Part shown: in pieces, positions 1 to 64,000 of the stretch | Position numbering within the stretch: the stretch's first letter is position 1 | Layout of the letters: every line of letters starts with the position of its first letter | Origin: Candidatus Bathyarchaeia archaeon | GTDB taxonomy: Archaea > Thermoproteota > Bathyarchaeia > 40CM-2-53-6 | Length of the DNA stretch: 64,000 nt | Assembly: GCA_050013255.1 (NCBI GenBank) | Contig: JBEKFP010000001.1 | Coordinates: 672,001-736,000, forward strand | Direction of reading: 5' to 3' | Made by a program: the position numbers and the translations under genes | Notes under the pieces: generated by a model | Databases searched by the model: none | What the model saw: only the letters and a program-made list of their open reading frames with translations | Told to the model about the DNA's origin: nothing

Positions 1-17
1 GGTTGTGAAATATTCGC

Positions 18-227
18 TCAAGTCGAACCGTTCCTAGATGATGGCGCAAGGGCGACAGGCTCACAGTCCATGCAGTAATCGGTTTCCTTGTTCGTCCAGT
101 AGACCTTACCACATCGAGGGCAGGTTGTTTTTCTGAGCCAGTCTTTCTTAGCAGGGGGAGCACGCATCAGGTCAGAATGCCTGGCAGCGCATGCACAAGT
201 CCCCGGGTTCTCCTCATCCTGCAACAC
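18..227 (-). CDS. small Cys-rich (CxC, CxxC, CxxC) metal-binding protein of the ars locus
   Basis: 69 aa with CPRC and CMDC pairs, directly downstream of acr3. Confidence 0.6.
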   Translation of the reverse strand: MLQDEENPGTCACAARHSDLMRAPPAKKDWLRKTTCPRCGKVYWTNKETDYCMDCEPVALAPSSRNGST

Positions 228-240
228 GGCGCAACCTCCG

Positions 241-1314
241 CTAGCAGACTCCGCCCATTCCGACTTTTTGAGCGGATTTGGTTTCTACGCTGATTGCTTG
301 GAGGTGGTTTCGCCTTCGACGCGCCATCCAGACAATGGTAAGCATCACTGGAATTTCTATGAGAGGACCAACCACGGTCGAAACCGCCACCATCGGCATC
401 GATGCAAAAGCTGTTAGCGCTATGGCTATTGCGAGTTCAAAGTTCCTTCCGGTGCAGTGAAAGCCCATAGTACATGCATCTTCATAGTTGTAACCCATGC
501 GCTTGGTAGTGTAGTATACGAGGTTGAAAAGCAAGAAGAAGAACAGCACTACAGGAATGGCCATCTGCCAGATTAGGTTAGGATTATCAAGTATTACGCC
601 TCCTCTAAGAGAGAACATTACGACCATCGTGAATAGTAGTGCCAGAAGCTGCATCGTGTTGAAGTAGGGAATCAACTTCCTATTCAACCAGTCCTCAGAT
701 TTCCGTTTGATGACCTCCCTTCGAGTTATTACACCGAAGAGTAACGGTAATCCAAGATAGAGAAGAACGCTCTCTCCGATCAAACCGATATCAATGGAGA
801 TGTATGTTCCTACGAGCAGAGCAATGTACAGAGGCGTTGTGATAACTTGGATAATGGAGTTCCACGCCATGAGAACAATTCCGAGTGGACCATTACCGTT
901 CGCCAGATCAGTCCAGACTAGGACCATTGCAATGCAAGGCGCTACGCCAAGCAGAATCAAGCCTGTCCAGAGATAACGTGCCGTCTCAGCTGTGATTAGG
1001 CCGAAGTAAGGTAGAACCTGCTCGAAGAATACGAACCCGAGCGCATAGAGCAAGAAGGGGTTTACGGCGTAATTGAAGAAGGCGATTACGCCAACCTGCC
1101 TCTTACTTCGTAGCGCAACCTTCAACTCGTTCAACTCGATCTTCGTCATGGCCGGGTAGATCATCAGGAACAGCCCGATTGGAATGCCAATCTGAAGGTA
1201 CTTGCCGAGCTCAGGCAGGTACTTGCCGAGTCCAAGGCCGATGATTATGCAGGCCCCTATCCACACCGCCAAGAGTTTGTCGATCCAACCAAGCCTACTT
1301 GTTTTCTCATTCAT
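241..1314 (-). CDS. acr3: ACR3-family arsenite efflux transporter
   Basis: multi-TM; motifs LMIYPAM, GVAPCIAMVLVW, RNFELAIA, VGPLIEIPV. Confidence 0.93.
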   Translation of the reverse strand: MNEKTSRLGWIDKLLAVWIGACIIIGLGLGKYLPELGKYLQIGIPIGLFLMIYPAMTKIELNELKVALRSKRQVGVIAFFNYAVNPFLLYALGFVFFEQVLPYFGLITAETARYLWTGLILLGVAPCIAMVLVWTDLANGNGPLGIVLMAWNSIIQVITTPLYIALLVGTYISIDIGLIGESVLLYLGLPLLFGVITRREVIKRKSEDWLNRKLIPYFNTMQLLALLFTMVVMFSLRGGVILDNPNLIWQMAIPVVLFFFLLFNLVYYTTKRMGYNYEDACTMGFHCTGRNFELAIAIALTAFASMPMVAVSTVVGPLIEIPVMLTIVWMARRRRNHLQAISVETKSAQKVGMGGVC

Positions 1315-1324
1315 GTTGACGATC

Positions 1325-1399
1325 TCCCACTCCTATGGCCATTGCTAAGAAAATCTAGAGCGTAAGAAACCTGTCGAGCAGCGACAGTCGCTGCGTCAT
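1325..1399 (-). pseudogene. 5' remnant of a second acr3 gene
   Basis: reads MTQRLSLLDRFLTL*IFLAMAIGVG, a typical Acr3 N-terminus with TAG at the conserved Trp position (1357-1355). Confidence 0.7.
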
Positions 1400-1446
1400 T
1401 TTTCCCAGACTCGTGATTCTATGCGCTGATGGTACAAAGGAAATGA

Positions 1447-2181
1447 TCAGCTAGGTTTCGAGGCCTTCCAGGCCATGCTCTTCACGTGAAGTTGCTGCGA
1501 CGCCGTTTCCTCGTTTATTGGGTGGGATTCATCCGATCCTTGCACTTCTATGAAACCCGCCTTTTCGAGGATACCTCGGTACTCGTTGGGCGTAACGGCC
1601 CCTGATATGCAAGCTGCCCATTCTTCTGGCTTGATTGGCTTTCGGCCTTCTTGAGTAGCAACCATGTCTGACACTGAAATTCTACCTCCGGGTTTGAGGA
1701 CACGGTAGATTTCTTTGAACGCTAATTCCTTGTTTGGGACCAAGTTCAGCACGCAGTTGCTTATGACTAGGTCCACAGAGTCACTCTCAATGGGCATGTG
1801 CTCTATCTCCCCGAGTCGAAACTCCACATTTTCATAATCATGTTTCTTGGCTGTTTCACGTGCGCGGAAAATCATTTCGGGAGTGGCATCAAGCCCGATT
1901 ATCTTGCCCGATTTGCCTACGAGTTTCGATGCACGGAAGACATCGACGCCTCCGCCACTACCAAGGTCCAGTATGGTTTCCCCCTCCCGAACCTCGGCAT
2001 GCGCTAGGGGCAAACCACAACTTGCAACGACATTCAAAGCCTCACTGGGAAGATCACCTTCCTCCATTACTCCCGTGGCGCAGCACGAGTTCTCGGCCCC
2101 TCCTCCGCAGCATGGTTCATTCAACACAGCCAGTTTGCTGTAGTGTTTTCTTACAGCTTCCTTGATTTGTTCTTCACTCAT
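1447..2181 (-). CDS. arsM: arsenite S-adenosylmethionine methyltransferase
   Basis: LDLGSGGG SAM motif, SCG, ISNCVLNL, WAACISGA; start taken at MSEEQIKEAVR (2181). Confidence 0.9.
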   Translation of the reverse strand: MSEEQIKEAVRKHYSKLAVLNEPCCGGGAENSCCATGVMEEGDLPSEALNVVASCGLPLAHAEVREGETILDLGSGGGVDVFRASKLVGKSGKIIGLDATPEMIFRARETAKKHDYENVEFRLGEIEHMPIESDSVDLVISNCVLNLVPNKELAFKEIYRVLKPGGRISVSDMVATQEGRKPIKPEEWAACISGAVTPNEYRGILEKAGFIEVQGSDESHPINEETASQQLHVKSMAWKASKPS

Positions 2182-2202
2182 GTTCGCTCGTCCACAAGAC
2201 AT

Positions 2203-2239
2203 CAGAACAACATATTTAAGAATGTTGATATGTATTCTG
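2203..2239. promoter_or_regulatory. divergent arsM/arsR promoter with inverted-repeat operator
   Basis: ACATAT-N12-ATATGT (2210-2233) nested in CAGAA...TTCTG within a ~70-bp divergent gap. Confidence 0.6.
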
Positions 2240-2250
2240 TTTTGGTCAGC

Positions 2251-2649
2251 ATGAGCGCAACAATCGCCCAAGCAAGAGTCAAACGCCTCGTAAACCTCGG
2301 GTTAGTCAACTCTAATTGCACCCCCAACGAACGAATTACGCAACTGAAATCGAGAATAAGCGAGGATGACGTCACCTTTCGAGAACTGAAGACATTCTTC
2401 TCCGCGCTTGGTGATTCTACTCGGCTGAGGATGCTTAGGCTGATTGGTGATGAGGAGTTATGCTCTTGCGAAGTCATGGCCACCCTTGAGCTGACACAGC
2501 CGACCACTTCGCACCACCTAGGAATACTCGAAAGGGCTGGGCTCCTCAGTTCACGGCGCAACGGGAAATGGGTATTCTACAAGATAGCGAACCCGAAAGT
2601 CAAGAACCTGATCACTAAAGGATTCAAACTCATTGAGGGGGCGGAGTGA
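2251..2649 (+). CDS. arsR: ArsR/SmtB metalloregulator
   Basis: ALGDSTRLRML, ELCSCE metal site, SHHLGIL; start placed at ATG 2251. Confidence 0.88.
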   Translation: MSATIAQARVKRLVNLGLVNSNCTPNERITQLKSRISEDDVTFRELKTFFSALGDSTRLRMLRLIGDEELCSCEVMATLELTQPTTSHHLGILERAGLLSSRRNGKWVFYKIANPKVKNLITKGFKLIEGAE

Positions 2650-3047
2650 TGAAGCGAGTGCTCTTTGTCTGCGTAGAGAACGCGGGCAGAAGCCAGATGG
2701 CTGAGGCCATTGCACGCTCATACGGGATCGAGGCTACTAGCGCAGGCACGATCCCGGCGGCAGCAGTCAACCCAACCGTCGTTGAAGCCATGAAAGAGAG
2801 GGGGTTCAATCTGTCTTCCACCAAGCCGAAGCTTCTGACCCCCCAGATGATTGAAGCGGCCGACTACGTTGTTACAATGGGCTGCCGTGTCGAAGACGTT
2901 TGCCCAAGACCCCTGATCGTCAAGATGGAGAAGAAGCTTGTTGATTGGCACATCGACGACCCTAAAGGAAAACCGGTGGAGGATGTCCGCAAGATACGAA
3001 GCGAAATAGAAAACCGCGTTATTGAATTGCTCAAGAAACCAAGCTAA
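2646..3047 (+). CDS. arsC: thioredoxin-coupled arsenate reductase (LMW-PTP fold)
   Basis: CVENAGRSQMAE P-loop, MGC...CP, WHIDDP. Confidence 0.9.
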   Translation: MMKRVLFVCVENAGRSQMAEAIARSYGIEATSAGTIPAAAVNPTVVEAMKERGFNLSSTKPKLLTPQMIEAADYVVTMGCRVEDVCPRPLIVKMEKKLVDWHIDDPKGKPVEDVRKIRSEIENRVIELLKKPS

Positions 3048-4365
3048 TCCACGCAGCGATTCCATTCAGGCTAAGCACTGAAAAGCGGACCTTGTTTATG
3101 TAGCCCCTTGTCCTGCGACCTTGACGCGGCCGGAGGAACCATACAACGAACGCTGCTAGGAAGATGGCTGCGACAATGGCGAGACCGGGTAACGTTGGCG
3201 AGGGTTCGAAGTATGACCGCGTGGCCAAGATAGTCACATCATCGACGGCAGTTGCAATTCCCATTGTTATCGAGAGGGTTATGTTCTTTCCTGCGAAACC
3301 GGTCAAGTCACGCGTAATCACGCTGGCTGGTTCCGTTCCTAACGTGTTTTTGCCGAATGCGTAGGTTTCCGGTTCATCCAAGGTTCCGTTGAACATAATC
3401 CCAGCTGGAGTAATGCCGAGAAGAACCCAAGGTACATCCCCTCCGATACTGGTGGGATTATCCGCCCAAGCCTTGATCGACAGCGAGATCCTCGTCGCAT
3501 CATGAGGCAAGTGAACTTCTTGAAAAGCCTGACCTAGCGGAAAATCTGGGACCCCCTGCAGTTTCAGGTGAGGGTTTCCGGGAGACCCTTTTTCAGAGGC
3601 CGTCATGCAACAAGACGAAGTGTTTTGCTGATATTCGCTCCAATATTTCCAATGCTGAGTACCCTGAGAAAAATCTCCATTCTGGACCAAGTTTGTTTGT
3701 TGCGTGAACATTGGTTCGGGTGACGACGGGGCCGCAATTATGGATATGTCATCGACTGCGACTTGGTCCCCGGCAACACGGAAGATTAAGGGGTCACCAA
3801 GATTGAAGATCGTAATGTCACGGGTTATTGTAGTGAACTCACGTCTTGGGACTTGGAACAATTCATAGTTATCAAACTCAGCAGCGCTCGTCGCCTCCCT
3901 CATCAGCTGAGTAGTCAAATTGCCTCCGAGGCCTCTATCCAAGGCGACGCGCACGTAACTATAGTTACCCAAAGCCCAAGCTCTGAGGGAGAGGGTTATT
4001 CTAGCTGCGTCTTTGGGAAGGCGAAGTGAGTCCTTGTAAACATCCTGCTCGAACCGTTCCATCCCATACGCACCACCATTCCCTGTCCAGAGCTCTAGGT
4101 GCGGATTTCCCGGCGTCTCCTCATCCGAAACCATCACGCAACCGTAATACCCCCCAATGTCTGAAGGGTTACCTACTTGGCACGGGTTAGTTGGACCGTC
4201 CACAATCCAGTGCTCAAGGCCTTGAGAAAAATCTCCATTTTCCACAAGATTCTCCTGCGCGGCCGCGGGCACTGGAAACGCCGTTAACAGCATGTTGGCG
4301 ACTAGAATTCCACAGATCAGGGATAGTGAGGAAACGGCCGTCCTCAAAGAGGACCCTGACTTCAT
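3031..4365 (-). CDS. membrane-anchored surface protein with two carbohydrate-binding-like beta domains
   Basis: signal peptide, internal duplication NLV(E/Q)NGDFSQG...PGNPHL...AVDD, C-terminal TM plus basic tail. Confidence 0.65.
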   Translation of the reverse strand: MKSGSSLRTAVSSLSLICGILVANMLLTAFPVPAAAQENLVENGDFSQGLEHWIVDGPTNPCQVGNPSDIGGYYGCVMVSDEETPGNPHLELWTGNGGAYGMERFEQDVYKDSLRLPKDAARITLSLRAWALGNYSYVRVALDRGLGGNLTTQLMREATSAAEFDNYELFQVPRREFTTITRDITIFNLGDPLIFRVAGDQVAVDDISIIAAPSSPEPMFTQQTNLVQNGDFSQGTQHWKYWSEYQQNTSSCCMTASEKGSPGNPHLKLQGVPDFPLGQAFQEVHLPHDATRISLSIKAWADNPTSIGGDVPWVLLGITPAGIMFNGTLDEPETYAFGKNTLGTEPASVITRDLTGFAGKNITLSITMGIATAVDDVTILATRSYFEPSPTLPGLAIVAAIFLAAFVVWFLRPRQGRRTRGYINKVRFSVLSLNGIAAWISLVS

Positions 4366-4525
4366 TCTATGAAACGCCTGATTTACACATTGAGCCCCGC
4401 ATACCCACGTGAACATCAGAGACAAGCAGCGCACCCCATTTCAAGCATATTCCTCCAAGTTGAATGTGCCAATTTACTTCGTTTTCGCGTAAGCACACGA
4501 TTAAGCTCCTTCGGCCTCTTGGTTT

Positions 4526-4551
4526 GTGTCGGTCTAATGGCGTGCACTTAA
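4526..4551 (-). repeat. dispersed ~26-bp repeat, degenerate copy
   Basis: GTGTCGGTCTAATGGCGTGCAC resembles the reverse complement of GTGTGTGCGCACCATTAGACCCACAC. Confidence 0.65.
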
Positions 4552-4564
4552 CGATGGATTGAGC

Positions 4565-5044
4565 TTATCGGCCGGACATGATTGAGGCTAGGGTGAACAT
4601 TGTGCACCCCAACCCAAGAGGAACCAACCCAATCAACAAGAAAATTGCTGATAAGTTTGGCGCGGTCCTCGTTAGCGGTCGAAACAGCGAAAGGTAGAAT
4701 GAAAGTGAAATTTCTGCAGTGAACACCGAAAGTGTTAGAATCCCAAACAAAACTGCTGCTGCATTAGCTTTTGATTTCTCAAACGATAAAACTACAGCAG
4801 CTACAACAAAGGATGAAGCCATTGAAGCATTAGTTACGAATGGTGTCAACGCCCTAAGATAACCCGATCTGAAAGCTGCGCCTGCTCCACCATTTTCGGT
4901 GACTGCTCCCATCAAGATCGGGAGAAGTACCGAGAATGCAATCAATGCCAGTCCAACAATGGCCAAGAGAGCTTCAGGGAATCGTAGACGTGTGGAATGT
5001 TTCGTATCTTGATTATCGGGTTGTGTTGACGTTGATTTCACCAA
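4565..5044 (-). CDS. hypothetical 4-TM membrane protein
   Basis: four hydrophobic segments. Confidence 0.6.
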   Translation of the reverse strand: MVKSTSTQPDNQDTKHSTRLRFPEALLAIVGLALIAFSVLLPILMGAVTENGGAGAAFRSGYLRALTPFVTNASMASSFVVAAVVLSFEKSKANAAAVLFGILTLSVFTAEISLSFYLSLFRPLTRTAPNLSAIFLLIGLVPLGLGCTMFTLASIMSGR

Positions 5045-5093
5045 GCAGTCTCAGCGACCGCGGCATGGGTCGGCGTGAACATGATAGGGCGTG

Positions 5094-5381
5094 TTAGTTG
5101 ACGGCTTTCAGCTTTGTTTGCATCGTTGCAGGTTTGTCGCGCCTATCATCAATTTTCAAAGTGGTGACAACCCTCTTGGCACCCGTCTCGACGACCGCTA
5201 GGTGAGCTGCCTTCACTGCGTCAAGAATCTCATCAATGCTAGCAGCTTCAAGCGAAGTCCCATTAGGCCCTGAAACCGTTTTGAGCCCTGACTTCTTCAG
5301 ACTCGCCACTGCGACCCTGACGAACCGGCTGATGCTTGACCCTTCACCGAGAACTGAAACACTAACCTCTGCAACTATCAT
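5094..5381 (-). CDS. MTH1187/YkoF-like thiamine-binding protein
   Basis: MIVAEVSV...GPNGTSLE...RVVTTLKIDDRRDK; start placed at ATG 5381. Confidence 0.85.
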   Translation of the reverse strand: MIVAEVSVSVLGEGSSISRFVRVAVASLKKSGLKTVSGPNGTSLEAASIDEILDAVKAAHLAVVETGAKRVVTTLKIDDRRDKPATMQTKLKAVN

Positions 5382-5536
5382 CTTACGATCGGCAATACTA
5401 GAACGGACCCACCAAATATCTTCGCCGTTACTGACCGGGTGATAGGACTCTTGCCGTTGAAGACCGTCTATGTGACGAATCTCCGCACCTTTCTTCGCAT
5501 CCCTCACGATTAACTCCCGTTAAAGACGAAGTTGTT

Positions 5537-6598
5537 CTAGCCACCTATCTTGCTGCCACATTCAGTGCAGAAGTTGGCCACAGTTGGCAAGGGGGACCCG
5601 CAATTCATGCAATAATTCCTTTCCTTCGCCCTCATGATGCCTGTCTGCTGCTGTTTCTTTCTCTTGTTACGAGCGTTGAAGGCGAACACGGCCACGAGGA
5701 TGAGCGCAGCTGCTCCTAAACCCCCCAATACGGTCTGGGAGATTGCCTTGATTAGGGTCGAGGTCAATGAGGCACCAGAATTGTTGAGAGGTAGAGTTGA
5801 AAGCAGCTCGCCGTCCTTCCTCAGCTGCTGACCCGTGCCGGCGATTATGTCAGTAGGCCCCAAGACTGTAACACCGTAAGGAATCGCTACGTCGCATTCG
5901 GGTTTCTCTACACCGCAACCTGAAATTGCGTAAAGAAATTTCACCAGGTGCCACTCGTTCCGCGCATAATATGAGGGAGTTCTAAATTCAACAGGCCCCA
6001 AGCTTCCACTCGCCGTAGCTGAGTTACCTCCTTCCTCCGCTACAACGGAAACGGGGTCCCTTGAAACCGTCCACGGGTAGTTCAGTTTCGAAACGGTTTG
6101 CCCATCAAGTAGAAAGGCCCACCCATTTGTAACATTGGCCATGATCTGGTAGAGGTGCCACGCCCCTTCCTGGCCGACTGAATTTCTTGGGCCGATAGCA
6201 AAGTAGTAGTTAGGGACCTTCGCATCCGGCCAGTACTCCCAAAACCATCGTGCATCACCATTCTCAACCAAGTCGAAAGATCCCGAGCAGGTCGAATTTC
6301 CTCCAGAACTATACCCGTACATGCAATAGTTTCCGCTAGTTGCTAGGTCGTAACCGAACTGTATGAAAGATCCGTTTTGTAGATTGCTTCCGACCCAGAA
6401 CGCAGCGCCAAAATCTTGATCACCAAGGGTGGAGACATGGGTGCGAATTTCAACGCCAACCCCCATGTTCCCCCGAGAAGCACTATCAGCAAAAGCCCCA
6501 ACCTGAATACTATAGGCCGCCTGCGCCGTTGCCTGTGGCAGAAAAAGCAGGAACATTAACAACGCAATAACCGGGAGAATTCTACGAACGCGCAACAT
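5537..6598 (-). CDS. secreted, membrane-anchored glutamic-peptidase(G1)-like protein with C-terminal zinc ribbon
   Basis: signal peptide, FWVG...FIQFGY and SVVAEE, TM, CMNC...CTEC; paralogue of 51028..52410. Confidence 0.55.
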   Translation of the reverse strand: MLRVRRILPVIALLMFLLFLPQATAQAAYSIQVGAFADSASRGNMGVGVEIRTHVSTLGDQDFGAAFWVGSNLQNGSFIQFGYDLATSGNYCMYGYSSGGNSTCSGSFDLVENGDARWFWEYWPDAKVPNYYFAIGPRNSVGQEGAWHLYQIMANVTNGWAFLLDGQTVSKLNYPWTVSRDPVSVVAEEGGNSATASGSLGPVEFRTPSYYARNEWHLVKFLYAISGCGVEKPECDVAIPYGVTVLGPTDIIAGTGQQLRKDGELLSTLPLNNSGASLTSTLIKAISQTVLGGLGAAALILVAVFAFNARNKRKKQQQTGIMRAKERNYCMNCGSPLPTVANFCTECGSKIGG

Positions 6599-6718
6599 AC
6601 AAGCTCACTCTCAGCTTCCCCCTAATCATCTAATCGGCAGGGAGCTAGTTTTTGCTCGAAACTGTTCGAGGGCTTAGGAGTTGACGTGAAACTTAGGCTT
6701 GCCTTCCAAAACTAATAT

Positions 6719-7264
6719 ATGCCAAAGAAACCGGGCGGCACTAAGATCCTTTTGCCAGATGAGATAGTAGAAATTGACGGTCCGAATCATCTCTTCAAGG
6801 ACAATCTCCTAGACGGCCTCGTTGGGAGGTGGAATGTAACCGGAACAATCGCGGGCCAATCAATCACACATTTCTGCGAAGCTGACTGGGTCCTCAATCA
6901 TCAATTCTTGAGAGTCCACTTCATCGATGTGGAATCCAGAAGCCTTCAAGATCAACGAGACAACAAGGAGCATCAGCACGCTCCGTACGAAGCAATCGTC
7001 TTTGTTGGCTATGATAACATGAGTGAGCGTTACGTAGTTCACTGGCTCGATATCTTTGGCGGCCGCTTTTCCGAAACTTTGGGGTTTGGCGAAAGAGAAA
7101 ATAACGAATCGATCAAGTTTGCGTTCGAGTATCCATCTGGCCCTCTTCATAACACCTTTAGCAGGAATGCAGACAAAGACGCATGGTCAGTCGTCATCGA
7201 GCAGAAAGATGACAAGGGCAAATGGACAGTCTTTGCGAACGAGGTTCTTGAAAGGACTAAGTAG
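6719..7264 (+). CDS. DUF1579-like beta-barrel protein
   Basis: LVGRWNVTG, WVLNHQFL, GYDN...YVVHWLD pattern. Confidence 0.6.
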   Translation: MPKKPGGTKILLPDEIVEIDGPNHLFKDNLLDGLVGRWNVTGTIAGQSITHFCEADWVLNHQFLRVHFIDVESRSLQDQRDNKEHQHAPYEAIVFVGYDNMSERYVVHWLDIFGGRFSETLGFGERENNESIKFAFEYPSGPLHNTFSRNADKDAWSVVIEQKDDKGKWTVFANEVLERTK

Positions 7265-7287
7265 CAAACCGCGCAGCGGTGTAGTGG

Positions 7288-7372
7288 TGGTGGGTCTAAT
7301 GGTGCGCACACACACTTTTACTAACGACGGACGACGGTTCAAATTACGATGCCCGCACCATTAGAGGCAAAC
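7288..7372. repeat. inverted doublet of the dispersed repeat
   Basis: TGGTGGGTCTAATGGTGCGCACACAC (7288-7313) and CGCACCATTAGAGGCAAAC (7354-7372). Confidence 0.85.
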
Positions 7373-7484
7373 ACGCGAAACTGGCCGGTTGCGTATGAGG
7401 AACCAGCCAAAGACATGATTATCAGATGTAGCAATCGGCCGAAAGCAATCCATCCGACTTTTAACCAATAACACCCGAGCAATT

Positions 7485-7652
7485 ATGAAGAGCAAATTGA
7501 GGGTCGTCGAAGTTCGGAAGGATAAGACGATAGACCTCCCCGACAATGCTGTCCCAGTAAAACTGGAACAAGTAACCGAACCCACGGGACTCGTAAATCC
7601 CGCACCGTCTTCAGAAAGATTCGTCCTCTACTATCTTGAGAAAGAACGCTAA
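7485..7652 (+). CDS. unannotated 55-aa protein
   Basis: MKSKLRVVEVRKDKTIDLPDNAVPVKLEQVTEPTGLVNPAPSSERFVLYYLEKER; TTTTAA box about 25 nt upstream. Confidence 0.55.
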   Translation: MKSKLRVVEVRKDKTIDLPDNAVPVKLEQVTEPTGLVNPAPSSERFVLYYLEKER

Positions 7653-7721
7653 AGCCATCTCTGCATCAAGATTCCTTCTGACCGAAGACATCATACAAAG
7701 CAATGCGAAGGAGGTGAAATC

Positions 7722-8273
7722 ATGGCTAGAGTAGCACGCGAAATGGTAGTGAAGGCTGGCGTAAACGTCGACCAACTCCTCGACCTACTGGTCAGAAACG
7801 CGGCCGCTGAACTAACAACATTCTACTACTACACAATCCTCCGATGCAACCTAATCGGCCTGGAAGGCGAAGGAATCAAGCAACTCGCTGAGACAGCTCG
7901 AATTGAGGATCGCAATCACTTCGAAGCCCTCGTCCCACGCATATACGAACTCGGCGGCAAACTCCCAGACGACATGAAAACATTCCATGACTTGACCGCA
8001 TGCCCACCCGCTAGACTGCCCAAAGATCCAACGGATATCAAAGCAATGTTGACGGTGCTGGTAAATGCGGAAAGATGCGCAGTAGCCGGATACTCACACG
8101 TTTGCAACATTACCGCAGGCAAAGACCATCGCACATACGACCTATCCCTAGCAATTCTGAACGAGGAAGTGGAGCATGAATCATGGTTCAGCGAATTCCT
8201 AGGAGAAGGCCCATCCGGACACTTCATGCGGCAAGGCGACACGTCACCATTCGTATCGAAATTCCTGAAGTAG
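7722..8273 (+). CDS. dps: Dps-like (DpsL) ferritin-superfamily protein
   Basis: AAELTTFYYYTILR, EDRNHFE, AERCA, EEVEHE; SD GGAGGTGA upstream. Confidence 0.9.
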   Translation: MARVAREMVVKAGVNVDQLLDLLVRNAAAELTTFYYYTILRCNLIGLEGEGIKQLAETARIEDRNHFEALVPRIYELGGKLPDDMKTFHDLTACPPARLPKDPTDIKAMLTVLVNAERCAVAGYSHVCNITAGKDHRTYDLSLAILNEEVEHESWFSEFLGEGPSGHFMRQGDTSPFVSKFLK

Positions 8274-8337
8274 AAGTCGAATCAACATATTCGTCCAGCT
8301 AAACCTCTTCTTTTCTCGACGGTTTTTCTTGTTTTGT

Positions 8338-8451
8338 GTGTGTGCGCACAACTATACTCACACACATGCAATAGAGATGATTTTTTCCTAGATTGGGCTT
8401 TCCTGTAAATTGAGTAACCCGCCGGGTGTGATCTTAGTGGTGCGCACCCAG
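8338..8451. repeat. inverted doublet of the dispersed repeat
   Basis: GTGTGTGCGCACAACTATACTCACAC (8338-8363) and GTGTGATCTTAGTGGTGCGCACCCAG (8426-8451). Confidence 0.8.
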
Positions 8452-8522
8452 AGCTGAGTCCTGGCCGGTTAACCGTACCAAGGTCTTTCTAAGAGGGTTC
8501 TCCTATTGCGTCCAAGAATCTG

Positions 8523-9110
8523 ATGACCCCTGAGAAATCAGCCTCAGTAATCTCGCTCGTCTTCAACCCGGCCGTAACAGCGGCGTTCACATTCCTGATT
8601 CTGTTGTACCCTATGCGAAGCATGCAAACATTTCTCTTGCTGATGGCAACCTGTATCACATTTGGAACCATGGTCCCGCTTGTGATGATGTATCAACTTA
8701 CAAAACGCGGCCTCATTTCGGATTTCAATGTTTCAGAGAGGCAAGAACGGACAAAACCGTTCGTTGGAGCAGCAGTCAGCTATCTCGCCGGCAGTGGCGC
8801 TTTATTGTTGTTGAAAGCCCCAACCATAATCATCACATTGATGCTCTGCTACGCTTGCAACACGGTCATAATGCTGCTCATAACGCTTCGATGGAAGATC
8901 AGTATTCATGCGTCAGGCATCGCAGGTCCTACGACCGCTCTAGTCTACAGTATAGGTACGTGGGCTGCAGTTTTCTTTATCCTGCTCATCCCTGTTGGGT
9001 GGGCAAGAGTGCAACTAAAGGTGCACACTCCATGGCAGATATTCGCGGGAGCATTAGTGACCGCAATCGCGACATGGCTACAGCTGAAAATCTACTTCTC
9101 AATTCTCTGA
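8523..9110 (+). CDS. PAP2-like membrane phosphoesterase
   Basis: KISIH and WARVQLKVHT motifs, multi-TM. Confidence 0.7.
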   Translation: MTPEKSASVISLVFNPAVTAAFTFLILLYPMRSMQTFLLLMATCITFGTMVPLVMMYQLTKRGLISDFNVSERQERTKPFVGAAVSYLAGSGALLLLKAPTIIITLMLCYACNTVIMLLITLRWKISIHASGIAGPTTALVYSIGTWAAVFFILLIPVGWARVQLKVHTPWQIFAGALVTAIATWLQLKIYFSIL

Positions 9111-9136
9111 GTGGTTAACACTAAGAGGTATTCGCT

Positions 9137-9703
9137 TTGACCGAAAACACGCGCAAGGCCGTGCATCTCTTAGCTTTACTCGTCCCACCCGTCTCTGAAC
9201 TAACCTCGAAACCTTTAGTTCTGGCTGCGCTTTCCATAATCACAATTGCATATGTTCTTGGGGAAGTACTGCGCCTCAAAGGCCACCACTTGCCGATTAT
9301 CACGCCATTCACACTGAAGATGAGCCGGCCCGAAGAGAGAAGAAGCTTCATCATACGACCGGCATATCTCGCAATTGGTATCATTCTGGCGTTGGTCTTC
9401 TATCCCAGCACGATCGCTTATGCGTCAATATGCATCGGGGCGATCGGTGATTCTGCCGCTGCCATTGTGGGAGAGAGATTCGGTCACAGGCGAATTGTTA
9501 GGCGGAAGACGGTAGAGGGCTTTGCTGCAGGCTTGACCGCTGCTTTCCTTCTGGCTTCCTTTTTCGTCTCTCCTTTCATAGCTCTACTAGGTGCAGTCGG
9601 AGCTATGATTATGGAACTTCTCGATGTGCCAGATGACAACCTCACAATGCCAATCGTCGCGGGGGCATTGATGACTCTCGCGACTCTAACAGTCCGCTTA
9701 TAG
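9137..9703 (+). CDS. dolichol/phytol kinase family (SEC59/VTE5) protein
   Basis: RKAVH, GDSAAAIVGERFG, KTVEG, DDNLTMP. Confidence 0.8.
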   Translation: MTENTRKAVHLLALLVPPVSELTSKPLVLAALSIITIAYVLGEVLRLKGHHLPIITPFTLKMSRPEERRSFIIRPAYLAIGIILALVFYPSTIAYASICIGAIGDSAAAIVGERFGHRRIVRRKTVEGFAAGLTAAFLLASFFVSPFIALLGAVGAMIMELLDVPDDNLTMPIVAGALMTLATLTVRL

Positions 9704-9742
9704 CGGGCCCATTTGTGCTGTGTTATGTCGTGATGGGACATG

Positions 9743-9768
9743 GTGTGTGCGCACCATTAGACCCACAC
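9743..9768 (+). repeat. dispersed repeat, reference copy
   Basis: GTGTGTGCGCACCATTAGACCCACAC. Confidence 0.9.
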
Positions 9769-9854
9769 AGATGAAAACTGCACGATGCAAAAGTGGGTTC
9801 TGTTAAGAACTAGCGTGTTGGTTGACCGTTAAGCATCGGGGTGTTGAGGGTATC

Positions 9855-10205
9855 ATGTCTCAAGTTCCGTTGTATAAGGCTCTGTCAAAAATCGAAGGGT
9901 TCGGAGCGTTTGCCTCACGGCGAATAGAGAAAGAATCTCAAATTGCGGTTTGGGATGGACCTTATGCCCACGAACTGCCGAATGATGCTTCTGCGAAATA
10001 CTACTTGTATGTTAGACCGCATGTATATCTCGTAGGCTTCGGTGGGGATTACCCCGAATCTTTCATCAATCATTCCTGCAATCCGAATAGCAAAATCGTT
10101 TGGAACGGTGATATAGCGATTCTTGTTGCAATACGTGATATTGAACAGAACGAAGAGGTTACATTCGATTATGGGTCTGCAAGTTCATTATCGCCCGAGG
10201 GTTAG
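9855..10205 (+). CDS. SET-domain lysine methyltransferase
   Basis: GFGAFA, FINHSCNPN, EEVTFDY. Confidence 0.85.
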   Translation: MSQVPLYKALSKIEGFGAFASRRIEKESQIAVWDGPYAHELPNDASAKYYLYVRPHVYLVGFGGDYPESFINHSCNPNSKIVWNGDIAILVAIRDIEQNEEVTFDYGSASSLSPEG

Positions 10206-10291
10206 CAAGGATACCGAACACCCATCAACTTAACAGACCCCAAAAGTGTTAGTCATATATAGTGTTGAGTTTGATTAGGGCGGGATGCATT

Positions 10292-10585
10292 ATGCCTGTT
10301 GTTATGATAATGAATTGGAAAGGCCTCACCCGCGAACAGTATGAGGCCATGAGGAAACCCATCAACTGGGAAGGAAACGTACCCAAAGGGCTGCGATTCC
10401 ACGTAGCGGCGTTCGACGCGAACGGGGCACACGTCACCGATATCTGGGACACCGCCGATAACTTCAACGACTTCGTCAAGAGCAGGCTTATGCCAGGCGT
10501 GAAACAGCTCGGGTTTAAAGGCGAACCTCAGGTAGAAATCTACCCAACCCACGCCATCTTCACACCCGCCTACAACCCAAAGTAA
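10292..10585 (+). CDS. small alpha/beta-barrel (ABM-like) hypothetical protein
   Basis: PKGLRFHVA...VTDIWDT...F pattern. Confidence 0.6.
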   Translation: MPVVMIMNWKGLTREQYEAMRKPINWEGNVPKGLRFHVAAFDANGAHVTDIWDTADNFNDFVKSRLMPGVKQLGFKGEPQVEIYPTHAIFTPAYNPK

Positions 10586-10794
10586 GAACCCGAAGCTTCA
10601 GTGGGCGCCCCTAGCGTCAAGCTAAGTGTTCCCTCCCGGCGTACGGCTTCTAGCATCGTGTGATCACAGATCTCGCGGCCTGCGCTCCGGAAGGTCGTCC
10701 GTTCAATGTCCAACGCGAATTACGTTAGAAACGTAGCGGCTCGTTAAGAGTATGTAGTTCTAGTGGTGTTCATAATTTGAACTGCCATTTTCAT

Positions 10795-10820
10795 GTGTGT
10801 GCGCACCATTAGAGGCACAC
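10795..10820 (+). repeat. dispersed repeat copy
   Basis: GTGTGTGCGCACCATTAGAGGCACAC. Confidence 0.9.
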
Positions 10821-10884
10821 CACACGAAAAGACAGAAATGCGATCCATCGTATGGAGTACTGGGACGTCACCGGTTACAGATGA

Positions 10885-11304
10885 ATGATAACAGTCTCAG
10901 AATCCCTTGGCATCAGGGCCACAGCTGACAAAGTATGGGCCATCGTAAGAGATTTTGAGCATGTGAACCGTTGGGTCATTGATCTGGCGTCATCGGTACC
11001 TGAAGGTGAAGGCGTTGGAATGCTAAGGCATCTCATTCAAAGGGACGGGGCTCGAGTTCTTGAGCGTCTCGACTTGCTGGACGAATCCACCAAGACAATT
11101 GAATATCATATCGTGCAGTCGGACCTACCGTTCACTACCTATCGCTCAAGCATCAAAGTCAGGAGCACGGGTCCGGATTCTTGCGAGGTACTCTGGACAA
11201 GTGCCTTCGAACCGAAAGGAATAGACATCGACCAGATTTTGCAAACCCTCAAGACAAATTACCTGAGATATCTTGAAAGCCTCAGAAAGCTAACTTTAGC
11301 TTAG
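10885..11304 (+). CDS. SRPBCC/polyketide-cyclase-like protein
   Basis: ADKVWAIVRDF...W, GEGVGMLR, ERL. Confidence 0.8.
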   Translation: MITVSESLGIRATADKVWAIVRDFEHVNRWVIDLASSVPEGEGVGMLRHLIQRDGARVLERLDLLDESTKTIEYHIVQSDLPFTTYRSSIKVRSTGPDSCEVLWTSAFEPKGIDIDQILQTLKTNYLRYLESLRKLTLA

Positions 11305-11641
11305 ATAGAAGCGTGAGTTGCCTGATAGCCACAAAAATCGTTTGGAAGGAAAGAGGAACCATCTTAGTGTGGTTAGGCATTCTTCGACTTGTGTGAATTC
11401 GACAACCGAAGCGGCAATTGGAGCTATAGGGGAAAACAAAGTTGATGGCACTATCATCTAATACAGATGGAGCATAAGAAAGAGCTGCTCCGATTCCAAT
11501 TAATGGAAGCTCACAGCCATGGAACCAAGAGGACTTTGAAATCGAGGAGCTCATTCACGCGGGTAAGATCATTGTGATGGATGGAAAGAAGTGAAGGATC
11601 AGATCTACCGGCTGGAAAAGAATATCATGATTTAGTCGGCC

Positions 11642-11697
11642 GTCGCAACTTGAACCGTCGTCCGTCGTCGTTAGTAAAAGTGTATGTGGACGCATGA
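11642..11697. repeat. inverted copy of 7309-7350 plus degenerate repeat end
   Basis: TTGAACCGTCGTCCGTCGT(CGT)TAGTAAAAGTGT is the reverse complement of 7312-7342 with a 3-nt insertion. Confidence 0.8.
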
Positions 11698-11710
11698 TTC
11701 TAGCGGCTCG

Positions 11711-12175
11711 TCACGCCTGACGCATTGTTTGTAATTGTGCCGCTCGTTGTCTGAGAGCTACACTCATCTTGTCAAATTCATCTTTTGTGTTCTTTATTGT
11801 CTTTGACAGAAATGGTAGGAAAAGGCCGCTGAATTTCTCGCTTTGTACAAAGAGCACTCTCTCGCCACCCTGATTGTCTGAAATGGGTTTTATTTCAAAG
11901 ACATGTTCGCCATCGAACAGTCCGGGAATCCACAATTGCCCCTTCCAACGAAGTTCATGGCCCGGTTCCGCTACAAGTAATCTCACCGTGAATGAGGCTC
12001 CCTTACCGCTTTCAGTTCCCATGTAAACCTTCAACTTCGACCCTAAGCGGCGATCTTTGACTGCCTCCCGTATTTCACCTGGGACAAAGCCTGGGGAGCC
12101 GATTAGAAGCTGCCACACCTTATCAGGCGAAGAACCAATCTCTATTTCAGATCGGATCTCTTTCATTTTTCTCAC
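11711..12175 (-). CDS. SRPBCC-domain protein
   Basis: SPDKVWQLL, ELRWKG.LWIPGLFDGEH.F, QSEKFSG. Confidence 0.8.
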   Translation of the reverse strand: MRKMKEIRSEIEIGSSPDKVWQLLIGSPGFVPGEIREAVKDRRLGSKLKVYMGTESGKGASFTVRLLVAEPGHELRWKGQLWIPGLFDGEHVFEIKPISDNQGGERVLFVQSEKFSGLFLPFLSKTIKNTKDEFDKMSVALRQRAAQLQTMRQA

Positions 12176-12223
12176 TCATCCCTTCCGAATACGAATGCTA
12201 CTCATGAGATCGCACTAAGTAAT

Positions 12224-12514
12224 TTAGAGGGAGGGATGAGTTGGTTCGCCAGGGTGTCGGCGCGGGCTAAGAGCCCGAGTGATGAAGGCAAGCTTCCACA
12301 CGCGGGTGGCAAAGGTGAAGCATTTCCGATGCATTGGAGCTTCCATGACATCGCCAATGCGCCAGCTTGACGAAGTGAAGCCCAATGCTCTAGCTGAATC
12401 CAACAGCTTCTGCTGGCCATGGGTAATCTTCAGCCTCAACGACTTCGACCGACCGCGAATAATCGCCCCACAACCTACACAATGAACCTTGACCTTCTTC
12501 GACATAGCTTTCAC
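12224..12514 (-). CDS. small basic putative Zn-binding protein
   Basis: CVGC and HRKC; abuts the cysS-like gene. Confidence 0.5.
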   Translation of the reverse strand: MKAMSKKVKVHCVGCGAIIRGRSKSLRLKITHGQQKLLDSARALGFTSSSWRIGDVMEAPMHRKCFTFATRVWKLAFITRALSPRRHPGEPTHPSL

Positions 12515-12515
12515 T

Positions 12516-13745
12516 TCATTTTGCTGGTGAATACTGGGGTAGTATGCCGAATACGTTTGCCATTCTTTGAAAGGTAGCTTCCGCGGCCAGTTTTGCTTCC
12601 TGGTTCACTCGCAAACTTGACAAGTTCTTTGCGAGCGCCTTCAGGACGCTGAGGGCTTTGGGCGTGTCGAAGTCGTTGTCCATGTTGCGTTTGAACGCCG
12701 ATTCAGATTTTTCGAGTAGGACCTGGAGTTTTCTCTCCTGTTTCGGGTTGGTGGGTGGTGGGGCTGTCGTGAAAGCTTGAAGGTTTTTGTTTATGGCAGT
12801 CAGTTCGGCCGTGGCCTTCCTGAGTCTGGTTACGGAGAGGACCATGGGTTGCCTGTAATGGAATGAGGCAAAGTAAAACCTCAGTGTGGGGACACCGTAT
12901 TCTTTGGTGGCGTCGCGTATGCGTACCACGTTGCCTAATGATTTGCTCATCTTGCGCCCTTCCACACTCAACAAACCCGTATGAAACCAGTACCGCACGA
13001 AGGGGGCCTTGCCGGTCAAGGCTTCGGCTTGCGCTATCTCGGCTTCGTGGTGGGGGAAAATGAGTTCTGAGGCGCCGCCATGCATGTCGTAGGTTTCCCC
13101 GAAATGCGCCATCGAAACCGCCGTATCCTCAATGTGCCAGCCCGGCCTCCCATAACCCCACGGGGAGTCCCAACCTAGGCCCTTCTCGTATTTCCTCCAT
13201 AACGAGAAGTCTTCGGGGCTGCGCTTCGAGGAGCACAATTCAAGGCGCCTCAAACCGAGCTCTTCATGGCTCTGTCCGGAGAGTTCGCCGAACCTTGGAA
13301 ACTTGGTCACTTGGAAGTATACGCCGGTCTCAGTCTCGTACGCCACCCCCTTCTTGACCAATCCCGCCACTTGGGCGATCATTTGTGGAATGTAGTCGGA
13401 GGCTCTCTCGTACTGGTCCACGCTAGTTATGCCTAGGCTTTGCATGTCTTCTAGAAAAGCTGCTTGATATTGACGCGCCAAGTCGAGCGGGTCCCTTTTG
13501 AGTTCCTCCGCTCGCTGCACAACACGCTCCGCCACGTCCGTGACATTCATCAAATAACGCACCCGATACCCCGAATACTTCAGGTAACGGACGATTGTGT
13601 CAAAGGCCAAATACGTCCTAGCGTGGCCTAGGTGAAGGTAATCATAGACGGTTGGCCCACAGACAAAGAACTTCACATCCCTGTCCATGGAAGCTGTGAA
13701 AAGCTCCTTACGGCGGGACAATGAATTATACACTCTGAGCGGCAT
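12516..13745 (-). CDS. cysS: cysteinyl-tRNA synthetase (class I) or CysRS paralogue, C-terminally short
   Basis: CGPTVYD, HLGH, WDSPWG.GRPGWHIE, FPHHE, KMSKSLGN; 409 aa. Confidence 0.8.
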   Translation of the reverse strand: MPLRVYNSLSRRKELFTASMDRDVKFFVCGPTVYDYLHLGHARTYLAFDTIVRYLKYSGYRVRYLMNVTDVAERVVQRAEELKRDPLDLARQYQAAFLEDMQSLGITSVDQYERASDYIPQMIAQVAGLVKKGVAYETETGVYFQVTKFPRFGELSGQSHEELGLRRLELCSSKRSPEDFSLWRKYEKGLGWDSPWGYGRPGWHIEDTAVSMAHFGETYDMHGGASELIFPHHEAEIAQAEALTGKAPFVRYWFHTGLLSVEGRKMSKSLGNVVRIRDATKEYGVPTLRFYFASFHYRQPMVLSVTRLRKATAELTAINKNLQAFTTAPPPTNPKQERKLQVLLEKSESAFKRNMDNDFDTPKALSVLKALAKNLSSLRVNQEAKLAAEATFQRMANVFGILPQYSPAK

Positions 13746-14157
13746 CCCCCAATCTTAACCTCCCTTACCGGTGCACCTGTTTTGCCTAACTCGGAACTGT
13801 CAAGTTGTCGTCTGCTAATTACTTTCATGCGCCTATTCGCCTAATATGCGGCCGCAACCACAGAGAGAGGAGTCATCAGTCGATGAAGACTTGACAGAAC
13901 CCCTAACTCCTACCTTAGCCACTTGCCGCCCTGCGCTGCCTAGAATCCAGCTAGAGCCCAGTAAATACCCCTCGGTCATAGGCCCGGCTAACCCATCGAA
14001 TAGCCGTCACCTGCCGTCCAGAGACCCGCATACTTCCCTAACAGGATGCTCAATTGTATGTTCTTAGGCGCTCAATTGCCATGCTCTGGAAACCCTACGG
14101 TTGAAAGAGGGCCATTTGACCCTCAAACATGAACGGTTCCTAGAACTGGCTTGATTG

Positions 14158-14394
14158 CTAGCTAGGCGCGCGGGGTTTCTTCGGTTGAACGATGTAGTAG
14201 TTTTCGTCCACATCAATTTCCAGATCGGGCACGAAAGACAGGACGAACTCGATTAGTTCATCCATGCTGCGCTTACGCCTCTCTTTCAACTGGAGAAAGC
14301 CTTGAAGGCTTACCAATCGCTCGTACATGTCGGAGCTAATCTTTATGCTGCGGCTCAAGCGCCTTTTCTTACCAGGTTCGAAGATTCTTGACAC
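14158..14394 (-). CDS. small ribbon-helix-helix-like DNA-binding protein
   Basis: RSIKISSDMYERL...SMDELIEFVL pattern. Confidence 0.5.
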   Translation of the reverse strand: MSRIFEPGKKRRLSRSIKISSDMYERLVSLQGFLQLKERRKRSMDELIEFVLSFVPDLEIDVDENYYIVQPKKPRAPS

Positions 14395-14529
14395 TAGTTC
14401 TCCCTAGTAGAAATGTGGAACATTCGGCATTTATGATTTTTCCTCCAAGCCCCGTTATATACAAGAAAGGGGGTAAGGGAGGTTTACTGGATTATTGTGG
14501 AGACTATGATTCGCGGAGGTGAATAGAAG

Positions 14530-14604
14530 TTGGCAAAGAAACGCAAGGTTAAGATGAAGCTAGAGGGCCGTGAGGCACGGGATACTACAGAATACGTAGC
14601 ATAA
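14530..14604 (+). CDS. unannotated 24-aa peptide MAKKRKVKMKLEGREARDTTEYVA
   Basis: SD GGAGGTGA at 14515-14522, TTG at 14530, TAA at 14602-14604. Confidence 0.55.
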   Translation: MAKKRKVKMKLEGREARDTTEYVA

Positions 14605-14672
14605 ATCCGCTAAAGCGGGTTCTGCTAGCCGGTTCCACTGGAACTGGCCTGTTCTCCTTTTTGTATTTTCTT
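14605..14672 (+). terminator. two hairpins followed by T-rich tract
   Basis: ATCCGC-TAAA-GCGGGT, GCCGGTTCC-ACT-GGAACTGGC, then CCTTTTTGTATTTTCTT. Confidence 0.6.
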
Positions 14673-14790
14673 AATCTATGGGCTATTCTTGTGTTAACTC
14701 AAACGACACGAGGCCGTGCTGTTTGGCTGAATGGATAATGTCTTAAGCAAAATCGGGCGTACGTGGGGGAACACGCGTTGTGTTCGCCTC

Positions 14791-15561
14791 ATGCTGGAAT
14801 TAGTTGAAGGCCGTATAGCACAATTAGCCCTCCTAATCATTGTGCTTGCCGCGATTTACGGACTATCAAGAATTGCCCAAAAAAGGCAAATGAAGACTCG
14901 CGGGATCCCCGGCCTCGAAAGAATCGACGAATGGATAAAGGAAGCTGGAAAACTGGGCCGTAGCGTCTTCTACACGCCTGGAACAGGAGGCGTCACCTCG
15001 TCAGACACCTTGGCAGGATTGGCTCTGTTGGACTACGTGGCGAAACATTGTGTTGAACATGGCACTCCGCTGATCGTTGCAACCGCCGACGTGAACGTAC
15101 AGCAAGTTTCAGAAGATATCGTGAAAAGCGCCTATACTGCGGCGGGCAAAGGAAAAGAGTTCACGGCTGAGACCGTCCGATATATATCTGGTAGGCAGTT
15201 CGCCTATGCTGCCGGCGTGATGGGCATTCTTCGGCGGGAAAAACCAGCAGTCAACTTCTTCGTTGGCGATTTCTCAGCGGAGGCACTGGAAATTGCTGAG
15301 GCTGGCCGAAGCGAAGCAATATACCAGTTCGGTGGGACCTCCAATGTTGACCAGTTACCTTACTTCATGGCGACTTGTGACCAAACTCTGATCGGCGCAG
15401 AATTGTATACGGCTCAAGGTTTCCTTTCTGCTGACCCAGAGGCAACATCAACTTTAGTTGGGCCCGACGCAGGTAAAGTACTAGCCATACTCCTCATACT
15501 CTTAGGAGCATTCCTCCTCACCTTTGGTAATTCCATCCTAGTCGACCTATTGCAACTCTGA
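14791..15561 (+). CDS. DUF6754-like membrane protein
   Basis: IPGLERIDE...GRSVFYTPG, QFAYAAGVMG, QLPYFMATCD.TLIGAELY; N- and C-terminal TMs. Confidence 0.7.
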   Translation: MLELVEGRIAQLALLIIVLAAIYGLSRIAQKRQMKTRGIPGLERIDEWIKEAGKLGRSVFYTPGTGGVTSSDTLAGLALLDYVAKHCVEHGTPLIVATADVNVQQVSEDIVKSAYTAAGKGKEFTAETVRYISGRQFAYAAGVMGILRREKPAVNFFVGDFSAEALEIAEAGRSEAIYQFGGTSNVDQLPYFMATCDQTLIGAELYTAQGFLSADPEATSTLVGPDAGKVLAILLILLGAFLLTFGNSILVDLLQL

Positions 15562-15570
15562 GGAAATGAA

Positions 15571-16263
15571 ATGAGCGCAAAGAAACGGAAAATGACTCGG
15601 GGAGAATTGATTCTCCAGATACTTATTTTCTCGTTGGGATTCTTCTACGCGTTCGTCTATTACGTGAATGTCTCCACACCGGTTGACTTGCAGGCCGTTT
15701 CAGACCAGCTCTTTGCATACTTGACTGCGATGCTAACTGCAGCATTCGCTATAGGAATCATCAACCTAACGCGGGTCCACGTGAATAACGTCAAGCTGAA
15801 ACGCCCCGTCTGGAGGTACAGCATCGTCCTGATCATAAGCCTCTACGGCATGGCGATCATTAGCATGATTTCCTCTCCCTTCGCAATAGACCCTACAGGG
15901 GCCGTCATACCTGCCGGGCTCATTGACGCCGTGACCCCAATCTGGGAATTCTTATACTACAAGATCTTAGTTACCATAAACTCCAGCATCTTTTCACTAT
16001 TAGCCTTCTTCATCGCCTCAGCCGCCTACAGGGCTTTCAAAGCGAGAACCTTGGAGTCAACCATACTCTTGGCAGCGGGCTTGCTCGTCGTGTTGGGCCA
16101 GGCGCCAATAATGGACCTAGTTTGGCCGGGTTTCAGCGCGATACGTTCCTGGATTTTGTTGTTTCCAAACACCGGGGGTCAGAGGGGGATATTGATTGGA
16201 GCTGCCCTTGGCATACTCGCGTTCAGTGTTCGAAGATTGATTCGTTACCCGTGGGGAAGATAG
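15571..16263 (+). CDS. polytopic membrane protein of the DUF6754-like operon
   Basis: FSLLAFFIASAAYRAFKAR, PNTGGQRGILIGAALG. Confidence 0.75.
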   Translation: MSAKKRKMTRGELILQILIFSLGFFYAFVYYVNVSTPVDLQAVSDQLFAYLTAMLTAAFAIGIINLTRVHVNNVKLKRPVWRYSIVLIISLYGMAIISMISSPFAIDPTGAVIPAGLIDAVTPIWEFLYYKILVTINSSIFSLLAFFIASAAYRAFKARTLESTILLAAGLLVVLGQAPIMDLVWPGFSAIRSWILLFPNTGGQRGILIGAALGILAFSVRRLIRYPWGR

Positions 16264-17094
16264 ATGAACCCATCAAACTTACGGTCCGACCCCAGGCTGA
16301 TCTACTTGCTACTGATTTTGGTCATTACCGTTCCAATACTCACGCATTCTGTCCTGCCTGTTCCTGTAAGCTCAACCACGCAAGCTCTATACGATTTCAT
16401 CGAGAAGCTGCCTGCTAATAGCCTCGTGGTAGTCAGTTTTGATTATCCGACCAGCGTCGTTCCCGAGCTGCATCCCCAAGCCATAGTTGTTACGCAGCAT
16501 CTTTTCATGCGACCGCTGAAAGTTCTTTTTGTGGCGCAGTATCAAGACGGGCCGGCATTAGCCGATGCGGTTCTCGATGCAATCGATAAAGGAAACAAAA
16601 CATATGGTGTAGATTACGCAACGCTTGGTTTCATTCCGAATACAGCCACGTTCATTGGAATGATTACTAACATCCCCCAATTCTTCCCTGTTGACACGCA
16701 TGGCAACCCAGTGAACACTCTTCCAATTGTCAAGGAGTTCCCGGCCGGCAAGCAAGCCGCGCTAGTCATCACTTTTTCCGCAGGTGAACCAGGTTTGTTG
16801 GATTACTTGCAATATTGGCAGAGTAGTTTCAACATTCCAGTAGCGGTCGGCGCCACAGCTTCCAACGCTCCGGGTTACCTGCCCTTCTATAATTCCGGCC
16901 AGCTCGTTGGGATCCTAATCAGCATTCGTGGGGCGGCGGAGTATGAAATTCTAATTCACAGAATGGGAATAAGCGGCGCGACCTCAGCCATGGTCGCCCA
17001 GTCAACGTCCCACCTTCTGATAGTTGTCATGGTAGTGTTCGGCAATGTTGCCTATTTCGTTGAGAGAGGCAGAAAGAAGGGGGTTGCCAAGTAA
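16264..17094 (+). CDS. membrane protein with large soluble domain, DUF6754-like operon
   Basis: SFDYP...ELHPQ, YGVDYATLGF, SGQLVG...GAAEYE; abuts neighbours. Confidence 0.75.
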   Translation: MNPSNLRSDPRLIYLLLILVITVPILTHSVLPVPVSSTTQALYDFIEKLPANSLVVVSFDYPTSVVPELHPQAIVVTQHLFMRPLKVLFVAQYQDGPALADAVLDAIDKGNKTYGVDYATLGFIPNTATFIGMITNIPQFFPVDTHGNPVNTLPIVKEFPAGKQAALVITFSAGEPGLLDYLQYWQSSFNIPVAVGATASNAPGYLPFYNSGQLVGILISIRGAAEYEILIHRMGISGATSAMVAQSTSHLLIVVMVVFGNVAYFVERGRKKGVAK

Positions 17095-17859
17095 ATGGTG
17101 AACATAATAGACGTCCTTAGCATTTGGGTGGCCGTCTTTGTGACGTTGATGGTCCTTAGCTTTCTGTACAAAGAGAACCCATTTTTCCGATTAACAGAAT
17201 ACGTTTTCATCGGTTTGAGTAGCGGGTATGGGTTCGCCGCGGCGTTGCGCCTCTTCCTCAACCAAGCCATAAACCCCATCGTAAGCGGCAGCCTGGACTT
17301 CATAGTCCCAGTCGTTTTGGGCTCATTCTTCTACGCACAATTCACGAAGAAGTATTCGCTACTTTACCGCCTTCCGTTGAGTTTGGCGATCGGTTACGGT
17401 TTGGGCGTAACCATCTGGAGTGTAATGCAGGCCTATTTCGTCAGGCAGATCGAGGCCACGATGCTTCCGCTCTTCACCGGAAACTTGTTGACTACAGTAG
17501 ATAACTTGGTTCTGGTCGTGGGCACCATCCTGTCACTATCCTACTTCATCTTATCACGCGAGCAGACGGGAAGTTGGGGGACCATAACGAGGATTGGAAA
17601 ATACTTCATACTAATTACGCTTGGCGCCGTTTTCGGTAGCACGGTCCTGGGAAGAATGCAGATCATAATTCAACGCATTCAGTTCCTAACGGGTGACCCA
17701 GCCTTTCCTTGGCTCGCACTAAAAATGGGAACTGCGGAAGCGGGAACCTTTGCGCCCTTTGCAATCTTGGTGTTCCTGGTGGTTTTCGGTTTCTACCTTT
17801 TCAGGGAACGAAGGAGCAATGCAAACGGTGAAGCGAAGCCCAGACGGGTTAAGGCTTAG
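17095..17859 (+). CDS. polytopic membrane protein, DUF6754-like operon
   Basis: SFLYKENPFFRLTEYVFIG, FGSTVLGRM. Confidence 0.75.
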   Translation: MVNIIDVLSIWVAVFVTLMVLSFLYKENPFFRLTEYVFIGLSSGYGFAAALRLFLNQAINPIVSGSLDFIVPVVLGSFFYAQFTKKYSLLYRLPLSLAIGYGLGVTIWSVMQAYFVRQIEATMLPLFTGNLLTTVDNLVLVVGTILSLSYFILSREQTGSWGTITRIGKYFILITLGAVFGSTVLGRMQIIIQRIQFLTGDPAFPWLALKMGTAEAGTFAPFAILVFLVVFGFYLFRERRSNANGEAKPRRVKA

Positions 17860-18127
17860 ATTTCGATAGCTCCTCGATTCGTTCTATTATTCTACCGACA
17901 TTCTCTTTCTTCATGAACAGACCTGTGTACTTTGGTCCCTGCAGCTCGAATAACCATTCCAGGGGTCCCAGCGCTACGATTGCAAGCTGGGACGCGATGA
18001 AGGAGAGCGGCCGCGTGGCCTCCAGGAACATGATTGCGGGTGATTCAAGCCCCTTATCCACGACGAGTTTGGCGATGTTGTTGATTAGCTTCCGTTCTTC
18101 TTCCTCGGTCAGGTCGAACTCAGACAT
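17849..18127 (-). CDS. conserved hypothetical protein
   Basis: GLESPAIMFLEATRPLSF; follows the KaiC-like gene. Confidence 0.65.
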   Translation of the reverse strand: MSEFDLTEEEERKLINNIAKLVVDKGLESPAIMFLEATRPLSFIASQLAIVALGPLEWLFELQGPKYTGLFMKKENVGRIIERIEELSKSKP

Positions 18128-18147
18128 AGGCGGTTGATCTTCTAGGC

Positions 18148-18912
18148 TTAGACGGAGCGGAAGACGGTTTCCTCAGGGTAAACTTCGATGCCCTCGGCGG
18201 TTATCCTGTACGGGCACAACCTATCGGTGTGTTTAGCCCCACGCATCTTCCTAACCTCCAAGGCTTTCACGTTCGACTCTTCCACTCTGTACATGTGAAG
18301 AACGATAACTCCCTGCGCGAGGAAGGCCTCGGCACCGAACCTTGTCATATCCTGCCTGTCCTCTGGGTTCTCCGCAAGCATTATCGTTGTGAGGTCCATT
18401 TCCGTTAGGTCTTTGATTAGGTGCAGTGTCTGTTGGCGTATCTCGAAGTCGTCTTTGTACTGCAACGTGAGCGCTGAAATTGAGTCTATGACGCAACGCT
18501 TCGCGTCCACCTTCTTCTTGACTTCCTTTATTGCCGCTATAACTTCATCTAGCTTGAATTTCTCAGCACCCAAGAAATTCTGCCCAAGCGAAGGAGGAAC
18601 GAAAGTGGTGGTTTTAATTGCACGCTTGATTGGTGAAACATCAACGAAAGCGAGTTTGCCCTGCTTCTCCGCGTCGGAAATTTTCCACCCATACCGTTCA
18701 CTATTGAAAGTGATGGAGTAGGGAGGTTCATCAAACGTAACGTACATCCCATTCTCCCCGTAATCGCTAAGTCCCTTGTACAGGTATTGCACGCCAAAGG
18801 TCGTCTTACCTGTCCCTGGTCCTCCGAGCAACAGGAAGCCGTAACCCCGCGGTAGGCCACCTTCGATAAGTTCATCCAATCCCTTAATTCCGGTCTTAAC
18901 TCTCTCACTCAT
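18148..18912 (-). CDS. KaiC-like/RAD55 RecA-superfamily ATPase
   Basis: VKTGIKGLDELIEGG, Walker A GGPGTGKT, VIDS, VRKMRG. Confidence 0.9.
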   Translation of the reverse strand: MSERVKTGIKGLDELIEGGLPRGYGFLLLGGPGTGKTTFGVQYLYKGLSDYGENGMYVTFDEPPYSITFNSERYGWKISDAEKQGKLAFVDVSPIKRAIKTTTFVPPSLGQNFLGAEKFKLDEVIAAIKEVKKKVDAKRCVIDSISALTLQYKDDFEIRQQTLHLIKDLTEMDLTTIMLAENPEDRQDMTRFGAEAFLAQGVIVLHMYRVEESNVKALEVRKMRGAKHTDRLCPYRITAEGIEVYPEETVFRSV

Positions 18913-19040
18913 AATGGAAGACTCCTCTCAACGGCGAGTAATGCATTTGCCATTAAGTTCCAGTTGGCCAAATAGGGCTATCGGTAAGTTCTTCAGTTCA
19001 GTCAGTCAAGTTTCACGAAAGAAAACTGAGGTTCGAGACG

Positions 19041-20537
19041 TTGGAGCAACTGCGACGCCTGGTTCAGGAACTTGCGTTAGCAGGATACCAGCTCGACCGT
19101 TCAGCGTATGATTATCTTAGGTCGATGAACGAACTTGACGCAACAAGGTTCGCTAAGAACCTCCTGATAACGATAGGTGAGACCCCTGAAGCAGGACGAA
19201 TTCTTACCAAGCAAGAATTGTTGGAACTCACTGAGCCACCGCAGGCGCTCCAAATCCCCGTCCCAGTCTCAGCAACCATTCCGGCAAAGCAAATGTCCTC
19301 GAGGTTAGAAATCGTAAGGGACCCTTCCAAAGAGATCGGGACAGGTGGCAGCATCGATGACTTCTCACACTACTTCCGAGATAGATTCCACAAGTTGTCA
19401 TCAGCCTTTCGTGAACGATACGATGCAAGGGACGCAACAAACATCGCCAATGCCCTAACCGCCGAACAAAATCAGAAAGTGAAATTCATTGCTATGGTTA
19501 TGGAGAAACGCGAAAGACAAGGGAAACTCTTCTTACAAATCGACGACTTAGAGGACTCAGCCACAGTGCTCGTCTCGGCCGACGCTCGAGCTGCTTACGA
19601 AGTGGCGCAGAAGACCCCTCTCGATCAAGTGATCTGCGTTTCCGGCGTACGGGCGAAGGGAGACCTAATCGTTGCAAAGGAGATCTTACTTCCTGACATC
19701 CCTGACCACAAGCCACACCTCGCCGACGAGGAGGTTTGGGCAGTGTTGCTCTCAGACCTGCATGCCGGTAGCAAGAAGTTCCTCGGGGCTGAGCTCGCTA
19801 GGGTTTTCGATTGGTTGAACCTGAAGATCGGCGGCCCGGACCAACGGGCTATTGCTGAACGAACCAAGTACCTAGTCATCTGCGGGGACATCGTCGACGG
19901 AATCGGAATATACCCACGTCAGGAACAGGAATTGGCAATCGTAGACCTCTATGAACAGTATCGTGAAGCCGCAAAGTACGTGGGCAGGATACCTGAACAC
20001 ATTGAAACGGTTGTGCTTCCAGGAAACCACGACCCAGTGAGACAGGCACTCCCGCAACCTCCCATACCGAAAGATTTCGGGGAATCACTCTACGAGTCAC
20101 GCAAACTTATTTCCTTAGGCAACCCTGCCGAGGTTTCGATGCATGGAGTCAGGCTTCTACTTCACCACGGCCGCAGTCTCGACGACATCATCACAAGCGT
20201 TCCCAACATTGACTTCACGCAGCCCGAGAAGGCGATGAAACTTCAACTGCAATGCCGGCACCTAGCCTCGGAGTACGGGAACAGGACAGCCATAGCCCCC
20301 GAGAAAGTCGACCACCTAATCATAGAAAACATACCTGACATTTTCCAATCAGGGCACATACACGTCGTCAAATATGAAAACTACCGAGGCACGCAAATCA
20401 TCAATTCCGGAGCCTGGCAAGCCCAAACCGATTACCAACGCCGAGTCGGCTTGGTTCCGACACCTGGCATACTAACCGCGGTCAACCTACATACGCTACA
20501 AGTACGATTGATGAACTTCATGGAAACTTCACCATAG
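19041..20537 (+). CDS. polB: DNA polymerase D small (exonuclease) subunit DP1
   Basis: OB fold plus SDLH, GDIVDG, PGNHD, HHG, GHIH phosphoesterase motifs. Confidence 0.93.
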   Translation: MEQLRRLVQELALAGYQLDRSAYDYLRSMNELDATRFAKNLLITIGETPEAGRILTKQELLELTEPPQALQIPVPVSATIPAKQMSSRLEIVRDPSKEIGTGGSIDDFSHYFRDRFHKLSSAFRERYDARDATNIANALTAEQNQKVKFIAMVMEKRERQGKLFLQIDDLEDSATVLVSADARAAYEVAQKTPLDQVICVSGVRAKGDLIVAKEILLPDIPDHKPHLADEEVWAVLLSDLHAGSKKFLGAELARVFDWLNLKIGGPDQRAIAERTKYLVICGDIVDGIGIYPRQEQELAIVDLYEQYREAAKYVGRIPEHIETVVLPGNHDPVRQALPQPPIPKDFGESLYESRKLISLGNPAEVSMHGVRLLLHHGRSLDDIITSVPNIDFTQPEKAMKLQLQCRHLASEYGNRTAIAPEKVDHLIIENIPDIFQSGHIHVVKYENYRGTQIINSGAWQAQTDYQRRVGLVPTPGILTAVNLHTLQVRLMNFMETSP

Positions 20538-20745
20538 GTTAGGAAAAATAGGAATCATCTGTAATAACATCATATCGGAGGAGCGGATCAAATAGCTTAC
20601 GCAGGGGACAAGAAGAAACTCAGTGTTTCTGATGTTTCCAGTAGGCGTCGAATGCGGCCCACGAATTCTTGGAACAGTAAGACTCGTCACAGAGCGGAGC
20701 GATTAGGCTGAACACCTTTTCTAATGTCAGCGAGCGCCCATTCGC

Positions 20746-20910
20746 CTATCTCGTCAGTCTTCTTCCTAATCTGCGTAACCGTTTGCCGATTGTGAGACGC
20801 GCGCCCCTCGTATGTTTCCGGATGGCCCGCTTCGTTTTTCTTCCAGTATGAGCCCTTCTTTTCCTAGGTCTTCGTTTCCTGCTAACACGCCTTCTTGTTC
20901 GTCTTGCCAT
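20746..20910 (-). CDS. unannotated 54-aa Arg/Lys-rich protamine-like protein
   Basis: MARRTRRRVSRKRRPRKRRAHTGRKTKRAIRKHTRGARLTIGKRLRRLGRRLTR; BRE/TATA-like CGAAGTTTTATTT about 26-38 nt upstream. Confidence 0.65.
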   Translation of the reverse strand: MARRTRRRVSRKRRPRKRRAHTGRKTKRAIRKHTRGARLTIGKRLRRLGRRLTR

Positions 20911-21050
20911 GGGCGAACATTGCTCAATATGAAGGAAATAAAACTTCGCAGGTTTTATGAGACTAAACTCAGGGGGTGTTTAGGATCCGTTACAGAAGCC
21001 TATCCCGGATATTCGCAAAACCAAAATGCATGCCACCCGTCCTGATTCGC

Positions 21051-21518
21051 CTAACACATCCAGCGGGGTACATGTTTCCTATACTGCAAGTATGCCTCGC
21101 CGAATTTCCGCTCGAGATATAATTCTTCGGGTTTCACTGTCCCACGTTCCACAACAAAGAGCAACAGTGGGAAGAGCAGAATCAACCAAAGAACATCCAG
21201 GAAAACTGCAATTCCGAGAAAGAAAACAAACATCGAGAGGTAAAGTGGGTTTCGGGTATAACGAAAGACACCCTTCTCGACCAAGGCCGTTGTTGGTTCC
21301 CGTGGATCAGGACTAGTATGCGCCCGACGCATTTCAATTATCCCAGAACCGCCGATCAGAAACCCCGGGACGAGTATTATGACCCCTGCTATCTGAACTG
21401 AACGGCCAGGGAAGAAGGCTAGTGGAAGAACCCAGTTCAATAAGAACCCTAAGATGAGGATCCCAAAGAAAATCACCGGCGCAGGAACAACCCTAGGGCG
21501 GTCAACTTCGGCGTTCAA
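21051..21518 (-). CDS. isoprenylcysteine carboxyl/phospholipid methyltransferase family protein
   Basis: GVFRYTRNPLYL, EELYLERKFG.AY..Y...VPRW. Confidence 0.85.
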   Translation of the reverse strand: MNAEVDRPRVVPAPVIFFGILILGFLLNWVLPLAFFPGRSVQIAGVIILVPGFLIGGSGIIEMRRAHTSPDPREPTTALVEKGVFRYTRNPLYLSMFVFFLGIAVFLDVLWLILLFPLLLFVVERGTVKPEELYLERKFGEAYLQYRKHVPRWMC

Positions 21519-21586
21519 GATTCTAACCTTCGTTCATTTCGTAAATCCACTGAATCAAGTGTTGTTTGGCGGTTAAGGTTTCATGT

Positions 21587-21612
21587 GTGTGAGTCTAATG
21601 GTGCGAGCGTCG
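21587..21612 (-). repeat. dispersed repeat copy overlapping the DUF99 stop
   Basis: GTGTGAGTCTAATGGTGCG. Confidence 0.75.
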
Positions 21613-22224
21613 GAATTTGGACTTGTTTCCGCGTGTTTGCGTGGTCAAGACGCTGAGGCCTCTAGCGAGGATGCCGGCGACTCGGATCGGTTCGGGTAAT
21701 CTGGAAATCATCGCTGCAGATGCAATGGCTTTCTTGGCGAATGAAAGGGGGGCACCATTCACTTCGAAGTATAGTTTAGGTTCTTGCGGAAGTGGTTTGA
21801 AGGCGTAGAGGCGTCCAGCATTCCGAACTATGCGCCAGCGCTCTTTCCAATCGCTAAAATGTTTTCGCAAAGCCCGCAGGACGGCTGGGTTGTCCGGCTT
21901 CTCTCTACTGATAGCGATAACCGGCTTCCGCGTGGATCGGGTGAGTTGATGGATGTCGACGAGGTTAAATCCTCCGAAAGAAATGCCGGAAAGCATCACA
22001 ACGTCAAACCGCAAGTTCTTGAGAAGGGAGTTTAGGACGCGGTTGGCGTCCCTCCCATCAACTTCTATGCGTCCGAGTCTGACATCGGAAATAGTTGAGC
22101 CCTGGAAGAGTACTGCGACTAGGAGGGCGTATTGCTTCACTCTCCTAATTGCTGGAATTGCCCCGTCGTCGATTCCAACAATTCTTAAGCTAGGATTGGT
22201 GTTTCTGGAGGGACTTTGGGACAT
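21595..22224 (-). CDS. DUF99 family (endonuclease V-like) protein
   Basis: GIDDG, VDGRDA, GISFGGFNLVD, PEPIRVA. Confidence 0.85.
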   Translation of the reverse strand: MSQSPSRNTNPSLRIVGIDDGAIPAIRRVKQYALLVAVLFQGSTISDVRLGRIEVDGRDANRVLNSLLKNLRFDVVMLSGISFGGFNLVDIHQLTRSTRKPVIAISREKPDNPAVLRALRKHFSDWKERWRIVRNAGRLYAFKPLPQEPKLYFEVNGAPLSFAKKAIASAAMISRLPEPIRVAGILARGLSVLTTQTRGNKSKFRRSHH

Positions 22225-23416
22225 ATCCGAAGAGTCTGCCTGCAAGGTTGTCCTCGGCGTACGTGTCTGTGATCACTCGCGGTGAGATGCCTATTCTTAT
22301 TTTCTTGGTTCGGCCATACCGGCCGAAACTCACCACCCGCGCATTCAGTATCCCCAGCACGTCCAATTCGTTAATCAGCCCGCTAACCCTACGCTGCGTT
22401 AGGGGTTCCAGGTCGCTGTGTGAACAGAGTTCATGGTAGACTTCGTACACGTCGCCCGTAATCGCGCCTGCGGGAAGGTTGTTGCTGAGCAGGAAGGCGC
22501 TGACTAAGAGTATCTTAGAATGCGCTGGAAGGGACTTCAATACCTCTGACACGCGGTCGTGTTCAATTTTCTGTTGCGCCAGACGAACATGTTGTTCCAC
22601 GATGTGTGTGGCACCTTCACGTTCCGCCAATTCTCCAGCCACTCTAAGCATGTCCAAAGCGCGCCGGGCATCACCATGCTCCCCAGCCGCGAGAGCTGAA
22701 CAAAGCCTCAGGGCGTTCTCATCAAGGCGGCCGTTAATGAAAGCCAGCTTAGCGCGGTCCATCAAAATATCGAAGAGTTCATTCGCCAGGTATGGCCGAA
22801 AGACCACCTCCTCTTCACTTAGAGAACTGAGCACCCGCGGATCCAGAAATTCCTTGAAATGAAGATCGTTTGAAATTCCCACGATGCTAATCCAAGAGGA
22901 GTTCAAGTTCTCATTGATCCTCGTCAACTCGTAGAGTAGCGAGTCGTCCGCGCTATGCTTTATGAGGGCATCAATCTCGTCCAAAGTAACCAGCAACGCA
23001 GTCCGGTCCGCATTTATCCCGCTACAGAACCGGTCGAGCAACTCACCGACTGCAATCCCCGTGAAGGGCACTTCCACGCCCACGGCCCTACAGATCTCAG
23101 CAAGCACCCGGTAATTCGTTCCCGCCAAACGGCAGTTTATGTAAGCAATCCTAACCGGTGCTCCAATCTCTCTCGCTTTCTTCTCAAGTTTGTCAAGCAC
23201 AAATTTCGTGACAATTGTTTTACCGGTCCCCGTTTTACCGTAAACGAACAGATTCGAGATCTTAGACTGCTGAAGCGCGGGAGCTAGCATGCCGGCCAAG
23301 CGCTGGATATGTTCGTCCCTGTGGGGTAGGTGGCTGGGCATGTAGTCATGGCGTAAGACATCACGGTCTTCGAAAATGTTGGCGGTCGACAGATATTTGT
23401 CGAATAAAGTCTCCAT
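22190..23416 (-). CDS. cdc6: Orc1/Cdc6 replication initiator
   Basis: LPHRDE, GKTGTGKT, LDEID, GDARRALD, C-terminal wHTH with GRYGRTK. Confidence 0.95.
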   Translation of the reverse strand: METLFDKYLSTANIFEDRDVLRHDYMPSHLPHRDEHIQRLAGMLAPALQQSKISNLFVYGKTGTGKTIVTKFVLDKLEKKAREIGAPVRIAYINCRLAGTNYRVLAEICRAVGVEVPFTGIAVGELLDRFCSGINADRTALLVTLDEIDALIKHSADDSLLYELTRINENLNSSWISIVGISNDLHFKEFLDPRVLSSLSEEEVVFRPYLANELFDILMDRAKLAFINGRLDENALRLCSALAAGEHGDARRALDMLRVAGELAEREGATHIVEQHVRLAQQKIEHDRVSEVLKSLPAHSKILLVSAFLLSNNLPAGAITGDVYEVYHELCSHSDLEPLTQRRVSGLINELDVLGILNARVVSFGRYGRTKKIRIGISPRVITDTYAEDNLAGRLFGYVPKSLQKHQS

Positions 23417-23499
23417 AACATCTACGGTTGGCGTATTGAAACCTCCAATGGCAAAGGTGCTATTACATGTTGAAAACTAGCTAACCATTCTTGTACAAG

Positions 23500-23950
23500 A
23501 AAACCAACAAGAGCAACTGGAACTTCAACCGTAAATGAACCATGGACTCGCAAAAATTGTTGTAAAATCTCAAATGTAACTAGTAAATAACCCCCTCACC
23601 CCTACATTTCCACTCCAAATGTAAGAATAACTCGGGGTGTTTGAGAGATTGATTAGAAGAACTCTGTGGTGTTAATGCCTTTCACTGGTATAGCGTAATG
23701 CGTTTACTCAATTGTATAATATGCTCTAATTTTCATAAATAGCTGAATTGAGGATTGAGGCATGCTTCAAGGTTTGTCCAGTCGAAATGAAGGGGTTAGG
23801 GAGGCCTTTTCTGAATATTATTGGCAGTCTTAACATGTTGTCATCTGTGGAATGTCACAATAACCCCTCTATTTCCACTGTAAGCACAAAATTGCTACTG
23901 GAAATCTATGCGTTATCCCATCCACAATTAAGTTCAACTTATTACATGTG
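23500..23950. other. replication origin (oriC) with ORB elements
   Basis: ORBs TTGGAGTGGAAATGTAGGGG (-, 23599-23618), GTCCAGTCGAAATGAAGGGG (+, 23776-23795), TTACAGTGGAAATAGAGGGG (-, 23864-23883); AT-rich; upstream of cdc6. Confidence 0.88.
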
Positions 23951-23972
23951 AATCGCTAACTGTGTATGTGTT

Positions 23973-24365
23973 ATGAAGAAGCGTATCAAACTAGAATTCT
24001 TTGATCGACAGGGTATGAAACATAGCATTGCAATTGAAGGCGAAGTTACAGCCGACAAAGTCAACCACTTGCTAGAGTACGCTGAGATCGTGGCCGGTTC
24101 AAATCAGAGAGCCCCATTACTGCCCGGAACCCAGGATAGTAAGATAAGTAGATTGTTGGATGTAATCAACACGCGGCTAGTGGACCGTAGCTTTGATTCA
24201 CGTGAAATTTTGCAGGCTTACAGGGAAGCTTGGGGGGATGATTTTACGCTCGGGGCCGTATCGACCTACTTGTCCCGTTTGGTTGATCGGGGAACGTTGG
24301 AGAGGACTGGTTCGGCGTCCCACTGGTTCTATAAGCTTAAGCCTTCTCCGACTCTTTCTCCGTAA
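23973..24365 (+). CDS. oriC-adjacent protein with C-terminal winged helix
   Basis: LGAVSTYLSRLVDRGTLERTG wHTH. Confidence 0.7.
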   Translation: MKKRIKLEFFDRQGMKHSIAIEGEVTADKVNHLLEYAEIVAGSNQRAPLLPGTQDSKISRLLDVINTRLVDRSFDSREILQAYREAWGDDFTLGAVSTYLSRLVDRGTLERTGSASHWFYKLKPSPTLSP

Positions 24366-25074
24366 CCTCCGTGCCGGCGGGCTGCAGGGCAGAACGGGCC
24401 GTCTCGCTCAACTTATACCTGAATGGGGCTCGGTTTGATTCGCGGTCCACATACCCTTCCAAGTACAATTTCTTCATCAGCCGCGAGGTGTGCTCCCTCG
24501 ACTTCCTTAGCCGTTGCCCTAGTTCGGGCGCCGCCTTCAAGCCTTCAGCGTTCAAAATCATGAGTGTCTCACGCTCCGTGGGTGTCAACGAGGACAGGAT
24601 GTCTCCTTCACTGACGACGCCACCCAAGTTCGTGCGTTTAGTCGGGGGTTGGACTACTGCACCTATGTGTGGCAGGGAGGCGAACCTAGCTTTCAAATTC
24701 TCAAGGTCGGCTACGAAACGTTTGTCATTGCTTAGGACTTCTTCGAGGCGCTTGAGCAGCTGAAGGTTGGACGAGCGAAGCGCCACCTGCTCCCATTCCA
24801 CCCCACCAATGCGCGTTTTCAAGTCATCCACCTCACTCTGCGCTTGGCTGACGACGGACTCGGATTGCTCAATGCGGGACGTAAGGGCGTCCACAATTAC
24901 GTTGATGATTGAGGCTGATTCCATAAGGGCCTGCTTACTTTGTTTGAAGGCGTGGACAGCCTTGGCTGCTAAGAGGACGAGGATTACGAGGACGGCGGCA
25001 GAAACTGCGTCCACAGCGATTGTGAATGGGTCCAAGGTGGATGAGACCTTACCGATTAGGTATTTCAAAGTCAT
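24337..25074 (-). CDS. membrane-anchored coiled-coil protein with C-terminal wHTH
   Basis: N-terminal TM, heptad region, LTPTERETL...SREHTSRLMKKLYLEGYVDR. Confidence 0.75.
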   Translation of the reverse strand: MTLKYLIGKVSSTLDPFTIAVDAVSAAVLVILVLLAAKAVHAFKQSKQALMESASIINVIVDALTSRIEQSESVVSQAQSEVDDLKTRIGGVEWEQVALRSSNLQLLKRLEEVLSNDKRFVADLENLKARFASLPHIGAVVQPPTKRTNLGGVVSEGDILSSLTPTERETLMILNAEGLKAAPELGQRLRKSREHTSRLMKKLYLEGYVDRESNRAPFRYKLSETARSALQPAGTEVTEKESEKA

Positions 25075-25080
25075 TTACAC

Positions 25081-25290
25081 GTGTGATGTCACACTGGTCG
25101 TTTGACGTCACAATGATGACGCGGTGATGAAAGTATGATGCCCTCTCATATCACAACCTCACGAAACCAGGTTCGCTATGGCTAGATGGAGCTGAGAAAG
25201 TCTCATTTTTAGCCTTTCGCAATGTTTGACTTCATTATCGTGATGTTGGGTGGACGCCTGAAGCTCGATGGATATCACGTGATGTCACGT
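25081..25290. promoter_or_regulatory. array of TGA(T/C)G(TCA) sites, partly phased at 11 bp
   Basis: GTGTGATGTCACAC 25081-25094; TGAYG at 25103, 25114, 25125, 25136; TGACTTCA 25227; ACGTGATGTCACGT 25277-25290. Confidence 0.65.
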
Positions 25291-25304
25291 TAGAGCTAGA
25301 ACTC

Positions 25305-25763
25305 TTAGCCTTCGAGAGTGTCCTTGAAGCTTTGACGTTTGGCTAGGGCGGAAATGCTGTCGCGAAGCCTTTGATTCAGTTGTTCGATAGCTTCATGGTC
25401 TGTTTGGCCAATTTGTCTAGCTTGTTGGATGTAGCCTTGGATTGTGTCAGAGAGCTCCGTGAACGGTTGAAGAGAGGGCGTATCGAAAAGCCCTACGTAC
25501 CCAAGGAGAAGAATGGTGTAAATCGAGCGAATCACATTGTTTTGGGCTTGAATTAAGGTCCGATTATAAGCGCCACGGCTGACACGTCTCCCGGAGGGCC
25601 TAAACAGGCGCCTATGCGCCTTCAATGCCCCTTTTTCGCTTGAGAGAGAATCGGCGAGAATTGTCTCTAACTGGGGCAGAGTCAGTTGGCTGCTTCGGAG
25701 AAGCAGCTTGGTAACGGGATCGCTGAGCGTATCACGAATTGAGGCACGAGCCTCTGACACCAT
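25305..25763 (-). CDS. conserved archaeal hypothetical protein (HTH-like)
   Basis: LLRSSQLT..QLE, VSRGAYNRTLIQA.NNV..SIYT.LLLGY; start placed at ATG 25763. Confidence 0.65.
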   Translation of the reverse strand: MVSEARASIRDTLSDPVTKLLLRSSQLTLPQLETILADSLSSEKGALKAHRRLFRPSGRRVSRGAYNRTLIQAQNNVIRSIYTILLLGYVGLFDTPSLQPFTELSDTIQGYIQQARQIGQTDHEAIEQLNQRLRDSISALAKRQSFKDTLEG

Positions 25764-25984
25764 ATCGGGACGGTCAGACGTATGAACAGCCTCATGGATA
25801 CGGTTTTGTATTCGCTTAAGGCTTTTTCGACAACTTGGACTTAACCTACAAAGTTGCCGCCGAGAAATTGTTCCGTTCCATGATGCCTCCCCATTCTGCA
25901 ATGGTGATGTTGAAAGTCATGGAATCTGCAATCTTGAAATACGGCGGGATTCATGTCGCCTCCTGACAAAGAAGGGGATTCTAG

Positions 25985-26248
25985 TTGGGTAGGCGTAGGA
26001 GAAGAGTCGTCAAGGTAGTCAAGAAGAAACTTCCATCCGTTTTCACTTGCCCCTCATGTGGCGAGGAATCAATACGCGTCAAATTGCCCCAGGGGCCCGG
26101 CCCTGCTATCGTTCAATGCGGCGCATGTGGACTCAAACGTGAATTCGAAGCCACACCATCCAGCCAGATTGTCGACATATACTGCATGTTCACGGACTCC
26201 TATTACTCAAAAGAGAAACCGCCCGAAACCCCTCAGCAAACATCGTAA
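25985..26248 (+). CDS. elf1: transcription elongation factor Elf1
   Basis: MGRRRRR...FTCPSCG...CGACG...VDIYCMFTD. Confidence 0.88.
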   Translation: MGRRRRRVVKVVKKKLPSVFTCPSCGEESIRVKLPQGPGPAIVQCGACGLKREFEATPSSQIVDIYCMFTDSYYSKEKPPETPQQTS

Positions 26249-26335
26249 CCTCCAACGTACTCGTATAATCAGTTGGATCATCCAGCCTCTCAGTGTTAAA
26301 TTACGGTTAGCCCTTCTGTAAACTGGGCTAGCCTA

Positions 26336-29300
26336 ATGGCAGCAACTGTTCTCAGCGAGCACGATGCGTATTTCCAACGCCTCAAAGAGCAGTTGGATAG
26401 AATTTACGATCTTGCTAGGCAGGCGAGGGCGAAAGGGTTCGACCCCTCACCAGAACCTGAATCCCTACTGACCCATGATGTCGCAGAGCGTGTCGAGAAG
26501 GCTGTTGGCCCAGTTGGAGTAGCGTCCCGAATCCGTGAGCTCTCGGATGTCATGCAGCGCGAGCTTGTCGCGCTCAAGATTGCTGAGGAAATTGCCCTCG
26601 GCAAGTATGGAGGTATAGAGGAAGGGGCAGCGGAGCAGGCTGTGCGGACCGCTTCAGCCATACTAGATGAAGGGGTGACCGCGGCGCCGATAGAGGGAAT
26701 CTCCAGCGTCCGCATTAGAACAAATCAGGATGGGAGCAGGTATCTTGCGGTCTACTTTGCCGGCCCCATAAGGTCCGCAGGCGGCACCGATATGGCTCTT
26801 ATTCTCGTTATCGCCGATTACGTTCGCCATCAACTCGGCTTGGGTAAGTACAAGGCTACGGAACTTGAAGCGAAACGATTCGTGGAAGAGCTCCGCATCT
26901 ATGAGAGAGAAGTCGCCAGATTTCAATTCAAAGTCTCGGATGAGGAGTTGTTCAACGCCATCATGCGGCTGCCGGTGGAGGTTAACGGGGTTGAAACCGA
27001 CCCGGTCGAGGTGAGCGCGTACCGAAATGTTCCGAGGGTAGATACCAACAGAGTCAGGGGTGGGGCGCTCAGGGTCGTTCACGATGGTTTGATTGGGAGA
27101 AGCCACAAGGTACTGAAGATTGTCGACAGTCTCGGTATCGAAGGGTGGAGTTGGCTGAGGGAGATTAAGCCCCCCGTCGCTGAGGCGGAGGAGGCGCGTG
27201 AGTTCATGTTCATGGAGGACGTTCTCGCAGGCCGGCCGATATTCTCCTTCCCACAGTTCACAGGAGGCTTTAGGCTTAGATATGGACGGGCTCGAAACAC
27301 GGGGCTTGCGGCCATCGGGCTCCATCCATCAACTATGCTGGTCCTTGGAAAGTTCATTGCAGTTGGGACGCAATTGAGGCTTGAGAAGCCTGGAAAAGCG
27401 GGAATTGCTGCGACGGTCGACTCCATCGAACCCCCAATCGTGAAACTGAACGACGGATCCGTCGTAAGGCTCTTCGACCCTAAGGAAGCGGAAAGGCTGC
27501 TTAATTCAATCAGCAAAATCCTCTTCCTCGGTGACATTCTTGTGGGGTTCGGGGAATTCCTTGAGAACAACCGCCCCCTGCTACCGTCGGGTTTTGTTGA
27601 AGAATGGTGGCGTGAACTCGTTAGGCTTGAGGCTGCGAACTACGGCGGCCTTGAGGCTTTCGCGAAACATGTCGGTGTGAATGGAACCGAACTGATCGAT
27701 TGGGTTGCAGACTCAGGTGGAACCTTCCCAACCACCGAGGACGCACTGCGCATCGCGAGACACTCCAAAATACCGTTACACCCGAGGTACACGTACTTCT
27801 GGGAGAATATTGCCCCCCAAGACTTCGACCAGTTACGCTCTAGGCTGATGGACAAGGGCCAAACAGAAGCCTCCCCTAGGCGAATCGTGACTAGGAAAGA
27901 ACCCCTAACCAAGGCTATTCTGGAGAACCTCTGCATCCCACACAATGTCGACGGCGAATCCATTGTAATCGAGGCGGAGGCGCCCATACTGTACGAATGC
28001 CTCGGCCTGTCTTCCCCTGCGAAACCACTTGAGGGTGGAGACGTCTTCCAAAAGATCGCCCAAGCATCGGCCATACAAGTGATGAGGAAGGCCCCGGTTT
28101 ACGTGGGCGCTAGGATGGGGCGGCCGGAAAAGGCAAAACGGCGGGAAATGCGGCCATTAGTCCACTGCCTCTTCCCAGTGGGGTTAGCTGGGGGCCCAAG
28201 GAGAAGTATCGTGGAGGCGGCCACGGAGCATTCTGTTATTTCCGTCGAAATAGCGTATCGTAAATGCGGCGGCTGCGGCAACATAACCCACCTCAACTTC
28301 TGTGAAAGATGCGGCGAGAAAACCGCGAAAGTTTTTGTCTGCCCGAAATGTGGCGCTGAGGGCGCCAACAAGACCTGCCCCAACTGCCGGAGCATTTCGC
28401 GAGCGTACACGGAGAGAAGTGTGCCGCTTAGAGACTTGTTGAATTCAGCGGAAAGAAAACTCTCCCTGACGGTGATCCCTGAGGCTGTGAAAGGAGTGCG
28501 GGGGTTGACTAACGATGCTAAAGCCCCAGAACCCCTCGAGAAAGGCCTACTACGCGCGAAACATGACGTATCCGTCTTCAAAGATGGGACGGTTCGCTTT
28601 GACGCAACCAACGCGCCCCTCACACACTTCAAACCGGCCGAGGTCGGCGTTGAGGTTGAGAAACTTCAAGCGCTAGGCTACAACGTGGACATGAACGGCG
28701 AACCCCTCAAGTCGGCCGAGCAGTGCTGCGCTCTCAAAGTGCACGATATCATAGTGACCGAACAGTGCGGCGACTATTTTGTCAGGGTTGCAAAGTTCCT
28801 CGATGAACTACTACAAACCTTCTACGGTCTACCCCCATTCTACCAAGCAAGAACGAGGCAGGACATAGTCGGCCAACTGGTCGTCGGCCTCTCACCCCAC
28901 ACCTCAGTCGGAGTCATAGGCCGCATAATCGGCTTCACCCGCGCCGCCGTCTGCTTCGCACACCCCTTCTGGCACGCTACCAAGCGCAGGGATTGTGACG
29001 GTGATGAGGATTCTGTTAGCTTAGCTTTGGATATTTTGCTGAATTTCTCGAGGCAGTATCTGCCTTCAAGGATTGGGGGTATTATGGATGCGCCGCTCTT
29101 GTTGTCGGCGGCCATCAAGCCCAGCGAGATTGCACGTCAGGCCTTCAACCTTGAAACCGTGCAGCGCCTACCACTGAAATTTTTCGAGGAGACGCAGATA
29201 CGTACGGATCCGAAGGCGTTGACGGGGTTAATCGAGACGGTGCAGAAGAAGCTTGGCTCCGACGCCGTCTTGGGATCGCTTGGGTTCACGCATGACACTC

Positions 29301-29752
29301 ATGACTTTAACAGCGGAAACCTGGAAAGCGTGTACAAGAAGCTGGGGTCGATGCTCGACAAGTTGACTCTGCAACTCAAGCTCGCCGAGTCAGTTAAGGC
29401 GGTGGCAGCGGGGGAGGTTGCGAAACGAGTTCTCTCAACACATTTCATGCGGGACTTGACCGGAAACCTGAAGGCTTTTGCCAGTCAGCGGTTCCGGTGC
29501 ACTAAATGTAATGCGAAGTATCGAAGGATACCGTTGAAGGGGGTCTGCCCCCGTTGCGGCGGCAAACTATCCCTGACTGTCTACAGGGGCAGCGTGGAAA
29601 AATACTTGACCGTAGCGCAGGATCTGGTCAAGCGATACAATCTAGGCAAATACCATGAACAACGCCTACTCCTCCTCCATGAGGAAATTAATTCACTCTT
29701 CAACGAACAGGAGGAAAAGAAGAAACAACCTACGCTCGCGCAGTTTGTGTGA
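26336..29752 (+). CDS. polC: DNA polymerase D large subunit DP2
   Basis: AGPIRSAGGT, FRLRYGR.RNTG, KRRDCDGDED, C-terminal Zn finger; no intein. Confidence 0.96.
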   Translation: MAATVLSEHDAYFQRLKEQLDRIYDLARQARAKGFDPSPEPESLLTHDVAERVEKAVGPVGVASRIRELSDVMQRELVALKIAEEIALGKYGGIEEGAAEQAVRTASAILDEGVTAAPIEGISSVRIRTNQDGSRYLAVYFAGPIRSAGGTDMALILVIADYVRHQLGLGKYKATELEAKRFVEELRIYEREVARFQFKVSDEELFNAIMRLPVEVNGVETDPVEVSAYRNVPRVDTNRVRGGALRVVHDGLIGRSHKVLKIVDSLGIEGWSWLREIKPPVAEAEEAREFMFMEDVLAGRPIFSFPQFTGGFRLRYGRARNTGLAAIGLHPSTMLVLGKFIAVGTQLRLEKPGKAGIAATVDSIEPPIVKLNDGSVVRLFDPKEAERLLNSISKILFLGDILVGFGEFLENNRPLLPSGFVEEWWRELVRLEAANYGGLEAFAKHVGVNGTELIDWVADSGGTFPTTEDALRIARHSKIPLHPRYTYFWENIAPQDFDQLRSRLMDKGQTEASPRRIVTRKEPLTKAILENLCIPHNVDGESIVIEAEAPILYECLGLSSPAKPLEGGDVFQKIAQASAIQVMRKAPVYVGARMGRPEKAKRREMRPLVHCLFPVGLAGGPRRSIVEAATEHSVISVEIAYRKCGGCGNITHLNFCERCGEKTAKVFVCPKCGAEGANKTCPNCRSISRAYTERSVPLRDLLNSAERKLSLTVIPEAVKGVRGLTNDAKAPEPLEKGLLRAKHDVSVFKDGTVRFDATNAPLTHFKPAEVGVEVEKLQALGYNVDMNGEPLKSAEQCCALKVHDIIVTEQCGDYFVRVAKFLDELLQTFYGLPPFYQARTRQDIVGQLVVGLSPHTSVGVIGRIIGFTRAAVCFAHPFWHATKRRDCDGDEDSVSLALDILLNFSRQYLPSRIGGIMDAPLLLSAAIKPSEIARQAFNLETVQRLPLKFFEETQIRTDPKALTGLIETVQKKLGSDAVLGSLGFTHDTHDFNSGNLESVYKKLGSMLDKLTLQLKLAESVKAVAAGEVAKRVLSTHFMRDLTGNLKAFASQRFRCTKCNAKYRRIPLKGVCPRCGGKLSLTVYRGSVEKYLTVAQDLVKRYNLGKYHEQRLLLLHEEINSLFNEQEEKKKQPTLAQFV

Positions 29753-29761
29753 GATGATAGC

Positions 29762-30034
29762 ATGCCAAAGGCCCCTGCGTTCCATCCCAAAGCCTACCTA
29801 ACATCAAAAAGGAACGTCAAGGCGGGATTACTTTCCCGTTCGAAAATCCTGGTCGTTCTTGAGAGGGAGCTGAAAAGCGCGAGTGCCATAGCGAAAGAAG
29901 CTTCCCTATCGTACGAATGCGTCACATACCATCTGAAGGCGTTGAAAAAAGAACGGTTAGTAGACAAGTTGACCAAGACGAAGCCATTCACCTGGGGGCT
30001 CACCCCATTTGGGCAACAGAAGCTGCCCACGTAA
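29762..30034 (+). CDS. small wHTH (ArsR-like) protein
   Basis: RSKIL..L...SASAIAKEASLSYECVTYHLKAL. Confidence 0.75.
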   Translation: MPKAPAFHPKAYLTSKRNVKAGLLSRSKILVVLERELKSASAIAKEASLSYECVTYHLKALKKERLVDKLTKTKPFTWGLTPFGQQKLPT

Positions 30035-30162
30035 CGCGACGCCTTAGAGGCTGCATGCATTCAGGGCGAAGGATGGCGAACCCGATGGCATTTCATGAAC
30101 ACACTAAATACGAGCCTACCCATACTTCCTCCATCTCAGAAAATTAATGCCGGCGAAACGTA

Positions 30163-30930
30163 ATGCAAACAGAAGTCAAGTACCATCAAAAACCAGAACT
30201 AAACAACCCCGTAATGATTTGCGGGCTTCCAGGGATCGGGTCAGTGGCTTGGCTTGCTGTCAGCCACCTCCAGAAGGAGTTGAAAGCAGAACTTTTCGCT
30301 GAGGTTTTTTCTCCCATGTTTTCGCCGAAGGTTTGGCTTACGGATGAGGGGGTAGTGCAACTGATGAAGGGGGAGTTTCATTTTTGGAAGAACAACGCTG
30401 GCGGAACCGACCTGTTGCTCTTCTCGGCAAATGAGCAGCCATATTCGCCTGAGGGACAGTATGAGCTGGCTGAGGTTGTTCTGGAAATGGGGGAGAAGTT
30501 TGGCGTGAGAAGGGTCATCACGATGGGGGGGATGGCTACGGAGAGGTTCACCGAACAACCGAAAGTGTATGTCGGCGGTACGGATGTTGAGCAGGTGAAG
30601 GAATTGGAGGGCTTTGGTGCCGTAAAGCTTGCAGGGGGCGCGATAACAGGAACAAACGGCCTAATTTTTGGGTTGGCAAAACCAAGAAAAATGCCTGCTA
30701 TCTGCCTTCTGGCCGAAACTCCCGGTTACCTAACCCTAGACGCAAACGCTGCAAAAGCAGCTTTGCAGCTCGCATCCAAGCTACTAAACATCCCGTTCGA
30801 CGTGGCAGCGTTGGAAAAGCAGGCCAAAGAGAACGTGGAAGCAGTGAAACGCGCGAAGGATCTATCCCGAGGAACCTTCCCACCCGAGGCTAAGAAGGGC
30901 GGCGAGAGAGAACTCTCGTACGTAAGCTAA
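30163..30930 (+). CDS. PAC2-family proteasome assembly chaperone
   Basis: GLPGIGSVA, VITMGG, GTNGLI, CLLAETPG. Confidence 0.88.
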   Translation: MQTEVKYHQKPELNNPVMICGLPGIGSVAWLAVSHLQKELKAELFAEVFSPMFSPKVWLTDEGVVQLMKGEFHFWKNNAGGTDLLLFSANEQPYSPEGQYELAEVVLEMGEKFGVRRVITMGGMATERFTEQPKVYVGGTDVEQVKELEGFGAVKLAGGAITGTNGLIFGLAKPRKMPAICLLAETPGYLTLDANAAKAALQLASKLLNIPFDVAALEKQAKENVEAVKRAKDLSRGTFPPEAKKGGERELSYVS

Positions 30931-30947
30931 CTCGCCCAGTGTTCGCG

Positions 30948-31109
30948 ATGAAGGTCATGTGCAACCAATGCGGAAAGGTGCTAGATCTTATGGGGGCGAC
31001 ATCCTTCGCATTGGAAGAATCCGGACAACTGAAAACATACCATTTCTGCACAGATGGCCACATGATGGAATTTGCCCGAAAGAAAGGGTTTCCATTAGGC
31101 AAGGATTAA
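30948..31109 (+). CDS. unannotated 53-aa TRASH-like metal-binding protein
   Basis: MKVMCNQCGK...YHFCTDGH...; fills the gap between PAC2 and ArsR genes. Confidence 0.65.
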   Translation: MKVMCNQCGKVLDLMGATSFALEESGQLKTYHFCTDGHMMEFARKKGFPLGKD

Positions 31110-31156
31110 CTGCCCGCGCAACCCCATACTGGCTGCCGTAAGGGCAGGATTATTGG

Positions 31157-31453
31157 ATGTCAGCCTCCGAAGATTTGAAGTCAGCCTCCACAACTTTCGC
31201 TGCGTTAGGTAACGTTGTGCGGCTTCGCATTCTACTGATGCTGATGGATAGCAAGAAACCCTTGCACATTACTGCTGTCGCGAGCAACCTGAAAATGGAT
31301 TACGGCGGGATTTACAGACACGTCGAAGTTCTAACGGAGGCAGGTCTCATACAGGTCTATGAGGTGGGTAGGTCGAGGGTTCTCTCACCTCTCAACGTGG
31401 ATCTTCTGCGCGACCTCGTTTCGAAAGCGAAAAGCTTCAGCAAAAAGCGATGA
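31157..31453 (+). CDS. ArsR-family wHTH regulator
   Basis: FAALGNVVRLRIL...IYRHVEVLTEAGLI. Confidence 0.8.
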   Translation: MSASEDLKSASTTFAALGNVVRLRILLMLMDSKKPLHITAVASNLKMDYGGIYRHVEVLTEAGLIQVYEVGRSRVLSPLNVDLLRDLVSKAKSFSKKR

Positions 31454-31495
31454 TCTAAGCCTATAATTGACATGACTTTATGATTATTTAGTGAA

Positions 31496-31533
31496 ATTGT
31501 CATAATGTAAGGGTATTGTTATAATGTAAGGGT
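31496..31533. repeat. tandem 19-bp direct repeat
   Basis: ATTGTCATAATGTAAGGGT then ATTGTTATAATGTAAGGGT. Confidence 0.8.
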
Positions 31534-31550
31534 TAAGTAGTTGTGACTTA

Positions 31551-32261
31551 TTGTGCGCACAATTTGTGGTTTCGTTGGCCGACGGACTGTTTGCCAGGCG
31601 AAGCGTGGCGTTAACTGGTGCGGCCGTTTTTGGGAGCTTGGCGGCTCTAACAACAATTGTGCTTCCCGCCAACATTCAGCCCGCATTCCCATTATTGAGC
31701 TTCCTACGTTTTGATCCGGCTGAATTGTTCGATGTCCTAGCCTTCCTAATCTTCGGGCCTATACCCGCGCTGATAACCGCCACCGTTCACTGGGCAATCC
31801 TTGCAGAAACTGGAACTAATGGTATCTTGGGCCCGACGGGGAAGTTCGCCGCAGTCTTGTCGACGCTGTTAGGGCTATGGTTAGGAAGCATGGCATATCG
31901 GCGCATAGCACAAAAAAGCACTCGCACTTCTCTGGCTCTAGGCACGATGCTGGGTTTCGCAGCTTTAGCTCGTGTCGGGTTGATGCTTGTCGTGAACTAT
32001 TTCATTTTCACGTACATTGGGCCAGTTATTTTTGGAATCAATTACCTCGGCTTCAGCCAAAAATCGCTAGCCGCGGTGGGAATGCAGTTCGCGAACTCTT
32101 CGCAGGTGCTTTGGGCGATGCTCCTCTTCACGAGCATCTTCAACGGCTTGCACGCCGCCTTCTCCGTGGTAATCCCATGCTTGATTTTCACGCCCTTGAG
32201 TTTGAAGGTTCCTGAAATCGCCTCAGGCCATCCTTGGATTAGCAAGTTCACATCCCACTAG
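31551..32261 (+). CDS. ECF-transporter S-component-like membrane protein
   Basis: AVFGSLA, FP..SFLRFDPAE...FGP, FN..H; true start probably 31566 or 31575. Confidence 0.75.
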   Translation: MCAQFVVSLADGLFARRSVALTGAAVFGSLAALTTIVLPANIQPAFPLLSFLRFDPAELFDVLAFLIFGPIPALITATVHWAILAETGTNGILGPTGKFAAVLSTLLGLWLGSMAYRRIAQKSTRTSLALGTMLGFAALARVGLMLVVNYFIFTYIGPVIFGINYLGFSQKSLAAVGMQFANSSQVLWAMLLFTSIFNGLHAAFSVVIPCLIFTPLSLKVPEIASGHPWISKFTSH

Positions 32262-32297
32262 CGAAACGTTCCCCACTGAAACTGCACGGTCCTTTCC

Positions 32298-33224
32298 TTG
32301 ATCGTTGCCTTAGCAGGAGGAGTTGGAGCAGCAAGATTCCTCGAAGGCCTAATTCGAGTAATTCCCCAGAAAGAAATCACGATCATAGGAAACGTCGGCG
32401 ATGACATCAACGTCTACGGCCTCCACGTCTCCCCAGACTTGGACATAGTCACTTACACACTCGCCGGCCTTTTCGACAAGAGAAAAGGCTGGGGCTTTCG
32501 AGGCGACACATTTCATTGTCAAGCGTTGCTTCGAAAGTACGGTTTCGAAACCTGGTTCAACCTGGGCGACCGCGACCTAGCAACCCACATCTATCGTACG
32601 GAAGAACTTCACCGAGGCAGGCGGCTGTCGGAGGTTACTGCAGACCTAGTTTCGCGTTTGGGGCTTCGAGTGAAGCTGCTTCCTGCAAGCGACGATCTGC
32701 TCCAAACATACGTACTTTCTGGAGGTCGACAAATGCACTTCCAAGAATATATGGTAAGACGAAAGACGAAGCCAAAGGTTCAAGGAGTAGTTTTTCGCGG
32801 CACTGAATCCGCCAAGCCAGCAAAACATGTTGTCGAATCGATTGCGAGAGCAAGGGGCATCATTGTCTGCCCAAGCAACCCGATTGTTAGCATCGGCGCA
32901 ATCCTCGCCGTTCGTGGCATCAAGTCCGCGCTCAGGAAAACTACGGGGAAGGTTGTTGGAATCAGCCCAATCATTGGCGGTAAGACAGTGAAAGGGCCAG
33001 CTGACAAATTGATGAAGGCAGTGGGGATCGAGGCGAGTGCACTTGGAGTAGCCGAATGTTACAACGGTTTCTTGGACACGCTCATAATCGACCGCCTCGA
33101 CAGGGAACTTGCACCAGACATCAAAGCCACCGGAGTTAAACCGATTGTAACGAACACGCTCATGAAAACAATGGCTGACAAAGTTCGTTTGGCGAAAGTT
33201 GCAATAAGTGAATTCAGTCGTTGA
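32298..33224 (+). CDS. cofD: 2-phospho-L-lactate transferase
   Basis: LAGGVGAARFL, VSPDLD, WFNLGDRDLATH, PSNPIVSI, KGPADK. Confidence 0.95.
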   Translation: MIVALAGGVGAARFLEGLIRVIPQKEITIIGNVGDDINVYGLHVSPDLDIVTYTLAGLFDKRKGWGFRGDTFHCQALLRKYGFETWFNLGDRDLATHIYRTEELHRGRRLSEVTADLVSRLGLRVKLLPASDDLLQTYVLSGGRQMHFQEYMVRRKTKPKVQGVVFRGTESAKPAKHVVESIARARGIIVCPSNPIVSIGAILAVRGIKSALRKTTGKVVGISPIIGGKTVKGPADKLMKAVGIEASALGVAECYNGFLDTLIIDRLDRELAPDIKATGVKPIVTNTLMKTMADKVRLAKVAISEFSR

Positions 33225-33886
33225 AAACTCGTTCACGTCAAGTGGGGCGTGTAGATGCTATAGTCCCCTTGAACGTTCTCAGAAAATCGAAAGCACGACT
33301 TTCACCCATCCTTAGGCCGGCTGAGAGAGAGCAATTAAGTGTTGCAATGTTGAAAGACGTTCTCTCCGCCTTGCGGATGGCGAAGCGGATTCATTCGGTA
33401 ACAGTTGTTAGCGCCGATAAGGGCGTGCGTAGAATCTGCAAGCGTCTCGGGGCTAGTTTTCTCTGGGAGGGGAGAAGGCGTGGCCTCAACAGGGGGGTCA
33501 AGTTAGCTGTTAGACATGCTCAGCGGAGAGGTGCTTCCTCCGTCCTTGTGATTCATTCGGATCTCCCGCTTCTCAAACCACTGGAAATTGACACGTTCCT
33601 CAAGCGGTCCGAGGGATGTTCAGTGGCGCTTACACCATCCAAAGACCGTGATGGAACTAACGCCCTGCTCATGAGTCCCCCACAGGTGATCCGCCCAGTC
33701 TTTGGCAAAGACAGCTTCCGCAAACACCTGTCGCTGGCCAGGAGGAGAAAAGCCCGCAGCAGAGTGTTGCTGTTCAATGGCATTGGTTTCGACGTTGACA
33801 CGCCAAGGGATCTCATTGAGTTGATGCGGCGGCCGTTGCGGAATGAAACCGGCCGAGTCCTACGAATGTTTCGAAAACCGACTTAG
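33221..33886 (+). CDS. cofC: 2-phospho-L-lactate/PEP guanylyltransferase
   Basis: KARLSP, SDLPLL, DGTNAL, FG.DSF..H, DVDTP.DL. Confidence 0.92.
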   Translation: MKTRSRQVGRVDAIVPLNVLRKSKARLSPILRPAEREQLSVAMLKDVLSALRMAKRIHSVTVVSADKGVRRICKRLGASFLWEGRRRGLNRGVKLAVRHAQRRGASSVLVIHSDLPLLKPLEIDTFLKRSEGCSVALTPSKDRDGTNALLMSPPQVIRPVFGKDSFRKHLSLARRRKARSRVLLFNGIGFDVDTPRDLIELMRRPLRNETGRVLRMFRKPT

Positions 33887-33948
33887 CGGTGCACCGAAAG
33901 ATACTCAGGGCAAAACAATTTAGAGGCAAGCGGGTGAGTTTGGGTGGG

Positions 33949-35311
33949 GTGTTTGAATTAGCATCGCCTAGGGAAAGCCACGATAAAGTGCTCCAGCTTC
34001 TGGAGCAGCATACTAAGTGGTTTTCAGAATCAATTCCGCTGATTGCATCGGAGAACGTTCCCAGCCCCGCGGTTCGCGAAGCTATAGTTTCAGACTTCGG
34101 GAATCGCTACGCGGAATAGGCTTAAGCCGATCAGGCTTAGGCCTCCGTAGGGATGGGTTGGGGAACGCGTATACGCGGGCTGCGTATACATAGACCAAGT
34201 TGAGAGGCTCTGCATAGACCTAGCAAAGGACCTATTCCGGGCCGAATTCGCGGACGTTAGGCCAGTCTCTGGGGTTTGCGCAAACCTCGTGGTTTACACC
34301 ACTTTCACAAACCCCGGCGACCGCATGCTCGCTTTAGCTATACCAAACGGCGGCCACATCTCGAGTGGGCGCAAAGATTTCTCGGGAACTGCAGGCTCGG
34401 TCCACGGCTTGGAAGTAGAATACTTTCCCTTCGACCGTCATGAAATGAACATCGACGTCGACAAGGCGAAGCAGAAAATCGAGAAGATGGTCAAGGAGGA
34501 GAATAAGCCGCCCAAACTTGGGATGTTTGGTGCAAGCCTCTTCCTCTTCCCCCAACCCCTGAAGGAGCTAGCTGAGTCATTACATAATGTTGGTGCGACC
34601 GTCGCCTACGACGCGGCACATGTTGCGGGGCTCATTGCGGGAGGAATCTTCCAAGACCCACTGAGGGAAGGTGCCGACGTAGTATGCCTGAGCACCCACA
34701 AAACGCTCTTCGGCCCGCAGGGAGGGGCGGTACTCTCCTTCGAGAAATACGCGGAGCAAATCAAGAAGGCAACGTTTCCGTCAAACACGAGCAACCACCA
34801 CCTGCATCACCTAGCTGGGAAAGCGGTTGCTTTCGCGGAAATGTTAGAGTTCGGAAAACAGTACGCTAAGCAAGTTGTGGCTAATGCCAAAGCCCTGGGT
34901 CAAGCGTTGCATGAACGAGGCCTTAACCTTCTGGGCGAGCACAAGGGTTTCACTGAGTCGCATCAAATCGCAGTCGACGTATCCAAGTATGGCTTGGGGG
35001 GAGACATGGAGAGAGCACTTGAAAGCGCCAACATAATCGTCAACCGCCAACTATTACCCGGGGACATTCAAGCGGGAAGGCACTACCAAAACCCAGGCGG
35101 CATCCGCATCGGCACCTCGGAAATCACCAGGATCGGGATGAAGGAGAACCAAATGGTCGAAGTGGCTGAGCTAATCAAGAGAATCGTCATCGACAAGCAG
35201 GACCCTAAGAAAGTGAAGGCCGATGTGCTAGAGTTTAGGAAAGATTTCCAGAAGGTTCACTACTGCTTCGAGAGCGCAAAGAAAGCCTACGAATACATCA
35301 AAGTACGGTAA
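33949..35311 (+). CDS. glyA: serine hydroxymethyltransferase, intron-interrupted: join(33949..34116,34151..35311)
   Basis: LIASEN, NRYAE|GWVGERVYAGC, GGHIS, DAAHV, STHKTLFGPQGG; start approximate. Confidence 0.93.
34117..34150 (+). other. 34-nt bulge-helix-bulge intron in glyA
   Basis: 11-bp stem with GATCA loop, bulge AAT, 4-bp helix GCGG/CCGT, bulge AGG; removal restores the frame. Confidence 0.85.
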
Positions 35312-35325
35312 TTGGTGGTTCGAGG

Positions 35326-36108
35326 ATAATTACGAATCCTAAGGTCACCGTCATAACTGGAGCGAGTAGCGGCATAGGTGCCGCACTAGCGAAAGAGCTG
35401 GGGGCCGGGGGCCACCGGCTAGTTCTCGGAGCCCGCCGAGAAAAGGAACTGAAAAATGTCGCAGCACATGCTGGAACTGAAGCAATCCCAGTCGTCACGG
35501 ATGTTACTCGCCGGCGGGACGTCGAACATTTACGCGATGTTGCAATTGAGAAATTCGGTCACGTTGATGTTTGGGTGAACAATGCGGGCCGCGGCTCTGG
35601 GAAGATTGTGATGGAGTTGACGGAGGCGGAATTGGATGAGATGATTGCTGTTAACCTGAAATCCGTTTACTATGGGATGCAGGCCATCGTTCCGCATTTT
35701 CAGCAGAGGGGCGAGGGACACCTCATCAACGTATCCTCCTTCCTGGGAAGGGTTCCTTTGGCAACCTACCGGTCCGCCTACAATGCGGCTAAGGCGGGGG
35801 CGAATATGCTAACCGCAAATCTGCGCATGGACCTGAGGACGAAATATCCACGGATACATGTTTCATTAGTTTTGGCGGGGTTCGTTGATACCGATTTTCA
35901 CAAAGTCGCAGCCACCCCTTTCCCCGTAAAGGCGGGAACCCGCGTCGGCGAAGCGGTGGTTCAATCCGCTGAAGAGGTCGCCGAGCAGATCGCATCCCTC
36001 ATAGAGCATCCAGTCGCGGAACTCTACACCAACCCAGGCCTCAGAGATCTTACGGTGCGATACTATCAAGACGTAGGCGCATTCGAAGAACGAATGGGCC
36101 AAAGATAG
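35326..36108 (+). CDS. short-chain dehydrogenase/reductase
   Basis: frame extends upstream of the called ORF to VITGASSGIG; NNAG, YNAAK; no ATG/GTG/TTG before the Rossmann motif. Confidence 0.85.
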   Translation: MITNPKVTVITGASSGIGAALAKELGAGGHRLVLGARREKELKNVAAHAGTEAIPVVTDVTRRRDVEHLRDVAIEKFGHVDVWVNNAGRGSGKIVMELTEAELDEMIAVNLKSVYYGMQAIVPHFQQRGEGHLINVSSFLGRVPLATYRSAYNAAKAGANMLTANLRMDLRTKYPRIHVSLVLAGFVDTDFHKVAATPFPVKAGTRVGEAVVQSAEEVAEQIASLIEHPVAELYTNPGLRDLTVRYYQDVGAFEERMGQR

Positions 36109-36139
36109 TCTATCAACTTAGACGGCTCTAGATTGTTGT

Positions 36140-36712
36140 GTGGTTTCGATGCCGGTTCTACGCCCAGGGGAAGTGTACAAGGAGGTTGTTTTGAGGGATG
36201 GTAGGAAGGCGGTTCTTAGGGTTCCTGAGTGGGGTGACCTGGACGACTTCCTAGGTTTGATAAACGGGTTAGTTGACGAACACGCCGACATTCTAAGAAG
36301 CACACACTCTACGCGGGGTGAGGAGGTTGAATGGTTAGCGGACCGGTTGACCGCGATAGAGAAGGGCAGCCTCATCGCGTTAGTTGCGGAAGTGAACGGG
36401 AGGGTTGTTGCAAGCTCGGACGTCGCCCAGAGGACTCCGGAAAACCCGCAACACAATCATGTTGGAGTCCTTGGCATCGCCATCCTCAAGACCGCCAGGG
36501 GGCTTGGGCTCGGAAAAGTGTTAATGGATTCACTCCTTAAACTCAGCAAAAAAGCAGGTTTGAAAATAATAATCCTGGACATGTTCGCCACTAACAAGGT
36601 GGCAAGGCGCCTATACGAAAAGGCCGGATTCGTAGAGGTCGGGAAGATACCTAAAGCCATCAACCAACACGGAAAATACATTGACCTGATCCGGTTCGCC
36701 ATCGAAACCTGA
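36140..36712 (+). CDS. GNAT N-acetyltransferase
   Basis: ARGLGLGK, N..ARRLYEKAGF. Confidence 0.85.
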   Translation: MVSMPVLRPGEVYKEVVLRDGRKAVLRVPEWGDLDDFLGLINGLVDEHADILRSTHSTRGEEVEWLADRLTAIEKGSLIALVAEVNGRVVASSDVAQRTPENPQHNHVGVLGIAILKTARGLGLGKVLMDSLLKLSKKAGLKIIILDMFATNKVARRLYEKAGFVEVGKIPKAINQHGKYIDLIRFAIET

Positions 36713-36738
36713 AAGCAGATTTGACTATTAATTTACGT

Positions 36739-38310
36739 CTAGAACAGTTTGTCTTTGTCCATGAGCACTTCGCCGTCTGAGTATCTCTGGCCGTACATTT
36801 TCCTGATGATGAGAAAACGCCTGGTCCTCTCCGCTAGTGGTTTTTCGAATATTTCAATTACTCCGTCGAAGAAGTCGATGATACTTTGCGTTTCCTCCTT
36901 TGTTGTGGTCAAGGGGTTGAGGGTCGCTATGATCGTGAAACCCTCAGCCTTGCGTTTTCCGACAAAATCCGTTAACCACCTCCGGGTTAGGACGGACTTA
37001 TGGCGAAGCAACAAATCAGATAAAATATCTATGATCATAATCCGCTTGGTGGCCTTTTCCTTTGCGATAACATCCTTGAGGGCTAGAGCCAATGATATGT
37101 TGGCGTCGTTAAAGTTCTCAAAGCTCGGTATCTTCAACAGGTTCGGGCCATGGATGATTCTGTCCGCCTGCGGGGATAAGGCGTAGAACCCGTTCGGGTA
37201 CCTAGACGTCAGGTCCTCGGTCCTGCCGATATCATTCGAGAGAAAAATCGCTAACTTTCCAGATGATAAGGCTGAGTTAACGACTCTCCTCAGGAGCAGG
37301 TCCCTCTCATCATAAGATGGAGAGACGATGACGACACCGAATTTTTCAGGGATGCCCCCACCCAACGCCTTGTCCAAGTCCGCGTAACCCGTCGAGACGA
37401 TTGTTGGTGCTTGAACGACCTTTGGCGGGACGATGGTCTTTGCGGGAACGATGGGTTGCGGTGAAACGGTGTCTTTCCTAGGTACTTGAATCACTGCTGG
37501 GCGTGGTGGATGCTCCTCTATCCTCCTTTCCTCTTTCAAGGTGGCTCGTGGGTGTTCCTCTTTCAATTTGGCGGCAAGAGATGGCTTTCTTCTTCTCGCG
37601 ACAACCAAGACACCGGCGACTATCGCGACCGCAGCAGCTACGAGCAAACCTAAGCTCCCAAACGGAAGACCGACCTGGCCAACTTGGGGAATCGTTGATG
37701 TCAAAATCAATAACTTGGTCGTGGATTCAGTAGCATTACCGTATGACGCAACCAACGTTGTGACGGCTGTCCGTATTGACCAGGCGCCCGCAACGAATCC
37801 AGGACTAAAATTGAACATCCATGCAATGAATTGTCCGGCCTCAGGGGCAACCCAGTCTCCCTGACCGGCGACACCTTTTTGGTGGTACAGCGCTTGGAAT
37901 TGGAAGGTGGGCGCTGTGCCTTCACTGTTACAGCCGGCATTATCGGCCTTAGCAAAAGCGGTTGTGATGTAGAAATCAGACGGAAGAGTGCCAAAATTAG
38001 TCCAATTTACATGAAAACTCTGCGCCGCGATTGCATTAAACTCGATTTTTTGATAGGGTTTTGATAGGGCTCCAGATCCGCAGGTACTGAGGTCGAACTC
38101 AATCGGTCTGGAACCTTGACTACCGAGATAGCCAGACGTGGTCTCTGTAACGTAACTGGTTGTAGCAGCGTAGGTGTACAGTACCGTGGTCGTGGCTTGG
38201 GTTGTAGAGGTTACGTAACCCTGGCCCGACACCTTTGGCGGCATAGCACTGAGTGCTGGAAGCAGAGCTAGAATCAGCAGAAGAGCGAAAGCGATGCGGC
38301 ACCAGTGCAT
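36739..38310 (-). CDS. single-pass membrane protein with cytoplasmic degenerate KaiC-like domain
   Basis: signal peptide, extracellular beta domain, TM, STGYADLDKALGGG, P-loop replaced by SPSYDERD. Confidence 0.75.
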   Translation of the reverse strand: MHWCRIAFALLLILALLPALSAMPPKVSGQGYVTSTTQATTTVLYTYAATTSYVTETTSGYLGSQGSRPIEFDLSTCGSGALSKPYQKIEFNAIAAQSFHVNWTNFGTLPSDFYITTAFAKADNAGCNSEGTAPTFQFQALYHQKGVAGQGDWVAPEAGQFIAWMFNFSPGFVAGAWSIRTAVTTLVASYGNATESTTKLLILTSTIPQVGQVGLPFGSLGLLVAAAVAIVAGVLVVARRRKPSLAAKLKEEHPRATLKEERRIEEHPPRPAVIQVPRKDTVSPQPIVPAKTIVPPKVVQAPTIVSTGYADLDKALGGGIPEKFGVVIVSPSYDERDLLLRRVVNSALSSGKLAIFLSNDIGRTEDLTSRYPNGFYALSPQADRIIHGPNLLKIPSFENFNDANISLALALKDVIAKEKATKRIMIIDILSDLLLRHKSVLTRRWLTDFVGKRKAEGFTIIATLNPLTTTKEETQSIIDFFDGVIEIFEKPLAERTRRFLIIRKMYGQRYSDGEVLMDKDKLF

Positions 38311-38372
38311 GAAGACGCCTTGCTATCGATTCGCATTTAATTCTTGGGACAGACGAGACGTCAGGCTATAAC

Positions 38373-39026
38373 TCATGGCATGTTCTTGGTTCTTTCCGAG
38401 TTGGGCATTCGGACCTTCAGGATTTTGAATCCTAATTGGACTGCTGGGCCTATGGCGAGGGCGGATACTAGCGTTCCGAGCCATGCGGGCCCCCCTAGCA
38501 ACCAACCGACCACGACCACGCTTATCTCGATTATTGTGCGCGCGATTCGCACGCTAGTTTTCCCGAGGCGTGACAGCGCGAGCATCAAAGTGTCCCTCGG
38601 CCCAGCCCCAGCGTTCACTCCAATGTAGATCGCGGTCGCAAATCCCATGATCAAAACGCCGAGGAGCAGGTATCCCAACTGAACGAGGACGGAACCGGGA
38701 ACAAGCGGAACGTAGGGCCTCAGGACGTCGACCCATACGCCGATGAAGATCATGTTCGCGACCGTCCCCCAACCCAACGGCTCTTTGAGGGCTACGTCGA
38801 CGAGAATTATGATGAACGCGACGCCAATGTTGGATTCGCCAAGCGTGATCGGTAAATGGTACGTTAACGCCATTTGGAGAACGTCCCAGGGGTCCAAGCC
38901 TAGGCTCGCCTGAACCATCACATCAATCGCCAACCCGAAGAGCAGAAAACCAATTTGAATAACGAAGAAGTCCCAGGCGAACCGCCTCCAACCCACCCAA
39001 CTGAACTTGAAGAACCTACTGTTCAT
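38373..39026 (-). CDS. YczE/YitT-like membrane protein
   Basis: LGLDPWDVL, GAGPRDTLM, GTLVSALAIGP. Confidence 0.8.
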   Translation of the reverse strand: MNSRFFKFSWVGWRRFAWDFFVIQIGFLLFGLAIDVMVQASLGLDPWDVLQMALTYHLPITLGESNIGVAFIIILVDVALKEPLGWGTVANMIFIGVWVDVLRPYVPLVPGSVLVQLGYLLLGVLIMGFATAIYIGVNAGAGPRDTLMLALSRLGKTSVRIARTIIEISVVVVGWLLGGPAWLGTLVSALAIGPAVQLGFKILKVRMPNSERTKNMP

Positions 39027-39159
39027 GGTTCGCAAGTCTGAACACCTGCCCGCAGAGTCTCCATTCTTCCATGGCGCATTGTCCGTTAGGTTTCGTATGG
39101 GGGCGCCTTCCAGCTGTGTTCTTCATATAGATGTGCCAGTCTTGGTGGGAGCGGTTCCC

Positions 39160-39678
39160 TTGGGTTCCCGCATCTTGCTCTGCATCTGTTTGATTGCAGG
39201 AGTACTGCTCATGATGATTTCAAGTTCCAATGTCGCGGCGCAAAGCTGCCAAAAGGTGACCGTTTCATCCAATTATCCTGAGCAGGCCGCTCCGAAAGAA
39301 CAGGTACAAGTGACTACGACCATAGCCGGCTCATGTACCTCGGGCCCCGAAGACTACTTCTCGGTGAGAGTGGATGTTACGGATCGTGTTTCCAAGGCTC
39401 TACTCTCATCGAACAGCGGTCCGATAGGCTACAGTACCACCAATTTCTCAGTGAACGTACAGAATTCAGTGACAACGCCAACAGGCAATCTGACGTGGCT
39501 AATAGAAATCGATAGTTACCTGATTATAGACGCGCAGGAATCCCATTTGAATTCAACAACAGGCAGGATTCAAGTTGGCAGCACGCCCATACCTGAATTC
39601 CAGGCCGCCCAACCGATCGTACTCCTACTAGCATTAGCCGCAACATTAAGCCTGAACCGACGGAAACTTCCCAAATAA
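39160..39678 (+). CDS. secreted protein with PEF-CTERM-like sorting tail
   Basis: signal peptide; ends PIPEF-hydrophobic-RRK; start approximate. Confidence 0.7.
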   Translation: MGSRILLCICLIAGVLLMMISSSNVAAQSCQKVTVSSNYPEQAAPKEQVQVTTTIAGSCTSGPEDYFSVRVDVTDRVSKALLSSNSGPIGYSTTNFSVNVQNSVTTPTGNLTWLIEIDSYLIIDAQESHLNSTTGRIQVGSTPIPEFQAAQPIVLLLALAATLSLNRRKLPK

Positions 39679-39813
39679 CGCGGGGGGCCAACTTTTCCGC
39701 GGACTGTGCGCCTTGAATCGCTTCCTCACATGCCCTGCCTTCCTGAGGAAGAATAAGGCCGAATCCCAAATTCGATCAGCTCGTTTTCTTACCTAAACGA
39801 ACTGGCAGAAAAC

Positions 39814-39839
39814 ATCTGTGCGCACCATTAGCCCCGCAC
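39814..39839 (+). repeat. dispersed repeat copy
   Basis: TGTGCGCACCATTAGCCCCGCAC. Confidence 0.85.
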
Positions 39840-39906
39840 ACACTATCCTAACACAAACGAAAATTTCTTTAGAGAAGATTCACGATAGTTACTCGAAGAT
39901 GATGAA

Positions 39907-40544
39907 ATGGCACCTAATCCTTTGAGGATAGGACAATCGAACTTCGGAAGTTCTGTGACGCAGCTGACTTCAAGCATCGCTGGATATCCTGCCCTGGAGG
40001 TAGATAACCCGAGCCCCAAGAGTGGTCAGGCCATCCTGGGATTATCCACAGCAAAAAGCGGAGACAACACTGGTGTGTATGGGCAGTCCGACTCGACCGG
40101 TGGAACAGGAATTCTTGGAATTGCGATCTCAGCAAGCGGCCTGAGTTTTGGCGTACGGGGTGAGGCATTTTCCACCGAGGCATAGCGGTCCGTGGGGTTG
40201 CAAGCGGAAAAACTGGCGCGAATTTCGGCGTTCATGGTGCAGCCCTGTCAAAGAAAGGGGCTGGCGTTTTGGCAGAGCACATGAAGAAAGGAGACGCTCT
40301 GCACTGCGAAGGTCACGCGATGCCGACCACTGACAACAAGTTCAATCTAGGTGATTCGAAGAGGCGTTGGAGACACCTTCACGCGAAAACCATAACGTCC
40401 GGCGACCTCGTATTCGATAACGGTGTAAAAGCCACCGAGGACGGAAACGGACTTGCCTTCACCAATGCGAAAGGAACAAAGATCGCGCGATTGGACTCCA
40501 AGGGTAATCTACACATTAAGGGAAGAGTAATCAAAGACCTCTAG
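39907..40544 (+). pseudogene. frameshifted Gly-rich fibre/adhesin-like gene
   Basis: ORFs 39907..40185 and 40269..40544 join by adding one base near 40178 (STE-GIAVRGVASG); GVxG repeats and PTTDNKFNLGDSKRRW motif. Confidence 0.65.
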
Positions 40545-40656
40545 CACTCAAGGTCAATTCGCCTAAGATCCCGACGCTAACATTCAGTTGAATCAAACCA
40601 AAACGAAGTAGTCGAGAGCGCAACGTAACCTCCCGTATTTTTCTAGCGCGCACACA

Positions 40657-40742
40657 CTGAATTTCACGCAGACCAATCGGTCGTACTCCTCCTAGCCTTA
40701 ACCGCAATATTGGGCCTGTACCGACGGCAGCTTCACAACTGA
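40657..40742 (+). pseudogene. orphan 3' tail of a paralogue of the PEF-CTERM-like gene
   Basis: EFHADQSVVLLLALTAILGLYRRQLHN* is colinear with EFQAAQPIVLLLALAATLSLNRRKLPK*. Confidence 0.8.
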
Positions 40743-40942
40743 CGCGGGGAAGATGGCGTTTGTCCGTATCTCGTTCTTCAGGTGGTTTGACGATTCGCTG
40801 CTGCGAGTAGCTTGGCAAGAAAGTGGGTAGAAAAGGGCGAGGAGTTCGCTTGATTCTACTAGGCCTTAGGGCGTTCGAAAGACACATTACTTTATACCTG
40901 CAAATTCCGAAACACGTTTCGAACACTATCGGCGCAGGCAGA

Positions 40943-42340
40943 ATGGATAAGTTAAAACCTAGAGCATTTGTTTCGTTTCTTTTGCTTCTAGCAATATGCA
41001 TTTCATTATTGTCTATACCAAACGCGAACAGTCAATCAGCCGCGGTAACGACCACGACTACTATTGAGCAGCCTCCCTCGGGTCAGTGTGCCGAAATTTC
41101 GCTTGCTTTCTCAGCGCGAGCAGGCCAGGAATTAGCGGGAACATTTTCGTCGGATGCATCAATCAGTTTCTACATTCTATCCCCGGCAGATTTTGATGCC
41201 ATCAGAAATCCAAATTGCAGTCTTCCATCAAGCGCAAGACCACTTTACAGCCAAACGAACTCAGTCGGCCATGATAATCCATACCGCACCCTAGTCTTCC
41301 CGTCCAACGGAACTTATTACATCGTTTTCGTCCTCCTAAACAGCAGCCAGGCTGAGCTCGCCAGTGGTTTTGCAACTGTTGAAGTGAGCTTCCCAGCTTC
41401 CACAATTTTCATCACGACCGAAGCCTCTTACACGATAAGCTCATCTAGCATAATCGTAAGGACAACTCAAAGCACAACTGAAAGCGCGACGGTTGCGTCC
41501 ACCGGCCCATCTTTCGGAACGTTCGGACTGATCGGATTGGTTGTTGCGGTGGGTCTGATAGCTTCAGTCATGGTGTTCATGAAGCGAGGAAAGTCACAGA
41601 CAGGGCAGAAAGTGGTCCTGAAACAGGAGACTGTAAAGAAAGAAGTTAGGCCTGAAAGCCCGCAGCCGAAACCGGGCCCGGCGGGACAGAATATCTCCAC
41701 AGGCTATCCCGAACTAGATACCATGTTGGCCGGAGGCCTTCCGCTCGGGCTTAGCATAGTTCTGACGGGCCCACCCTGCGATGAAAAAAACCTGATTCTC
41801 AGCCGTTTCTTGGAAACGAATCTGATATCCGGCCGCGAATGCATTTTCATTTCAACCTCACTTGACCGCGTTCGCGAAATGCTTTCGAAACACAAGAACC
41901 TCCATGTAATCCTCTGCAACCCGCAAGCTGAAACCATCGCTGCTCCCTATCCGGAAGTCGTCAAAATCAAAACCGTGGACAGCCTGATTCAGATCAATTT
42001 GGAATATGACGTCGCGGCGGGTGGTTTGAGTTCAGGAAAATCAGCAATTCTTTGCTTGGAGATCTTGGATGACGTGCTTCTTGAGCACCACGCGGCAACG
42101 AGGAGATGGCTCATGGACATTCTGGGGAGGGGCAAGGGAATTCAAATGACCTGCTTGGCGACGCTTAATCCGGCAATGCACTCCACACAGGAATTACAAG
42201 CCATTCTGGAAACATTCGACGGCCACATCGACCTGTACGAGGCCGCGGTCCAAGGGCGACCAAAACTAATCCAAGTCAGAAAGCTTGGGGGACGAACGTT
42301 CCTTGACAGCGAAGTACGCGTAGAGAAAGACCGAATATGA
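40943..42340 (+). CDS. single-pass membrane protein with degenerate KaiC-like domain
   Basis: signal peptide, TM, STGYPELDTMLAGG, GPPCDEKN; paralogue of 36739..38310. Confidence 0.75.
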   Translation: MDKLKPRAFVSFLLLLAICISLLSIPNANSQSAAVTTTTTIEQPPSGQCAEISLAFSARAGQELAGTFSSDASISFYILSPADFDAIRNPNCSLPSSARPLYSQTNSVGHDNPYRTLVFPSNGTYYIVFVLLNSSQAELASGFATVEVSFPASTIFITTEASYTISSSSIIVRTTQSTTESATVASTGPSFGTFGLIGLVVAVGLIASVMVFMKRGKSQTGQKVVLKQETVKKEVRPESPQPKPGPAGQNISTGYPELDTMLAGGLPLGLSIVLTGPPCDEKNLILSRFLETNLISGRECIFISTSLDRVREMLSKHKNLHVILCNPQAETIAAPYPEVVKIKTVDSLIQINLEYDVAAGGLSSGKSAILCLEILDDVLLEHHAATRRWLMDILGRGKGIQMTCLATLNPAMHSTQELQAILETFDGHIDLYEAAVQGRPKLIQVRKLGGRTFLDSEVRVEKDRI

Positions 42341-42517
42341 AAACTAACCAGCACACGCCCTTCGAAGCCGAGCAACCAATCTCAACTGTACATACCGCCT
42401 TTGTTATTGCAATATTGCAGATCTAATTCAAAAAAATACAGATCGAAATTTTTTTCGAGTTACACGGGCCCGAAAAGGATCCTTCGGTCATCACTGTTGT
42501 AAGAGTAGAATACTCTA

Positions 42518-43846
42518 CTAAGTCGTAGCCTCTGATGCAATCCGTGCATCAGTAGATGACGTAAGCTTTGCTGTACCTGAATGCGTTGTGAGAAATACGA
42601 TCTTGTCGGTACCATCGCGACGGCGCACAACGTGCTTCCTTGATTCCAACTTACCCAACAATCTGCTCATGGCCCATCCATCGACATCAAATTGGCTAAT
42701 GAGCTCACTTTGTTTTTGTGGACCGTTTTCCTGCAAATACATTATTACTTGGACGGCTAACGTCCTGAGTTCACTATGTTTTGGAAAGAGCCCATGGAAC
42801 TCCAATTCCATGTCTTCAGCCAATCTATCTAACGGAACTGACTTCTTGACAGTCTCCGTATCAATTTCCTGAGATCGGTCTGGCCTTTCCCAGAAATCCA
42901 AGGTTAGCTGAATATATCTGAGAAATCTTCTGAAGATCCCTCGACTCATGCGCGCAAGCGTGAGAAGCGCGTCCTCGGAGAACGGGTAAGTTGTCTCGAA
43001 TTCGAGCCGATAGGCGTCAACCATTTTTTCAGGATTCATGGGTCTGAGTTCAAACTGCCTCATCTTGTCCAGAAAATAGTGGTCTCGAAACATCTCCTTT
43101 TGGATAGCTACAACGATTGTTGCTGTGCTTCCTGCGCCAACGAGGTTGTTCCAAAACCAGTAAATGCCCTCGAAATCGCTATCCATCCGCCGTTTGTCTG
43201 TTTTCGAATAATCCGACGTGTCGATAAGAATGACGTGCGAGCTTAGAAGCGTCTTCAACCAAGTGTCACGTCGTAGCTTCTCAGTGGCAGCCTTCCCAAT
43301 CATCCTCTCCGCCCATAGTATGCCAGAAATCCCCTTTTCAATCTGCATCAGTCTGTCGACAACGTATCGTTGAACGCCTTCCTGGAACTCGAGGAACCTA
43401 TAGAAATCTGCCCCGTTCATCGTGTCGGAACAACTTTGAAGCTCCCCCAACAAAGCCGATAAGTATCGGGGAAGAAATTCGTCGGTCGCTTCATGAGTGA
43501 AGTTCAGAAGACTCGAAAAAAGTTCCTTCTCATTACGCCACTTGAAGATGACCCTCGACGAGTCCAATGAAAATGGTATGCCTGCAAAAAGCGCCTTAAG
43601 GGCGGTACTCTTCCCCACCCCTTGCTGCCCAACGAGACCAAACAACCCACGTCTACCCGAAGCGAATTCACGAGCCATGCTCTCCAGAACGTCGGGAACA
43701 ACGTAGGAATAACGAAGAGAATCTGGATCGCGAGTTTCACCGGCAAGCTGACTAGCCCAGTATCGAATTCTATCCACAGGAACGAGCTTCCTCAAATCGA
43801 CCGCCAAATTCCTCGGCGAACACTCAAGCACAGTCGAGAATATCAC
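42518..43846 (-). CDS. P-loop (AAA+-like) ATPase with C-terminal wHTH
   Basis: Walker A GQQGVGKST, SRGIFRRF, C-terminal MSRLLGKLE. Confidence 0.7.
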   Translation of the reverse strand: MIFSTVLECSPRNLAVDLRKLVPVDRIRYWASQLAGETRDPDSLRYSYVVPDVLESMAREFASGRRGLFGLVGQQGVGKSTALKALFAGIPFSLDSSRVIFKWRNEKELFSSLLNFTHEATDEFLPRYLSALLGELQSCSDTMNGADFYRFLEFQEGVQRYVVDRLMQIEKGISGILWAERMIGKAATEKLRRDTWLKTLLSSHVILIDTSDYSKTDKRRMDSDFEGIYWFWNNLVGAGSTATIVVAIQKEMFRDHYFLDKMRQFELRPMNPEKMVDAYRLEFETTYPFSEDALLTLARMSRGIFRRFLRYIQLTLDFWERPDRSQEIDTETVKKSVPLDRLAEDMELEFHGLFPKHSELRTLAVQVIMYLQENGPQKQSELISQFDVDGWAMSRLLGKLESRKHVVRRRDGTDKIVFLTTHSGTAKLTSSTDARIASEATT

Positions 43847-44204
43847 CGGAGTCTGAATAGTCAGTGAGATGAGTGAAAGTGCTCAGCAAACTTCTTGCGC
43901 TATATGAGACGGGAAACTTACTCTTCGGAAGTCTGAGGAGAGGAGCCGACATGACGACTAGCCATCCACACAGTACGCACCAAGCCACGAGACTACCCCG
44001 CCCTGCACAGCGCAATTGTAGGCTCGTAATTCAAGTACGCGAACCCGATCTTGCGAATACAAGAGATTGCCTGGTTCAAATTTGGCTGCCCGCACCACCA
44101 TACCGGGGATATTACATAGGGCTCATTTTCTGATGGCCACGTGGAAAAGGCTTAGGGGACGTGGAAATCCACATGTAACCACGTTGTCAAGTTTGAGAAA
44201 CCAA

Positions 44205-44733
44205 TCAGATGCACGAGGGTTCGAGCAAGGGGGGCATAGTACCATAGAGTCCAGAAATGGCAACTGCGGTCAACCAGAGACAGTTTAGCGAATGCTGCTG
44301 AGAAAGAACTAACGCAGTTATTGACTTACCCATCCCGGCTTGCACAGCAGGGTCGCTTTTCGTTATCTTATCAAGATCGACGTGAACCCACATGTTACGG
44401 TAGTCAGTTCTGATCTTGTTCAACACACACGCTATCTGCGAAGTGATCACATTCTTAGAACCTGAGTAGCTGATTGACTCCTCCCACTTCATTCCTTTCG
44501 CTTTATTCTTGCCCATTCCATGATCTAGGCAATAGAATCTATGTGCAGGTTCCGCACAAGTTCCACTGACGATGGCCGCGGAAGCAAACATTCCACTAAA
44601 GTAAGCCTGAGTCACCTGGTCCCAGAGTTCATCTACAACGACATCAATTGATGGACCAAGCTTGAGGCCCTTGATGTTGGACTCCGCCTGGCTAGGGTTT
44701 ACCTGAGAAACGAGTTGTGTCGAATCCGTTCAT
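44205..44733 (-). pseudogene. HEPN/DUF4145-like gene, apparently frameshifted at its start
   Basis: frame open about 38 codons upstream of 44615, with ATG 44733 one base out of frame; RNMWVH (RxxxxH). Confidence 0.5.
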
Positions 44734-44824
44734 CTCGTCTTGTTAGAGAGCCAGCTACTTAATACTAGGCCGCGGGAAATTTCACGCGTCTGAAGCATTC
44801 CACAACGATAAAGGAGAAAGCGAT

Positions 44825-47800
44825 ATGGAGAGCAAAGAAATAGTTCCCAAGTCATATCATTTCACAGATCCAACTCAAGAATGGATCTACAAGAAACTGC
44901 TACTTCTAGTAGGCCCTGGTCCAGCCTTATTCTATCAAGATGCTTGTTCCATCATGGCAGAGTCTATTGCTCTTCAATCAACAACCCACTTAGTGGGGCA
45001 TCTCCTTCGCGAGATCGAGAGTGCGCTCCGGGATGTGTTGGAGCCGATAGTGGTACATATCACTCCTGCGCACGATAAAGACGAATCTGCCAAACACAAG
45101 GCCGAGATACTCGCAATTCTTAGCTACTTGGACATACCGGACTCTGATCCCATCGCAGTTGCGTGGATGAAGCTAGCCGGTAGAGGATCAGACTATGCTC
45201 TTCACGCGCGAGCCCATCGCAGAGATCTCTCAGCACCGCGTCCGATTGATCAGGACTTTGTTCGCTTTTGGGATGATACTCAGATGATCCTAAAAATTGT
45301 ACTCGACAAATTTGAGACGCATTATGCGTCCGTATTTGACATCCTAGACAAGACACTCGTTACGAGTAGTCCGAGTATTGCTGACATAAAACAACTCCGA
45401 GCGCATGTACCCAATAACATGGTCACATGGAGCTACTTTTTCGGCAGACTTCAAAGCACAAAATGGCTGAGTCAGCTGAAACTGGCAGGATTCTTTGATG
45501 CTCCGCCTGATCCTCAACTTGATGACGAAAAGAAAACGATCAGGATGATACTATGGCCTCAGTCACAATATTTGGCCAGGATAGCATCAGAGAGCCCAGT
45601 TGAGGTTGTTAAAATTATCCTCGATATACCAGAAACAGAGAATCTCTTTGTTCATTCTGACCTTGTTGACGCAGCTCTAGCGATGCCACCGGTCCTCGCA
45701 GCAGAATGGGCAAAGAAGGAAATAGACTGGATCGAGAAGCGCGATAGGATCAACTTCCTGTTACCACAGAAGCTAGGCGAGTTGATCGGACATCTGGCAA
45801 GAGGCAAACAAGCCGATGCAGCCCTTGAGCTAACCAGATCTTTGCTAGGCACATTCTCCTCGGAGGATGAGAGAAAAGGTATTTCTCCGTTGGAGCCACA
45901 AGCTCGACTTGATACATGGCATTACGCGCAAATCCTCCAGACGGCAGTTTTGGACCTTATAGCAGCAGCGGGAGAAAAAGCGCTCGTCCTGTTCTGCGAG
46001 CTCCTCGAATCGGCAATTCAGACGTATGTAAAAAGTAGCGGTCCTGAGGATTACTCCTATCTGTGGAGGCCAGCGGTCGAAGACAGTGAACAGAACCTTC
46101 TCTCAGATCCGAAGGAATTGTTGGTGTCCGCTGTTCGCGATTCAGCATTTCAGATTATCAAAATGGACTTGATACGCCTGCCGGCGATTGTAGGTCAATT
46201 AGAGAAACGAAAATGGCTGATTTTCCAACGCATAGCTCTTCACCTATTGCGGACATTTCCATCTGGCTATGATACTCTGATCGCAGAGTGGCTCGCAGAT
46301 CAACTCAAGTTCGGTAACCTTGGCCTTTGGCATGAATACTCGCTACTTGCCCAAGATCATTTTGGTGACCTGTCCCTTGAGGACCAAGACAAGATCCTCA
46401 AATGGATTGGCGATGGCCCTGATGTCAAGAAATTCAATGCTATGGAAGGAAACCGCACAGGCAAGGCTCCATCTAAAGAAGAGATCGAGCATTATGTGAA
46501 GCGTTGGCGGTTGACATATTTAGCATCCATTCATAGTTCATTGCCAGAAAAGTGGATAACTCGTTACGATGAATTGAAGAAGGAGCTAGGCGAACCAGAA
46601 CATCCGGAATTCTTGATATACAGTGGTGGGGGTTTCGGCCCTACAAGTCCAAAGAACGCCCAAGAATTGCAGTTGATGAGTGCCGCGGAAATCGTGAGTT
46701 TTTTGAAGACTTGGCATCCTAATGGCGGATTTCTTGCATCTTCTCCAGAGGGCCTTGGACGTGTATTGTCTGGAATTGTGTCTTCAAATCCAGCCCGTTT
46801 CGCGGAGGTAACTAACCTATTCCGAGAGATTGAACCAACCTACGTTCGGGCTTTACTCACAGGTCTCCGTGAAGCGGTTAAGCAGAAGCATTCCTTTGCT
46901 TGGGCTACAATTCTTGAGCTTTGCCAATGGGTAATGGAACAACCTCGCACCATTACGGATCGAAAGGATAATTTCGAGTCCGACATGGGTTGGGTATGGA
47001 CGAGGAAGACTATCGCCGATCTGCTCTCCGCAGGTTTTGAAACTGGTCCCGGCGAGCTACCATATGATCTTCGGAACAAAGCGTGGAACGTGCTTGAGCG
47101 GATTACTGAAGACCCTGATCCCACTCCGGAACAAGAAAAGGCGAACTATGATACTCCGAATATGAATCCTTCTGAACTATCCATAAACTCAGTTCGCGGA
47201 GAAGCAATTCATGCGGTTGTACGCTACGCACTTTGGGTGAGACTACATCTGGAAAAGGAAACAGATAGCGAGCAACGTGTTGCACACGGATTTGATGAAA
47301 TGCCTGAAGCACGAGCAGTTCTAGACGCGCATCTCGATCCCGCGCGCGAATCTGCTTTAGCAATAAGGGCCATTTATGGGCAATGGTTCCCATGGTTGCT
47401 TCTACTCGATAAACGGTGGGCCTTTTCCAAGGTTTCCTCGATTTTTACACATGAGGCCAATCTCCGAGATTTCCATGATGTTGCGTGGGAGGCGTACCTT
47501 GTCTATTGTCCTCCATACAACAACGTCGTGGATGTGCTTCATGAAGAATATGCGGAAGCCGTAGAGCGGCTTGGCGAGGCTGTATCCAAATGGCGCTACA
47601 TCGGTGCCGACCCGAGGGAACGGTTAGCAGAACACCTAATGATACTATACTGGCGCGGAAAGTTAAACCTGACAGACGTCATTCTACGACGCTTCTTTGA
47701 AAGAGCCTCCGATAACACGCGCGGTCATGCCTTGTCCTTCGTTGGACGAGAGCTATCCAACGTCAAAGAGGAAATTCAAACTTCAACACTCGAAAGGCTG

Positions 47801-48229
47801 ATGATGTTATGGGAACACAGACTTGAAACCTCTGAGTTGTCGAAAACAGGATCAATCAAAGTAAGGGAACTGGCGGCTTTCGGTTGGTGGTTCGCCTCGA
47901 ACAAGTTCGATAACAAATGGGCACTGACCCAGTTATCGGCAATTCTAATGCGTGTAGATCAAGTGGAAGCTGAACATCAGGTCATCAAGCGCTTGGCATA
48001 TCTCGTTCCAAAGTTTCCAGAGCAGGTGATCCAATGTCTTTCCCTAATGATCACAGAGAGCAAGGGATCCTTGCTCGTTCTTGCTTGGCGTGAGCAGGTG
48101 CGTTTAATTCTTGGCGCTGGCGCCAATAGTGAAAATCCCAAAGCACGTGAGAACGCTGTAATTCTGATCAATCGACTAACTGCGCTTGGACATTTGGAGT
48201 TCCGGGACTTGATAAACAAGACTAGCTGA
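44825..48229 (+). CDS. 1134-aa putative defence protein: HEPN-like N-terminus plus long helical region
   Basis: HLLREIESALR...LHARAH, then W/L-rich helical repeats; no P-loop seen. Confidence 0.55.
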   Translation: MESKEIVPKSYHFTDPTQEWIYKKLLLLVGPGPALFYQDACSIMAESIALQSTTHLVGHLLREIESALRDVLEPIVVHITPAHDKDESAKHKAEILAILSYLDIPDSDPIAVAWMKLAGRGSDYALHARAHRRDLSAPRPIDQDFVRFWDDTQMILKIVLDKFETHYASVFDILDKTLVTSSPSIADIKQLRAHVPNNMVTWSYFFGRLQSTKWLSQLKLAGFFDAPPDPQLDDEKKTIRMILWPQSQYLARIASESPVEVVKIILDIPETENLFVHSDLVDAALAMPPVLAAEWAKKEIDWIEKRDRINFLLPQKLGELIGHLARGKQADAALELTRSLLGTFSSEDERKGISPLEPQARLDTWHYAQILQTAVLDLIAAAGEKALVLFCELLESAIQTYVKSSGPEDYSYLWRPAVEDSEQNLLSDPKELLVSAVRDSAFQIIKMDLIRLPAIVGQLEKRKWLIFQRIALHLLRTFPSGYDTLIAEWLADQLKFGNLGLWHEYSLLAQDHFGDLSLEDQDKILKWIGDGPDVKKFNAMEGNRTGKAPSKEEIEHYVKRWRLTYLASIHSSLPEKWITRYDELKKELGEPEHPEFLIYSGGGFGPTSPKNAQELQLMSAAEIVSFLKTWHPNGGFLASSPEGLGRVLSGIVSSNPARFAEVTNLFREIEPTYVRALLTGLREAVKQKHSFAWATILELCQWVMEQPRTITDRKDNFESDMGWVWTRKTIADLLSAGFETGPGELPYDLRNKAWNVLERITEDPDPTPEQEKANYDTPNMNPSELSINSVRGEAIHAVVRYALWVRLHLEKETDSEQRVAHGFDEMPEARAVLDAHLDPARESALAIRAIYGQWFPWLLLLDKRWAFSKVSSIFTHEANLRDFHDVAWEAYLVYCPPYNNVVDVLHEEYAEAVERLGEAVSKWRYIGADPRERLAEHLMILYWRGKLNLTDVILRRFFERASDNTRGHALSFVGRELSNVKEEIQTSTLERLMMLWEHRLETSELSKTGSIKVRELAAFGWWFASNKFDNKWALTQLSAILMRVDQVEAEHQVIKRLAYLVPKFPEQVIQCLSLMITESKGSLLVLAWREQVRLILGAGANSENPKARENAVILINRLTALGHLEFRDLINKTS

Positions 48230-48234
48230 AGCCT

Positions 48235-49083
48235 ATGAAGACAGGTTATTACTATTTCGCGATAGAACCGCTGGTTGAAAAATATGAAGATGTGCCAGAA
48301 GTAAAACCGCTGATCTCAGTACCTGTTAAGACGAGGTCGAAAACATTCGAAGTCTCATTCTTTGCCTTGGGCAACCAACTGCACATGCTTAGGGTTGCAG
48401 TTCCGGACCTGGTCGAGGATAGGATTTCAGAAGATGACGCAAAGGTTGTTCAGACCCTAAAGGAACATGCTCTCTCAGTGTTACGCATAACGTACGACCA
48501 TGGTGTCAGTATGTTTCCAATCCATTGGTGGAGCTTCGCTGAGGAAGGAAAGGAATACAGAGCGAGCATTTCGATACGGGAGCAAATACAGGAAACATTC
48601 CGCATCAATGCGAGAAACATACGGAACGTTTTCGTGAGTACCTTTCCGCTGAGATATCAGATTACGCTCATATCGGATTCGCAGGATAGGAGAGTCCCAC
48701 TACAGTATCGATACCTGTCACTTTACAAGATACTCGAACTCGAGTTCAAGGTAGGTGGCAAATGGAATCGAATGGCTCTCAACGAATTCTTGTCTAGATT
48801 TGAGAAGGAGTTCCACAAACTTCACGACGAGAAATGCATGCTGGGGAATTATGTGCATCGCTTGCGAGACAAATGTGCTCACTTCAAGACTGGAAAGGGC
48901 ATTATTGGCGTTACTCAGCTAAGGGGCAAAGATACCGAAGAGGTTACCAAATTCCTACCATTTATGACAGACATGTGCTCAACCCTTCTAAACGAGAAAT
49001 ACCAAGACAAAGGATTCTCTATCGTAAAAGCACAACAGTATTCCGAGTTCTTAGCGAGAGGGCAGGACGTACCCATTAACTAA
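48235..49083 (+). CDS. HEPN-domain (ApeA/MauJ-like) protein
   Basis: YLSLYKILE and LRDKCAH (RxxxxH). Confidence 0.6.
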   Translation: MKTGYYYFAIEPLVEKYEDVPEVKPLISVPVKTRSKTFEVSFFALGNQLHMLRVAVPDLVEDRISEDDAKVVQTLKEHALSVLRITYDHGVSMFPIHWWSFAEEGKEYRASISIREQIQETFRINARNIRNVFVSTFPLRYQITLISDSQDRRVPLQYRYLSLYKILELEFKVGGKWNRMALNEFLSRFEKEFHKLHDEKCMLGNYVHRLRDKCAHFKTGKGIIGVTQLRGKDTEEVTKFLPFMTDMCSTLLNEKYQDKGFSIVKAQQYSEFLARGQDVPIN

Positions 49084-49440
49084 ACTTGCCAACCACGTGG
49101 TCATAGTCGGGATCTAGCGTTGCTGTAGATTTCCAGAGACCTTCCATTTCGAACTCTCTCTTTGAGATACCAGAATGTATTCCTCTGAGAAAGAATTTCC
49201 ACATTTGATCTCTCTCACTCCGGGTGCGGGTCGATCCTTACACGTGGATTTCCACGTCCCCTAAGCCTTTTCCACGTGGCCATCAGAAAATGAGCCCTAT
49301 GTAATATCCCCTGCACCACCATACCCATCTCCTCGCTTCGCTCGCCCTTGCTACGCTCTACCACTCGCTCCCAACCCCTCTCCCTCCCACACGTAGACAA
49401 AATCATGAAATCACACACTCAGGAAATAGCACACAAAGGC

Positions 49441-50244
49441 CTACGAACCATTGTCCAATTCGCTTTCGTAATCTCTGTAACCGGCACGTCTCTCGTCAAG
49501 TCGTTCCTTCAGTCTGTGCCGCGAGCGCCACTTGACATACGACTTGTCAATCCATCTGCGCGAGGCTTTGGGGAGTCCAGCTGCCAACTCCCTGTGGCTA
49601 AGGGCATTCATCGGCAACCACCAACTTGCTCCACTTCTCCCAACCAAACCATCCACAACACTTTCGGCTGCGCTGGCAAACCAATCTAAGGTGTGGATTC
49701 TAAGAAACGTCCTATACTGATAGGCCAATTGCCGCAGCTTCTTTTGTGCCATTGATGATAATTCATTTCGGCGCCCCATGAACAACAATCCGAACGGGTG
49801 CTCTATACCAGGCATCAGCTCTTCTGCATACTCCCTGTGGTCGTCAACCCAAGTATGCCAGTTTCTTATTTGACCGATAGCATGTGTCAAACGAGCGGAC
49901 GGATCGCCTTCCCTATTGAAAAGGTGGAAATGCGGAGGTTCAATCTCTGCCAACGACCATTCAAGACCAAGGCTGCCTGCGTCAAACCAAACAAAATCAA
50001 TCTCGTAATCGCTCCCAAGTCTCACTTTCGAATAGAGCGGAGAAGCGCCGCCTAAGCGAATGAATCCGTTGAAGAAGTAGCTATGAGAAGCCAAGAATGA
50101 GTGAATACTTTGCTCGCTTGCATTCGAGTCCAAAAGCTTGATGTACCTTTTGATGTCTTCCTTCACTTTCTGTCCAGTTAGCGCTCGCACTTTTGGATCG
50201 ATGGTTTCATCGTCTGTATCCGTCATGATGTCCTCGGTCGACAA
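49441..50244 (-). CDS. Shedu-like (DUF4263) PD-(D/E)XK anti-viral nuclease
   Basis: SEQSIHSFL, IDF, AEIEPP, LTHAIGQIRNW, GRR, IHTLD. Confidence 0.7.
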   Translation of the reverse strand: MSTEDIMTDTDDETIDPKVRALTGQKVKEDIKRYIKLLDSNASEQSIHSFLASHSYFFNGFIRLGGASPLYSKVRLGSDYEIDFVWFDAGSLGLEWSLAEIEPPHFHLFNREGDPSARLTHAIGQIRNWHTWVDDHREYAEELMPGIEHPFGLLFMGRRNELSSMAQKKLRQLAYQYRTFLRIHTLDWFASAAESVVDGLVGRSGASWWLPMNALSHRELAAGLPKASRRWIDKSYVKWRSRHRLKERLDERRAGYRDYESELDNGS

Positions 50245-50398
50245 TCTTAGACCTCCAAAGACGACATGCGGACTAGCTTCACAGCAGTAGCGTTATAGAC
50301 CTTACACGAGCCGCGGCAATTGGCGTAGGTGCGTTCATGGTACTTGTCGGACTTGTGTTGGTTTCGGGAAAGATTCGCATTGGTGACATTACTTTCGA

Positions 50399-50824
50399 TT
50401 AACCAAATACTCTTGAAATGATTACGGCGGCCACAAACACTTCTCCGACAAAAGCTCCGACATACAGTAATGTGAACACAGCATCGAGGAGCTGTAATGG
50501 CGCGACGATCCCGTACTTGAGGAATGTGAGAAGAAATCCGGAGGCTAGGAACATGAGCGCAACTCCCAACCCCAACTTCTCGGCCTTTTGTTGTACTCTG
50601 GTTAGCCCTGCCAAAGCGCCGAGGAGACCTGCAGAGGCGGCGAACAGGGTTATTCCCAAAGGAGATAGCTCAAGTAATGGGAGATTTGAATTTGTAGGCG
50701 TAAATGGCCTCGGAATCTGCAAAAACCAATTGAGGTTCCAATAGGTGAGCCAACACGCCAAGGCCGTCGCTGCCAGAATCAGTAGTGTCAACGTTGCGGG
50801 AATCTCAGTGCGCCAATTCTTCAT
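50399..50824 (-). CDS. hypothetical 4-TM membrane protein
   Basis: four hydrophobic segments. Confidence 0.6.
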   Translation of the reverse strand: MKNWRTEIPATLTLLILAATALACWLTYWNLNWFLQIPRPFTPTNSNLPLLELSPLGITLFAASAGLLGALAGLTRVQQKAEKLGLGVALMFLASGFLLTFLKYGIVAPLQLLDAVFTLLYVGAFVGEVFVAAVIISRVFG

Positions 50825-50930
50825 GAGCTACCCCTCCGCCTAACTGCGATTCGCTCTGCCCTTTCATATAGATTCCAAGTATTCGGCAAAACCCTCGTAG
50901 CAGGTAGAGTCGTTTGTGTCGTTAGAAAGC

Positions 50931-50964
50931 GTGTTGTTGTGGGTAGGCTGGTGTGCACACACAC
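50931..50964 (-). repeat. dispersed repeat, left arm of inverted pair
   Basis: GTGTTGTTGTGGGTAGGCTGGTGTGCACACACAC. Confidence 0.8.
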
Positions 50965-51027
50965 GACGAAACTGTAGCACTAAATATGCCCAGGTTTCAA
51001 GATAGACAGCCGCGTTGAGGTGTTCTC

Positions 51028-52410
51028 GTGAGAATTGAGCCGCGACTTGAGTTACTGATACTGATTGCTGTTTTCTTTCTCATCCTTGTGCCTAATGTAC
51101 GCGCTTTCACTTTCGAGCCTCAAGTAGGCGTTTGGGGGGACGATTCCTCAAGAGGAAATATGGGAGTGTCTGTCGAGATTCGAACCCATATCTACCCTAC
51201 GAATCCGGGGGACTTCCAGTATTTCTGGGTTGGTGATAACCTGAACAATGGTGCGTTCATTCAGTTCGGCTACATTTACGAGCCGGGATATTATTGCTTG
51301 AATGGCCAGACGGTTGGCGGGAAGTTCACATGTCTAGGTGATTCCGATCACATTGGAGGGTCGGATGCGCGTTGGGAATGGCAGTATTGGCCCAATAGTA
51401 ATGTTAATGACTTCTCTTATGGAAAAGGACCAGCAAACTCGGCCGGACTTGATGGGACATGGCACAAGTATTCAATTGAGCCGAACACTAGAGGAGGTTG
51501 GAGTTTCGTACTTGATGGTCGAGAGGTCTCGTACGTTACAAATGTGTGGACCCGATCCAAGGACGCAGCGTATTTTGTGGCGGAGAAGGGCAGCAATACG
51601 TACGCAACGCTTGGCCGATTAGGGCCAGTCGAATTTAGAAACCTAGCGTACCTCAAAGACGATGGCTGGCACTATGCAACAACGCTGTCTGCGCTGGTAG
51701 GGTGCGCTGTAAACACAAATTGCAACATCAATATCCCCTACGGCGTAATGTCGGAGGGCGCAGGTATTGTGATCGCAGGGAGCGGGATTCAGCGACCGAG
51801 CGACCTCGATTTGTTATGGACTGGGGTTGTTGGTGGCGTGACGTTGACTCTTGATCTGCCGAATAATGTTACTGTCAGAATAGATGACCAGTTTATGCGA
51901 TCTGGTTATTCTCAGCTGTCTCTTTCACGAGGACCGCATACGATCGAGGTACCTCAAGATTCCGCCATCGATTCGAATAACAGGCTTAGGTTCGACCATT
52001 GGAGTGATGGGTCAGTTTCTTTGAATCGGACGTTTACGTTAAACTCTGACACAACACTCAAGGCAATCTATGTTACGCAACACTGGCTAACTATCAATTC
52101 AGTTGTGCCCATGAACGGTTCAGCGTGGTATGACGAAGAATCAACCGTATCTTTCTCGAAACCGACTTCAATCCTGATTCATGCTGACCTCGGAATCCTA
52201 GGTGGTCAGTGGACATTTGACGGATGGTACGAGGACGGAGTCTATTTAACGAGTTCAACCAGCAGTTCCATTGTTATGGATAGACCGCACACTTTGCAAC
52301 TTCACTGGCATCAGAATTACGCAATTCCCCTTGCGATTGTGGCACTTCTGGCTCTGGTGGGTTTTGTTACGGCCTTGGTAGTCAAAAGAAGACGTGAGAA
52401 GTCAGAATAG
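51028..52410 (+). CDS. G1-peptidase-like secreted protein with beta-repeat stalk and TM anchor
   Basis: FWVGDNLNNGAFIQFGY, YFVAE, FDHWSDG/FDGWY repeats, TM-KRRR. Confidence 0.6.
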   Translation: MRIEPRLELLILIAVFFLILVPNVRAFTFEPQVGVWGDDSSRGNMGVSVEIRTHIYPTNPGDFQYFWVGDNLNNGAFIQFGYIYEPGYYCLNGQTVGGKFTCLGDSDHIGGSDARWEWQYWPNSNVNDFSYGKGPANSAGLDGTWHKYSIEPNTRGGWSFVLDGREVSYVTNVWTRSKDAAYFVAEKGSNTYATLGRLGPVEFRNLAYLKDDGWHYATTLSALVGCAVNTNCNINIPYGVMSEGAGIVIAGSGIQRPSDLDLLWTGVVGGVTLTLDLPNNVTVRIDDQFMRSGYSQLSLSRGPHTIEVPQDSAIDSNNRLRFDHWSDGSVSLNRTFTLNSDTTLKAIYVTQHWLTINSVVPMNGSAWYDEESTVSFSKPTSILIHADLGILGGQWTFDGWYEDGVYLTSSTSSSIVMDRPHTLQLHWHQNYAIPLAIVALLALVGFVTALVVKRRREKSE

Positions 52411-52427
52411 CGAGGCGCGCCTAGAGT

Positions 52428-52461
52428 GTGTGTGTGCGCACCACTGATACCACAACAACAC
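52428..52461 (+). repeat. dispersed repeat, right arm of inverted pair
   Basis: GTGTGTGTGCGCACCACTGATACCACAACAACAC. Confidence 0.8.
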
Positions 52462-52610
52462 TTTCGCTCGCAACGGTGTTGGTGACCGTTTCCGTATCGG
52501 TTGTCATGACACTTCTTGGACATGTGCCCCCCATGTGTGACAAGCAGCTCTGTTAACCCTAACTGGTTCTCGATATTCTTCCGCCACTGAAATTCAAGCC
52601 GTAGATTCGC

Positions 52611-53348
52611 GTGCGCAAGAGGTTTTATTCTACTGAGACATCAAACTCAGTTCGGAATGTGCATAGGTTGAGAAGGACATTATACACTTTAGCCAGTTTC
52701 TTCCTTCTTTCATCAGTTCTTGCCTCGGCTGCGGCCCAAGGGTTCCCAATATCTGTGAATCTCGGTACTGCGCTTCCTATGCCAATTGGCCAGACCAACA
52801 CTGTCGCGGTCACGGTTGAGGACATCGTGAACAGCACAGTACAGTTAACTTTCGTTGGGCTTCGGTTTGAATGGGATCTCCCAAACAATTTCTTCATTGG
52901 AGGGAACAGCGAGAAGGGGGCAGTTCTTGCGGCTGGGGAGCAAATCACGTATTCGATATCTGTTGTAGTTCCTGCCAACGTTACGCCCGGCACCCACAAG
53001 CTCAGTACCTACGTCACTTACCGTATGCTGAACCAGAAGAATTCGACAGGCGTCGAAGCTGGGTGGTGGGTGGCGGACATACAATTTGCCTACTCTCAAA
53101 CTCAGCAAAGCCAAACTGCAACTGTGACTGGACCGCAACAAAGTTTCAACGCTGAAACCATTGGGGTATTAGTGGCTGTGGTTGCAATAGGGCTGTTCCT
53201 GGAACGTGGCCGAATCAAACGTCTCATTGGGAAATTCCGAGCGACAAGCCCCGCCCCAGCGCAACCTGAGGGCGAACCCCCTGTCGGCGAGAAACCTCCC
53301 GTAACTGAAAACCCCCCTGTAGTCGAGAAGAAAGAGGAAGATCTCTAG
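52611..53348 (+). CDS. membrane-anchored Ig-like surface protein
   Basis: signal peptide, VGLRFEW, TM, Pro/Glu tail; similar to the next gene. Confidence 0.65.
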   Translation: MRKRFYSTETSNSVRNVHRLRRTLYTLASFFLLSSVLASAAAQGFPISVNLGTALPMPIGQTNTVAVTVEDIVNSTVQLTFVGLRFEWDLPNNFFIGGNSEKGAVLAAGEQITYSISVVVPANVTPGTHKLSTYVTYRMLNQKNSTGVEAGWWVADIQFAYSQTQQSQTATVTGPQQSFNAETIGVLVAVVAIGLFLERGRIKRLIGKFRATSPAPAQPEGEPPVGEKPPVTENPPVVEKKEEDL

Positions 53349-53382
53349 AACCCCGAACAAAGGACCCGAGGGCTTCCTCGCA

Positions 53383-53991
53383 ATGAAGGGAATTCTAGGA
53401 TTGAACAAAACAAAAACACTGTTACTTTCGTTCGCTGCGTTGTTGCTACTCTCGTCCCTCGGTCTAACCCTGCACCCTGTCATAGGACAAGAACAACAAC
53501 AATTAGATTTGAGTTGGACATTCGATTACAGCCCGCTTGTCTCCGGGGTCGCCAATTCGCTTCACCTACGCATCCTCAACACAGCGCTTGCCCCAGTTCG
53601 AGTGTTATCAGTGGGCATCAGATTCCCGTGGATGAACGCTGATACCTATCTTTCAACAGGAAGCCCCCAAACCCTCGTGGATCTTCCCTCAGGTCAAGAA
53701 GTTAGGTACACGATTCCCTTTCAAATTCCCGTCGACGTGTTGACGGGAAGGTACTCGATGGATACGCTCCTGCAATACCAAATATTCCAGACTGCCCAAT
53801 GGGCCGGGCCTGAATCAATCGCGTACGTACTTGATGTGGTCGTGTTTGGCCGAACAACATCATATTCATTTAGCTTCGATCCCTCTGACGGCCGCATTTA
53901 TTCCGCCGTCGCACTCATCACCCTTGTTGGATGGTACTTGCCGAAGAAGTTGCGACACAAGGCGAAGGGTCAAGGATGCACCTCAGACTAA
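53383..53991 (+). CDS. membrane-anchored Ig-like surface protein
   Basis: signal peptide, VGIRFPW, C-terminal TM. Confidence 0.65.
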   Translation: MKGILGLNKTKTLLLSFAALLLLSSLGLTLHPVIGQEQQQLDLSWTFDYSPLVSGVANSLHLRILNTALAPVRVLSVGIRFPWMNADTYLSTGSPQTLVDLPSGQEVRYTIPFQIPVDVLTGRYSMDTLLQYQIFQTAQWAGPESIAYVLDVVVFGRTTSYSFSFDPSDGRIYSAVALITLVGWYLPKKLRHKAKGQGCTSD

Positions 53992-55127
53992 GAGACGCCC
54001 TTGCTTTAACGACTGTTACCTACCTTCTCTGCGTATCAGCCAAGATCCTTTACCCGCAATCCTACACCGACATCTTGTTCGTATACTACGCTTTCGTTGT
54101 TCCGACCAATAATGGTATTCCATATCACGACTATTCGGTGTTCACCGCATCCGCAGGGTATGTGTATTCTGCAATACCATCAATACTAATTTGGGTAAGC
54201 GGGCACGCTCCAAACGTTGAATCCTTCCTAGCCACAATGGCTTTTCTGACATACTTCTTCGTCATCGGCATCGTATACTTTCTTTACAGGATCTGTGCTG
54301 AGTTTCAGATTGATCGTGGGAGAATCATCGCATTCTTCGCTGTTACACCATCATTCCTGGTATTGTCCTTCTACAGTTGGGATATTACCGCAGCGTGTTG
54401 CGTAGTTGCGGCGCTATACTATGCCCTCAAAAAGAAGGCACGGCTTACCGGATTCTGGTTGGGTTTAGGATTTGCAGCGAAGGCTTTTCCTTTACTCCTC
54501 TTACCAGTATTCTTGAAAGAGGCACGAACGTGGTCCGATCGTTTCGAAATGTTATCTACAGCTGCCTTGGGTGTGATATTGCCCAGTCTGCCATTCATGA
54601 TCATAGACTTTCATGGGTGGTTCTTTACAGCGCTCTATCCATCAGGCGGAACGAGATGGGGTGTCTATCTCGAGAACAGTATTTGGCTCGTGGTCAGTTA
54701 CTACCAGACGGTCCCAGGCTGGTTAATCGCAGCAGCGACATGGTCTCTCATTCTATTGGCAATTCTCCACGTTACTTACTCTAGGTACTCTCTCATAATG
54801 AAATTGTGGCTCATCGAGGCAGCAACCATTCTCATTTTCCCGTCGTATCCCCCCCAGTTCAATGTTTGGCTGATCCCTCTGTTTGCTCTAAACCCTGTCT
54901 TTCCCCTCATCCCGTTCTTAGCGTTTGATTTTCTTAACACAGCGATCATTCTCTCTTGGTTCACTGTTGATCCATCCCAGGCATGGGGCCCGGTCTGGGA
55001 CATGTTCTTGGCAAGAATAGTCATTTTGGTACTCTTGTTAATATGGGCTGCTCGAAGATCAATCAAGGATCAACCGTTCTCATTACACAATCTCATGTCA
55101 CGAGAACCTCCTCCCCACGTAGAATGA
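53976..55127 (+). CDS. GT-C (GT87-like) polytopic glycosyltransferase
   Basis: multi-TM, WDI, GLGFAAKAFPLLLLP, PPQFNVWLIP. Confidence 0.7.
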   Translation: MHLRLRDALALTTVTYLLCVSAKILYPQSYTDILFVYYAFVVPTNNGIPYHDYSVFTASAGYVYSAIPSILIWVSGHAPNVESFLATMAFLTYFFVIGIVYFLYRICAEFQIDRGRIIAFFAVTPSFLVLSFYSWDITAACCVVAALYYALKKKARLTGFWLGLGFAAKAFPLLLLPVFLKEARTWSDRFEMLSTAALGVILPSLPFMIIDFHGWFFTALYPSGGTRWGVYLENSIWLVVSYYQTVPGWLIAAATWSLILLAILHVTYSRYSLIMKLWLIEAATILIFPSYPPQFNVWLIPLFALNPVFPLIPFLAFDFLNTAIILSWFTVDPSQAWGPVWDMFLARIVILVLLLIWAARRSIKDQPFSLHNLMSREPPPHVE

Positions 55128-55268
55128 GCGAAGAACTCGGTCGATTATCAATTTGACTTCTTTTGTTCAGACATTTGTTTCTTCTTACGTTATCAACGGA
55201 ATCGGGAAGATCTGCAATTGACTCGGTTGCAAGCTATGTGCCGTAAGCGTAACGTTGAAGATTCAAAT

Positions 55269-56237
55269 TCATTGGTTGCCTAAAGTTTTCGTCCATGCTA
55301 CAGTTCGCGCGAGGCCGGTTTCAAGATCAACGATCGGTCGCCAACCGGTTGCCAGAATCTTTGAAACGTCAGGCACCCTCCTCTGTACGTCTTGGGCGAA
55401 ACTGGGGAGTTGTTTGATCGCAAATTTTTCCTTCCTTTCGCAAAGTCTCCATATTATCCTGGCCAGTTCCAGAACAGACGTCTCGATTCCGCTTCCGATG
55501 TTGAAATCCGTATTGTTGAATCTCTCAGTGAGGTATATAATTGCGTCAGCGATGTCGTCCACGTACGTATAGCTTCTGGTTTGTGTACCGGATCCCAGAA
55601 TTTCAAGCGGATGTTGTTCTGACATAATCTTCCGAATCAGATCAGGAATCACGTGAGCGTAGCCCACGTAATCTCCAGCCATTTCACCAGGACCATACGC
55701 GTTGAATGGTCTGATTATAAGGTAAATGATGCCATATTGCTCATGGTAAGTTCGTGCGATGTACTCTGCGACGAGTTTGGAGAAACCATACCCGCTCAAT
55801 GGTGGTGCTGTGTTCTCTAAGGCTGACTCTGGAGTTGGAAACATTGTGGTCCTTTCAAAAACCATGGATGATGATAGGCACACAACCTTCGTGTCAGTAT
55901 TTCTGGCCGCATCCCAAATATTGAAATTCATTATAGCGTTATCACGTAGGCTCTCTGCTGGCATCTTGTGAAAGTACCCTATTCCGCCTATTCTTGCAGC
56001 AAAGTGGAAACAAATATCCACATCCTCCATAGAAGTCTTCGCTGTCTCAAAGTTCAAAACGTTTCCCTTCGAGAACACTATTTTCTTGGAAACCTCTTCC
56101 AAGTTTCTAGCGAATCCTTTGGACATGTCGTCAACAACAAATACGTTTGCTCCCAGACTCACGAGTTTTCTCACCATTCTATGTCCAATGAACCCCGCAC
56201 CTCCGGTAACTAGGATTCGTTTATCGGTCCACTTCAT
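55269..56237 (-). CDS. NAD-dependent nucleotide-sugar epimerase/dehydratase
   Basis: TGGAGFIG, YGFSK, RPFNAYGP. Confidence 0.9.
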   Translation of the reverse strand: MKWTDKRILVTGGAGFIGHRMVRKLVSLGANVFVVDDMSKGFARNLEEVSKKIVFSKGNVLNFETAKTSMEDVDICFHFAARIGGIGYFHKMPAESLRDNAIMNFNIWDAARNTDTKVVCLSSSMVFERTTMFPTPESALENTAPPLSGYGFSKLVAEYIARTYHEQYGIIYLIIRPFNAYGPGEMAGDYVGYAHVIPDLIRKIMSEQHPLEILGSGTQTRSYTYVDDIADAIIYLTERFNNTDFNIGSGIETSVLELARIIWRLCERKEKFAIKQLPSFAQDVQRRVPDVSKILATGWRPIVDLETGLARTVAWTKTLGNQ

Positions 56238-57526
56238 GCCTTACCAAACTTCATGTAAGTCGTCTTCTTGAAATCTGACTGACGAAACATGCCCCAAACG
56301 TCATAGATTATTCTAGCTCCTGATTCATCTATCGTAGGGGCCAGACACTCAAACTCTGGATGATTTGTCGCCAATATTACTGCGTCAGGCCTTGCCAAGG
56401 CCGCTCCCAACGTTTGAGTGCCCTTCACGTGAGGATCATGAATAACGACCTCTGCTCCATAAGCTCGCAATATGTCGACGAGTTTAGCCGAAGGCGATAA
56501 TCTTATGTCATCGCTGCCCGCTTTAAACGCCAAACCTAGGACCGAGATTTTGAGTTTGTAAAGTGGTCCTAATGGACCGGACAAAGATTGAACAATATGC
56601 TGTGGCACGGCCTCGTTTAACTTCCACGCGGTAGAAACTATGCTGCTGAAAGTCGTACCGTTGTCGAGTAGGAACCCGTCTTTCCCAAGACACGGACCCC
56701 CCGCAAGTCCAGGTTTAGGTATTTTAGCTCGCCCATATCCCTCGTTTGCAATTCTCACAATTTCATGCGCGTCTTCCCCATACTTCTCGGCCCATATTGC
56801 AAACTCGTTCGCCAGTGCAAAATTTACGTAGCGGAAAACATTCGTGAACAACTTCGCCAACTCCGCACCAGTTGGAGTTGTTACAAGAATCTTCTTTGTC
56901 GGGTTGATCTTGCGAAATAGCTCTGCCGCTATTTCTGCGCTGGCATCATCTTCTGCTCCCACAATCTCAGGCAGTTCATAGAGCTCGCGGTGCGCTTGTC
57001 CCTCAAGAATTCGTTCCGGGCAAACGGCGAGGGCGAAATCGCGCCCAAGCTGAAGACCAGTCTCCTTCGTCAGCATTGGAAGCACTATTGACTTCATTGT
57101 GCCCGGCACAGAAGTTGATCTGAGCAAGATTGCTTTATGTCGCAGATCGACAAGCAAGAGTTCACGGATAGCCGAATAGAGTTGCGAATAGTCGAGCTGG
57201 TATTGATTTCCAGTAGGTGTTCCAACTGTTACTATTATGATGTCTGATTGCTTGAAGCTATCGCTAGTTGATGTTGAAGCCGTAAGCATCTTGTTTCTTA
57301 CGATAAGATCAAGCCAACCTGCCATTGCTGGGTAATAAAACGGCATTTTCCCTTCCGCAATTGATGCAGTTCTTTGCTCGTCAACATCTACTGCGATTAC
57401 TCTAATCCCTGAACGAGCAAGGACGATGCAAAGCGGGAGCCCCACACGGCCTGCGCCTATTACGCTCACTACTGCAGTTCCGTTCCGTATTCGTGCTGGA
57501 ATTTCACTCAGCATTTTCATCACCAA
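56234..57526 (-). CDS. nucleotide-sugar dehydrogenase (UDP-GlcNAc/ManNAc type)
   Basis: GAGRVGLP, CPERILEG, AKLFTN, GGPCLGKD, GLAFKAGSDDIR. Confidence 0.9.
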   Translation of the reverse strand: MVMKMLSEIPARIRNGTAVVSVIGAGRVGLPLCIVLARSGIRVIAVDVDEQRTASIAEGKMPFYYPAMAGWLDLIVRNKMLTASTSTSDSFKQSDIIIVTVGTPTGNQYQLDYSQLYSAIRELLLVDLRHKAILLRSTSVPGTMKSIVLPMLTKETGLQLGRDFALAVCPERILEGQAHRELYELPEIVGAEDDASAEIAAELFRKINPTKKILVTTPTGAELAKLFTNVFRYVNFALANEFAIWAEKYGEDAHEIVRIANEGYGRAKIPKPGLAGGPCLGKDGFLLDNGTTFSSIVSTAWKLNEAVPQHIVQSLSGPLGPLYKLKISVLGLAFKAGSDDIRLSPSAKLVDILRAYGAEVVIHDPHVKGTQTLGAALARPDAVILATNHPEFECLAPTIDESGARIIYDVWGMFRQSDFKKTTYMKFGKA

Positions 57527-58244
57527 TGCCGCAATAGGTTACTAGTGTTTGATAAGTCTCTAATAACGCGATTGAACTGAGAGATGCGAATTTCTGCAGG
57601 AAGCCAAAAGGCAGCACAGACACTTGCCTCTGTTGTGATAGCGGTATGCAAGGGTTCACCACAGCGAACGCTTCGTGTAATCGATCACGCCTACTTCGGA
57701 TGGAGCCGAGCAGAATTTAAAACGGAAGATTGAGATACAATTGATAATTCTGAACCTCAACTCCCGGAAGGTTTCGTGAGGGCGACCTAGCCTGGGCTTG
57801 GATGTACTCAAAACCGCAGCGGAAACGTCAGAAGGTAATTCTTGGCCGCGTTTCCATTCGTGACGATTACATCGGTCCTGAATTATGTTGGTGAATTGTA
57901 GGGACCTAGTGACTTAATTGGCCTGTTACATGGGACTGGGTGAAGGGAGAAGAATCCCATTTCCACGCAAATTGGTATGATGTATGGTCCATCGATGATT
58001 ATGCGCTGCAGTCCATGGAACGGTGTCTCCTGCAAGATGCTCATTTCCAGAGGAAAACGTACAATCACTAAGCTTCTTAATTCCGAACCGGAATACGGCT
58101 GAAGCGATCATGCAGGGCCCCTCTCGGGATGGAAACGGCTCGGGATAGTGAGTGCCAGCCTCTGTAATTTCACGCTAGTCAGCAAACCTGTGAAATATTT
58201 GTTCCAGTAAATGATTGATGATAACACTTTAGCCTAAGTCCTAA

Positions 58245-59729
58245 TCAGAGTCTGCCGGCGAGATGACTGGTTATCTTTCGGGTAGCATATGCTAGGCTCC
58301 CAGCTGCGATGATTTTACGAATGCGCCTAGGGTGAAGCAGTTCTCGAAGCAGTACGCTTGTATACCATTTCTTGAGAGCGGTTTTATGAAGTTCCTCAAT
58401 TTCACCTGTCGAGAGTTGGGGGTAATTGAGAACCGAGAAGTTCCCGCCATCATACATGGTCCAGTCTGTTGTGGTTAGCCATCCGTTTTCCTTGGCTTGC
58501 ATATAGAATGGTGTTCCTGGGAATGGCGTGGCTATCGAGAACTGCACGCTGTCTGTATCCAAACTCTTCGCGAATTTTATTGTCCTGAGTATATCCTCTC
58601 TAGTCTCGCCCGGCAGCCCAATTATATATGTCGCGTGGGTCCATATACCTAATTTCTTACACCATTCAGCGAAGGTCTTGGTTCTCTGAGCATTGACAAA
58701 ATGCTTCCGTATAGCGTTAAGTGTCGTTGCGTTAGCTGACTCGACGCCGAACTTCAAGCCTACGCAACCTGCAGTTGACATTTGTTTCAATGTTTCTTGA
58801 TCCAACGTTATGTCTCCCATGCCTGCCCAAGGCAAATCAAGACCTCTCTTTCGAATCTCATCGCAGAATAGCCTCAGGCGCTGTCTATCTACTGCGAAGG
58901 TGTCATCATCAAAGTAGACCTGTCTAGCACCATACTTTTCCGACACGGCTACCATTTCATCAACAATGGAGGTAGGATGCCTCTTACTGTAATAGGACGT
59001 ATCGCCATACATTACCCTGATAGGCATACAGAACGAACATTTGTAGGGGCAACCACGAGAAGTCAGCATCTGAACACATGGCTTCCCTGCGACTTCAAAA
59101 TCATGATACCACTGCACCTTGAAGTCATCCCTGTCAGGGTAAGGTAACTGATCAAGATCAGCCAAAGTGGAATTATGTGCGTTCGAGCGGTTCGTGATCA
59201 CTTGAGCCTCTCTGCGATATGCAATTGAATCAACCAAAACTGTTCCTTTGCCGTTCTGCTGCTCGAATCGGACGAAATCCCGGAAACTTTGCTCATACTC
59301 CCCGAGCATGCAGTAGTCGATGTAAGGATATTCCATCAGCACGTCGTTTGCCAGCGCCGTCACGTGTCCACCTGCTAGGACTATTTTGCAGCCTATGCGA
59401 GTTTTGATTTCGGATAGCAACTTCATTGTTGGCGGAAAACTCACGGTCGGGACATCTACCAGAAGGATGTCAGGAGAAAAAGCAGAAACCGACTGGATGA
59501 ATTCTGAGGCATCTAGATCCATGGCGCACGCGTCAAGTCCGACGACCTCATTGGTCGGATCTTGCTTGAGGAGCGAGGTTGCGTAACCTAGACCGAAGGG
59601 GTAGGGCTGATAATGTTCTTTTACGTGCTTTGGAATGAAGAGGCTAAAGCTCCATCTGCTTCCGGACTGAATGAAGTGCCTTTTGGGATCATCCATGTAA
59701 GCAGGCGGATTCGCTAACATTACTCGCAT
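58245..59729 (-). CDS. B12-binding radical SAM enzyme
   Basis: N-terminal cobalamin-binding domain, SRGCPYKCSFC, FDDDTF, GLPGET. Confidence 0.9.
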   Translation of the reverse strand: MRVMLANPPAYMDDPKRHFIQSGSRWSFSLFIPKHVKEHYQPYPFGLGYATSLLKQDPTNEVVGLDACAMDLDASEFIQSVSAFSPDILLVDVPTVSFPPTMKLLSEIKTRIGCKIVLAGGHVTALANDVLMEYPYIDYCMLGEYEQSFRDFVRFEQQNGKGTVLVDSIAYRREAQVITNRSNAHNSTLADLDQLPYPDRDDFKVQWYHDFEVAGKPCVQMLTSRGCPYKCSFCMPIRVMYGDTSYYSKRHPTSIVDEMVAVSEKYGARQVYFDDDTFAVDRQRLRLFCDEIRKRGLDLPWAGMGDITLDQETLKQMSTAGCVGLKFGVESANATTLNAIRKHFVNAQRTKTFAEWCKKLGIWTHATYIIGLPGETREDILRTIKFAKSLDTDSVQFSIATPFPGTPFYMQAKENGWLTTTDWTMYDGGNFSVLNYPQLSTGEIEELHKTALKKWYTSVLLRELLHPRRIRKIIAAGSLAYATRKITSHLAGRL

Positions 59730-59973
59730 GGGATTTTCCTAGCGTGTGCCTTGTTCGCTGCCATAAATAGTCCATACGGTATAAGAGTGTTGGCGGAGTC
59801 CAGCGGATAATGTATTGCGGAACCCCAGGACTTTGTTCCTATCCTTTCGCCTTTCGCGATTCAATGCATCTGTGACTGACATGAATGTGACTGAAAATCT
59901 AAAGGGACTACTTAGGATCAAGTGCAACCATTAATCGATCTAAAAGGGTGGCTACGTTGATTAGGGCCTGATA

Positions 59974-61146
59974 ATGATGAGGGTCCTTATCGCGTCTAAC
60001 GAGCTTTATCCTATTACCGGTGGCGCAGTGGGAACGCTTTACATTGGACGAAAATTCTCTGAAAGAGGACATGAAGTCACTCTGACGGGTCCCCTCCACT
60101 CTGAGAGAAGCAAAGCCGAAAGAGAGCTTGGTTTCAAGGTGATCCCGTTTAATCTACCTTTCCAGGTCTCGAAATTTGTTCCAATTAGGGGACCACGGTA
60201 TCTCGCATATGCTTTCAGTTTCATTCCCCATTTCCTTAAGCTCGCTCCATTCTTCGACTTCATTCTGATAAGAAATTGTCTAGTGGGGTTGTCGGGAAGT
60301 TTCGCTAGTATTATCCGAAGGTCGGGCTGCATGGCGATCAGCCTCTCGGATTTGCTTGCGGGGTTCCTAAAAGAGGACCCTTTCTACCCGAAGTTCTTAA
60401 GCGATATTTTGCTCCTCGCCGAGAAGCAGATTCCGAAGTCTTTTCCGCTTGTTTTTGTTGTAAGCCCCTTGATGAAGAGAGAGTTGACGCGAGCAGGTGT
60501 TCCTGCTCAAGTCATTGAGGTAACTTTTGACGGAGTAGATGTCAACAGGTTTGACCCTAACATTGAACCGGCGGTCGTCTTTGATAAGCCAACCGTGATT
60601 TCGTTTGGTTCGCTTGATTGGCATCACGGTGCGCATTTGCTGATTGATATTGTCAAGGAGGTACAGAAGCGTCAAGACGTTCAATTCATGATCGTCGGCG
60701 GCGGACCCGCGTATCCGTACCTCGCGAGGAAACTAAAAGGTCAACCTTATGTTCTAATGACCAATTTTGTCCCGTACGGGAGCCTTCCAAGCTACATCGC
60801 TTCATCTGATTTGGGAATAATTCCTTATCCCAAAAACTACTCACTCGATTTAGTCCTCACACTGAAACTCCTTGAGACTCTATCTATGGCACGACCCGTA
60901 GTCTGTTCAAACCTGGCTAGTGTGAAAGAGGTTTTCGGCGGATATGAATTTCTGAAAATCGGTGAAGACTTGAAAACCTTTGCTGATCGAATTCTTGAAA
61001 TCATTAATCTCCCAAGAAGTGAAAGGAAAAGGATAGGACTGAGAGGAAGGGAACTCGTAACGGACAAATTCTCTTGGGATGTTGTGACCACTGCGATGGT
61101 AACGAAATGCGAGAAATTGTTCTTGGAGTCTAACAGAACAGGATAG
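59974..61146 (+). CDS. GT4 glycosyltransferase
   Basis: GVDVNRF, VGGGP, LKLLETLSMARPVV. Confidence 0.85.
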   Translation: MMRVLIASNELYPITGGAVGTLYIGRKFSERGHEVTLTGPLHSERSKAERELGFKVIPFNLPFQVSKFVPIRGPRYLAYAFSFIPHFLKLAPFFDFILIRNCLVGLSGSFASIIRRSGCMAISLSDLLAGFLKEDPFYPKFLSDILLLAEKQIPKSFPLVFVVSPLMKRELTRAGVPAQVIEVTFDGVDVNRFDPNIEPAVVFDKPTVISFGSLDWHHGAHLLIDIVKEVQKRQDVQFMIVGGGPAYPYLARKLKGQPYVLMTNFVPYGSLPSYIASSDLGIIPYPKNYSLDLVLTLKLLETLSMARPVVCSNLASVKEVFGGYEFLKIGEDLKTFADRILEIINLPRSERKRIGLRGRELVTDKFSWDVVTTAMVTKCEKLFLESNRTG

Positions 61147-61308
61147 GACCCCCTAAACGACTTTGATGCTCACACTTCAGGCCTCTTGGTAAACTACACG
61201 ACTCGACTTCCCTCAAGAAAACGCTTTACTCTCGATCAACGCAGGCTCTAAATAATCGCATGCCATTCGACTGCTCCTCAGATTTCTACTACCTCGTTTG
61301 GTTTAGCG

Positions 61309-61490
61309 TCAGGCTTGAGAATCCAGTCGTGACCTCGATGACATTACCTTGCTTCCGTCGAGTTCCTTGAGCCTTCGCGTAATATCTTCAAGGAAGCCAT
61401 CGTTATCATACATGAGCTGGCCATCGTAGGTCATATCTAACAAGATTGGGAGATCTGTCCTCTTCAGGAGTAAGAAAGTTGATGGCCGAG
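61309..61490 (-). pseudogene. C-terminal fragment of a minimal nucleotidyltransferase (MNT)
   Basis: PILLDMTYDGQLMYDNDGFLEDITRRLKEL resembles archaeal MNT C-termini. Confidence 0.45.
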
Positions 61491-62801
61491 TTACGACGGG
61501 ATCTGTTTGAAGGGAAAATACCAAGCGAAACCAACTAACACGAGTAGAACGTAAACGACTACGACAGCTCTTGGAATATGCTTGTTGCTAAACATTAGAG
61601 CGATGCCGCCCGCCACAGCAGGCACTGTATTCTGGAAATAGAAGATGTACGAGATTCTGTGGCCGATGTATGAAAGCGGGAAGAAGGGGAAGTATGTGGC
61701 CGCGAACCAGCAGAGCAGGAAGAGCGCGAGCTGGCTGTTTCGTTGGTCGTAGCGGTAGAGCGCATATGCCATGGCTGGAATGGTCAGGTAGATGATGAAT
61801 GGGTTCATGGCCCCCCAGAAAGATATGGTTTGGTAGGTGACGCCCCCCGAGGTCACGCTTACTCCGAGGTATTGAATCGGGACCTGGTTGAGGAGCCAAT
61901 CAAGCGGCTGACTCTCAATACCCGTCGGCACTGGTCGAACTAGCGCAAGCGTATACGTGTAAATGAAGCGAATGTGTTCAAAGGGGTTACTCCCACTCAC
62001 GAAACGATCTAGAGCAAACAGGAGTACAAATCCTGTTGCGGCATAATAGAAACCAAAGGGCAGCAACCATTTCAGCTTCGGGACAAGTACAGACCTCCAC
62101 TTCTTCACTAATTCACTCGGCCGCACATCCCTAAGCAAGTGAAAGATTGCGATCGCAAGAAAACCGTAGAATCCCCCTATTTTAGTAAGGGTGCTTAGCG
62201 CGAGGGCTACCGCAGAGAGTTTAGTGCGATCCCAGAAGTACAGATAGAAACCCAGCAGCATGAATGCCAAGGTGAAAATGTCGAGGATGGCAACTCTACT
62301 ATCAACGAAAATTAGGTTATCGAAGCTGAACAGAAAAGTAGCCAGGAAAGAGTATTTGCCATTCTTCGAAATCCTCTTCATCAGGAGGTAGAATAGAAGA
62401 ATCGAAAGTGACCCCATAATTACGCTCGGGAGGCGCCAACCCCAAGCGTTGTCGCCGAGTATTCGCATCGAGGCTGCGATAATCAACTTAGCTAGCGGCG
62501 GATGTTCCTGGTTCGGATCTGTACCGGGGAGTGCGTTAGGGTACGGTATCCTCGATGGGTCCGGTCCTTGAGGCCATCCCAACAGGTTCCTTGCCACGTT
62601 CACATAATAGTACTCGTCAAAGATCAGTGTCCCACCAGTGCCATACCCACCTGGAATGTCAAGCCACACGACTCTCAAGGCGACTGAGACAAGTAGCAAA
62701 ACGAGAAAGTATCTGTCCCATTTGTACCCCAAGCTCAAGTCGAAGAACTTTCCTTTTGTCTTTGATTTCTCTGTCCCGGTGGTTTCTTGCGAAGTTTCCA
62801 T
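61491..62801 (-). CDS. PMT/GT39-like protein O-mannosyltransferase
   Basis: IFDEYYY, EHPPLAK, GWRLPS, SRVAILD, YIFY. Confidence 0.8.
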   Translation of the reverse strand: METSQETTGTEKSKTKGKFFDLSLGYKWDRYFLVLLLVSVALRVVWLDIPGGYGTGGTLIFDEYYYVNVARNLLGWPQGPDPSRIPYPNALPGTDPNQEHPPLAKLIIAASMRILGDNAWGWRLPSVIMGSLSILLFYLLMKRISKNGKYSFLATFLFSFDNLIFVDSRVAILDIFTLAFMLLGFYLYFWDRTKLSAVALALSTLTKIGGFYGFLAIAIFHLLRDVRPSELVKKWRSVLVPKLKWLLPFGFYYAATGFVLLFALDRFVSGSNPFEHIRFIYTYTLALVRPVPTGIESQPLDWLLNQVPIQYLGVSVTSGGVTYQTISFWGAMNPFIIYLTIPAMAYALYRYDQRNSQLALFLLCWFAATYFPFFPLSYIGHRISYIFYFQNTVPAVAGGIALMFSNKHIPRAVVVVYVLLVLVGFAWYFPFKQIPS

Positions 62802-63280
62802 AATTGATCCGCATTTTCTTTTGTCAAACTAAGTAATGTCTCGAATCACGGTTTACACTCTATTTATGACATTCGGGTGTAATGGCATCTTGCATGAAGC
62901 TCCAGAAACAGTCGGAACAACTAGAGAGAGAAACGATTAGGTCTGGTGCACTAGCGGGAGAAAGTGGTCAGCCTTCCTCATATGAAAGCAGCTATTCTTT
63001 TGCCCATCCCATAATCTTGTTTATGATTATTTCTTCGATTGCCGCACGAAAGAATGACTACGATAAGGGTGGCACCTCAAGCCTCAGGTCCCTGTTTGAC
63101 GGCCTACCTATGAAAACTGCCAGCAAAGGAATTGTTGTCGTTACACCTGGCGGTAGGAGAAGTTTCGGATTCGTGTCGATATCTCCGGAAACTTGGTTAT
63201 TATCAAGTCTAGGAGAGGAAAAGGCCTAATTGCAGGGACACACACAACCATCCACTCCGGCCAGTTCAAGCTGAGTAACC

Positions 63281-64000
63281 GTGCAGACCAGCTCTAACGA
63301 GAAACAAGAGCGTACTGTTAACAACAATGCTGCACGGTATGCTATGTACGCTGCGATAGTTGTCGCAGTTATTCTGGTCGCGGTGTACCTGAACCCTGTT
63401 CCTGCGGCATACTCTCAAGATTGCACGGCAATAATTGCTGCCACTACGACGGATACTGTAAGCAACACCTACGTGTTCACTTTCACTGTGAATCCTTGCG
63501 AAACCACAACTCAGACAACTACTGAAACCACAACTCAGACAACTGGTGAAACCGCAACTACGACTGCTTCCACTGAGACGGTTACGGCTACTGCGACTGC
63601 GTCTACTGCAACTGTGACCGCGACGGAGACAGCTTCCACCGCAACAGTTACAGCTACTGAGACTGCTTCAACAGCAACGGTGACTGCAACAGAGACCGGC
63701 TCTACTCAAACGGTAACCGCTACTGAGACTGGTTCCACTCAGACGGTTACGTCTACTACGACTCCGACTACGACTGCGGCTACTGTCACGACGACGCCAA
63801 CTCAGACTGCGTCTACTGTAACTACGACTCCAACTGAAACCGCTTCGACTGTGACGACGACTCCAACTACGACTGCTTCTACTCAGACTCTGACGGCTAC
63901 TACCACTGGTTCCACTCGGACAGTCACCGCGACAACCATAGCTACAACGACGGTGACAACCATAGCTACAACGACGGTGACAGCACTTGTGCGCACAATT
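63281..64000 (+). CDS. Thr-rich mucin-like surface protein (runs off the window)
   Basis: GTG start, hydrophobic signal, 24- and 33-nt tandem repeats (ETTTQTTT, TETASTATVTA); no stop before 64000. Confidence 0.75.
   Translation, partial: MQTSSNEKQERTVNNNAARYAMYAAIVVAVILVAVYLNPVPAAYSQDCTAIIAATTTDTVSNTYVFTFTVNPCETTTQTTTETTTQTTGETATTTASTETVTATATASTATVTATETASTATVTATETASTATVTATETGSTQTVTATETGSTQTVTSTTTPTTTAATVTTTPTQTASTVTTTPTETASTVTTTPTTTASTQTLTATTTGSTRTVTATTIATTTVTTIATTTVTALVRTI

Follow-up and report, generated by a model that had tools for sequence, protein, structure and literature searches.

Repeated tRNA-end-like sites border mobile accessory-gene cassettes in a bathyarchaeon and are probably footprints of a Cas1-type transposase

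Relationship to described systems

Casposases are Cas1-type transposases. In the published Methanosarcina mazei elements, insertion duplicates a 14-bp segment whose conserved CGCA start coincides with the final 4 bp of tRNA-Leu; integration requires about 30 bp of tRNA sequence upstream and is abolished by mutating bp 12–17 upstream (PMC6977970, PMC4779613). Among casposons, those of family 2 (Methanosarcina mazei MetMaz, 6OPM; Aciduliprofundum boonei AciBoo-C1) most closely resemble a system of sites, cassettes and enzymes in a peat Bathyarchaeia genome rated 100% complete. Shared features are a Cas1-solo protein of ~400 aa with a C-terminal extension and an E-H-E triad, a 14-bp CGCA-starting target at a tRNA 3' end (dependent, in the family 2 elements, on ~30 bp of upstream tRNA), and inverted-repeat ends; family 2 elements are also known to insert in tandem at a single site and share the duplication between them. 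The bathyarchaeal system differs in that most of its units are 0.1–3.4 kb in size and carry ordinary accessory genes without a casposase, and in that its casposase-bearing regions show no PolB domain among the Pfam-scanned genes, PolB being the family B DNA polymerase that a self-synthesizing element carries. Its targets, moreover, are mostly tRNA mimics rather than tRNA genes, many of them located in unit ends, and its many-unit arrays often have unlike or inverted flanking cores.

Other systems align with this one in part. Integron arrays, those of Archaea included (PMC9668308), consist of runs of diverse one-gene cassettes bounded by short imperfect palindromes, with cassettes that cross species and, in some arrays, no enzyme close by, as is the case here. 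In contrast to integrons, no IntI-type integrase lies near the bathyarchaeal arrays, the attC R and L boxes are absent from the site consensus as read by eye, the tips are inverted repeats, the site resembles a tRNA end, and the reaction would be a transposition that duplicates the target rather than a conservative strand exchange. In CRISPR arrays, too, a leader precedes a short repeat, and each insertion by a Cas1-family enzyme copies that repeat, leaving the inserts separated by repeats; here, however, the inserts are kilobase gene cassettes with tips of their own instead of 30–40-bp spacers, the repeat is 14 bp, and neither Cas2 nor effector genes accompany the Cas1 genes. Acinetobacter pdif modules, which exploit Xer recombination, are gene modules bounded by short sites that often alternate in orientation, a trait also seen here, but the present sites are not of the XerC/XerD-type 11-6-11 kind, and no recombinase gene is present near any array of this genome. 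Finally, the REP/REPIN sequences associated with RAYT proteins are short intergenic palindromes often found as inverted pairs, again as seen here, although no RAYT gene was found in the present genome and the arms of its palindromes belong to neighbouring gene cassettes.

The repeated site and its placement

The window, a stretch of 64,000 nt, contains a repeated 26-bp site that is real and borders small mobile accessory-gene cassettes. The exact 26-mer, allowing at most 3 mismatches, occurs 3 times in the window against 0 expected, and the arm TGTGCGCACMA, allowing at most 1 mismatch, 13 times against 1.85 expected. An initial annotation had listed 13 copies, and a 40-nt weight matrix trained on the genome's own copies recovers 11 of these at 12 bits or more (shuffles give 0.25), with cores at 4531-, 7293-, 7354+, 8345+, 8431-, 9750+, 10802+, 21592-, 39821+, 50942- and 52437+. 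The copy placed at ~11680 retains its cassette tip but has a decayed core (11691-11704, 9/14), and the proposed half copy at ~40645 is a tip-like fragment only, not supported as a copy. A copy absent from that list, composed of a tRNA-like leader and a core without a cassette tip, is found at 44074-44104. The cdc6-to-glyA block is indeed free of copies: the matrix scan finds none in 21605-39821, which encodes Cdc6, the PolD large subunit and SHMT. The whole genome contains ~82 copies, grouped in arrays with a spacing of ~1 kb; 67 are intergenic, in a genome whose intergenic share is ~12.5%. A hand count from the site table gives 18 direct pairs of neighbours, 16 convergent ones and 8 divergent ones.

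The unit is built around a 14-nt core, CGCACCA-N4-AYC, flanked on one side by either a GTGTGTG cassette tip or a tRNA 3'-end mimic and on the other by a CACACAC cassette tip. The initial description of a conserved arm followed by 6 variable bp is thus corrected to an invariant CGCACCA, ~4 variable bases and AYC, and the GTGTG bracket that it assigned to the site is limited to 33 of the 82 copies, with the tRNA mimic taking its place in the remaining 49. CGCA stands at the core start in nearly all copies. The mimic, or leader, GGTTCAAATT-N5-GCC, copies the T-loop and acceptor strand with tRNA spacing, the distance from the T-loop-like TTCAAAT to CCA being 13 nt, as in the genuine tRNA-Gln at C1:1132371-1132498; the consensus drawn from the 49 B-type copies places the conserved leader block 9–18 nt upstream of CGCA. 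The CGCA start, the leader position and the 14-nt core follow the same grammar as published casposase targets. The A-type sites are inverted repeats of 12–14 bp around a 14-nt loop, and the cassette tips, CACACAC(G)AAAA and TTTT(C)GTGTGTG, are themselves inverted repeats. Copies of one cassette have different cores, and the tips are therefore placed inside the cassette and the cores outside it. The mimics are not tRNA genes, as by inspection their T-stem halves do not pair; Rfam reports no family at its gathering score anywhere in the window and nothing, tRNA included, at E up to 1 around 44074-44104.

The features of the window are as follows.

4531..4544, minus: degenerate core CACGCCATTAGACC, 21.2 bits, kept at the syntenic place in relative G014
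7293..7306, minus: core CGCACCATTAGACC, 40.9 bits, its CGCA end abutting the tip of the next unit
7307..7353, plus: cassette tip (CACACAC-TTTT) and tRNA-3'-end mimic leader GGTTCAAATT-N5-GCC, assigned by sequence
7354..7367, plus: core CGCACCATTAGAGG, first copy, candidate target-site duplication
7368..8344, plus: ferritin-like gene cassette (Pfam Ferritin), tips CAAACACGCGAAA...TTTTGTGTGTGTG
8345..8358, plus: core CGCACAACTATACT, 37.4 bits
8359..8430, no strand: non-coding mini unit of 72 nt with CACAC/GTGTG tips, as read from the sequence
8431..8444, minus: core CGCACCACTAAGAT, 12.7 bits, exact pattern match, inverted relative to its neighbour
8445..9749, plus: two-gene cassette, weakly PAP2-like and cytidylyltransferase-like membrane proteins
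9750..9763, plus: core CGCACCATTAGACC, 41.4 bits, exact 26-mer
9764..10801, plus: SET-domain gene and a second, fused tip-less cassette
10802..10815, plus: core CGCACCATTAGAGG, second copy, candidate duplication (matrix; heptamer identical to that at 7354)
10816..11688, plus: SRPBCC (polyketide-cyclase-like) cassette
11691..11704, plus: decayed core CGCATGATTCTAGC, 9/14, under the matrix threshold
21592..21639, minus: tip, degenerate leader and core CGCACCATTAGACT, 42.2 bits
39821..39834, plus: solitary core CGCACCATTAGCCC, 31.7 bits, then tip CGCACACAC
44074..44104, plus: tRNA-mimic leader and core CGCACCACCATACC (matrix), no cassette tip behind; seemingly an unoccupied landing pad
50942..50955, minus: core CACACCAGCCTACC, 23.2 bits, left border of a one-gene cassette
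50956..52436, plus: cassette whose gene (460 aa) belongs to no known family, tips CACACACGACGAAA...AGAGTGTGTGTGTG
52437..52450, plus: core CGCACCACTGATAC, 34.9 bits, right border of the preceding cassette

Metagenome contigs from 4 runs break at 7313, close to the core at 7293..7306. The outer ends of the 9764..10801 unit form a 14-nt inverted repeat, CACACAGATGAAAA / TTTTCATGTGTGTG, and the right end of the SRPBCC cassette (11638-11688) repeats the tip-plus-leader unit of 7307-7353 in inverted form. The complex at 21592..21639 heads a PEMT-like methyltransferase cassette (Pfam) located between the PolD small-subunit gene and cdc6.

Cassette transfer between species

The cassettes have been transferred between species. 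As the initial annotation had supposed, the sites bound mobile accessory-gene cassettes: in comparisons with other species of the genus, homology stops at the CACAC/GTGTG tips, and gene content changes at the sites with breakpoints at the tips. The segments 7372-8337, 8473-9688, 9796-10239 and 10241-10657 each recur on their own, in different surroundings, in other species of the genus, and cassette identity between species is 85–95% compared with ~70% for housekeeping genes of the same genomes. For example, the ferritin-like cassette is also present in G004, G014, G018, G002 and G003, with homology ending at its tips; the two-gene cassette (8445..9749) is 90% identical in G002 and G003, where housekeeping genes are at ~70%; and 10241-10657 is 95% identical in G004 and G011. 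The break in homology with G018 at ~21642 lies just outside the tip of the 21592..21639 complex, and G011 has no site at the PolD small-subunit/cdc6 position. Within the genome itself, no near-identical cassette copies were found. The motif is patchy across the Bathyarchaeia, and its copy number runs from 2 to 54 among species of the genus.

Casposases of the genome

The initial annotation was right that no recombinase is encoded in the window, and its cassettes encode no casposase either. Elsewhere, the genome carries two intact Cas1-solo genes (C1:1333438-1334640 and C3:231179-232390; 404 and 407 aa), both in site-rich regions, whose products are likely the enzymes acting on the sites. For both, the closest relative of solved structure is the M. 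mazei casposase 6OPM, which aligns over the full length at 262 and 253 bits, whereas CRISPR Cas1 proteins reach at most 83 bits; both retain the catalytic E-H-E residues, and no Cas2, Cas4, PolB or CRISPR effector gene adjoins either one.

The casposase-bearing element on C3 has perfect 14-bp direct repeats and perfect 17-bp inverted ends. On the minus strand, the order is leader, CGCACCAGCATACC, CCGCCCCCGCCGCCGCC, 10,965 bp with the casposase, GGCGGCGGCGGGGGCGG, CGCACCAGCATACC and then a CACAC-tipped cassette. This 10,965-bp element is composite, with an additional inner GC-rich tip; its reading frames do not exceed 487 aa, and its tips are unlike the CACAC tips of the cassettes. In G014, a 2.8-kb casposase unit has CACAC tips, with cores on its flanks. 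Casposase genes or fragments co-occur with the motif, lying within a few kb of sites in G149:C7, G061:C269, G143:C14 and G014:C8/C3, and ~11 kb from sites in G117:C1; in near-complete G018 (31 sites) and G016 (21 sites), no casposase was found. The three best-scoring full-length casposase genes of G017 share no flanks, and this comparison therefore does not support recent transposition.

Evidence for target duplication is mixed. Rare core variants cluster, with 8 identical pairs within 12 kb versus 2.0 expected (p=0.0035), and the rare pairs in direct orientation number 6 versus 1.07 expected (0/2000 permutations). The window pair 7354/10802 is one of these: its variable heptamer occurs twice in the genome, both times in the window, in direct orientation and 3448 nt apart. 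Yet in 43 pairs of adjacent cores the variable heptamers resemble each other no more than those of distant cores do (p=0.58), most single cassettes have non-identical flanking cores, and C1 257237(+)/257867(-) is a pair of identical 14-mers in inverted orientation. A scheme of one cassette, one insertion and one 14-bp direct duplication does not predict such unlike cores and mixed orientation. The composite make-up and deviant tips of the C3 element, the missing PolB, the lack of near-identical cassette copies in the genome and the casposase-free G018 and G016 also weigh against the casposase reading.

Alternative explanations

These last findings bear on whether, at sites of casposon origin, cassettes are today shuffled chiefly through homologous recombination, gene conversion and hairpin template switching between the ~40-bp repeats, rather than by ongoing Cas1 transposition of single cassettes. 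The lack of likeness between adjacent cores and the inverted 14-mers fit such a history, as do the A-type inverted repeats, with their 14-nt loops, tips that differ between orthologous cassettes whose interiors are 88–95% identical, a 98-nt unit repeated in G014 at 99% identity 4.17 kb apart, and the site-rich relatives without a casposase. Even so, we consider this account rather unlikely: it sits poorly with the excess of direct pairs of rare heptamers and with intact casposases inside tip-bounded units, and the leader block is held at the position critical in vitro for M. mazei, which suggests continued selection for recognition. The initial annotation had instead proposed tyrosine-recombinase sites of 11-6-11 architecture, with cassettes akin to pdif modules or integron cassettes. 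The often alternating site orientation, the variable centre between conserved flanks and the exchange of cassettes between species would all suit Xer- or integrase-like enzymes, and the motif matches the XerC arm of E. coli dif at 8–9 of 11 positions, a match accounted for by the tRNA-end string CGCA. The second arm, however, already described as not dif-like, agrees with the reverse complement of the first at just 5/11, and no ~11-bp arm dyad surrounds a 6–8-bp spacer. The genome has three tyrosine recombinases, none near any array and two adjoining ordinary tRNA genes; the sites show no canonical attC features (RYYYAAC/GTTRRRY); and inverted-repeat tips with 14-bp direct repeats are features of transposons. 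Recombination by such an enzyme is accordingly very unlikely.

The sites might also be selfish REP/REPIN- or MITE-like palindromes that build up between accessory genes without contributing to their movement. The palindromic A-type sites, inverted pairs 50–65 nt apart that resemble REPINs, the mostly intergenic placement and the spread in copy number within the genus are what such elements would produce, but this origin is highly improbable, as no Y1/RAYT transposase gene was found in the genome (PF01797 has no match, and control genomes respond), homology between genomes begins and ends at the tips, indicating that these travel with the genes, and the cores differ between copies as expected of a target and not of an element. 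A promoter or regulator site common to co-regulated genes, for which one might cite the leader's TTCAAATT, located ~33 nt before ATG triplets after several sites, is scarcely credible: those ATGs start frames of just 4–21 codons, the downstream gene shares the strand of the site in 38 cases and lies on the opposite one in 29, with no fixed link to gene starts, and gene content changes at the sites.

A casposase-based model for cassette arrays

The reading that we favour, at a probability of roughly two in three, is that the sites are footprints of a casposase, comprising its target segments together with the tips of inserted units. The 14-nt core CGCACCA-N4-AYC would be the segment duplicated on insertion, its CGCA corresponding to the last acceptor-stem bases and discriminator of a tRNA; the upstream mimic would supply the recognition leader, and CACACAC...GTGTGTG would be the inverted repeats that form the tips of each inserted unit. 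Most such units are small cassettes of one or two accessory genes without an enzyme; the two casposases encoded at the other loci would act on them in trans and move them. Some units carry a leader-plus-core pad in their own ends, upon which further units could land beside or inside them. Pads carried in this way would allow arrays of repeat, gene and repeat to build up away from real tRNA genes.

Architecture and placement of the sites

The genome (2.46 Mb, 50% G+C, three contigs), whose contig C1 holds the window at 672001-736000, carries ~82 copies of the motif, 67 of which are intergenic even though intergenic DNA constitutes only ~12.5% of the genome, and the sites are grouped in ~12 arrays with a spacing of ~1 kb. 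The dispersed 26-bp site described for the window in the initial annotation holds up: searched with as many as 3 mismatches allowed, the exact 26-mer has 3 matches there against 0 expected, and for the arm TGTGCGCACMA the count is 13 where chance would give 1.85. A 40-nt position weight matrix trained genome-wide recovered cores for 11 of the 13 originally listed positions, compared with 0.25 expected in shuffled sequences. The copy placed near 11680 proved to be a cassette tip with a decayed core after it, that near 40645 is a tip-like fragment only, and one copy (44074-44104) was absent from the listing. The cdc6-to-glyA housekeeping block is free of sites. A perfect 12-bp palindrome, TTGTGCGCACAA, at 31550-31562 and 63986-63998 has TGTGCGCAC in common with the motif; lacking CCA, the variable part and the CACAC tip, it was rejected as a family member.

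Each site centers on a 14-nt core composed of an invariant CGCACCA, ~4 variable bases and AYC, and is followed on the 3' side by CACACAC(AC)-(G/T)AAAA. On the left side, two types of flank exist. That of A-type sites (33 copies) is a cassette tip, TTTT..GTGTGTGTG, which mirrors the right flank, and that of B-type sites (49 copies) reads aaaACGACGGTTCAAATT-N5-GCY. Read on into CGCACCA, the B-type flank imitates a tRNA 3' end (TTCAAAT, exactly 13 nt, then CCA), an ending found also in the real tRNA-Gln gene at C1:1132371-1132498 (GGTTCAAATCCCGGCGGCCGCACCA). We call this flank the leader, and leader plus core the pad. The T-stem halves of the mimics are unpaired, and Aragorn and Rfam searches returned no tRNA call or score for them, leading us to reject them as tRNA genes. 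The Rfam model finds only 19 tRNAs in this genome, though it is rated 100% complete, and most Aragorn-called tRNAs have introns; many tRNA genes must be unusual (with multiple or odd introns, or split) or have been missed. An open frame beginning MKSL after four sites is not a gene family; it is a 4-21-codon fragment of a longer repeat.

CGCACCA-N7-CACAC is present in all 23 genomes of the genus (2-54 copies). Outside the genus its distribution is patchy, with at least 3 copies in 10 of 151 sampled genomes of the class, among which the reversed control pattern was almost never found. An exact 20-mer of the motif is present in ~10 soil or peat Bathyarchaeia MAGs.

Cassettes bounded by the sites

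At 6.7-11.3 kb of the window, sites lie between short genes on the plus strand whose functions are unrelated (DUF1579, ferritin-like, PAP2-like, cytidylyltransferase-like, SET-domain and SRPBCC). The array, the other sites of the window and further features are as follows.

Features of the window and of related loci
7293-7306: core, reverse orientation
7307-7353: tip and leader
7354-7367: core, CGCACCATTAGAGG
after 7367: 3.4-kb composite insert (ferritin-like cassette, mini unit, two-gene cassette, SET-domain cassette)
10802-10815: core, the same 14-mer as 7354-7367, direct orientation
after 10815: SRPBCC cassette, ending on the right in an inverted copy of tip and leader (11638-11688)
11691-11704: decayed core (9/14)
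21592-21639: tip, leader and core at the head of a PEMT-like cassette, in the spacer from the PolD small-subunit gene to cdc6
36739-38310 and 40823-42340: KaiC/RecA-like genes
44074-44104: leader and core with no tip behind, apparently an empty pad
50942 and 52437: sites bordering a one-gene cassette
C1:344464-345171, C1:1329501-1330202 and C2:588926-593592: examples of KaiC/RecA-like genes adjoining sites elsewhere in the genome
C3, minus strand: tRNA-like leader; CGCACCAGCATACC; CCGCCCCCGCCGCCGCC; 10,965 bp; GGCGGCGGCGGGGGCGG; CGCACCAGCATACC again; CACAC-tipped cassette

Gene content changes at the sites: in a search of 30 relatives, segments 7372-8337, 8473-9688, 9796-10239 and 10241-10657 were found singly and scattered in other species. 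Alignment of the ferritin-like cassette in three genomes showed homology from CACAC(G)AAA to TTTTGTGTG, with the adjoining 14-nt cores varying by copy, and the 10241-10657 cassette has the same limits at the tips in three relatives (G004, G007, G011). That homology ends at the tips while the cores differ between copies indicates that the tips are part of the cassette and the cores part of the location. The cassettes are 85-95% identical in species such as G011, G002, G003, G013 and G016, whose CysRS, PolD small-subunit or Cdc6 genes are only ~70% identical to those of the present genome; this disparity in sequence identity argues for recent transfer between species. At 21592-21639, homology with the relative G018 ends just outside the tip, and G011 has no site there.

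The core variant shared by 7354 and 10802 has no third copy anywhere in the genome. The order of events in the window array may be one in which insertion takes place beside the leader and the older, distal duplicate then decays. The families enriched near sites are KaiC-like ATPases with degenerate P-loops; we regard them as cargo, not as enzymes of the system. This KaiC/RecA-like family has nine paralogues, mostly inside cassette arrays, encoding proteins of ~233 aa that stand alone or are fused to TPR or N-terminal regions.

Comparison of empty and filled sites among the nearest relatives gave a difference that does not follow the sites: 5534-12217 (6.7 kb) is absent from the closest relative, G014, with borders away from them. 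Besides the array, the segment holds a zinc-ribbon gene, a DUF1579 gene and one more gene; G014 has 228 nt in its place, between flanks 90-92% identical. A 945-bp difference (20538-21482) was rejected as an empty site, as it looks like a microhomology deletion in G014. At 37.5-43 kb and 48.5-54.5 kb, synteny with the nearest relatives is lost. The spacer that separates cdc6 from the gene for the PolD small subunit (20538-21752) is a hot spot whose content differs by genome, the motif being absent in relatives; it measures 149 nt (G011), 2.75 kb (G018, C2:1791508-1794261) or 9.25 kb (G002, C4:60934-70185).

The array is present in 20 public peat or wetland metagenomes from 19 studies (84-97% of sampled words). 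In contigs from four runs, one joint, from 5492 to 12218, is well supported and corresponds to the G014-like form; joints with sides of only 26-27 nt were discarded as repeat matches from other loci, and contigs break at 7313. Summed contig depth in four peat or wetland metagenomes was ~60-360x over 9201-9688, 10218-10618 and 7010-7410 against ~14-55x around them, and one contig of 466 nt (9201-9666) matches the window at 96% identity, indicating that copies of these cassettes reside in more abundant community members.

Casposases as candidate enzymes

No Y1/RAYT transposase, one of the enzymes first envisaged, was found in the genome. It does carry two Cas1 genes outside the window, at C3:231179-232390 and C1:1333438-1334640, encoding proteins of 404 and 407 aa. 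The best solved relative of both is the M. mazei casposase 6OPM (262 and 253 bits, full-length alignment), as compared with at most 83 bits for CRISPR Cas1 proteins, and both keep the catalytic residues reported for that casposase (E162, H232, E247) in the contexts VEG, FLHE and EEPFR. Neither has Cas2, Cas4 or PolB beside it. Both lie in site-rich regions (C3 221-239 kb; C1 1324-1358 kb). The gene next after the first casposase, on C3, encodes a TIR-domain protein, and the second casposase is found in a 16-kb defense-type stretch (C1:1330000-1347000) with genes for an AIPR abortive-infection protein, an N6/N4 DNA methylase, and DndB-like and GHKL-ATPase-like proteins.

The M. mazei casposon generates a 14-bp target duplication with a conserved CGCA start, overlapping the final 4 bp of tRNA-Leu, and a variable center; integration in vitro requires ~30 bp of upstream tRNA sequence and is abolished by mutation of CGCA or of bp 12-17 upstream (PMC6977970; PMC4779613). 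The 14-nt core described here also starts with CGCA, at the corresponding position of a tRNA-like end, and its center too is variable; a conserved leader block lies 9-18 nt upstream. The C3 element bears the full signature of a transposon, with the casposase and the TIR-domain gene inside its 10,965-bp interior. G014 carries a CACAC-tipped 2.8-kb unit with a casposase and with cores on its flanks; at least one casposase clade hence travels with tips like those of the gene cassettes. In G017, the three best-scoring of the full-length casposase genes under comparison are 77-82% identical with no common flanks, and hence offer no recent copies for defining ends.

Of the 10 sampled genomes with at least 3 motif copies, 6 have casposase genes or fragments, as do 4 of the 141 others; these counts constitute support and not proof, since relatedness makes genomes non-independent and mobile DNA is often missing from MAGs. 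The distance from casposase to site is a few kb in G149 (contig C7), G061 (C269), G143 (C14) and G014 (C8 and C3) and ~11 kb in G117 (C1). No casposase was found in the near-complete G018 and G016, which have 31 and 21 sites. On the whole, the link of the sites to casposases is well supported.

Rival readings of the sites

We read the sites as the work of casposases with a probability of about two in three. Rare core variants cluster locally: identical pairs no more than 12 kb apart number 8 where 2.0 would be expected (p=0.0035), and 6 of the 8 are in direct orientation against 1.07 expected (0/2000 permutations). A second explanation holds that the sites are casposon-derived relics that general recombination shuffles today. 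It accommodates the finding that the two cores flanking one cassette are usually unlike, the 43 adjacent pairs being no more alike than distant pairs when similarity was used as a test of duplication (p=0.58); the excess of rare direct pairs speaks against it, however, and we consider it unlikely. Still further down the scale, and in our estimation very improbable, is the tyrosine recombinase proposed in the initial annotation: the genome encodes three, none of them near an array, and two adjoin ordinary tRNA genes.

The casposase reading must also reckon with irregularities. Core-pair orientations are mixed (18 direct, 16 convergent, 8 divergent), identical 14-mers occur in inverted orientation (C1 257237(+)/257867(-)), orthologous cassette copies differ in their tips, and the C3 element is composite. 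Irregular cores might arise if the 14-nt core flips, being the loop between two cassette tips that make up a 12-14-bp inverted repeat, if pads are carried in the long inverted ends of larger units so that leaders come to face each other, or through homologous recombination among repeats. Contig C39 of G014 carries two direct copies, 99% identical and 4.17 kb apart, of a 98-nt unit composed of tip, core, tip plus leader, core and tip (reverse strand, 3350-3590 and 7510-7750), a repeat far longer than a 14-bp duplication.

Relation to known systems and significance

Known casposons are rare, large transposons that replicate themselves, and they have been proposed as ancestors of the CRISPR adaptation module. 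Among known systems, family 2 casposons come closest to the one described here. They use the same type of enzyme, target the end of a tRNA, share the 14-bp segment with its CGCA start and the inverted ends, and likewise insert in tandem at a single site. Unlike them, most of the present units are enzyme-less and carry ordinary genes, the casposase-bearing regions have no PolB, the targets are portable tRNA mimics, and the arrays are long with irregular flanking cores. Integron cassette arrays and pdif modules resemble the system in function, but their defining features are lacking here. The literature searched gave no account of casposon cassettes, enzyme-less ones included, of miniature casposons, or of casposons in Bathyarchaeia.

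It is enticing to propose, at somewhat less than even odds, that Bathyarchaeia have an integron-like platform for gene capture, run by a Cas1-family transposase, in which enzyme-less cassettes are stacked at portable pads of tRNA-mimic leader and 14-bp repeat and are exchanged between species. The enzyme-less units carry, among others, ferritin-like, SET-domain, SRPBCC, lipid-modifying, KaiC-like and defense genes. If the proposal is correct, a casposase would double as the engine of a gene-cassette system, with dozens of small enzyme-less units at short repeats behind tRNA-like leaders, shared by Bathyarchaeia species of peat, and microbes would have a third route to accessory-gene arrays besides integrons and pdif modules. 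Cas1 chemistry would then make leader-repeat-insert arrays outside CRISPR, which bears on the origin of CRISPR arrays, and the platform would represent a living intermediate between casposons and those arrays, in which the same leader-repeat-insert logic holds and genes replace spacers.

Follow-up and report, generated by a model that had tools for sequence, protein, structure and literature searches.

Does a serine hydroxymethyltransferase (SHMT) gene that is interrupted by a stop codon and a frameshift encode a functional enzyme, and if so, how is the interruption overcome? This question is raised by the glyA locus of a member of the Bathyarchaeia (genome G000, 2.46 Mb in 3 contigs). We analyzed a 64-kb stretch of this genome, contig C1:672001-736000, which we call the window. 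Here glyA lies in two pieces between cofC and a short-chain dehydrogenase gene, in an apparent cofD-cofC-glyA run headed by cofD, with 3 nt separating the end of cofC from the first possible glyA start (Table 1). The true start is uncertain, as there are four candidates (GTG 33889, GTG 33934, TTG 33940, and GTG 33949). Exon 1 reads ...SDFGNRYAE at its 3' end, where the last codon, GAA, encodes the Glu of the YAEG motif and is directly followed by TAG. Exon 2 opens with GWVGERVYAGC in a different frame. An earlier note on this DNA had described 34 nt carrying an in-frame TAG and a frameshift that interrupt the YAEG motif, and this description holds to the base. The Pfam SHMT profile is split exactly between positions 50 and 51 (YAE/GW), with no column lost or duplicated and 34 nt in surplus. 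Exon 2 matches the solved SHMT structure 4bhd ('SERINE HYDROXYMETHYLTRANSFERASE') with E = 3.5e-125, and its first residue aligns to residue 58 of E. coli SHMT, so that the break falls between the equivalents of Glu57 and Gly58. We take the Glu of this motif to be an active-site residue, following established knowledge of SHMT. A blastn-short search found no other copy of the 34-nt insert in the genome, so the insert is not a repeat.

Table 1. Features of the glyA locus, in window positions, and genes for the splicing endonuclease, in genome positions
Feature	Position	Strand	Remarks
cofD (2-phospho-L-lactate transferase)	32298..33224	+	ORF; Pfam CofD, E = 4e-49
cofC (guanylyltransferase)	33221..33886	+	ORF; Pfam CofC, E = 1.5e-30
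glyA exon 1	33889..34116	+	Pfam SHMT profile 4-50; frame open and conserved in all intron-bearing relatives
Possible weak outer helix h, 5' strand UCG	34104..34106	+	paired by RNAalifold with 34154-34156
Central helix H, exon strand GCGG	34111..34114	+	Ala codon and first G of Glu codon; pairs with 34145-34148
5' bulge AAU	34115..34117	+	predicted cut after 34116; unpaired in consensus fold
glyA intron (predicted)	34117..34150	+	34 nt; in-frame TAG at its start; length not a multiple of 3 (frameshift)
Intron hairpin h', 5' arm AGGCUUAAGCC	34118..34128	+	11 bp with 34134-34144
h' loop GAUCA	34129..34133	+	sequence
Intron hairpin h', 3' arm GGCUUAGGCCU	34134..34144	+	pairs with 34118-34128
Central helix H, intron strand CCGU	34145..34148	+	pairs with 34111-34114
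3' bulge AGG	34149..34151	+	predicted cut after 34150; asymmetric internal loop in consensus fold
glyA exon 2	34151..35311	+	386 codons and TAA at 35309-35311; Pfam SHMT 51-399, E = 3e-62
Two EndA subunit genes	G000:C2:171513-172085; G000:C1:301907-302470

[quoted passage not shown] Every base of the helix, bulges, and stem is present as the earlier note had given it, and its remark that the outer exon-exon helix is weak proved correct: we found one C-G pair beside the 3' bulge and a possible displaced helix of 3 bp, which shows no covariation beyond C/U-G (RNAalifold columns 2-4 with 52-54). Because this outer helix is weak, the 3' cut site would lie in an internal loop and not in a clean bulge. 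The motif thus differs from the strict hBHBh' form, which has flanking helices on both sides; here, h' has 11 bp and the outer h is weak. Judged from its sequence, the glyA motif is a relaxed BHB of the HBh' form, the form reported for the cbf5 intron (PMC2738675, PMC10485636). The rule for cbf5 is a cut between the second and third bulge bases (PMC2738675). A cut after the second base of each glyA bulge would join GCG GAA to GGA UGG and restore YAE-GW in frame. The predicted spliced junction is ...TACGCGGAA joined to GGATGGGTT..., with exon ends ...CGCTACGCGGAA brought onto GGATGGGTTGG..., and the peptide predicted across it is ...FGNRYAEGWVGER... The region folds better than shuffled sequences do (z = -3.5; 1 of 200 shuffles was as good). 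In this genome, the minimum free energy (MFE) fold is shifted in register by one and the BHB conformer lies at +4.0 kcal/mol; the conformer is 0.3-4.3 kcal/mol above the MFE across all 17 intron-bearing sequences that we identified. The weak outer helix and the register shift count against the BHB reading.

These sequences come from a comparison of glyA loci drawn from 40 related genomes, 80 species representatives, and metagenome contigs. In 17 distinct relatives, the Glu codon is directly followed by an insert of 25-34 nt, always at the identical phase-0 position, and every one of these inserts has a stop within 0-4 codons. A further 87 distinct homologues read through YAEGW uninterrupted, with the insert exactly absent. 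Same-site inserts in 17 distinct sequences, which stem from assemblies and studies independent of one another, already refute the idea that the interruption is an assembly or sequencing artefact, for which we found no supporting points and which we regard as having practically no chance of being correct. A self-splicing group I or II intron was likewise rejected, as the inserts form a single hairpin at this length and the ribozyme core of hundreds of nucleotides is absent.

When the 17 sequences were aligned, 88% of cells were paired in the BHB structure, and changes on both sides were seen in 12 of the 15 pairs; none of 500 shuffles reached the observed values. In a slid control, in which partners were moved by one to three columns, pairing fell to 33-49%. 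Double-sided changes occur among relatives in all 11 pairs of hairpin h', while pairing in helix H amounts to 97% across the 17 sequences, one of its pairs showing compensatory changes. Helix H varies from GCGG/CCGU to GCAG/CUGC and GCCG/CGGU, and the third base of the exonic Ala codon is matched by the intron throughout (GCG with C in 14 sequences, GCC with G in 2, and GCA with U in 1). This match between a codon third base and the insert is predicted only by an RNA helix formed between exon and intron. RNAalifold, run without a supplied structure, returned the central helix H, the 5' bulge, and the h' hairpin.

The covariation bears on whether the 34-nt gap could instead be crossed by the ribosome, which would take off at the GAA codon that precedes the UAG and hairpin and land downstream. 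Phage T4 gene 60 is read by such translational bypass, and, like glyA, has a stop codon and a hairpin directly after the last sense codon; in this genome the glyA stop indeed directly follows the last sense codon, and a strong hairpin runs from the stop onward. Unlike T4 gene 60, however, glyA lacks matched take-off and landing codons, there being no GAA or GAG at the 3' border of the gap, and its exon-intron helix covaries. The position of the stop also varies, lying 2-4 codons into the insert in relatives. Bypassing gives no reason to expect that the exonic Ala codon should covary with the 3' end of the insert, or that 3-nt bulges should lie 4 bp apart, and we consider it extremely unlikely.

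Could the two pieces instead be a genuinely split gene, with an N-terminal peptide of 56-76 aa and an internally started C-terminal protein that assemble without any splicing? The public gene calls for the intron-bearing glyA of close relatives are indeed N-terminally truncated products of 328-392 aa, as a split gene would have it. (Other public calls, of 416-421 aa, such as P0027 and P0028, have a spurious N-terminus that results from out-of-frame reading through exon 1 and the intron.) Yet there is no start codon at the border of exon 2, whose first in-frame ATG, GTG, or TTG is 46 codons in. The break falls inside the YAEG active-site motif, and a split gene leaves the conserved RNA structure across the break unexplained. 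We see almost no likelihood that the gene is split in this sense.

Both glyA exons are, as judged by substitution rates, under strong purifying selection in intron-bearing species. Between these species, exon 2 gives dN/dS values of 0.04-0.05, at a dS of 0.3-0.7 that becomes saturated in more distant pairs, and exon 1 gives a value of about 0.1. These values weigh against the view that glyA is a pseudogene, killed by a small hairpin insertion after which an SHMT-like paralogue took over its function. That view would account for the in-frame stop and the frameshift, and the genome does hold a second, intact SHMT-like gene (G000:C2, ~662.7-663.8 kb; 47% identity); frameshifts of 1 nt in exon 2 of two intron-bearing relatives, G013 and G018, also speak for it. 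A decayed gene is at odds with exons that are open and conserved where synonymous sites are saturated, with dN/dS of 0.04-0.1, and with an insert held at one exact site with compensatory changes. The paralogue, moreover, has no YAEG, reading NRYTSPERFYMG where glyA has NRYAEGWVGERVYAG. Second SHMT-like matches, at 43-48% identity, are found in many of the relatives searched, including ones with intronless glyA, so the paralogue is not a replacement specific to intron carriers. We therefore hold the pseudogene account to be very improbable. The cell may depend on glyA splicing, the intact paralogue being the counterpoint.

Some details of these genes merit mention. The paralogue keeps the PLP-lysine context (STHKSFFGPQGG), and its apparent internal stops were a false lead, as they lie past its C-terminus. 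The single-base frameshifts in exon 2 occur in intron-bearing L026 (G013) and L028 (G018) and in intronless L029 (G019), one of them at a G run, and are probably assembly errors. Second introns in exon 2 of these three genomes were rejected, since the breaks are 1-nt indels.

Removal of a relaxed BHB intron calls for suitable enzymes, and the genome encodes both an endonuclease of the type that acts on relaxed motifs and the RNA ligase RtcB. There are two EndA paralogues, one of 190 aa with a catalytic-type (Y/H/K) region and one of 187 aa that is degenerate at those positions. The 190-aa protein is closest to the catalytic subunits of crenarchaeal heterotetramers (3p1z_B, 2cv8, 3ajv_B, and 2zyz_B), and its alignment passes through the loop region of 3p1z_B between the N-terminal strands. 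The two proteins are predicted to form a crenarchaeal-type alpha+beta enzyme of the broad-specificity (alpha-beta) type. The (alpha-beta)2 endonuclease is one of two types able to cut non-canonical introns (PMC5829648). The RtcB gene (G000:C1:110968-113778, minus strand; L114:2674-4116) contains a 481-aa intein in a single 1039-aa frame (Pfam Intein_splicing, E = 9e-12), so the candidate exon ligase would itself be protein-spliced. The Rfam tRNA model finds only 19 genes in this genome, although its completeness is rated at 100%. Of these genes, 17 are longer than 77 nt, with spans of 90-187 nt, which fits heavily interrupted tRNA genes and an intron-rich genome. ARAGORN found no tRNA genes in the 64-kb window, and standard finders probably miss most tRNA genes here because these are too interrupted.

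We infer splicing from the structure, its conservation, the selection on the exons, and the encoded enzymes, and conclude that the glyA insert is very probably a BHB intron spliced by the tRNA endonuclease. The archaeal BHB reading put forward in the earlier note is thereby supported by the geometry, the restored YAE-GW, 17 covarying relatives, 87 homologues without the insert, selection, and enzymes. On this model, glyA would be transcribed, probably within a cofD-cofC-glyA message. Close to the 3' end of the intron, CCGU would form a helix with the GCGG of exon 1, the 11-bp intron hairpin would stack on that helix, and the bulges AAU and AGG would be presented four base pairs apart. The (alpha-beta)2 endonuclease, which would also handle the many non-canonical tRNA introns of this genome, would cut after 34116 and 34150, and RtcB would ligate ...UAC GCG GAA to GGA UGG..., restoring YAEGW. 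The product would be a full-length SHMT of about 440-460 aa, and the 34-nt intron would probably be released as a circle. Any regulatory use of the intron is conjectural.

We looked for the spliced product in public collections. The exact 42-nt spliced junction is absent from the metagenome contig collection. A degenerate version of the junction pattern matched 18 metagenome contigs, most of 5-300 kb and three of 1.2-3.1 kb. In the 11 with readable glyA, the gene is uninterrupted and is placed among intronless relatives on the tree; we take the contigs to be genomic sequence of intronless relatives and rejected the idea that they are transcripts. In a set of 5.8 billion proteins, none that is full-length reaches 90% identity with this SHMT, and the full-length matches at 79-85% identity belong to intronless lineages. 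The missing junction and the missing full-length product count against the splicing model.

In a maximum-likelihood phylogeny built from 103 distinct proteins, at least 5 changes of intron state are required. Most members of one clade of 13 bear the intron, and an intronless pair is nested among them; three further small patches carry the intron (L039; L012 and L016; L020 and L086). The closest relative of intronless P0008, which is encoded on a 5.1-kb multi-gene genomic contig, is an intron-bearing species at 88% identity. Such a distribution is compatible both with an old intron that was repeatedly and exactly lost and with repeated gain at one site. With its clean presence and absence among close relatives, glyA offers a natural setting in which to follow how an enzyme-spliced intron is gained and lost.

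Are other protein genes of this genome interrupted in the same way? More BHB introns do seem to lie hidden, as the earlier note had guessed: cbf5, EF-2, and a B12-binding mutase subunit each hold a predicted one, which we verified at the sequence level. The cbf5 intron is 19 nt long (G000:C2:595047-595065, minus strand; ~1792-1810 of L113, which is G000:C2:593251-596544). It splits the catalytic Asp codon between G and AT (GTL-D-PKVTG); its helix is CCCU/GGGG, and its bulges are AGA and UAA. The cbf5 genes of the crenarchaeal orders Desulfurococcales and Sulfolobales, the only groups from which cbf5 introns have been reported, are interrupted at exactly this point of the Asp codon (PMC2738675). 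The EF-2 intron is 28 nt long (G000:C2:307095-307122, minus strand) and lies 21 codons into the gene; it has helix TCCG/CGGA, bulges AAU and AGA, and a 7-bp hairpin. The predicted join restores ...EQIR-N-MGIIAHVDHGKT, and the junction reads ...EQIRNMGIIAHVDHGKT. The mutase subunit intron (G000:C2:407640-407657, plus strand) is 18 nt long, in frame, and carries TAA. It lies inside an Asp codon, its removal would restore KPGL-D-GHDRG, and it has the full hBHBh' form, with a 5-bp exon helix (GCCCG/CGGGC) and central helix GGCU/GGCC. None of the four coding-sequence introns is located beyond the first ~80 codons or so of its gene (n = 4). They are situated at or beside codons of catalytic or ligand-binding motifs: the YAEG Glu, the catalytic Asp of Cbf5, the Asp of DxHxxG, and just before the P-loop of EF-2.

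The genome-wide BHB scan that the earlier note had proposed was a crude one. It sought motifs whose removal fuses two open frames, with a minimum of 12 codons for exon 1 and a maximum intron length of 100 nt, and was not exhaustive. The plain scan gave 19,578 candidates. An absolute coding-score cut-off lost all four true introns, while a frame-contrast score left 2,447 candidates and recovered the glyA, EF-2, and mutase introns in the lists inspected. The cbf5 intron was recovered by the plain scan only, as a start-codon filter dropped it from the inspected low-score list. Between them the scans thus recovered the four known introns, and among the candidates inspected nothing further was convincing; the others were gene boundaries or alternative frames within continuous genes.

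To our knowledge, cbf5 has for more than 20 years stood alone among archaeal coding sequences in its known need for the tRNA endonuclease; its pre-mRNA reportedly carries a BHB intron in Desulfurococcales and Sulfolobales (Watanabe 2002; Yoshinari 2006; Yokobori 2009, PMC2738675). Two archaeal mRNA substrates of this enzyme are on record, cbf5, in its coding sequence, and HVO_1309, in its 5' UTR (PMC2738675, PMC7714728, PMC10485636). The searchable literature describes no archaeal mRNA substrate beyond these, no protein-gene intron in Bathyarchaeota, and no link between SHMT and a BHB intron. The glyA and cbf5 introns have much in common. Both are short, lie in coding sequence at the codon of a catalytic residue, and have a relaxed BHB with the cut, predicted for glyA, between the second and third bulge bases; both also occur in hosts with a hetero-oligomeric EndA and show patchy gain and loss (Yokobori 2009, PMC2738675). 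They differ in that glyA encodes a central enzyme of C1 metabolism in Bathyarchaeia, whereas cbf5 encodes an RNA-modification enzyme in Desulfurococcales and Sulfolobales, and in that cbf5 splicing has been demonstrated by cDNA and in vitro cleavage while we infer that of glyA from sequence. By its predicted structure, the glyA intron works like the cbf5 intron and is not its orthologue; the orthologous cbf5-type intron of this genome is the one in its own cbf5.

Comparison with other systems sets the glyA intron further apart. The 5' UTR intron of HVO_1309 in Haloferax volcanii is also an mRNA target of the archaeal tRNA-splicing endonuclease, as is predicted for glyA. Unlike the glyA intron, however, it lies in an untranslated leader, leaves the frame uninterrupted, is handled by an alpha2 enzyme, and forms a canonical BHB (PMC7714728; PMC10485636). 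In Thermoproteota, the non-canonical and multiple introns of tRNAs are cut by an (alpha-beta)2 EndA with a crenarchaea-specific loop (PMC3241643, PMC5829648). These introns belong to the same HBh'/relaxed BHB class as that of glyA and are presumably cut by the same enzyme, but their host RNA folds into a cloverleaf, whereas that of glyA is a messenger in which excision would be read out as reading frame. Unconventional mRNA splicing is represented by HAC1 and XBP1, which are processed by Ire1 together with tRNA ligase or RtcB. As predicted for glyA, protein catalysts remove a short intron independently of the spliceosome, the frame changes, and a tRNA-splicing ligase joins the ends. HAC1 and XBP1 differ from glyA in using another endonuclease and twin stem-loops, and in being a regulated stress switch, no regulation being known for glyA.

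The predicted glyA intron adds a central metabolic gene, and a new lineage, to the very short list of spliced archaeal protein genes. Because a conserved glyA intron and three more introns occur in the same genome, these data suggest that protein-gene splicing is not an oddity of cbf5 and recurs within at least one large class of uncultured archaea. There is also a practical consequence, as truncated public gene calls can make the core enzyme SHMT seem broken or missing in metabolic reconstructions of Bathyarchaeia. A more speculative reading, which we think rather unlikely, is that the protein genes of Bathyarchaeia house a small set of tRNA-type introns (at least four here) that is still evolving and whose members are perhaps semi-selfish. 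Reverse splicing or recombination may bring such introns in, and they may persist at sites that tolerate no loss other than an exact one. Recombination with spliced cDNA may in turn remove them, and this would explain the 5' bias. If true, the dynamics of early eukaryotic introns would have an analogue here in which a protein enzyme does the splicing. Protein-gene introns might also couple C1 metabolism and translation to the capacity for tRNA splicing.

The short-chain dehydrogenase gene next to glyA was considered as another intron-split gene and rejected, since it shows an apparent N-terminal truncation without an intron. In this gene (window 35326-35340), no ATG, GTG, or TTG occurs before the Rossmann motif (KVTVITGASSGIG). 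The start position reads ACG here and in L003 and L028, and ATG in the closest relative, L002. The ACG is either a non-canonical start or the result of start-codon loss.

What the first reader, a model, noticed from the sequence alone, without database searches (positions are those of the whole stretch)
44091..49325. Non-autonomous casposon-like element carrying only putative defence genes
Seen: 74-bp TIRs (73/74 identical) starting GGGGATATTACATAGG with internal ACGTGGAAA repeats, and a 14-bp target duplication (13/14) overlapping a tRNA-like 3' end. The 5.2-kb interior has no transposase, Cas1 or PolB. Established (recalled): casposon TIRs begin GGG(G)ATA, and casposase makes ~14-15-bp duplications at tRNA 3' ends. 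Inference: a mini-casposon mobilised in trans by a Cas1-family integrase and used as a defence-gene shuttle; near-identical TIRs suggest recent activity.
Basis: partly seen in the sequence, partly recalled or inferred. Interest (0 to 1): 0.88.

Follow-up and report, generated by a model that had tools for sequence, protein, structure and literature searches.

The report
Gutted casposon carrying defence-like genes
This 5.2-kb insert in an uncultured Bathyarchaeia genome is a Cas1-driven transposon (casposon) that has lost its own enzymes. It keeps both ends, its insertion footprint and an antiviral-looking cargo, which suggests that this archaeal lineage moves defence genes on casposons and their stripped-down derivatives.

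Summary
Window 44105-49311 is a 5,207-bp element with 74-bp inverted ends (73/74 identical). It is flanked by a 14-bp direct duplication (13/14) that starts CGCA and lies next to a tRNA T-arm/acceptor look-alike, not a real tRNA. It encodes no Cas1, PolB or other transposase.

The same end family occurs in 12 of 105 genomes of the host order and in 97 metagenome stretches. It nearly always abuts the same CGCACCA+7 site. Metagenomic elements with these ends (L094+L160, L103, L202) carry the family-2 casposon core: a casposase whose best solved relative is the M. mazei casposase 6OPM, a HEAT protein, HNH and PolB. L202 also carries an orthologue of this element's large cargo gene. The window element keeps a 28-codon relic of the casposase C-terminus beside its right end, so it is a gutted casposon.

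The cargo is a 1,134-aa distant DSR1 relative without SIR2, plus a MauJ-family protein with an invariant R-x4-H motif.

Movement after the loss of cas1, and recent activity, are not shown. The host genome lacks the cognate casposase, and all 21 contigs read show the same site.

The scan has already reported Cas1-less casposon units in this and other genomes. This one differs in its end family, its PolB-bearing parents and its defence cargo.

The parts
44073..44097 (+). tRNA T-arm/acceptor-3'-end look-alike (T-loop-like motif, acceptor-like strand, CCA). It plays the role of the 'leader' for the integrase and is not a tRNA gene.
   Evidence: Sequence. No tRNA by ARAGORN or Rfam. A T-loop-like motif lies upstream of 26 of the 35 proximal-type flanks scored (flanks shown).
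44091..44104 (+). [quoted passage not shown]
   Evidence: Consensus CGCACCA+7 from 48 related ends.
44105..44178 (+). Left terminal inverted repeat, 74 bp, with two ACGTGGAAA motifs.
   Evidence: Family consensus.
44205..44615 (-). 136-aa ORF with a GTG start and no relatives found; a doubtful gene.
   Evidence: No family in Pfam, PADLOC or NCBIfam. Relatives carry a different gene at this position.
44825..48229 (+). 1,134-aa cargo protein. It is a distant relative of the non-SIR2 part of the defence protein DSR1, with a conserved all-helical N-terminal domain (residues 1-200) of unknown fold.
   Evidence: PADLOC Dsr1 E 1.6e-53 over residues 184-1078. No Pfam family and no SIR2. NCBIfam Dsr1 scores 23.6 bits against a cut-off of 1,400. 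171 full-length homologues in bacteria and archaea. N-terminal model pLDDT 87, no PDB fold match.
48235..49083 (+). 282-aa MauJ-family protein: a beta-rich N-terminal domain plus a helical C-terminal domain with an invariant R-x4-H motif (R211...H216), a possible HEPN-type nuclease.
   Evidence: Pfam PF17419 E 9.9e-07. Protein atlas score 0.98. Invariant columns in 36 homologues. Model pLDDT 88, no PDB fold match.
49104..49187 (-). 28-codon relic of the extreme C-terminus of a casposase, ending at a stop codon as the intact genes do. An in-frame stop lies 10 codons upstream.
   Evidence: tblastn E 4.7e-05 (46% identity) to the Cas1 fragment of L140 and 7e-04 to the L160 casposase. It has the same orientation relative to the cargo gene as cas1 in the autonomous relative L202.
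49238..49311 (-). Right terminal inverted repeat, 74 bp.
49312..49325 (+). Right copy of the target-site duplication; its first base is changed (TGCA...).

Best explanation
The element is a deletion derivative of a family-2-type casposon of Bathyarchaeia.

How it was inserted. A casposase (a Cas1-family integrase) joined the 3'-OH of each end (tips ...ATATCCCC-3') to the two strands of a target, 14 bp apart. The target begins CGCA and lies just downstream of a tRNA T-arm/acceptor look-alike that acts like a leader. Gap repair then produced the 14-bp duplication.

What was lost. The ancestral core (casposase, HEAT partner, small protein, HNH, PolB) was lost by an internal deletion. That deletion left both 74-bp ends, 28 codons of the casposase C-terminus, and the cargo.

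What it carries. The cargo is a DSR1-like protein with an unclassified helical N-terminal domain in place of SIR2, plus a MauJ-family protein with an R-x4-H motif. It is most likely an antiviral module.

Shown: the ends, the duplication, the target motif, the shared end family with Cas1+PolB elements, the relic, and the cargo homology.

Inferred: casposase chemistry at this site, and a defence role.

Open: whether the element was inserted before or after it lost cas1. I put trans-mobilisation at about 45-50%.
For: 1. Anatomy.

2. The end family is conserved. It occurs in 12 of 105 genomes of the order and in 97 metagenome stretches. Of 58 non-redundant ends, 54 abut CGCACCA+7 or its reverse complement.

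3. Complete relatives have 14-bp duplications. L128 and L094+L160 are 14/14, and the G030 element is 13/14.

4. Autonomous relatives carry the same ends. L094+L160 and L103 encode a full-length Cas1, a HEAT protein, HNH and an 866-875-aa PolB. L202 has the same core order plus an orthologue of the cargo gene (56% aa, 66% nt over 2.7 kb), and ends 80-81% identical to this element's.

5. These Cas1 proteins are casposases. Their best solved relative is 6OPM, the M. mazei casposase, at E 5.7e-91, against 2.7e-30 for the best CRISPR Cas1. The match runs to residue 410 and so includes the C-terminal extension.

6. Published biochemistry matches. The M. mazei casposase makes 14-bp duplications with an essential 5'-CGCA. 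It needs about 30 bp of upstream tRNA sequence and joins ends that read ...TATATCCC-3' (PMC6977970, PMC4779613).

7. The element keeps a relic of the casposase C-terminus.

8. Other Cas1-less relatives keep Cas1 or PolB stubs: G030, L085, L140, L111 and L128.

9. A paralogous unoccupied junction at C2:279761-279813 matches the rebuilt empty site at 49 of 53 positions.

10. Cargo. Related elements carry type I R-M, a CHAT-NB-ARC-TPR protein, SIR2, a TIR-domain protein, Schlafen and Avs2.
Against: The host genome has no cognate casposase, PolB, HEAT or HNH gene. Its two casposases are only 42-46% identical to the cognate ones. One sits in an element with (CA)n tips and the other in an element with GC-rich tips.

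The element is single-copy. All 21 contigs read carry it at the same site, and the four shown are 100% identical to the window. There is therefore no direct sign of movement.

The relic match is short (28 aa), and its E-value comes from a small search space with about eight queries.

The DSR1 link is distant. The NCBIfam equivalog score is far below its cut-off and there is no SIR2 domain. No defence function has been tested.

No orthologous empty site was found.
Confidence: 0.86

Rival explanations
1. The element decayed in place. A complete casposon, already carrying the DSR1-like gene as L202 does, inserted here and later lost its core by an internal deletion. The Cas1-less form never transposed and is an inert scar, not a working non-autonomous transposon.
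For: It is single-copy in a 100%-complete, 3-contig genome. The site is the same in all 21 contigs read. The casposase relic shows that cas1 was once present. No cognate casposase remains in the genome. Each Cas1-less relative keeps a different stub, as independent decay would give.
Against: The ends are 73/74 identical, whereas the two ends of the complete autonomous relative L094+L160 share roughly 80% (read from the sequences). Three of the four Cas1-less relatives seen complete have 97-99% identical ends: this element, G030 and L128. L194 carries the same cargo pair, without cas1 in 10 kb, at a different site. A genome of the same genus (G051) holds an intact cognate casposase together with an extra end copy far from any cognate cas1.
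Confidence: 0.45
2. It is an integrative element moved by a tyrosine or serine recombinase that uses the tRNA-like 3' end as its attachment site. The 14-bp repeat is then an att core rather than a target duplication.
For: tRNA 3' ends are the classic att sites of archaeal integrative elements (PMC6563490). In some neighbouring units the 14-bp sites lie in inverted orientation between inverted arms, which looks like a recombinase site.
Against: No recombinase lies in or beside the element. The 74-bp inverted ends abut the repeat exactly. The repeat length and its CGCA start match casposase products. Relatives with these ends encode a casposase, not a recombinase.
Confidence: 0.03
3. It is a MITE-like derivative of a DDE-type insertion sequence whose ends merely resemble casposon ends.
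For: Non-autonomous DDE derivatives with inverted ends and target duplications are common in archaea.
Against: A 14-bp duplication at one conserved sequence is unusual for DDE elements. No DDE transposase appeared among about 30 proteins tested by Pfam inside or beside elements with these ends. Three elements with these ends encode the casposase core.
Confidence: 0.02

Closest known systems
Family 2 casposons of Methanosarcina mazei (e.g. MetMaz1FA1A3-C2) and their casposase (PDB 6OPM); AciBoo-C1 of Aciduliprofundum boonei
   Same: The tip sequence is shared (GGG(G)ATAT...; the published joined end reads ...TATATCCC-3'). Both make a 14-bp duplication starting CGCA. Both insert at the very 3' end of a tRNA-type sequence and depend on upstream T-arm sequence. 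Both form tandem pile-ups and leave solo ends. The autonomous relatives have the same core: a casposase with a C-terminal extension, a HEAT/HTH protein, HNH and PolB.
   Different: This copy has no casposase, PolB, HNH or HEAT gene, only a 28-codon casposase stub. Its ends are 74 bp rather than 31 bp. The target is a tRNA mimic with an encoded CCA, not a real tRNA-Leu or tRNA-Pro gene. The host is Bathyarchaeia, and the cargo is a defence-like module.
Non-autonomous DNA transposons (MITE-like or deletion derivatives mobilised in trans)
   Same: It keeps both ends and the target duplication of an autonomous family, and it lacks the transposase.
   Different: It is 5.2 kb long and carries intact cargo genes. 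It is single-copy, and trans-mobilisation has not been demonstrated. In the open literature I searched I found no description of such derivatives for casposons.
DSR1 (defence-associated sirtuin 1)
   Same: Residues 184-1078 match the PADLOC Dsr1 profile at positions 305-1175 with E 1.6e-53.
   Different: There is no SIR2 domain. The N-terminal 200 residues form a conserved helical domain with no PDB fold match. The NCBIfam Dsr1 equivalog score is far below its cut-off.
Defence-carrying site-specific mobile islands (Tn7-like elements, pipolins; PMC11551731)
   Same: Site-specific insertion, tandem accumulation at one kind of site, and variable defence cargo.
   Different: The integrase family (Cas1-type casposase) and the target (tRNA 3'-end mimic) are different.

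Membership tests
Casposon (autonomous, family 2) | Encodes a Cas1-family casposase | tested here: not met
   No Cas1 by Pfam, NCBIfam or tblastn. Only a 28-codon C-terminal relic remains at 49104-49187.
Casposon (autonomous, family 2) | Encodes a family B DNA polymerase | tested here: not met
   No PolB in the element or anywhere in the genome when searched with the cognate PolB.
Casposon (autonomous, family 2) | Terminal inverted repeats flanked by a target-site duplication | tested here: met
   74-bp ends matching at 73/74 and a 14-bp duplication matching at 13/14.
Casposon-derived non-autonomous element | Ends of the same sequence family as elements that encode casposase and PolB | tested here: met
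   L094+L160, L103 and L202 carry the core between or beside such ends. The L202 end is 80-81% identical to this element's ends.
Casposon-derived non-autonomous element | Target and duplication typical of the cognate casposase (14 bp, 5'-CGCA, tRNA-type upstream sequence) | tested here: met
   CGCACCA+7 at 54 of 58 related ends. The published requirement is in PMC6977970.
Casposon-derived non-autonomous element | Mobilised in trans (several copies, polymorphic sites or an empty site) | tested here: not met
   There is one copy at the same site in 21 contigs. No orthologous empty site was found. Only a paralogous unoccupied junction exists.
Casposon-derived non-autonomous element | A cognate casposase is present in the same genome | tested here: not met
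   The genome's two casposases are 42-46% identical to the cognate ones and lie in elements with other ends. A genome of the same genus (G051) has a 70%-identical intact one.
DSR1 defence protein | N-terminal SIR2 (NADase) domain | tested here: not met
   No SIR2 in Pfam. The PADLOC match starts at profile position 305.
DSR1 defence protein | Large C-terminal helical region | tested here: met
   PADLOC PDLC04166, E 1.6e-53, residues 184-1078.
HEPN-type nuclease (for the 282-aa protein) | R-x4-6-H motif in a helical domain | tested here: inconclusive
   R211, C214, A215 and H216 are invariant in 36 homologues, and the C-terminal domain is helical. Foldseek found no PDB match.
tRNA gene as integration target | A complete tRNA gene at the insertion site | tested here: not met
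   ARAGORN and Rfam find none. Only about 25 nt of T-arm plus acceptor 3' strand is conserved across sites.
Tyrosine-recombinase integrative element | An integrase gene, and att repeats without inverted ends | tested here: not met
   No integrase in or next to the element. Inverted ends are present.

The most novel reading that the evidence does not exclude
In Bathyarchaeia, casposases act as trans-acting integrases that load enzyme-less, gene-carrying units at portable tRNA-like 'leader' sites. Each insertion duplicates a 14-bp 'repeat'. This element would be one still-mobilisable unit of such a system, which ferries defence genes. The system would be a living intermediate between a transposon, an integron and a CRISPR array.
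Probability: 0.3. Interest if true: 0.85.

Novelty: new variant of a known kind. Interest (0 to 1): 0.62.

Why it matters
Casposons are the presumed ancestors of the CRISPR adaptation machinery, and they have been described as self-sufficient, self-replicating elements.

Here a whole decay series shares one end family and one target rule:
- a full Cas1+PolB core;
- a PolB-truncated form;
- forms with only a Cas1 stub;
- forms with no core at all.

Many members carry recognised antiviral genes: type I R-M, Avs2, SIR2 and TIR proteins, a CHAT-STAND protein, and the DSR1-like gene here.

If casposases move such units in trans, they are a route for spreading defence genes in a major uncultured archaeal lineage. 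That would also be a natural case of a Cas1 enzyme inserting foreign DNA next to a leader-like sequence while duplicating a short repeat, which is the step that the casposon-to-CRISPR scenario needs. It would give concrete substrates for testing that scenario: a 74-bp end, a 14-bp site and a 25-nt leader mimic.

Tried and rejected
- **Orthologous empty site.** The flanks were searched in 23 genomes of the genus. Only the short T-arm/site motif and the end of the neighbouring element matched, with no orthologous locus.
- **Real tRNA at the site.** None was found.
- **Partners for the two other end copies in the genome.** None was found for C1:254351-254421 or C2:744624-744697; both are solo ends.
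- **This end family near the genome's own cas1 genes.** It is absent there.
- **Fold searches.** The cargo N-terminal domain and the 282-aa protein gave no PDB match at E<=0.001, although both models are confident. The HEPN reading therefore rests on a motif only. A protein-atlas lead to a pPIWI-associated nuclease family (score 0.90) is kept as a lead only.
- **Accessory genes in relatives.** The 282-aa and 136-aa proteins show no similarity to the genes at the matching positions of L202.
- **PDB sequence search with the casposon PolB.** No match.
- **DDE or recombinase reading.** Rejected: no such gene appeared among about 30 proteins tested by Pfam.
- **Extending L202.** Going through the record handle failed. 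Using a neighbouring gene also failed. Asking again with a wider flank worked.
Full report
**Observation.** The element is real and has sharp edges. The repeat finder gives arms at 44105-44178 and 49238-49311 (74 nt, 99% complementary), plus a 16-nt direct repeat that covers the 14-bp duplication at 44091-44104 / 49312-49325 (sequence). The 16-nt tip occurs nowhere else in the window, against 0.01 expected by chance. All four ACGTGGAAA copies in the 64 kb lie in the two arms. The left duplication copy overlaps a T-loop-like motif and an acceptor-like 3' strand with CCA (44073-44097). ARAGORN and Rfam find no tRNA there, even at E<=10. The interior holds ORFs of 136 aa (minus strand), 1,134 aa and 282 aa, none with a transposase, Cas1 or PolB signature.

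**Host and copies.** The window is C1:672001-736000 of a 2.46-Mb, 3-contig genome. Public contigs that share the ends are all labelled Bathyarchaeota or Bathyarchaeia. The genome holds the two ends of this element plus two solo relatives. The first, C1:254351-254421 (84% identity), lies next to a 1,407-aa Avs2 (PADLOC E 2.6e-179). The second, C2:744624-744697 (77%), lies next to a TBP gene and an E1/E2/JAB operon. Each solo end is preceded by CGCACCA+7.

**The end family and its target.** The 74-bp end matches in 12 of 105 genomes of the order. A conserved 23-nt core of it matches in 97 metagenome stretches. Of 58 non-redundant metagenomic ends, 29 are preceded by CGCACCA+7. Among all 35 proximal-type flanks scored, 26 have a T-loop-like motif upstream. 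A further 25 ends are preceded by the reverse complement of such a site, and 4 are degenerate. Positions 1-7 of the site are nearly invariant, and the consensus of the rest is AGaGACC.

Complete elements show matching 14-bp duplications:
- L128: 7.3 kb, 14/14.
- L094+L160: 14.9 kb, 14/14.
- The G030 element: 5.7 kb, 13/14.

Only about 25 nt (T-arm plus acceptor strand) is conserved upstream of the site. The landing pad is therefore a tRNA mimic and not a gene.

**Link to casposons.** Three metagenomic elements with these ends carry the casposon core.
- L094+L160 and L103 encode a 397-415-aa Cas1, a HEAT-repeat protein, a small protein, HNH and an 866-875-aa PolB. The PolB has weak Pfam hits to both PolB families.
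- L202 has the same gene order. Between its end and the core it has an orthologue of the window's large cargo gene (56% aa; 66% nt over 2.7 kb). Its end is 80-81% identical to the window's ends.

The best solved relative of the Cas1 is 6OPM, at E 5.7e-91 and covering residues 16-410. The best CRISPR Cas1 scores 2.7e-30. 6OPM is the M. mazei casposase (PMC6977970). That paper and PMC4779613 report three things:
- 14-bp duplications with an essential 5'-CGCA;
- dependence on about 30 bp of upstream tRNA-Leu sequence;
- joined ends that read ...TATATCCC-3', that is, tips starting GGGATATA.

All three features are seen here.

**A decay series.** Many relatives lack the core but keep stubs.

| Element | What remains of the core | Cargo |
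|---|---|---|
| G030 | Cas1 residues ~241-401, just inside one end | ZnuABC, an iron-dependent repressor, a peroxiredoxin |
| L085 | Cas1 C-terminal half | A complete type I R-M system |
| L140 | Cas1 C-terminal half | A CHAT-NB-ARC-TPR protein |
| L111 | PolB C-terminal stub | A Schlafen-domain protein |
| L128 | PolB C-terminal stub | TIR-domain, SIR2-like and TPR proteins |
| L133 | No stub detected | A SIR2 protein |

In the same genus, G051:C5 has an intact cognate casposase (70% identity) and HEAT gene, but only the first ~130 residues of PolB.

The window element sits at the far end of this series. A 28-codon stretch at 49104-49187 on the minus strand, about 50 nt inside the right end, matches the extreme C-terminus of these casposases. 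The match is 46% identical at E 4.7e-05. It ends at a stop codon where the intact genes end, and it has the same orientation relative to the cargo gene as cas1 in L202. The match is short, so I call it a probable relic.

**Was it moved in trans?** This is not shown.
- The genome has no cognate PolB, HEAT or HNH gene.
- Its two casposases are 42-46% identical to the cognate group, whose members share 62-72% with each other.
- One of them lies in a 16.3-kb PolB-less element with (CA)n tips and a perfect 14-bp duplication (C1:1330273-1346555). The other lies in a GC-tipped element (C3:228085-239040) beside an HNH gene and a TIR-domain gene.
- The cargo protein is found on many contigs. All 21 read have the same neighbours, and the four shown are letter-identical to the window.
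- No orthologous empty site was found. A paralogous junction at C2:279761-279813, where T-arm mimic, site and the neighbouring element's end are contiguous, matches the rebuilt empty site at 49 of 53 positions.

Some points favour mobility of Cas1-less forms.
- End identity is 97-99% in this element, G030 and L128. The autonomous L094+L160 pair shares roughly 80% (read).
- L194 carries the same cargo pair at a different site without cas1 in 10 kb.

I treat 'mobilised in trans' and 'decayed in place' as about equally likely.

**Cargo.** The 1,134-aa protein matches the PADLOC Dsr1 profile over residues 184-1078 (E 1.6e-53). It has no SIR2 domain and falls far below the NCBIfam equivalog cut-off. 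It has 171 full-length homologues scattered in bacteria and archaea. Some sit in island-like contexts with methylase, PIN and integrase genes. Its N-terminal 200 residues have invariant R62, H131, R132 and R139, and fold confidently into helices with no PDB match.

The 282-aa protein is a MauJ-family member with an invariant R-x4-H motif (R211...H216) in a helical C-terminal domain. Again there is no PDB fold match. The 136-aa ORF has no relatives and may not be a gene.

The right-hand neighbour (49441-50244) is a Shedu nuclease inside a different element that begins directly after the duplication.

**Comparison and novelty.** In how it works, the element fits family-2 casposon integration. 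It is not an autonomous casposon, because two defining genes are absent. It is a Cas1-less derivative.

I found no description of non-autonomous casposons, of casposons in Bathyarchaeia, or of casposons as carriers of recognised defence systems in the open papers searched. Tandem arrays, solo ends and casposon-borne nucleases are known (PMC4779613, PMC6563490).

Earlier reports of this scan describe Cas1-less casposon units and PolB-less casposons in this genome and others. I read these after forming my own view, and my results agree with them.

What this case adds is a second end family whose parents do carry PolB, an autonomous relative with the same cargo, a casposase relic, and a defence-rich cargo list.

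**Verdict.** This is a new variant of a known kind, with interest 0.62.

Noticed in passing
window 39821-39834, 50931-50965 and 52437-52450; genome-wide about 70 sites, clustered (e.g. C1:1323000-1358600, C2:279000-285300, C3:221400-239100): The genome is littered with junctions of the form (GT)n - 14-bp CGCACCA+7 site - (CA)n. I read them as ends of a second, much more numerous unit family with (CA)n tips that uses the same target. Four complete units with perfect 14-bp duplications were delimited: 0.6, 4.2, 6.2 and 16.3 kb.
   Followed up: partly
window 50931-52450: A single 460-aa gene with (CA)n/(GT)n tips is flanked by two 14-bp sites in inverted, not direct, orientation. Further out lie inverted CACAACAAC arms. 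The same inverted layout brackets part of the C3 casposase element. Simple casposition does not give this. A secondary inversion or another mechanism is needed, and it remains unexplained.
   Followed up: partly
G000 C1:1330273-1346555 (outside the window): A 16.3-kb PolB-less casposon with inverted ends of about 150 nt starting (CA)n and a perfect CGCACCATTAGACC duplication. It carries a 407-aa casposase, an AIPR (abortive-infection) protein and other genes.
   Followed up: partly
G000 C3:228085-239040 (outside the window): The second casposase (404 aa) lies beside an HNH endonuclease and a TIR-domain protein, in an element with GC-rich tips and a perfect 14-bp duplication. It holds an internal extra end copy.
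   Followed up: partly
G000, e.g. C1:630745-630810, C1:1355410-1355475, C3 around 222307-222369: About 12 of 42 (CA)n-type left ends carry a T-arm mimic plus a fresh CGCA site some 30-50 nt inside the tip. These units therefore bring their own landing pad, and nested insertions leave stacks of ~60-bp stubs.
   Followed up: partly
G000 C1:250055-254278 with the solo end at C1:254351-254421: A solo end of the same family as the window element lies directly next to a 1,407-aa Avs2 antiviral STAND NTPase. No partner end exists in the genome.
   Followed up: partly
window 49326-50244; paralogues at C2:279761-279794 and C3:225963-226078: The Shedu gene to the right lies in yet another unit type. Its end (CTCCTCGCTTCGCTCGCC...) recurs after CGCA sites elsewhere in the genome.
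   Followed up: no
whole genome G000: ARAGORN finds only 7 tRNA genes without intron search and 30 with it, many with long or odd 'introns'. tRNA genes here are intron-rich or poorly modelled, which makes it harder to tell real tRNAs from mimics.
   Followed up: no
L060 3511-9197 (G030:C2:91511-97197): A complete 5.7-kb sister element carries a zinc/manganese ABC transporter, an iron-dependent repressor and a peroxiredoxin instead of defence genes. Cargo of this family is therefore not limited to defence.
   Followed up: partly
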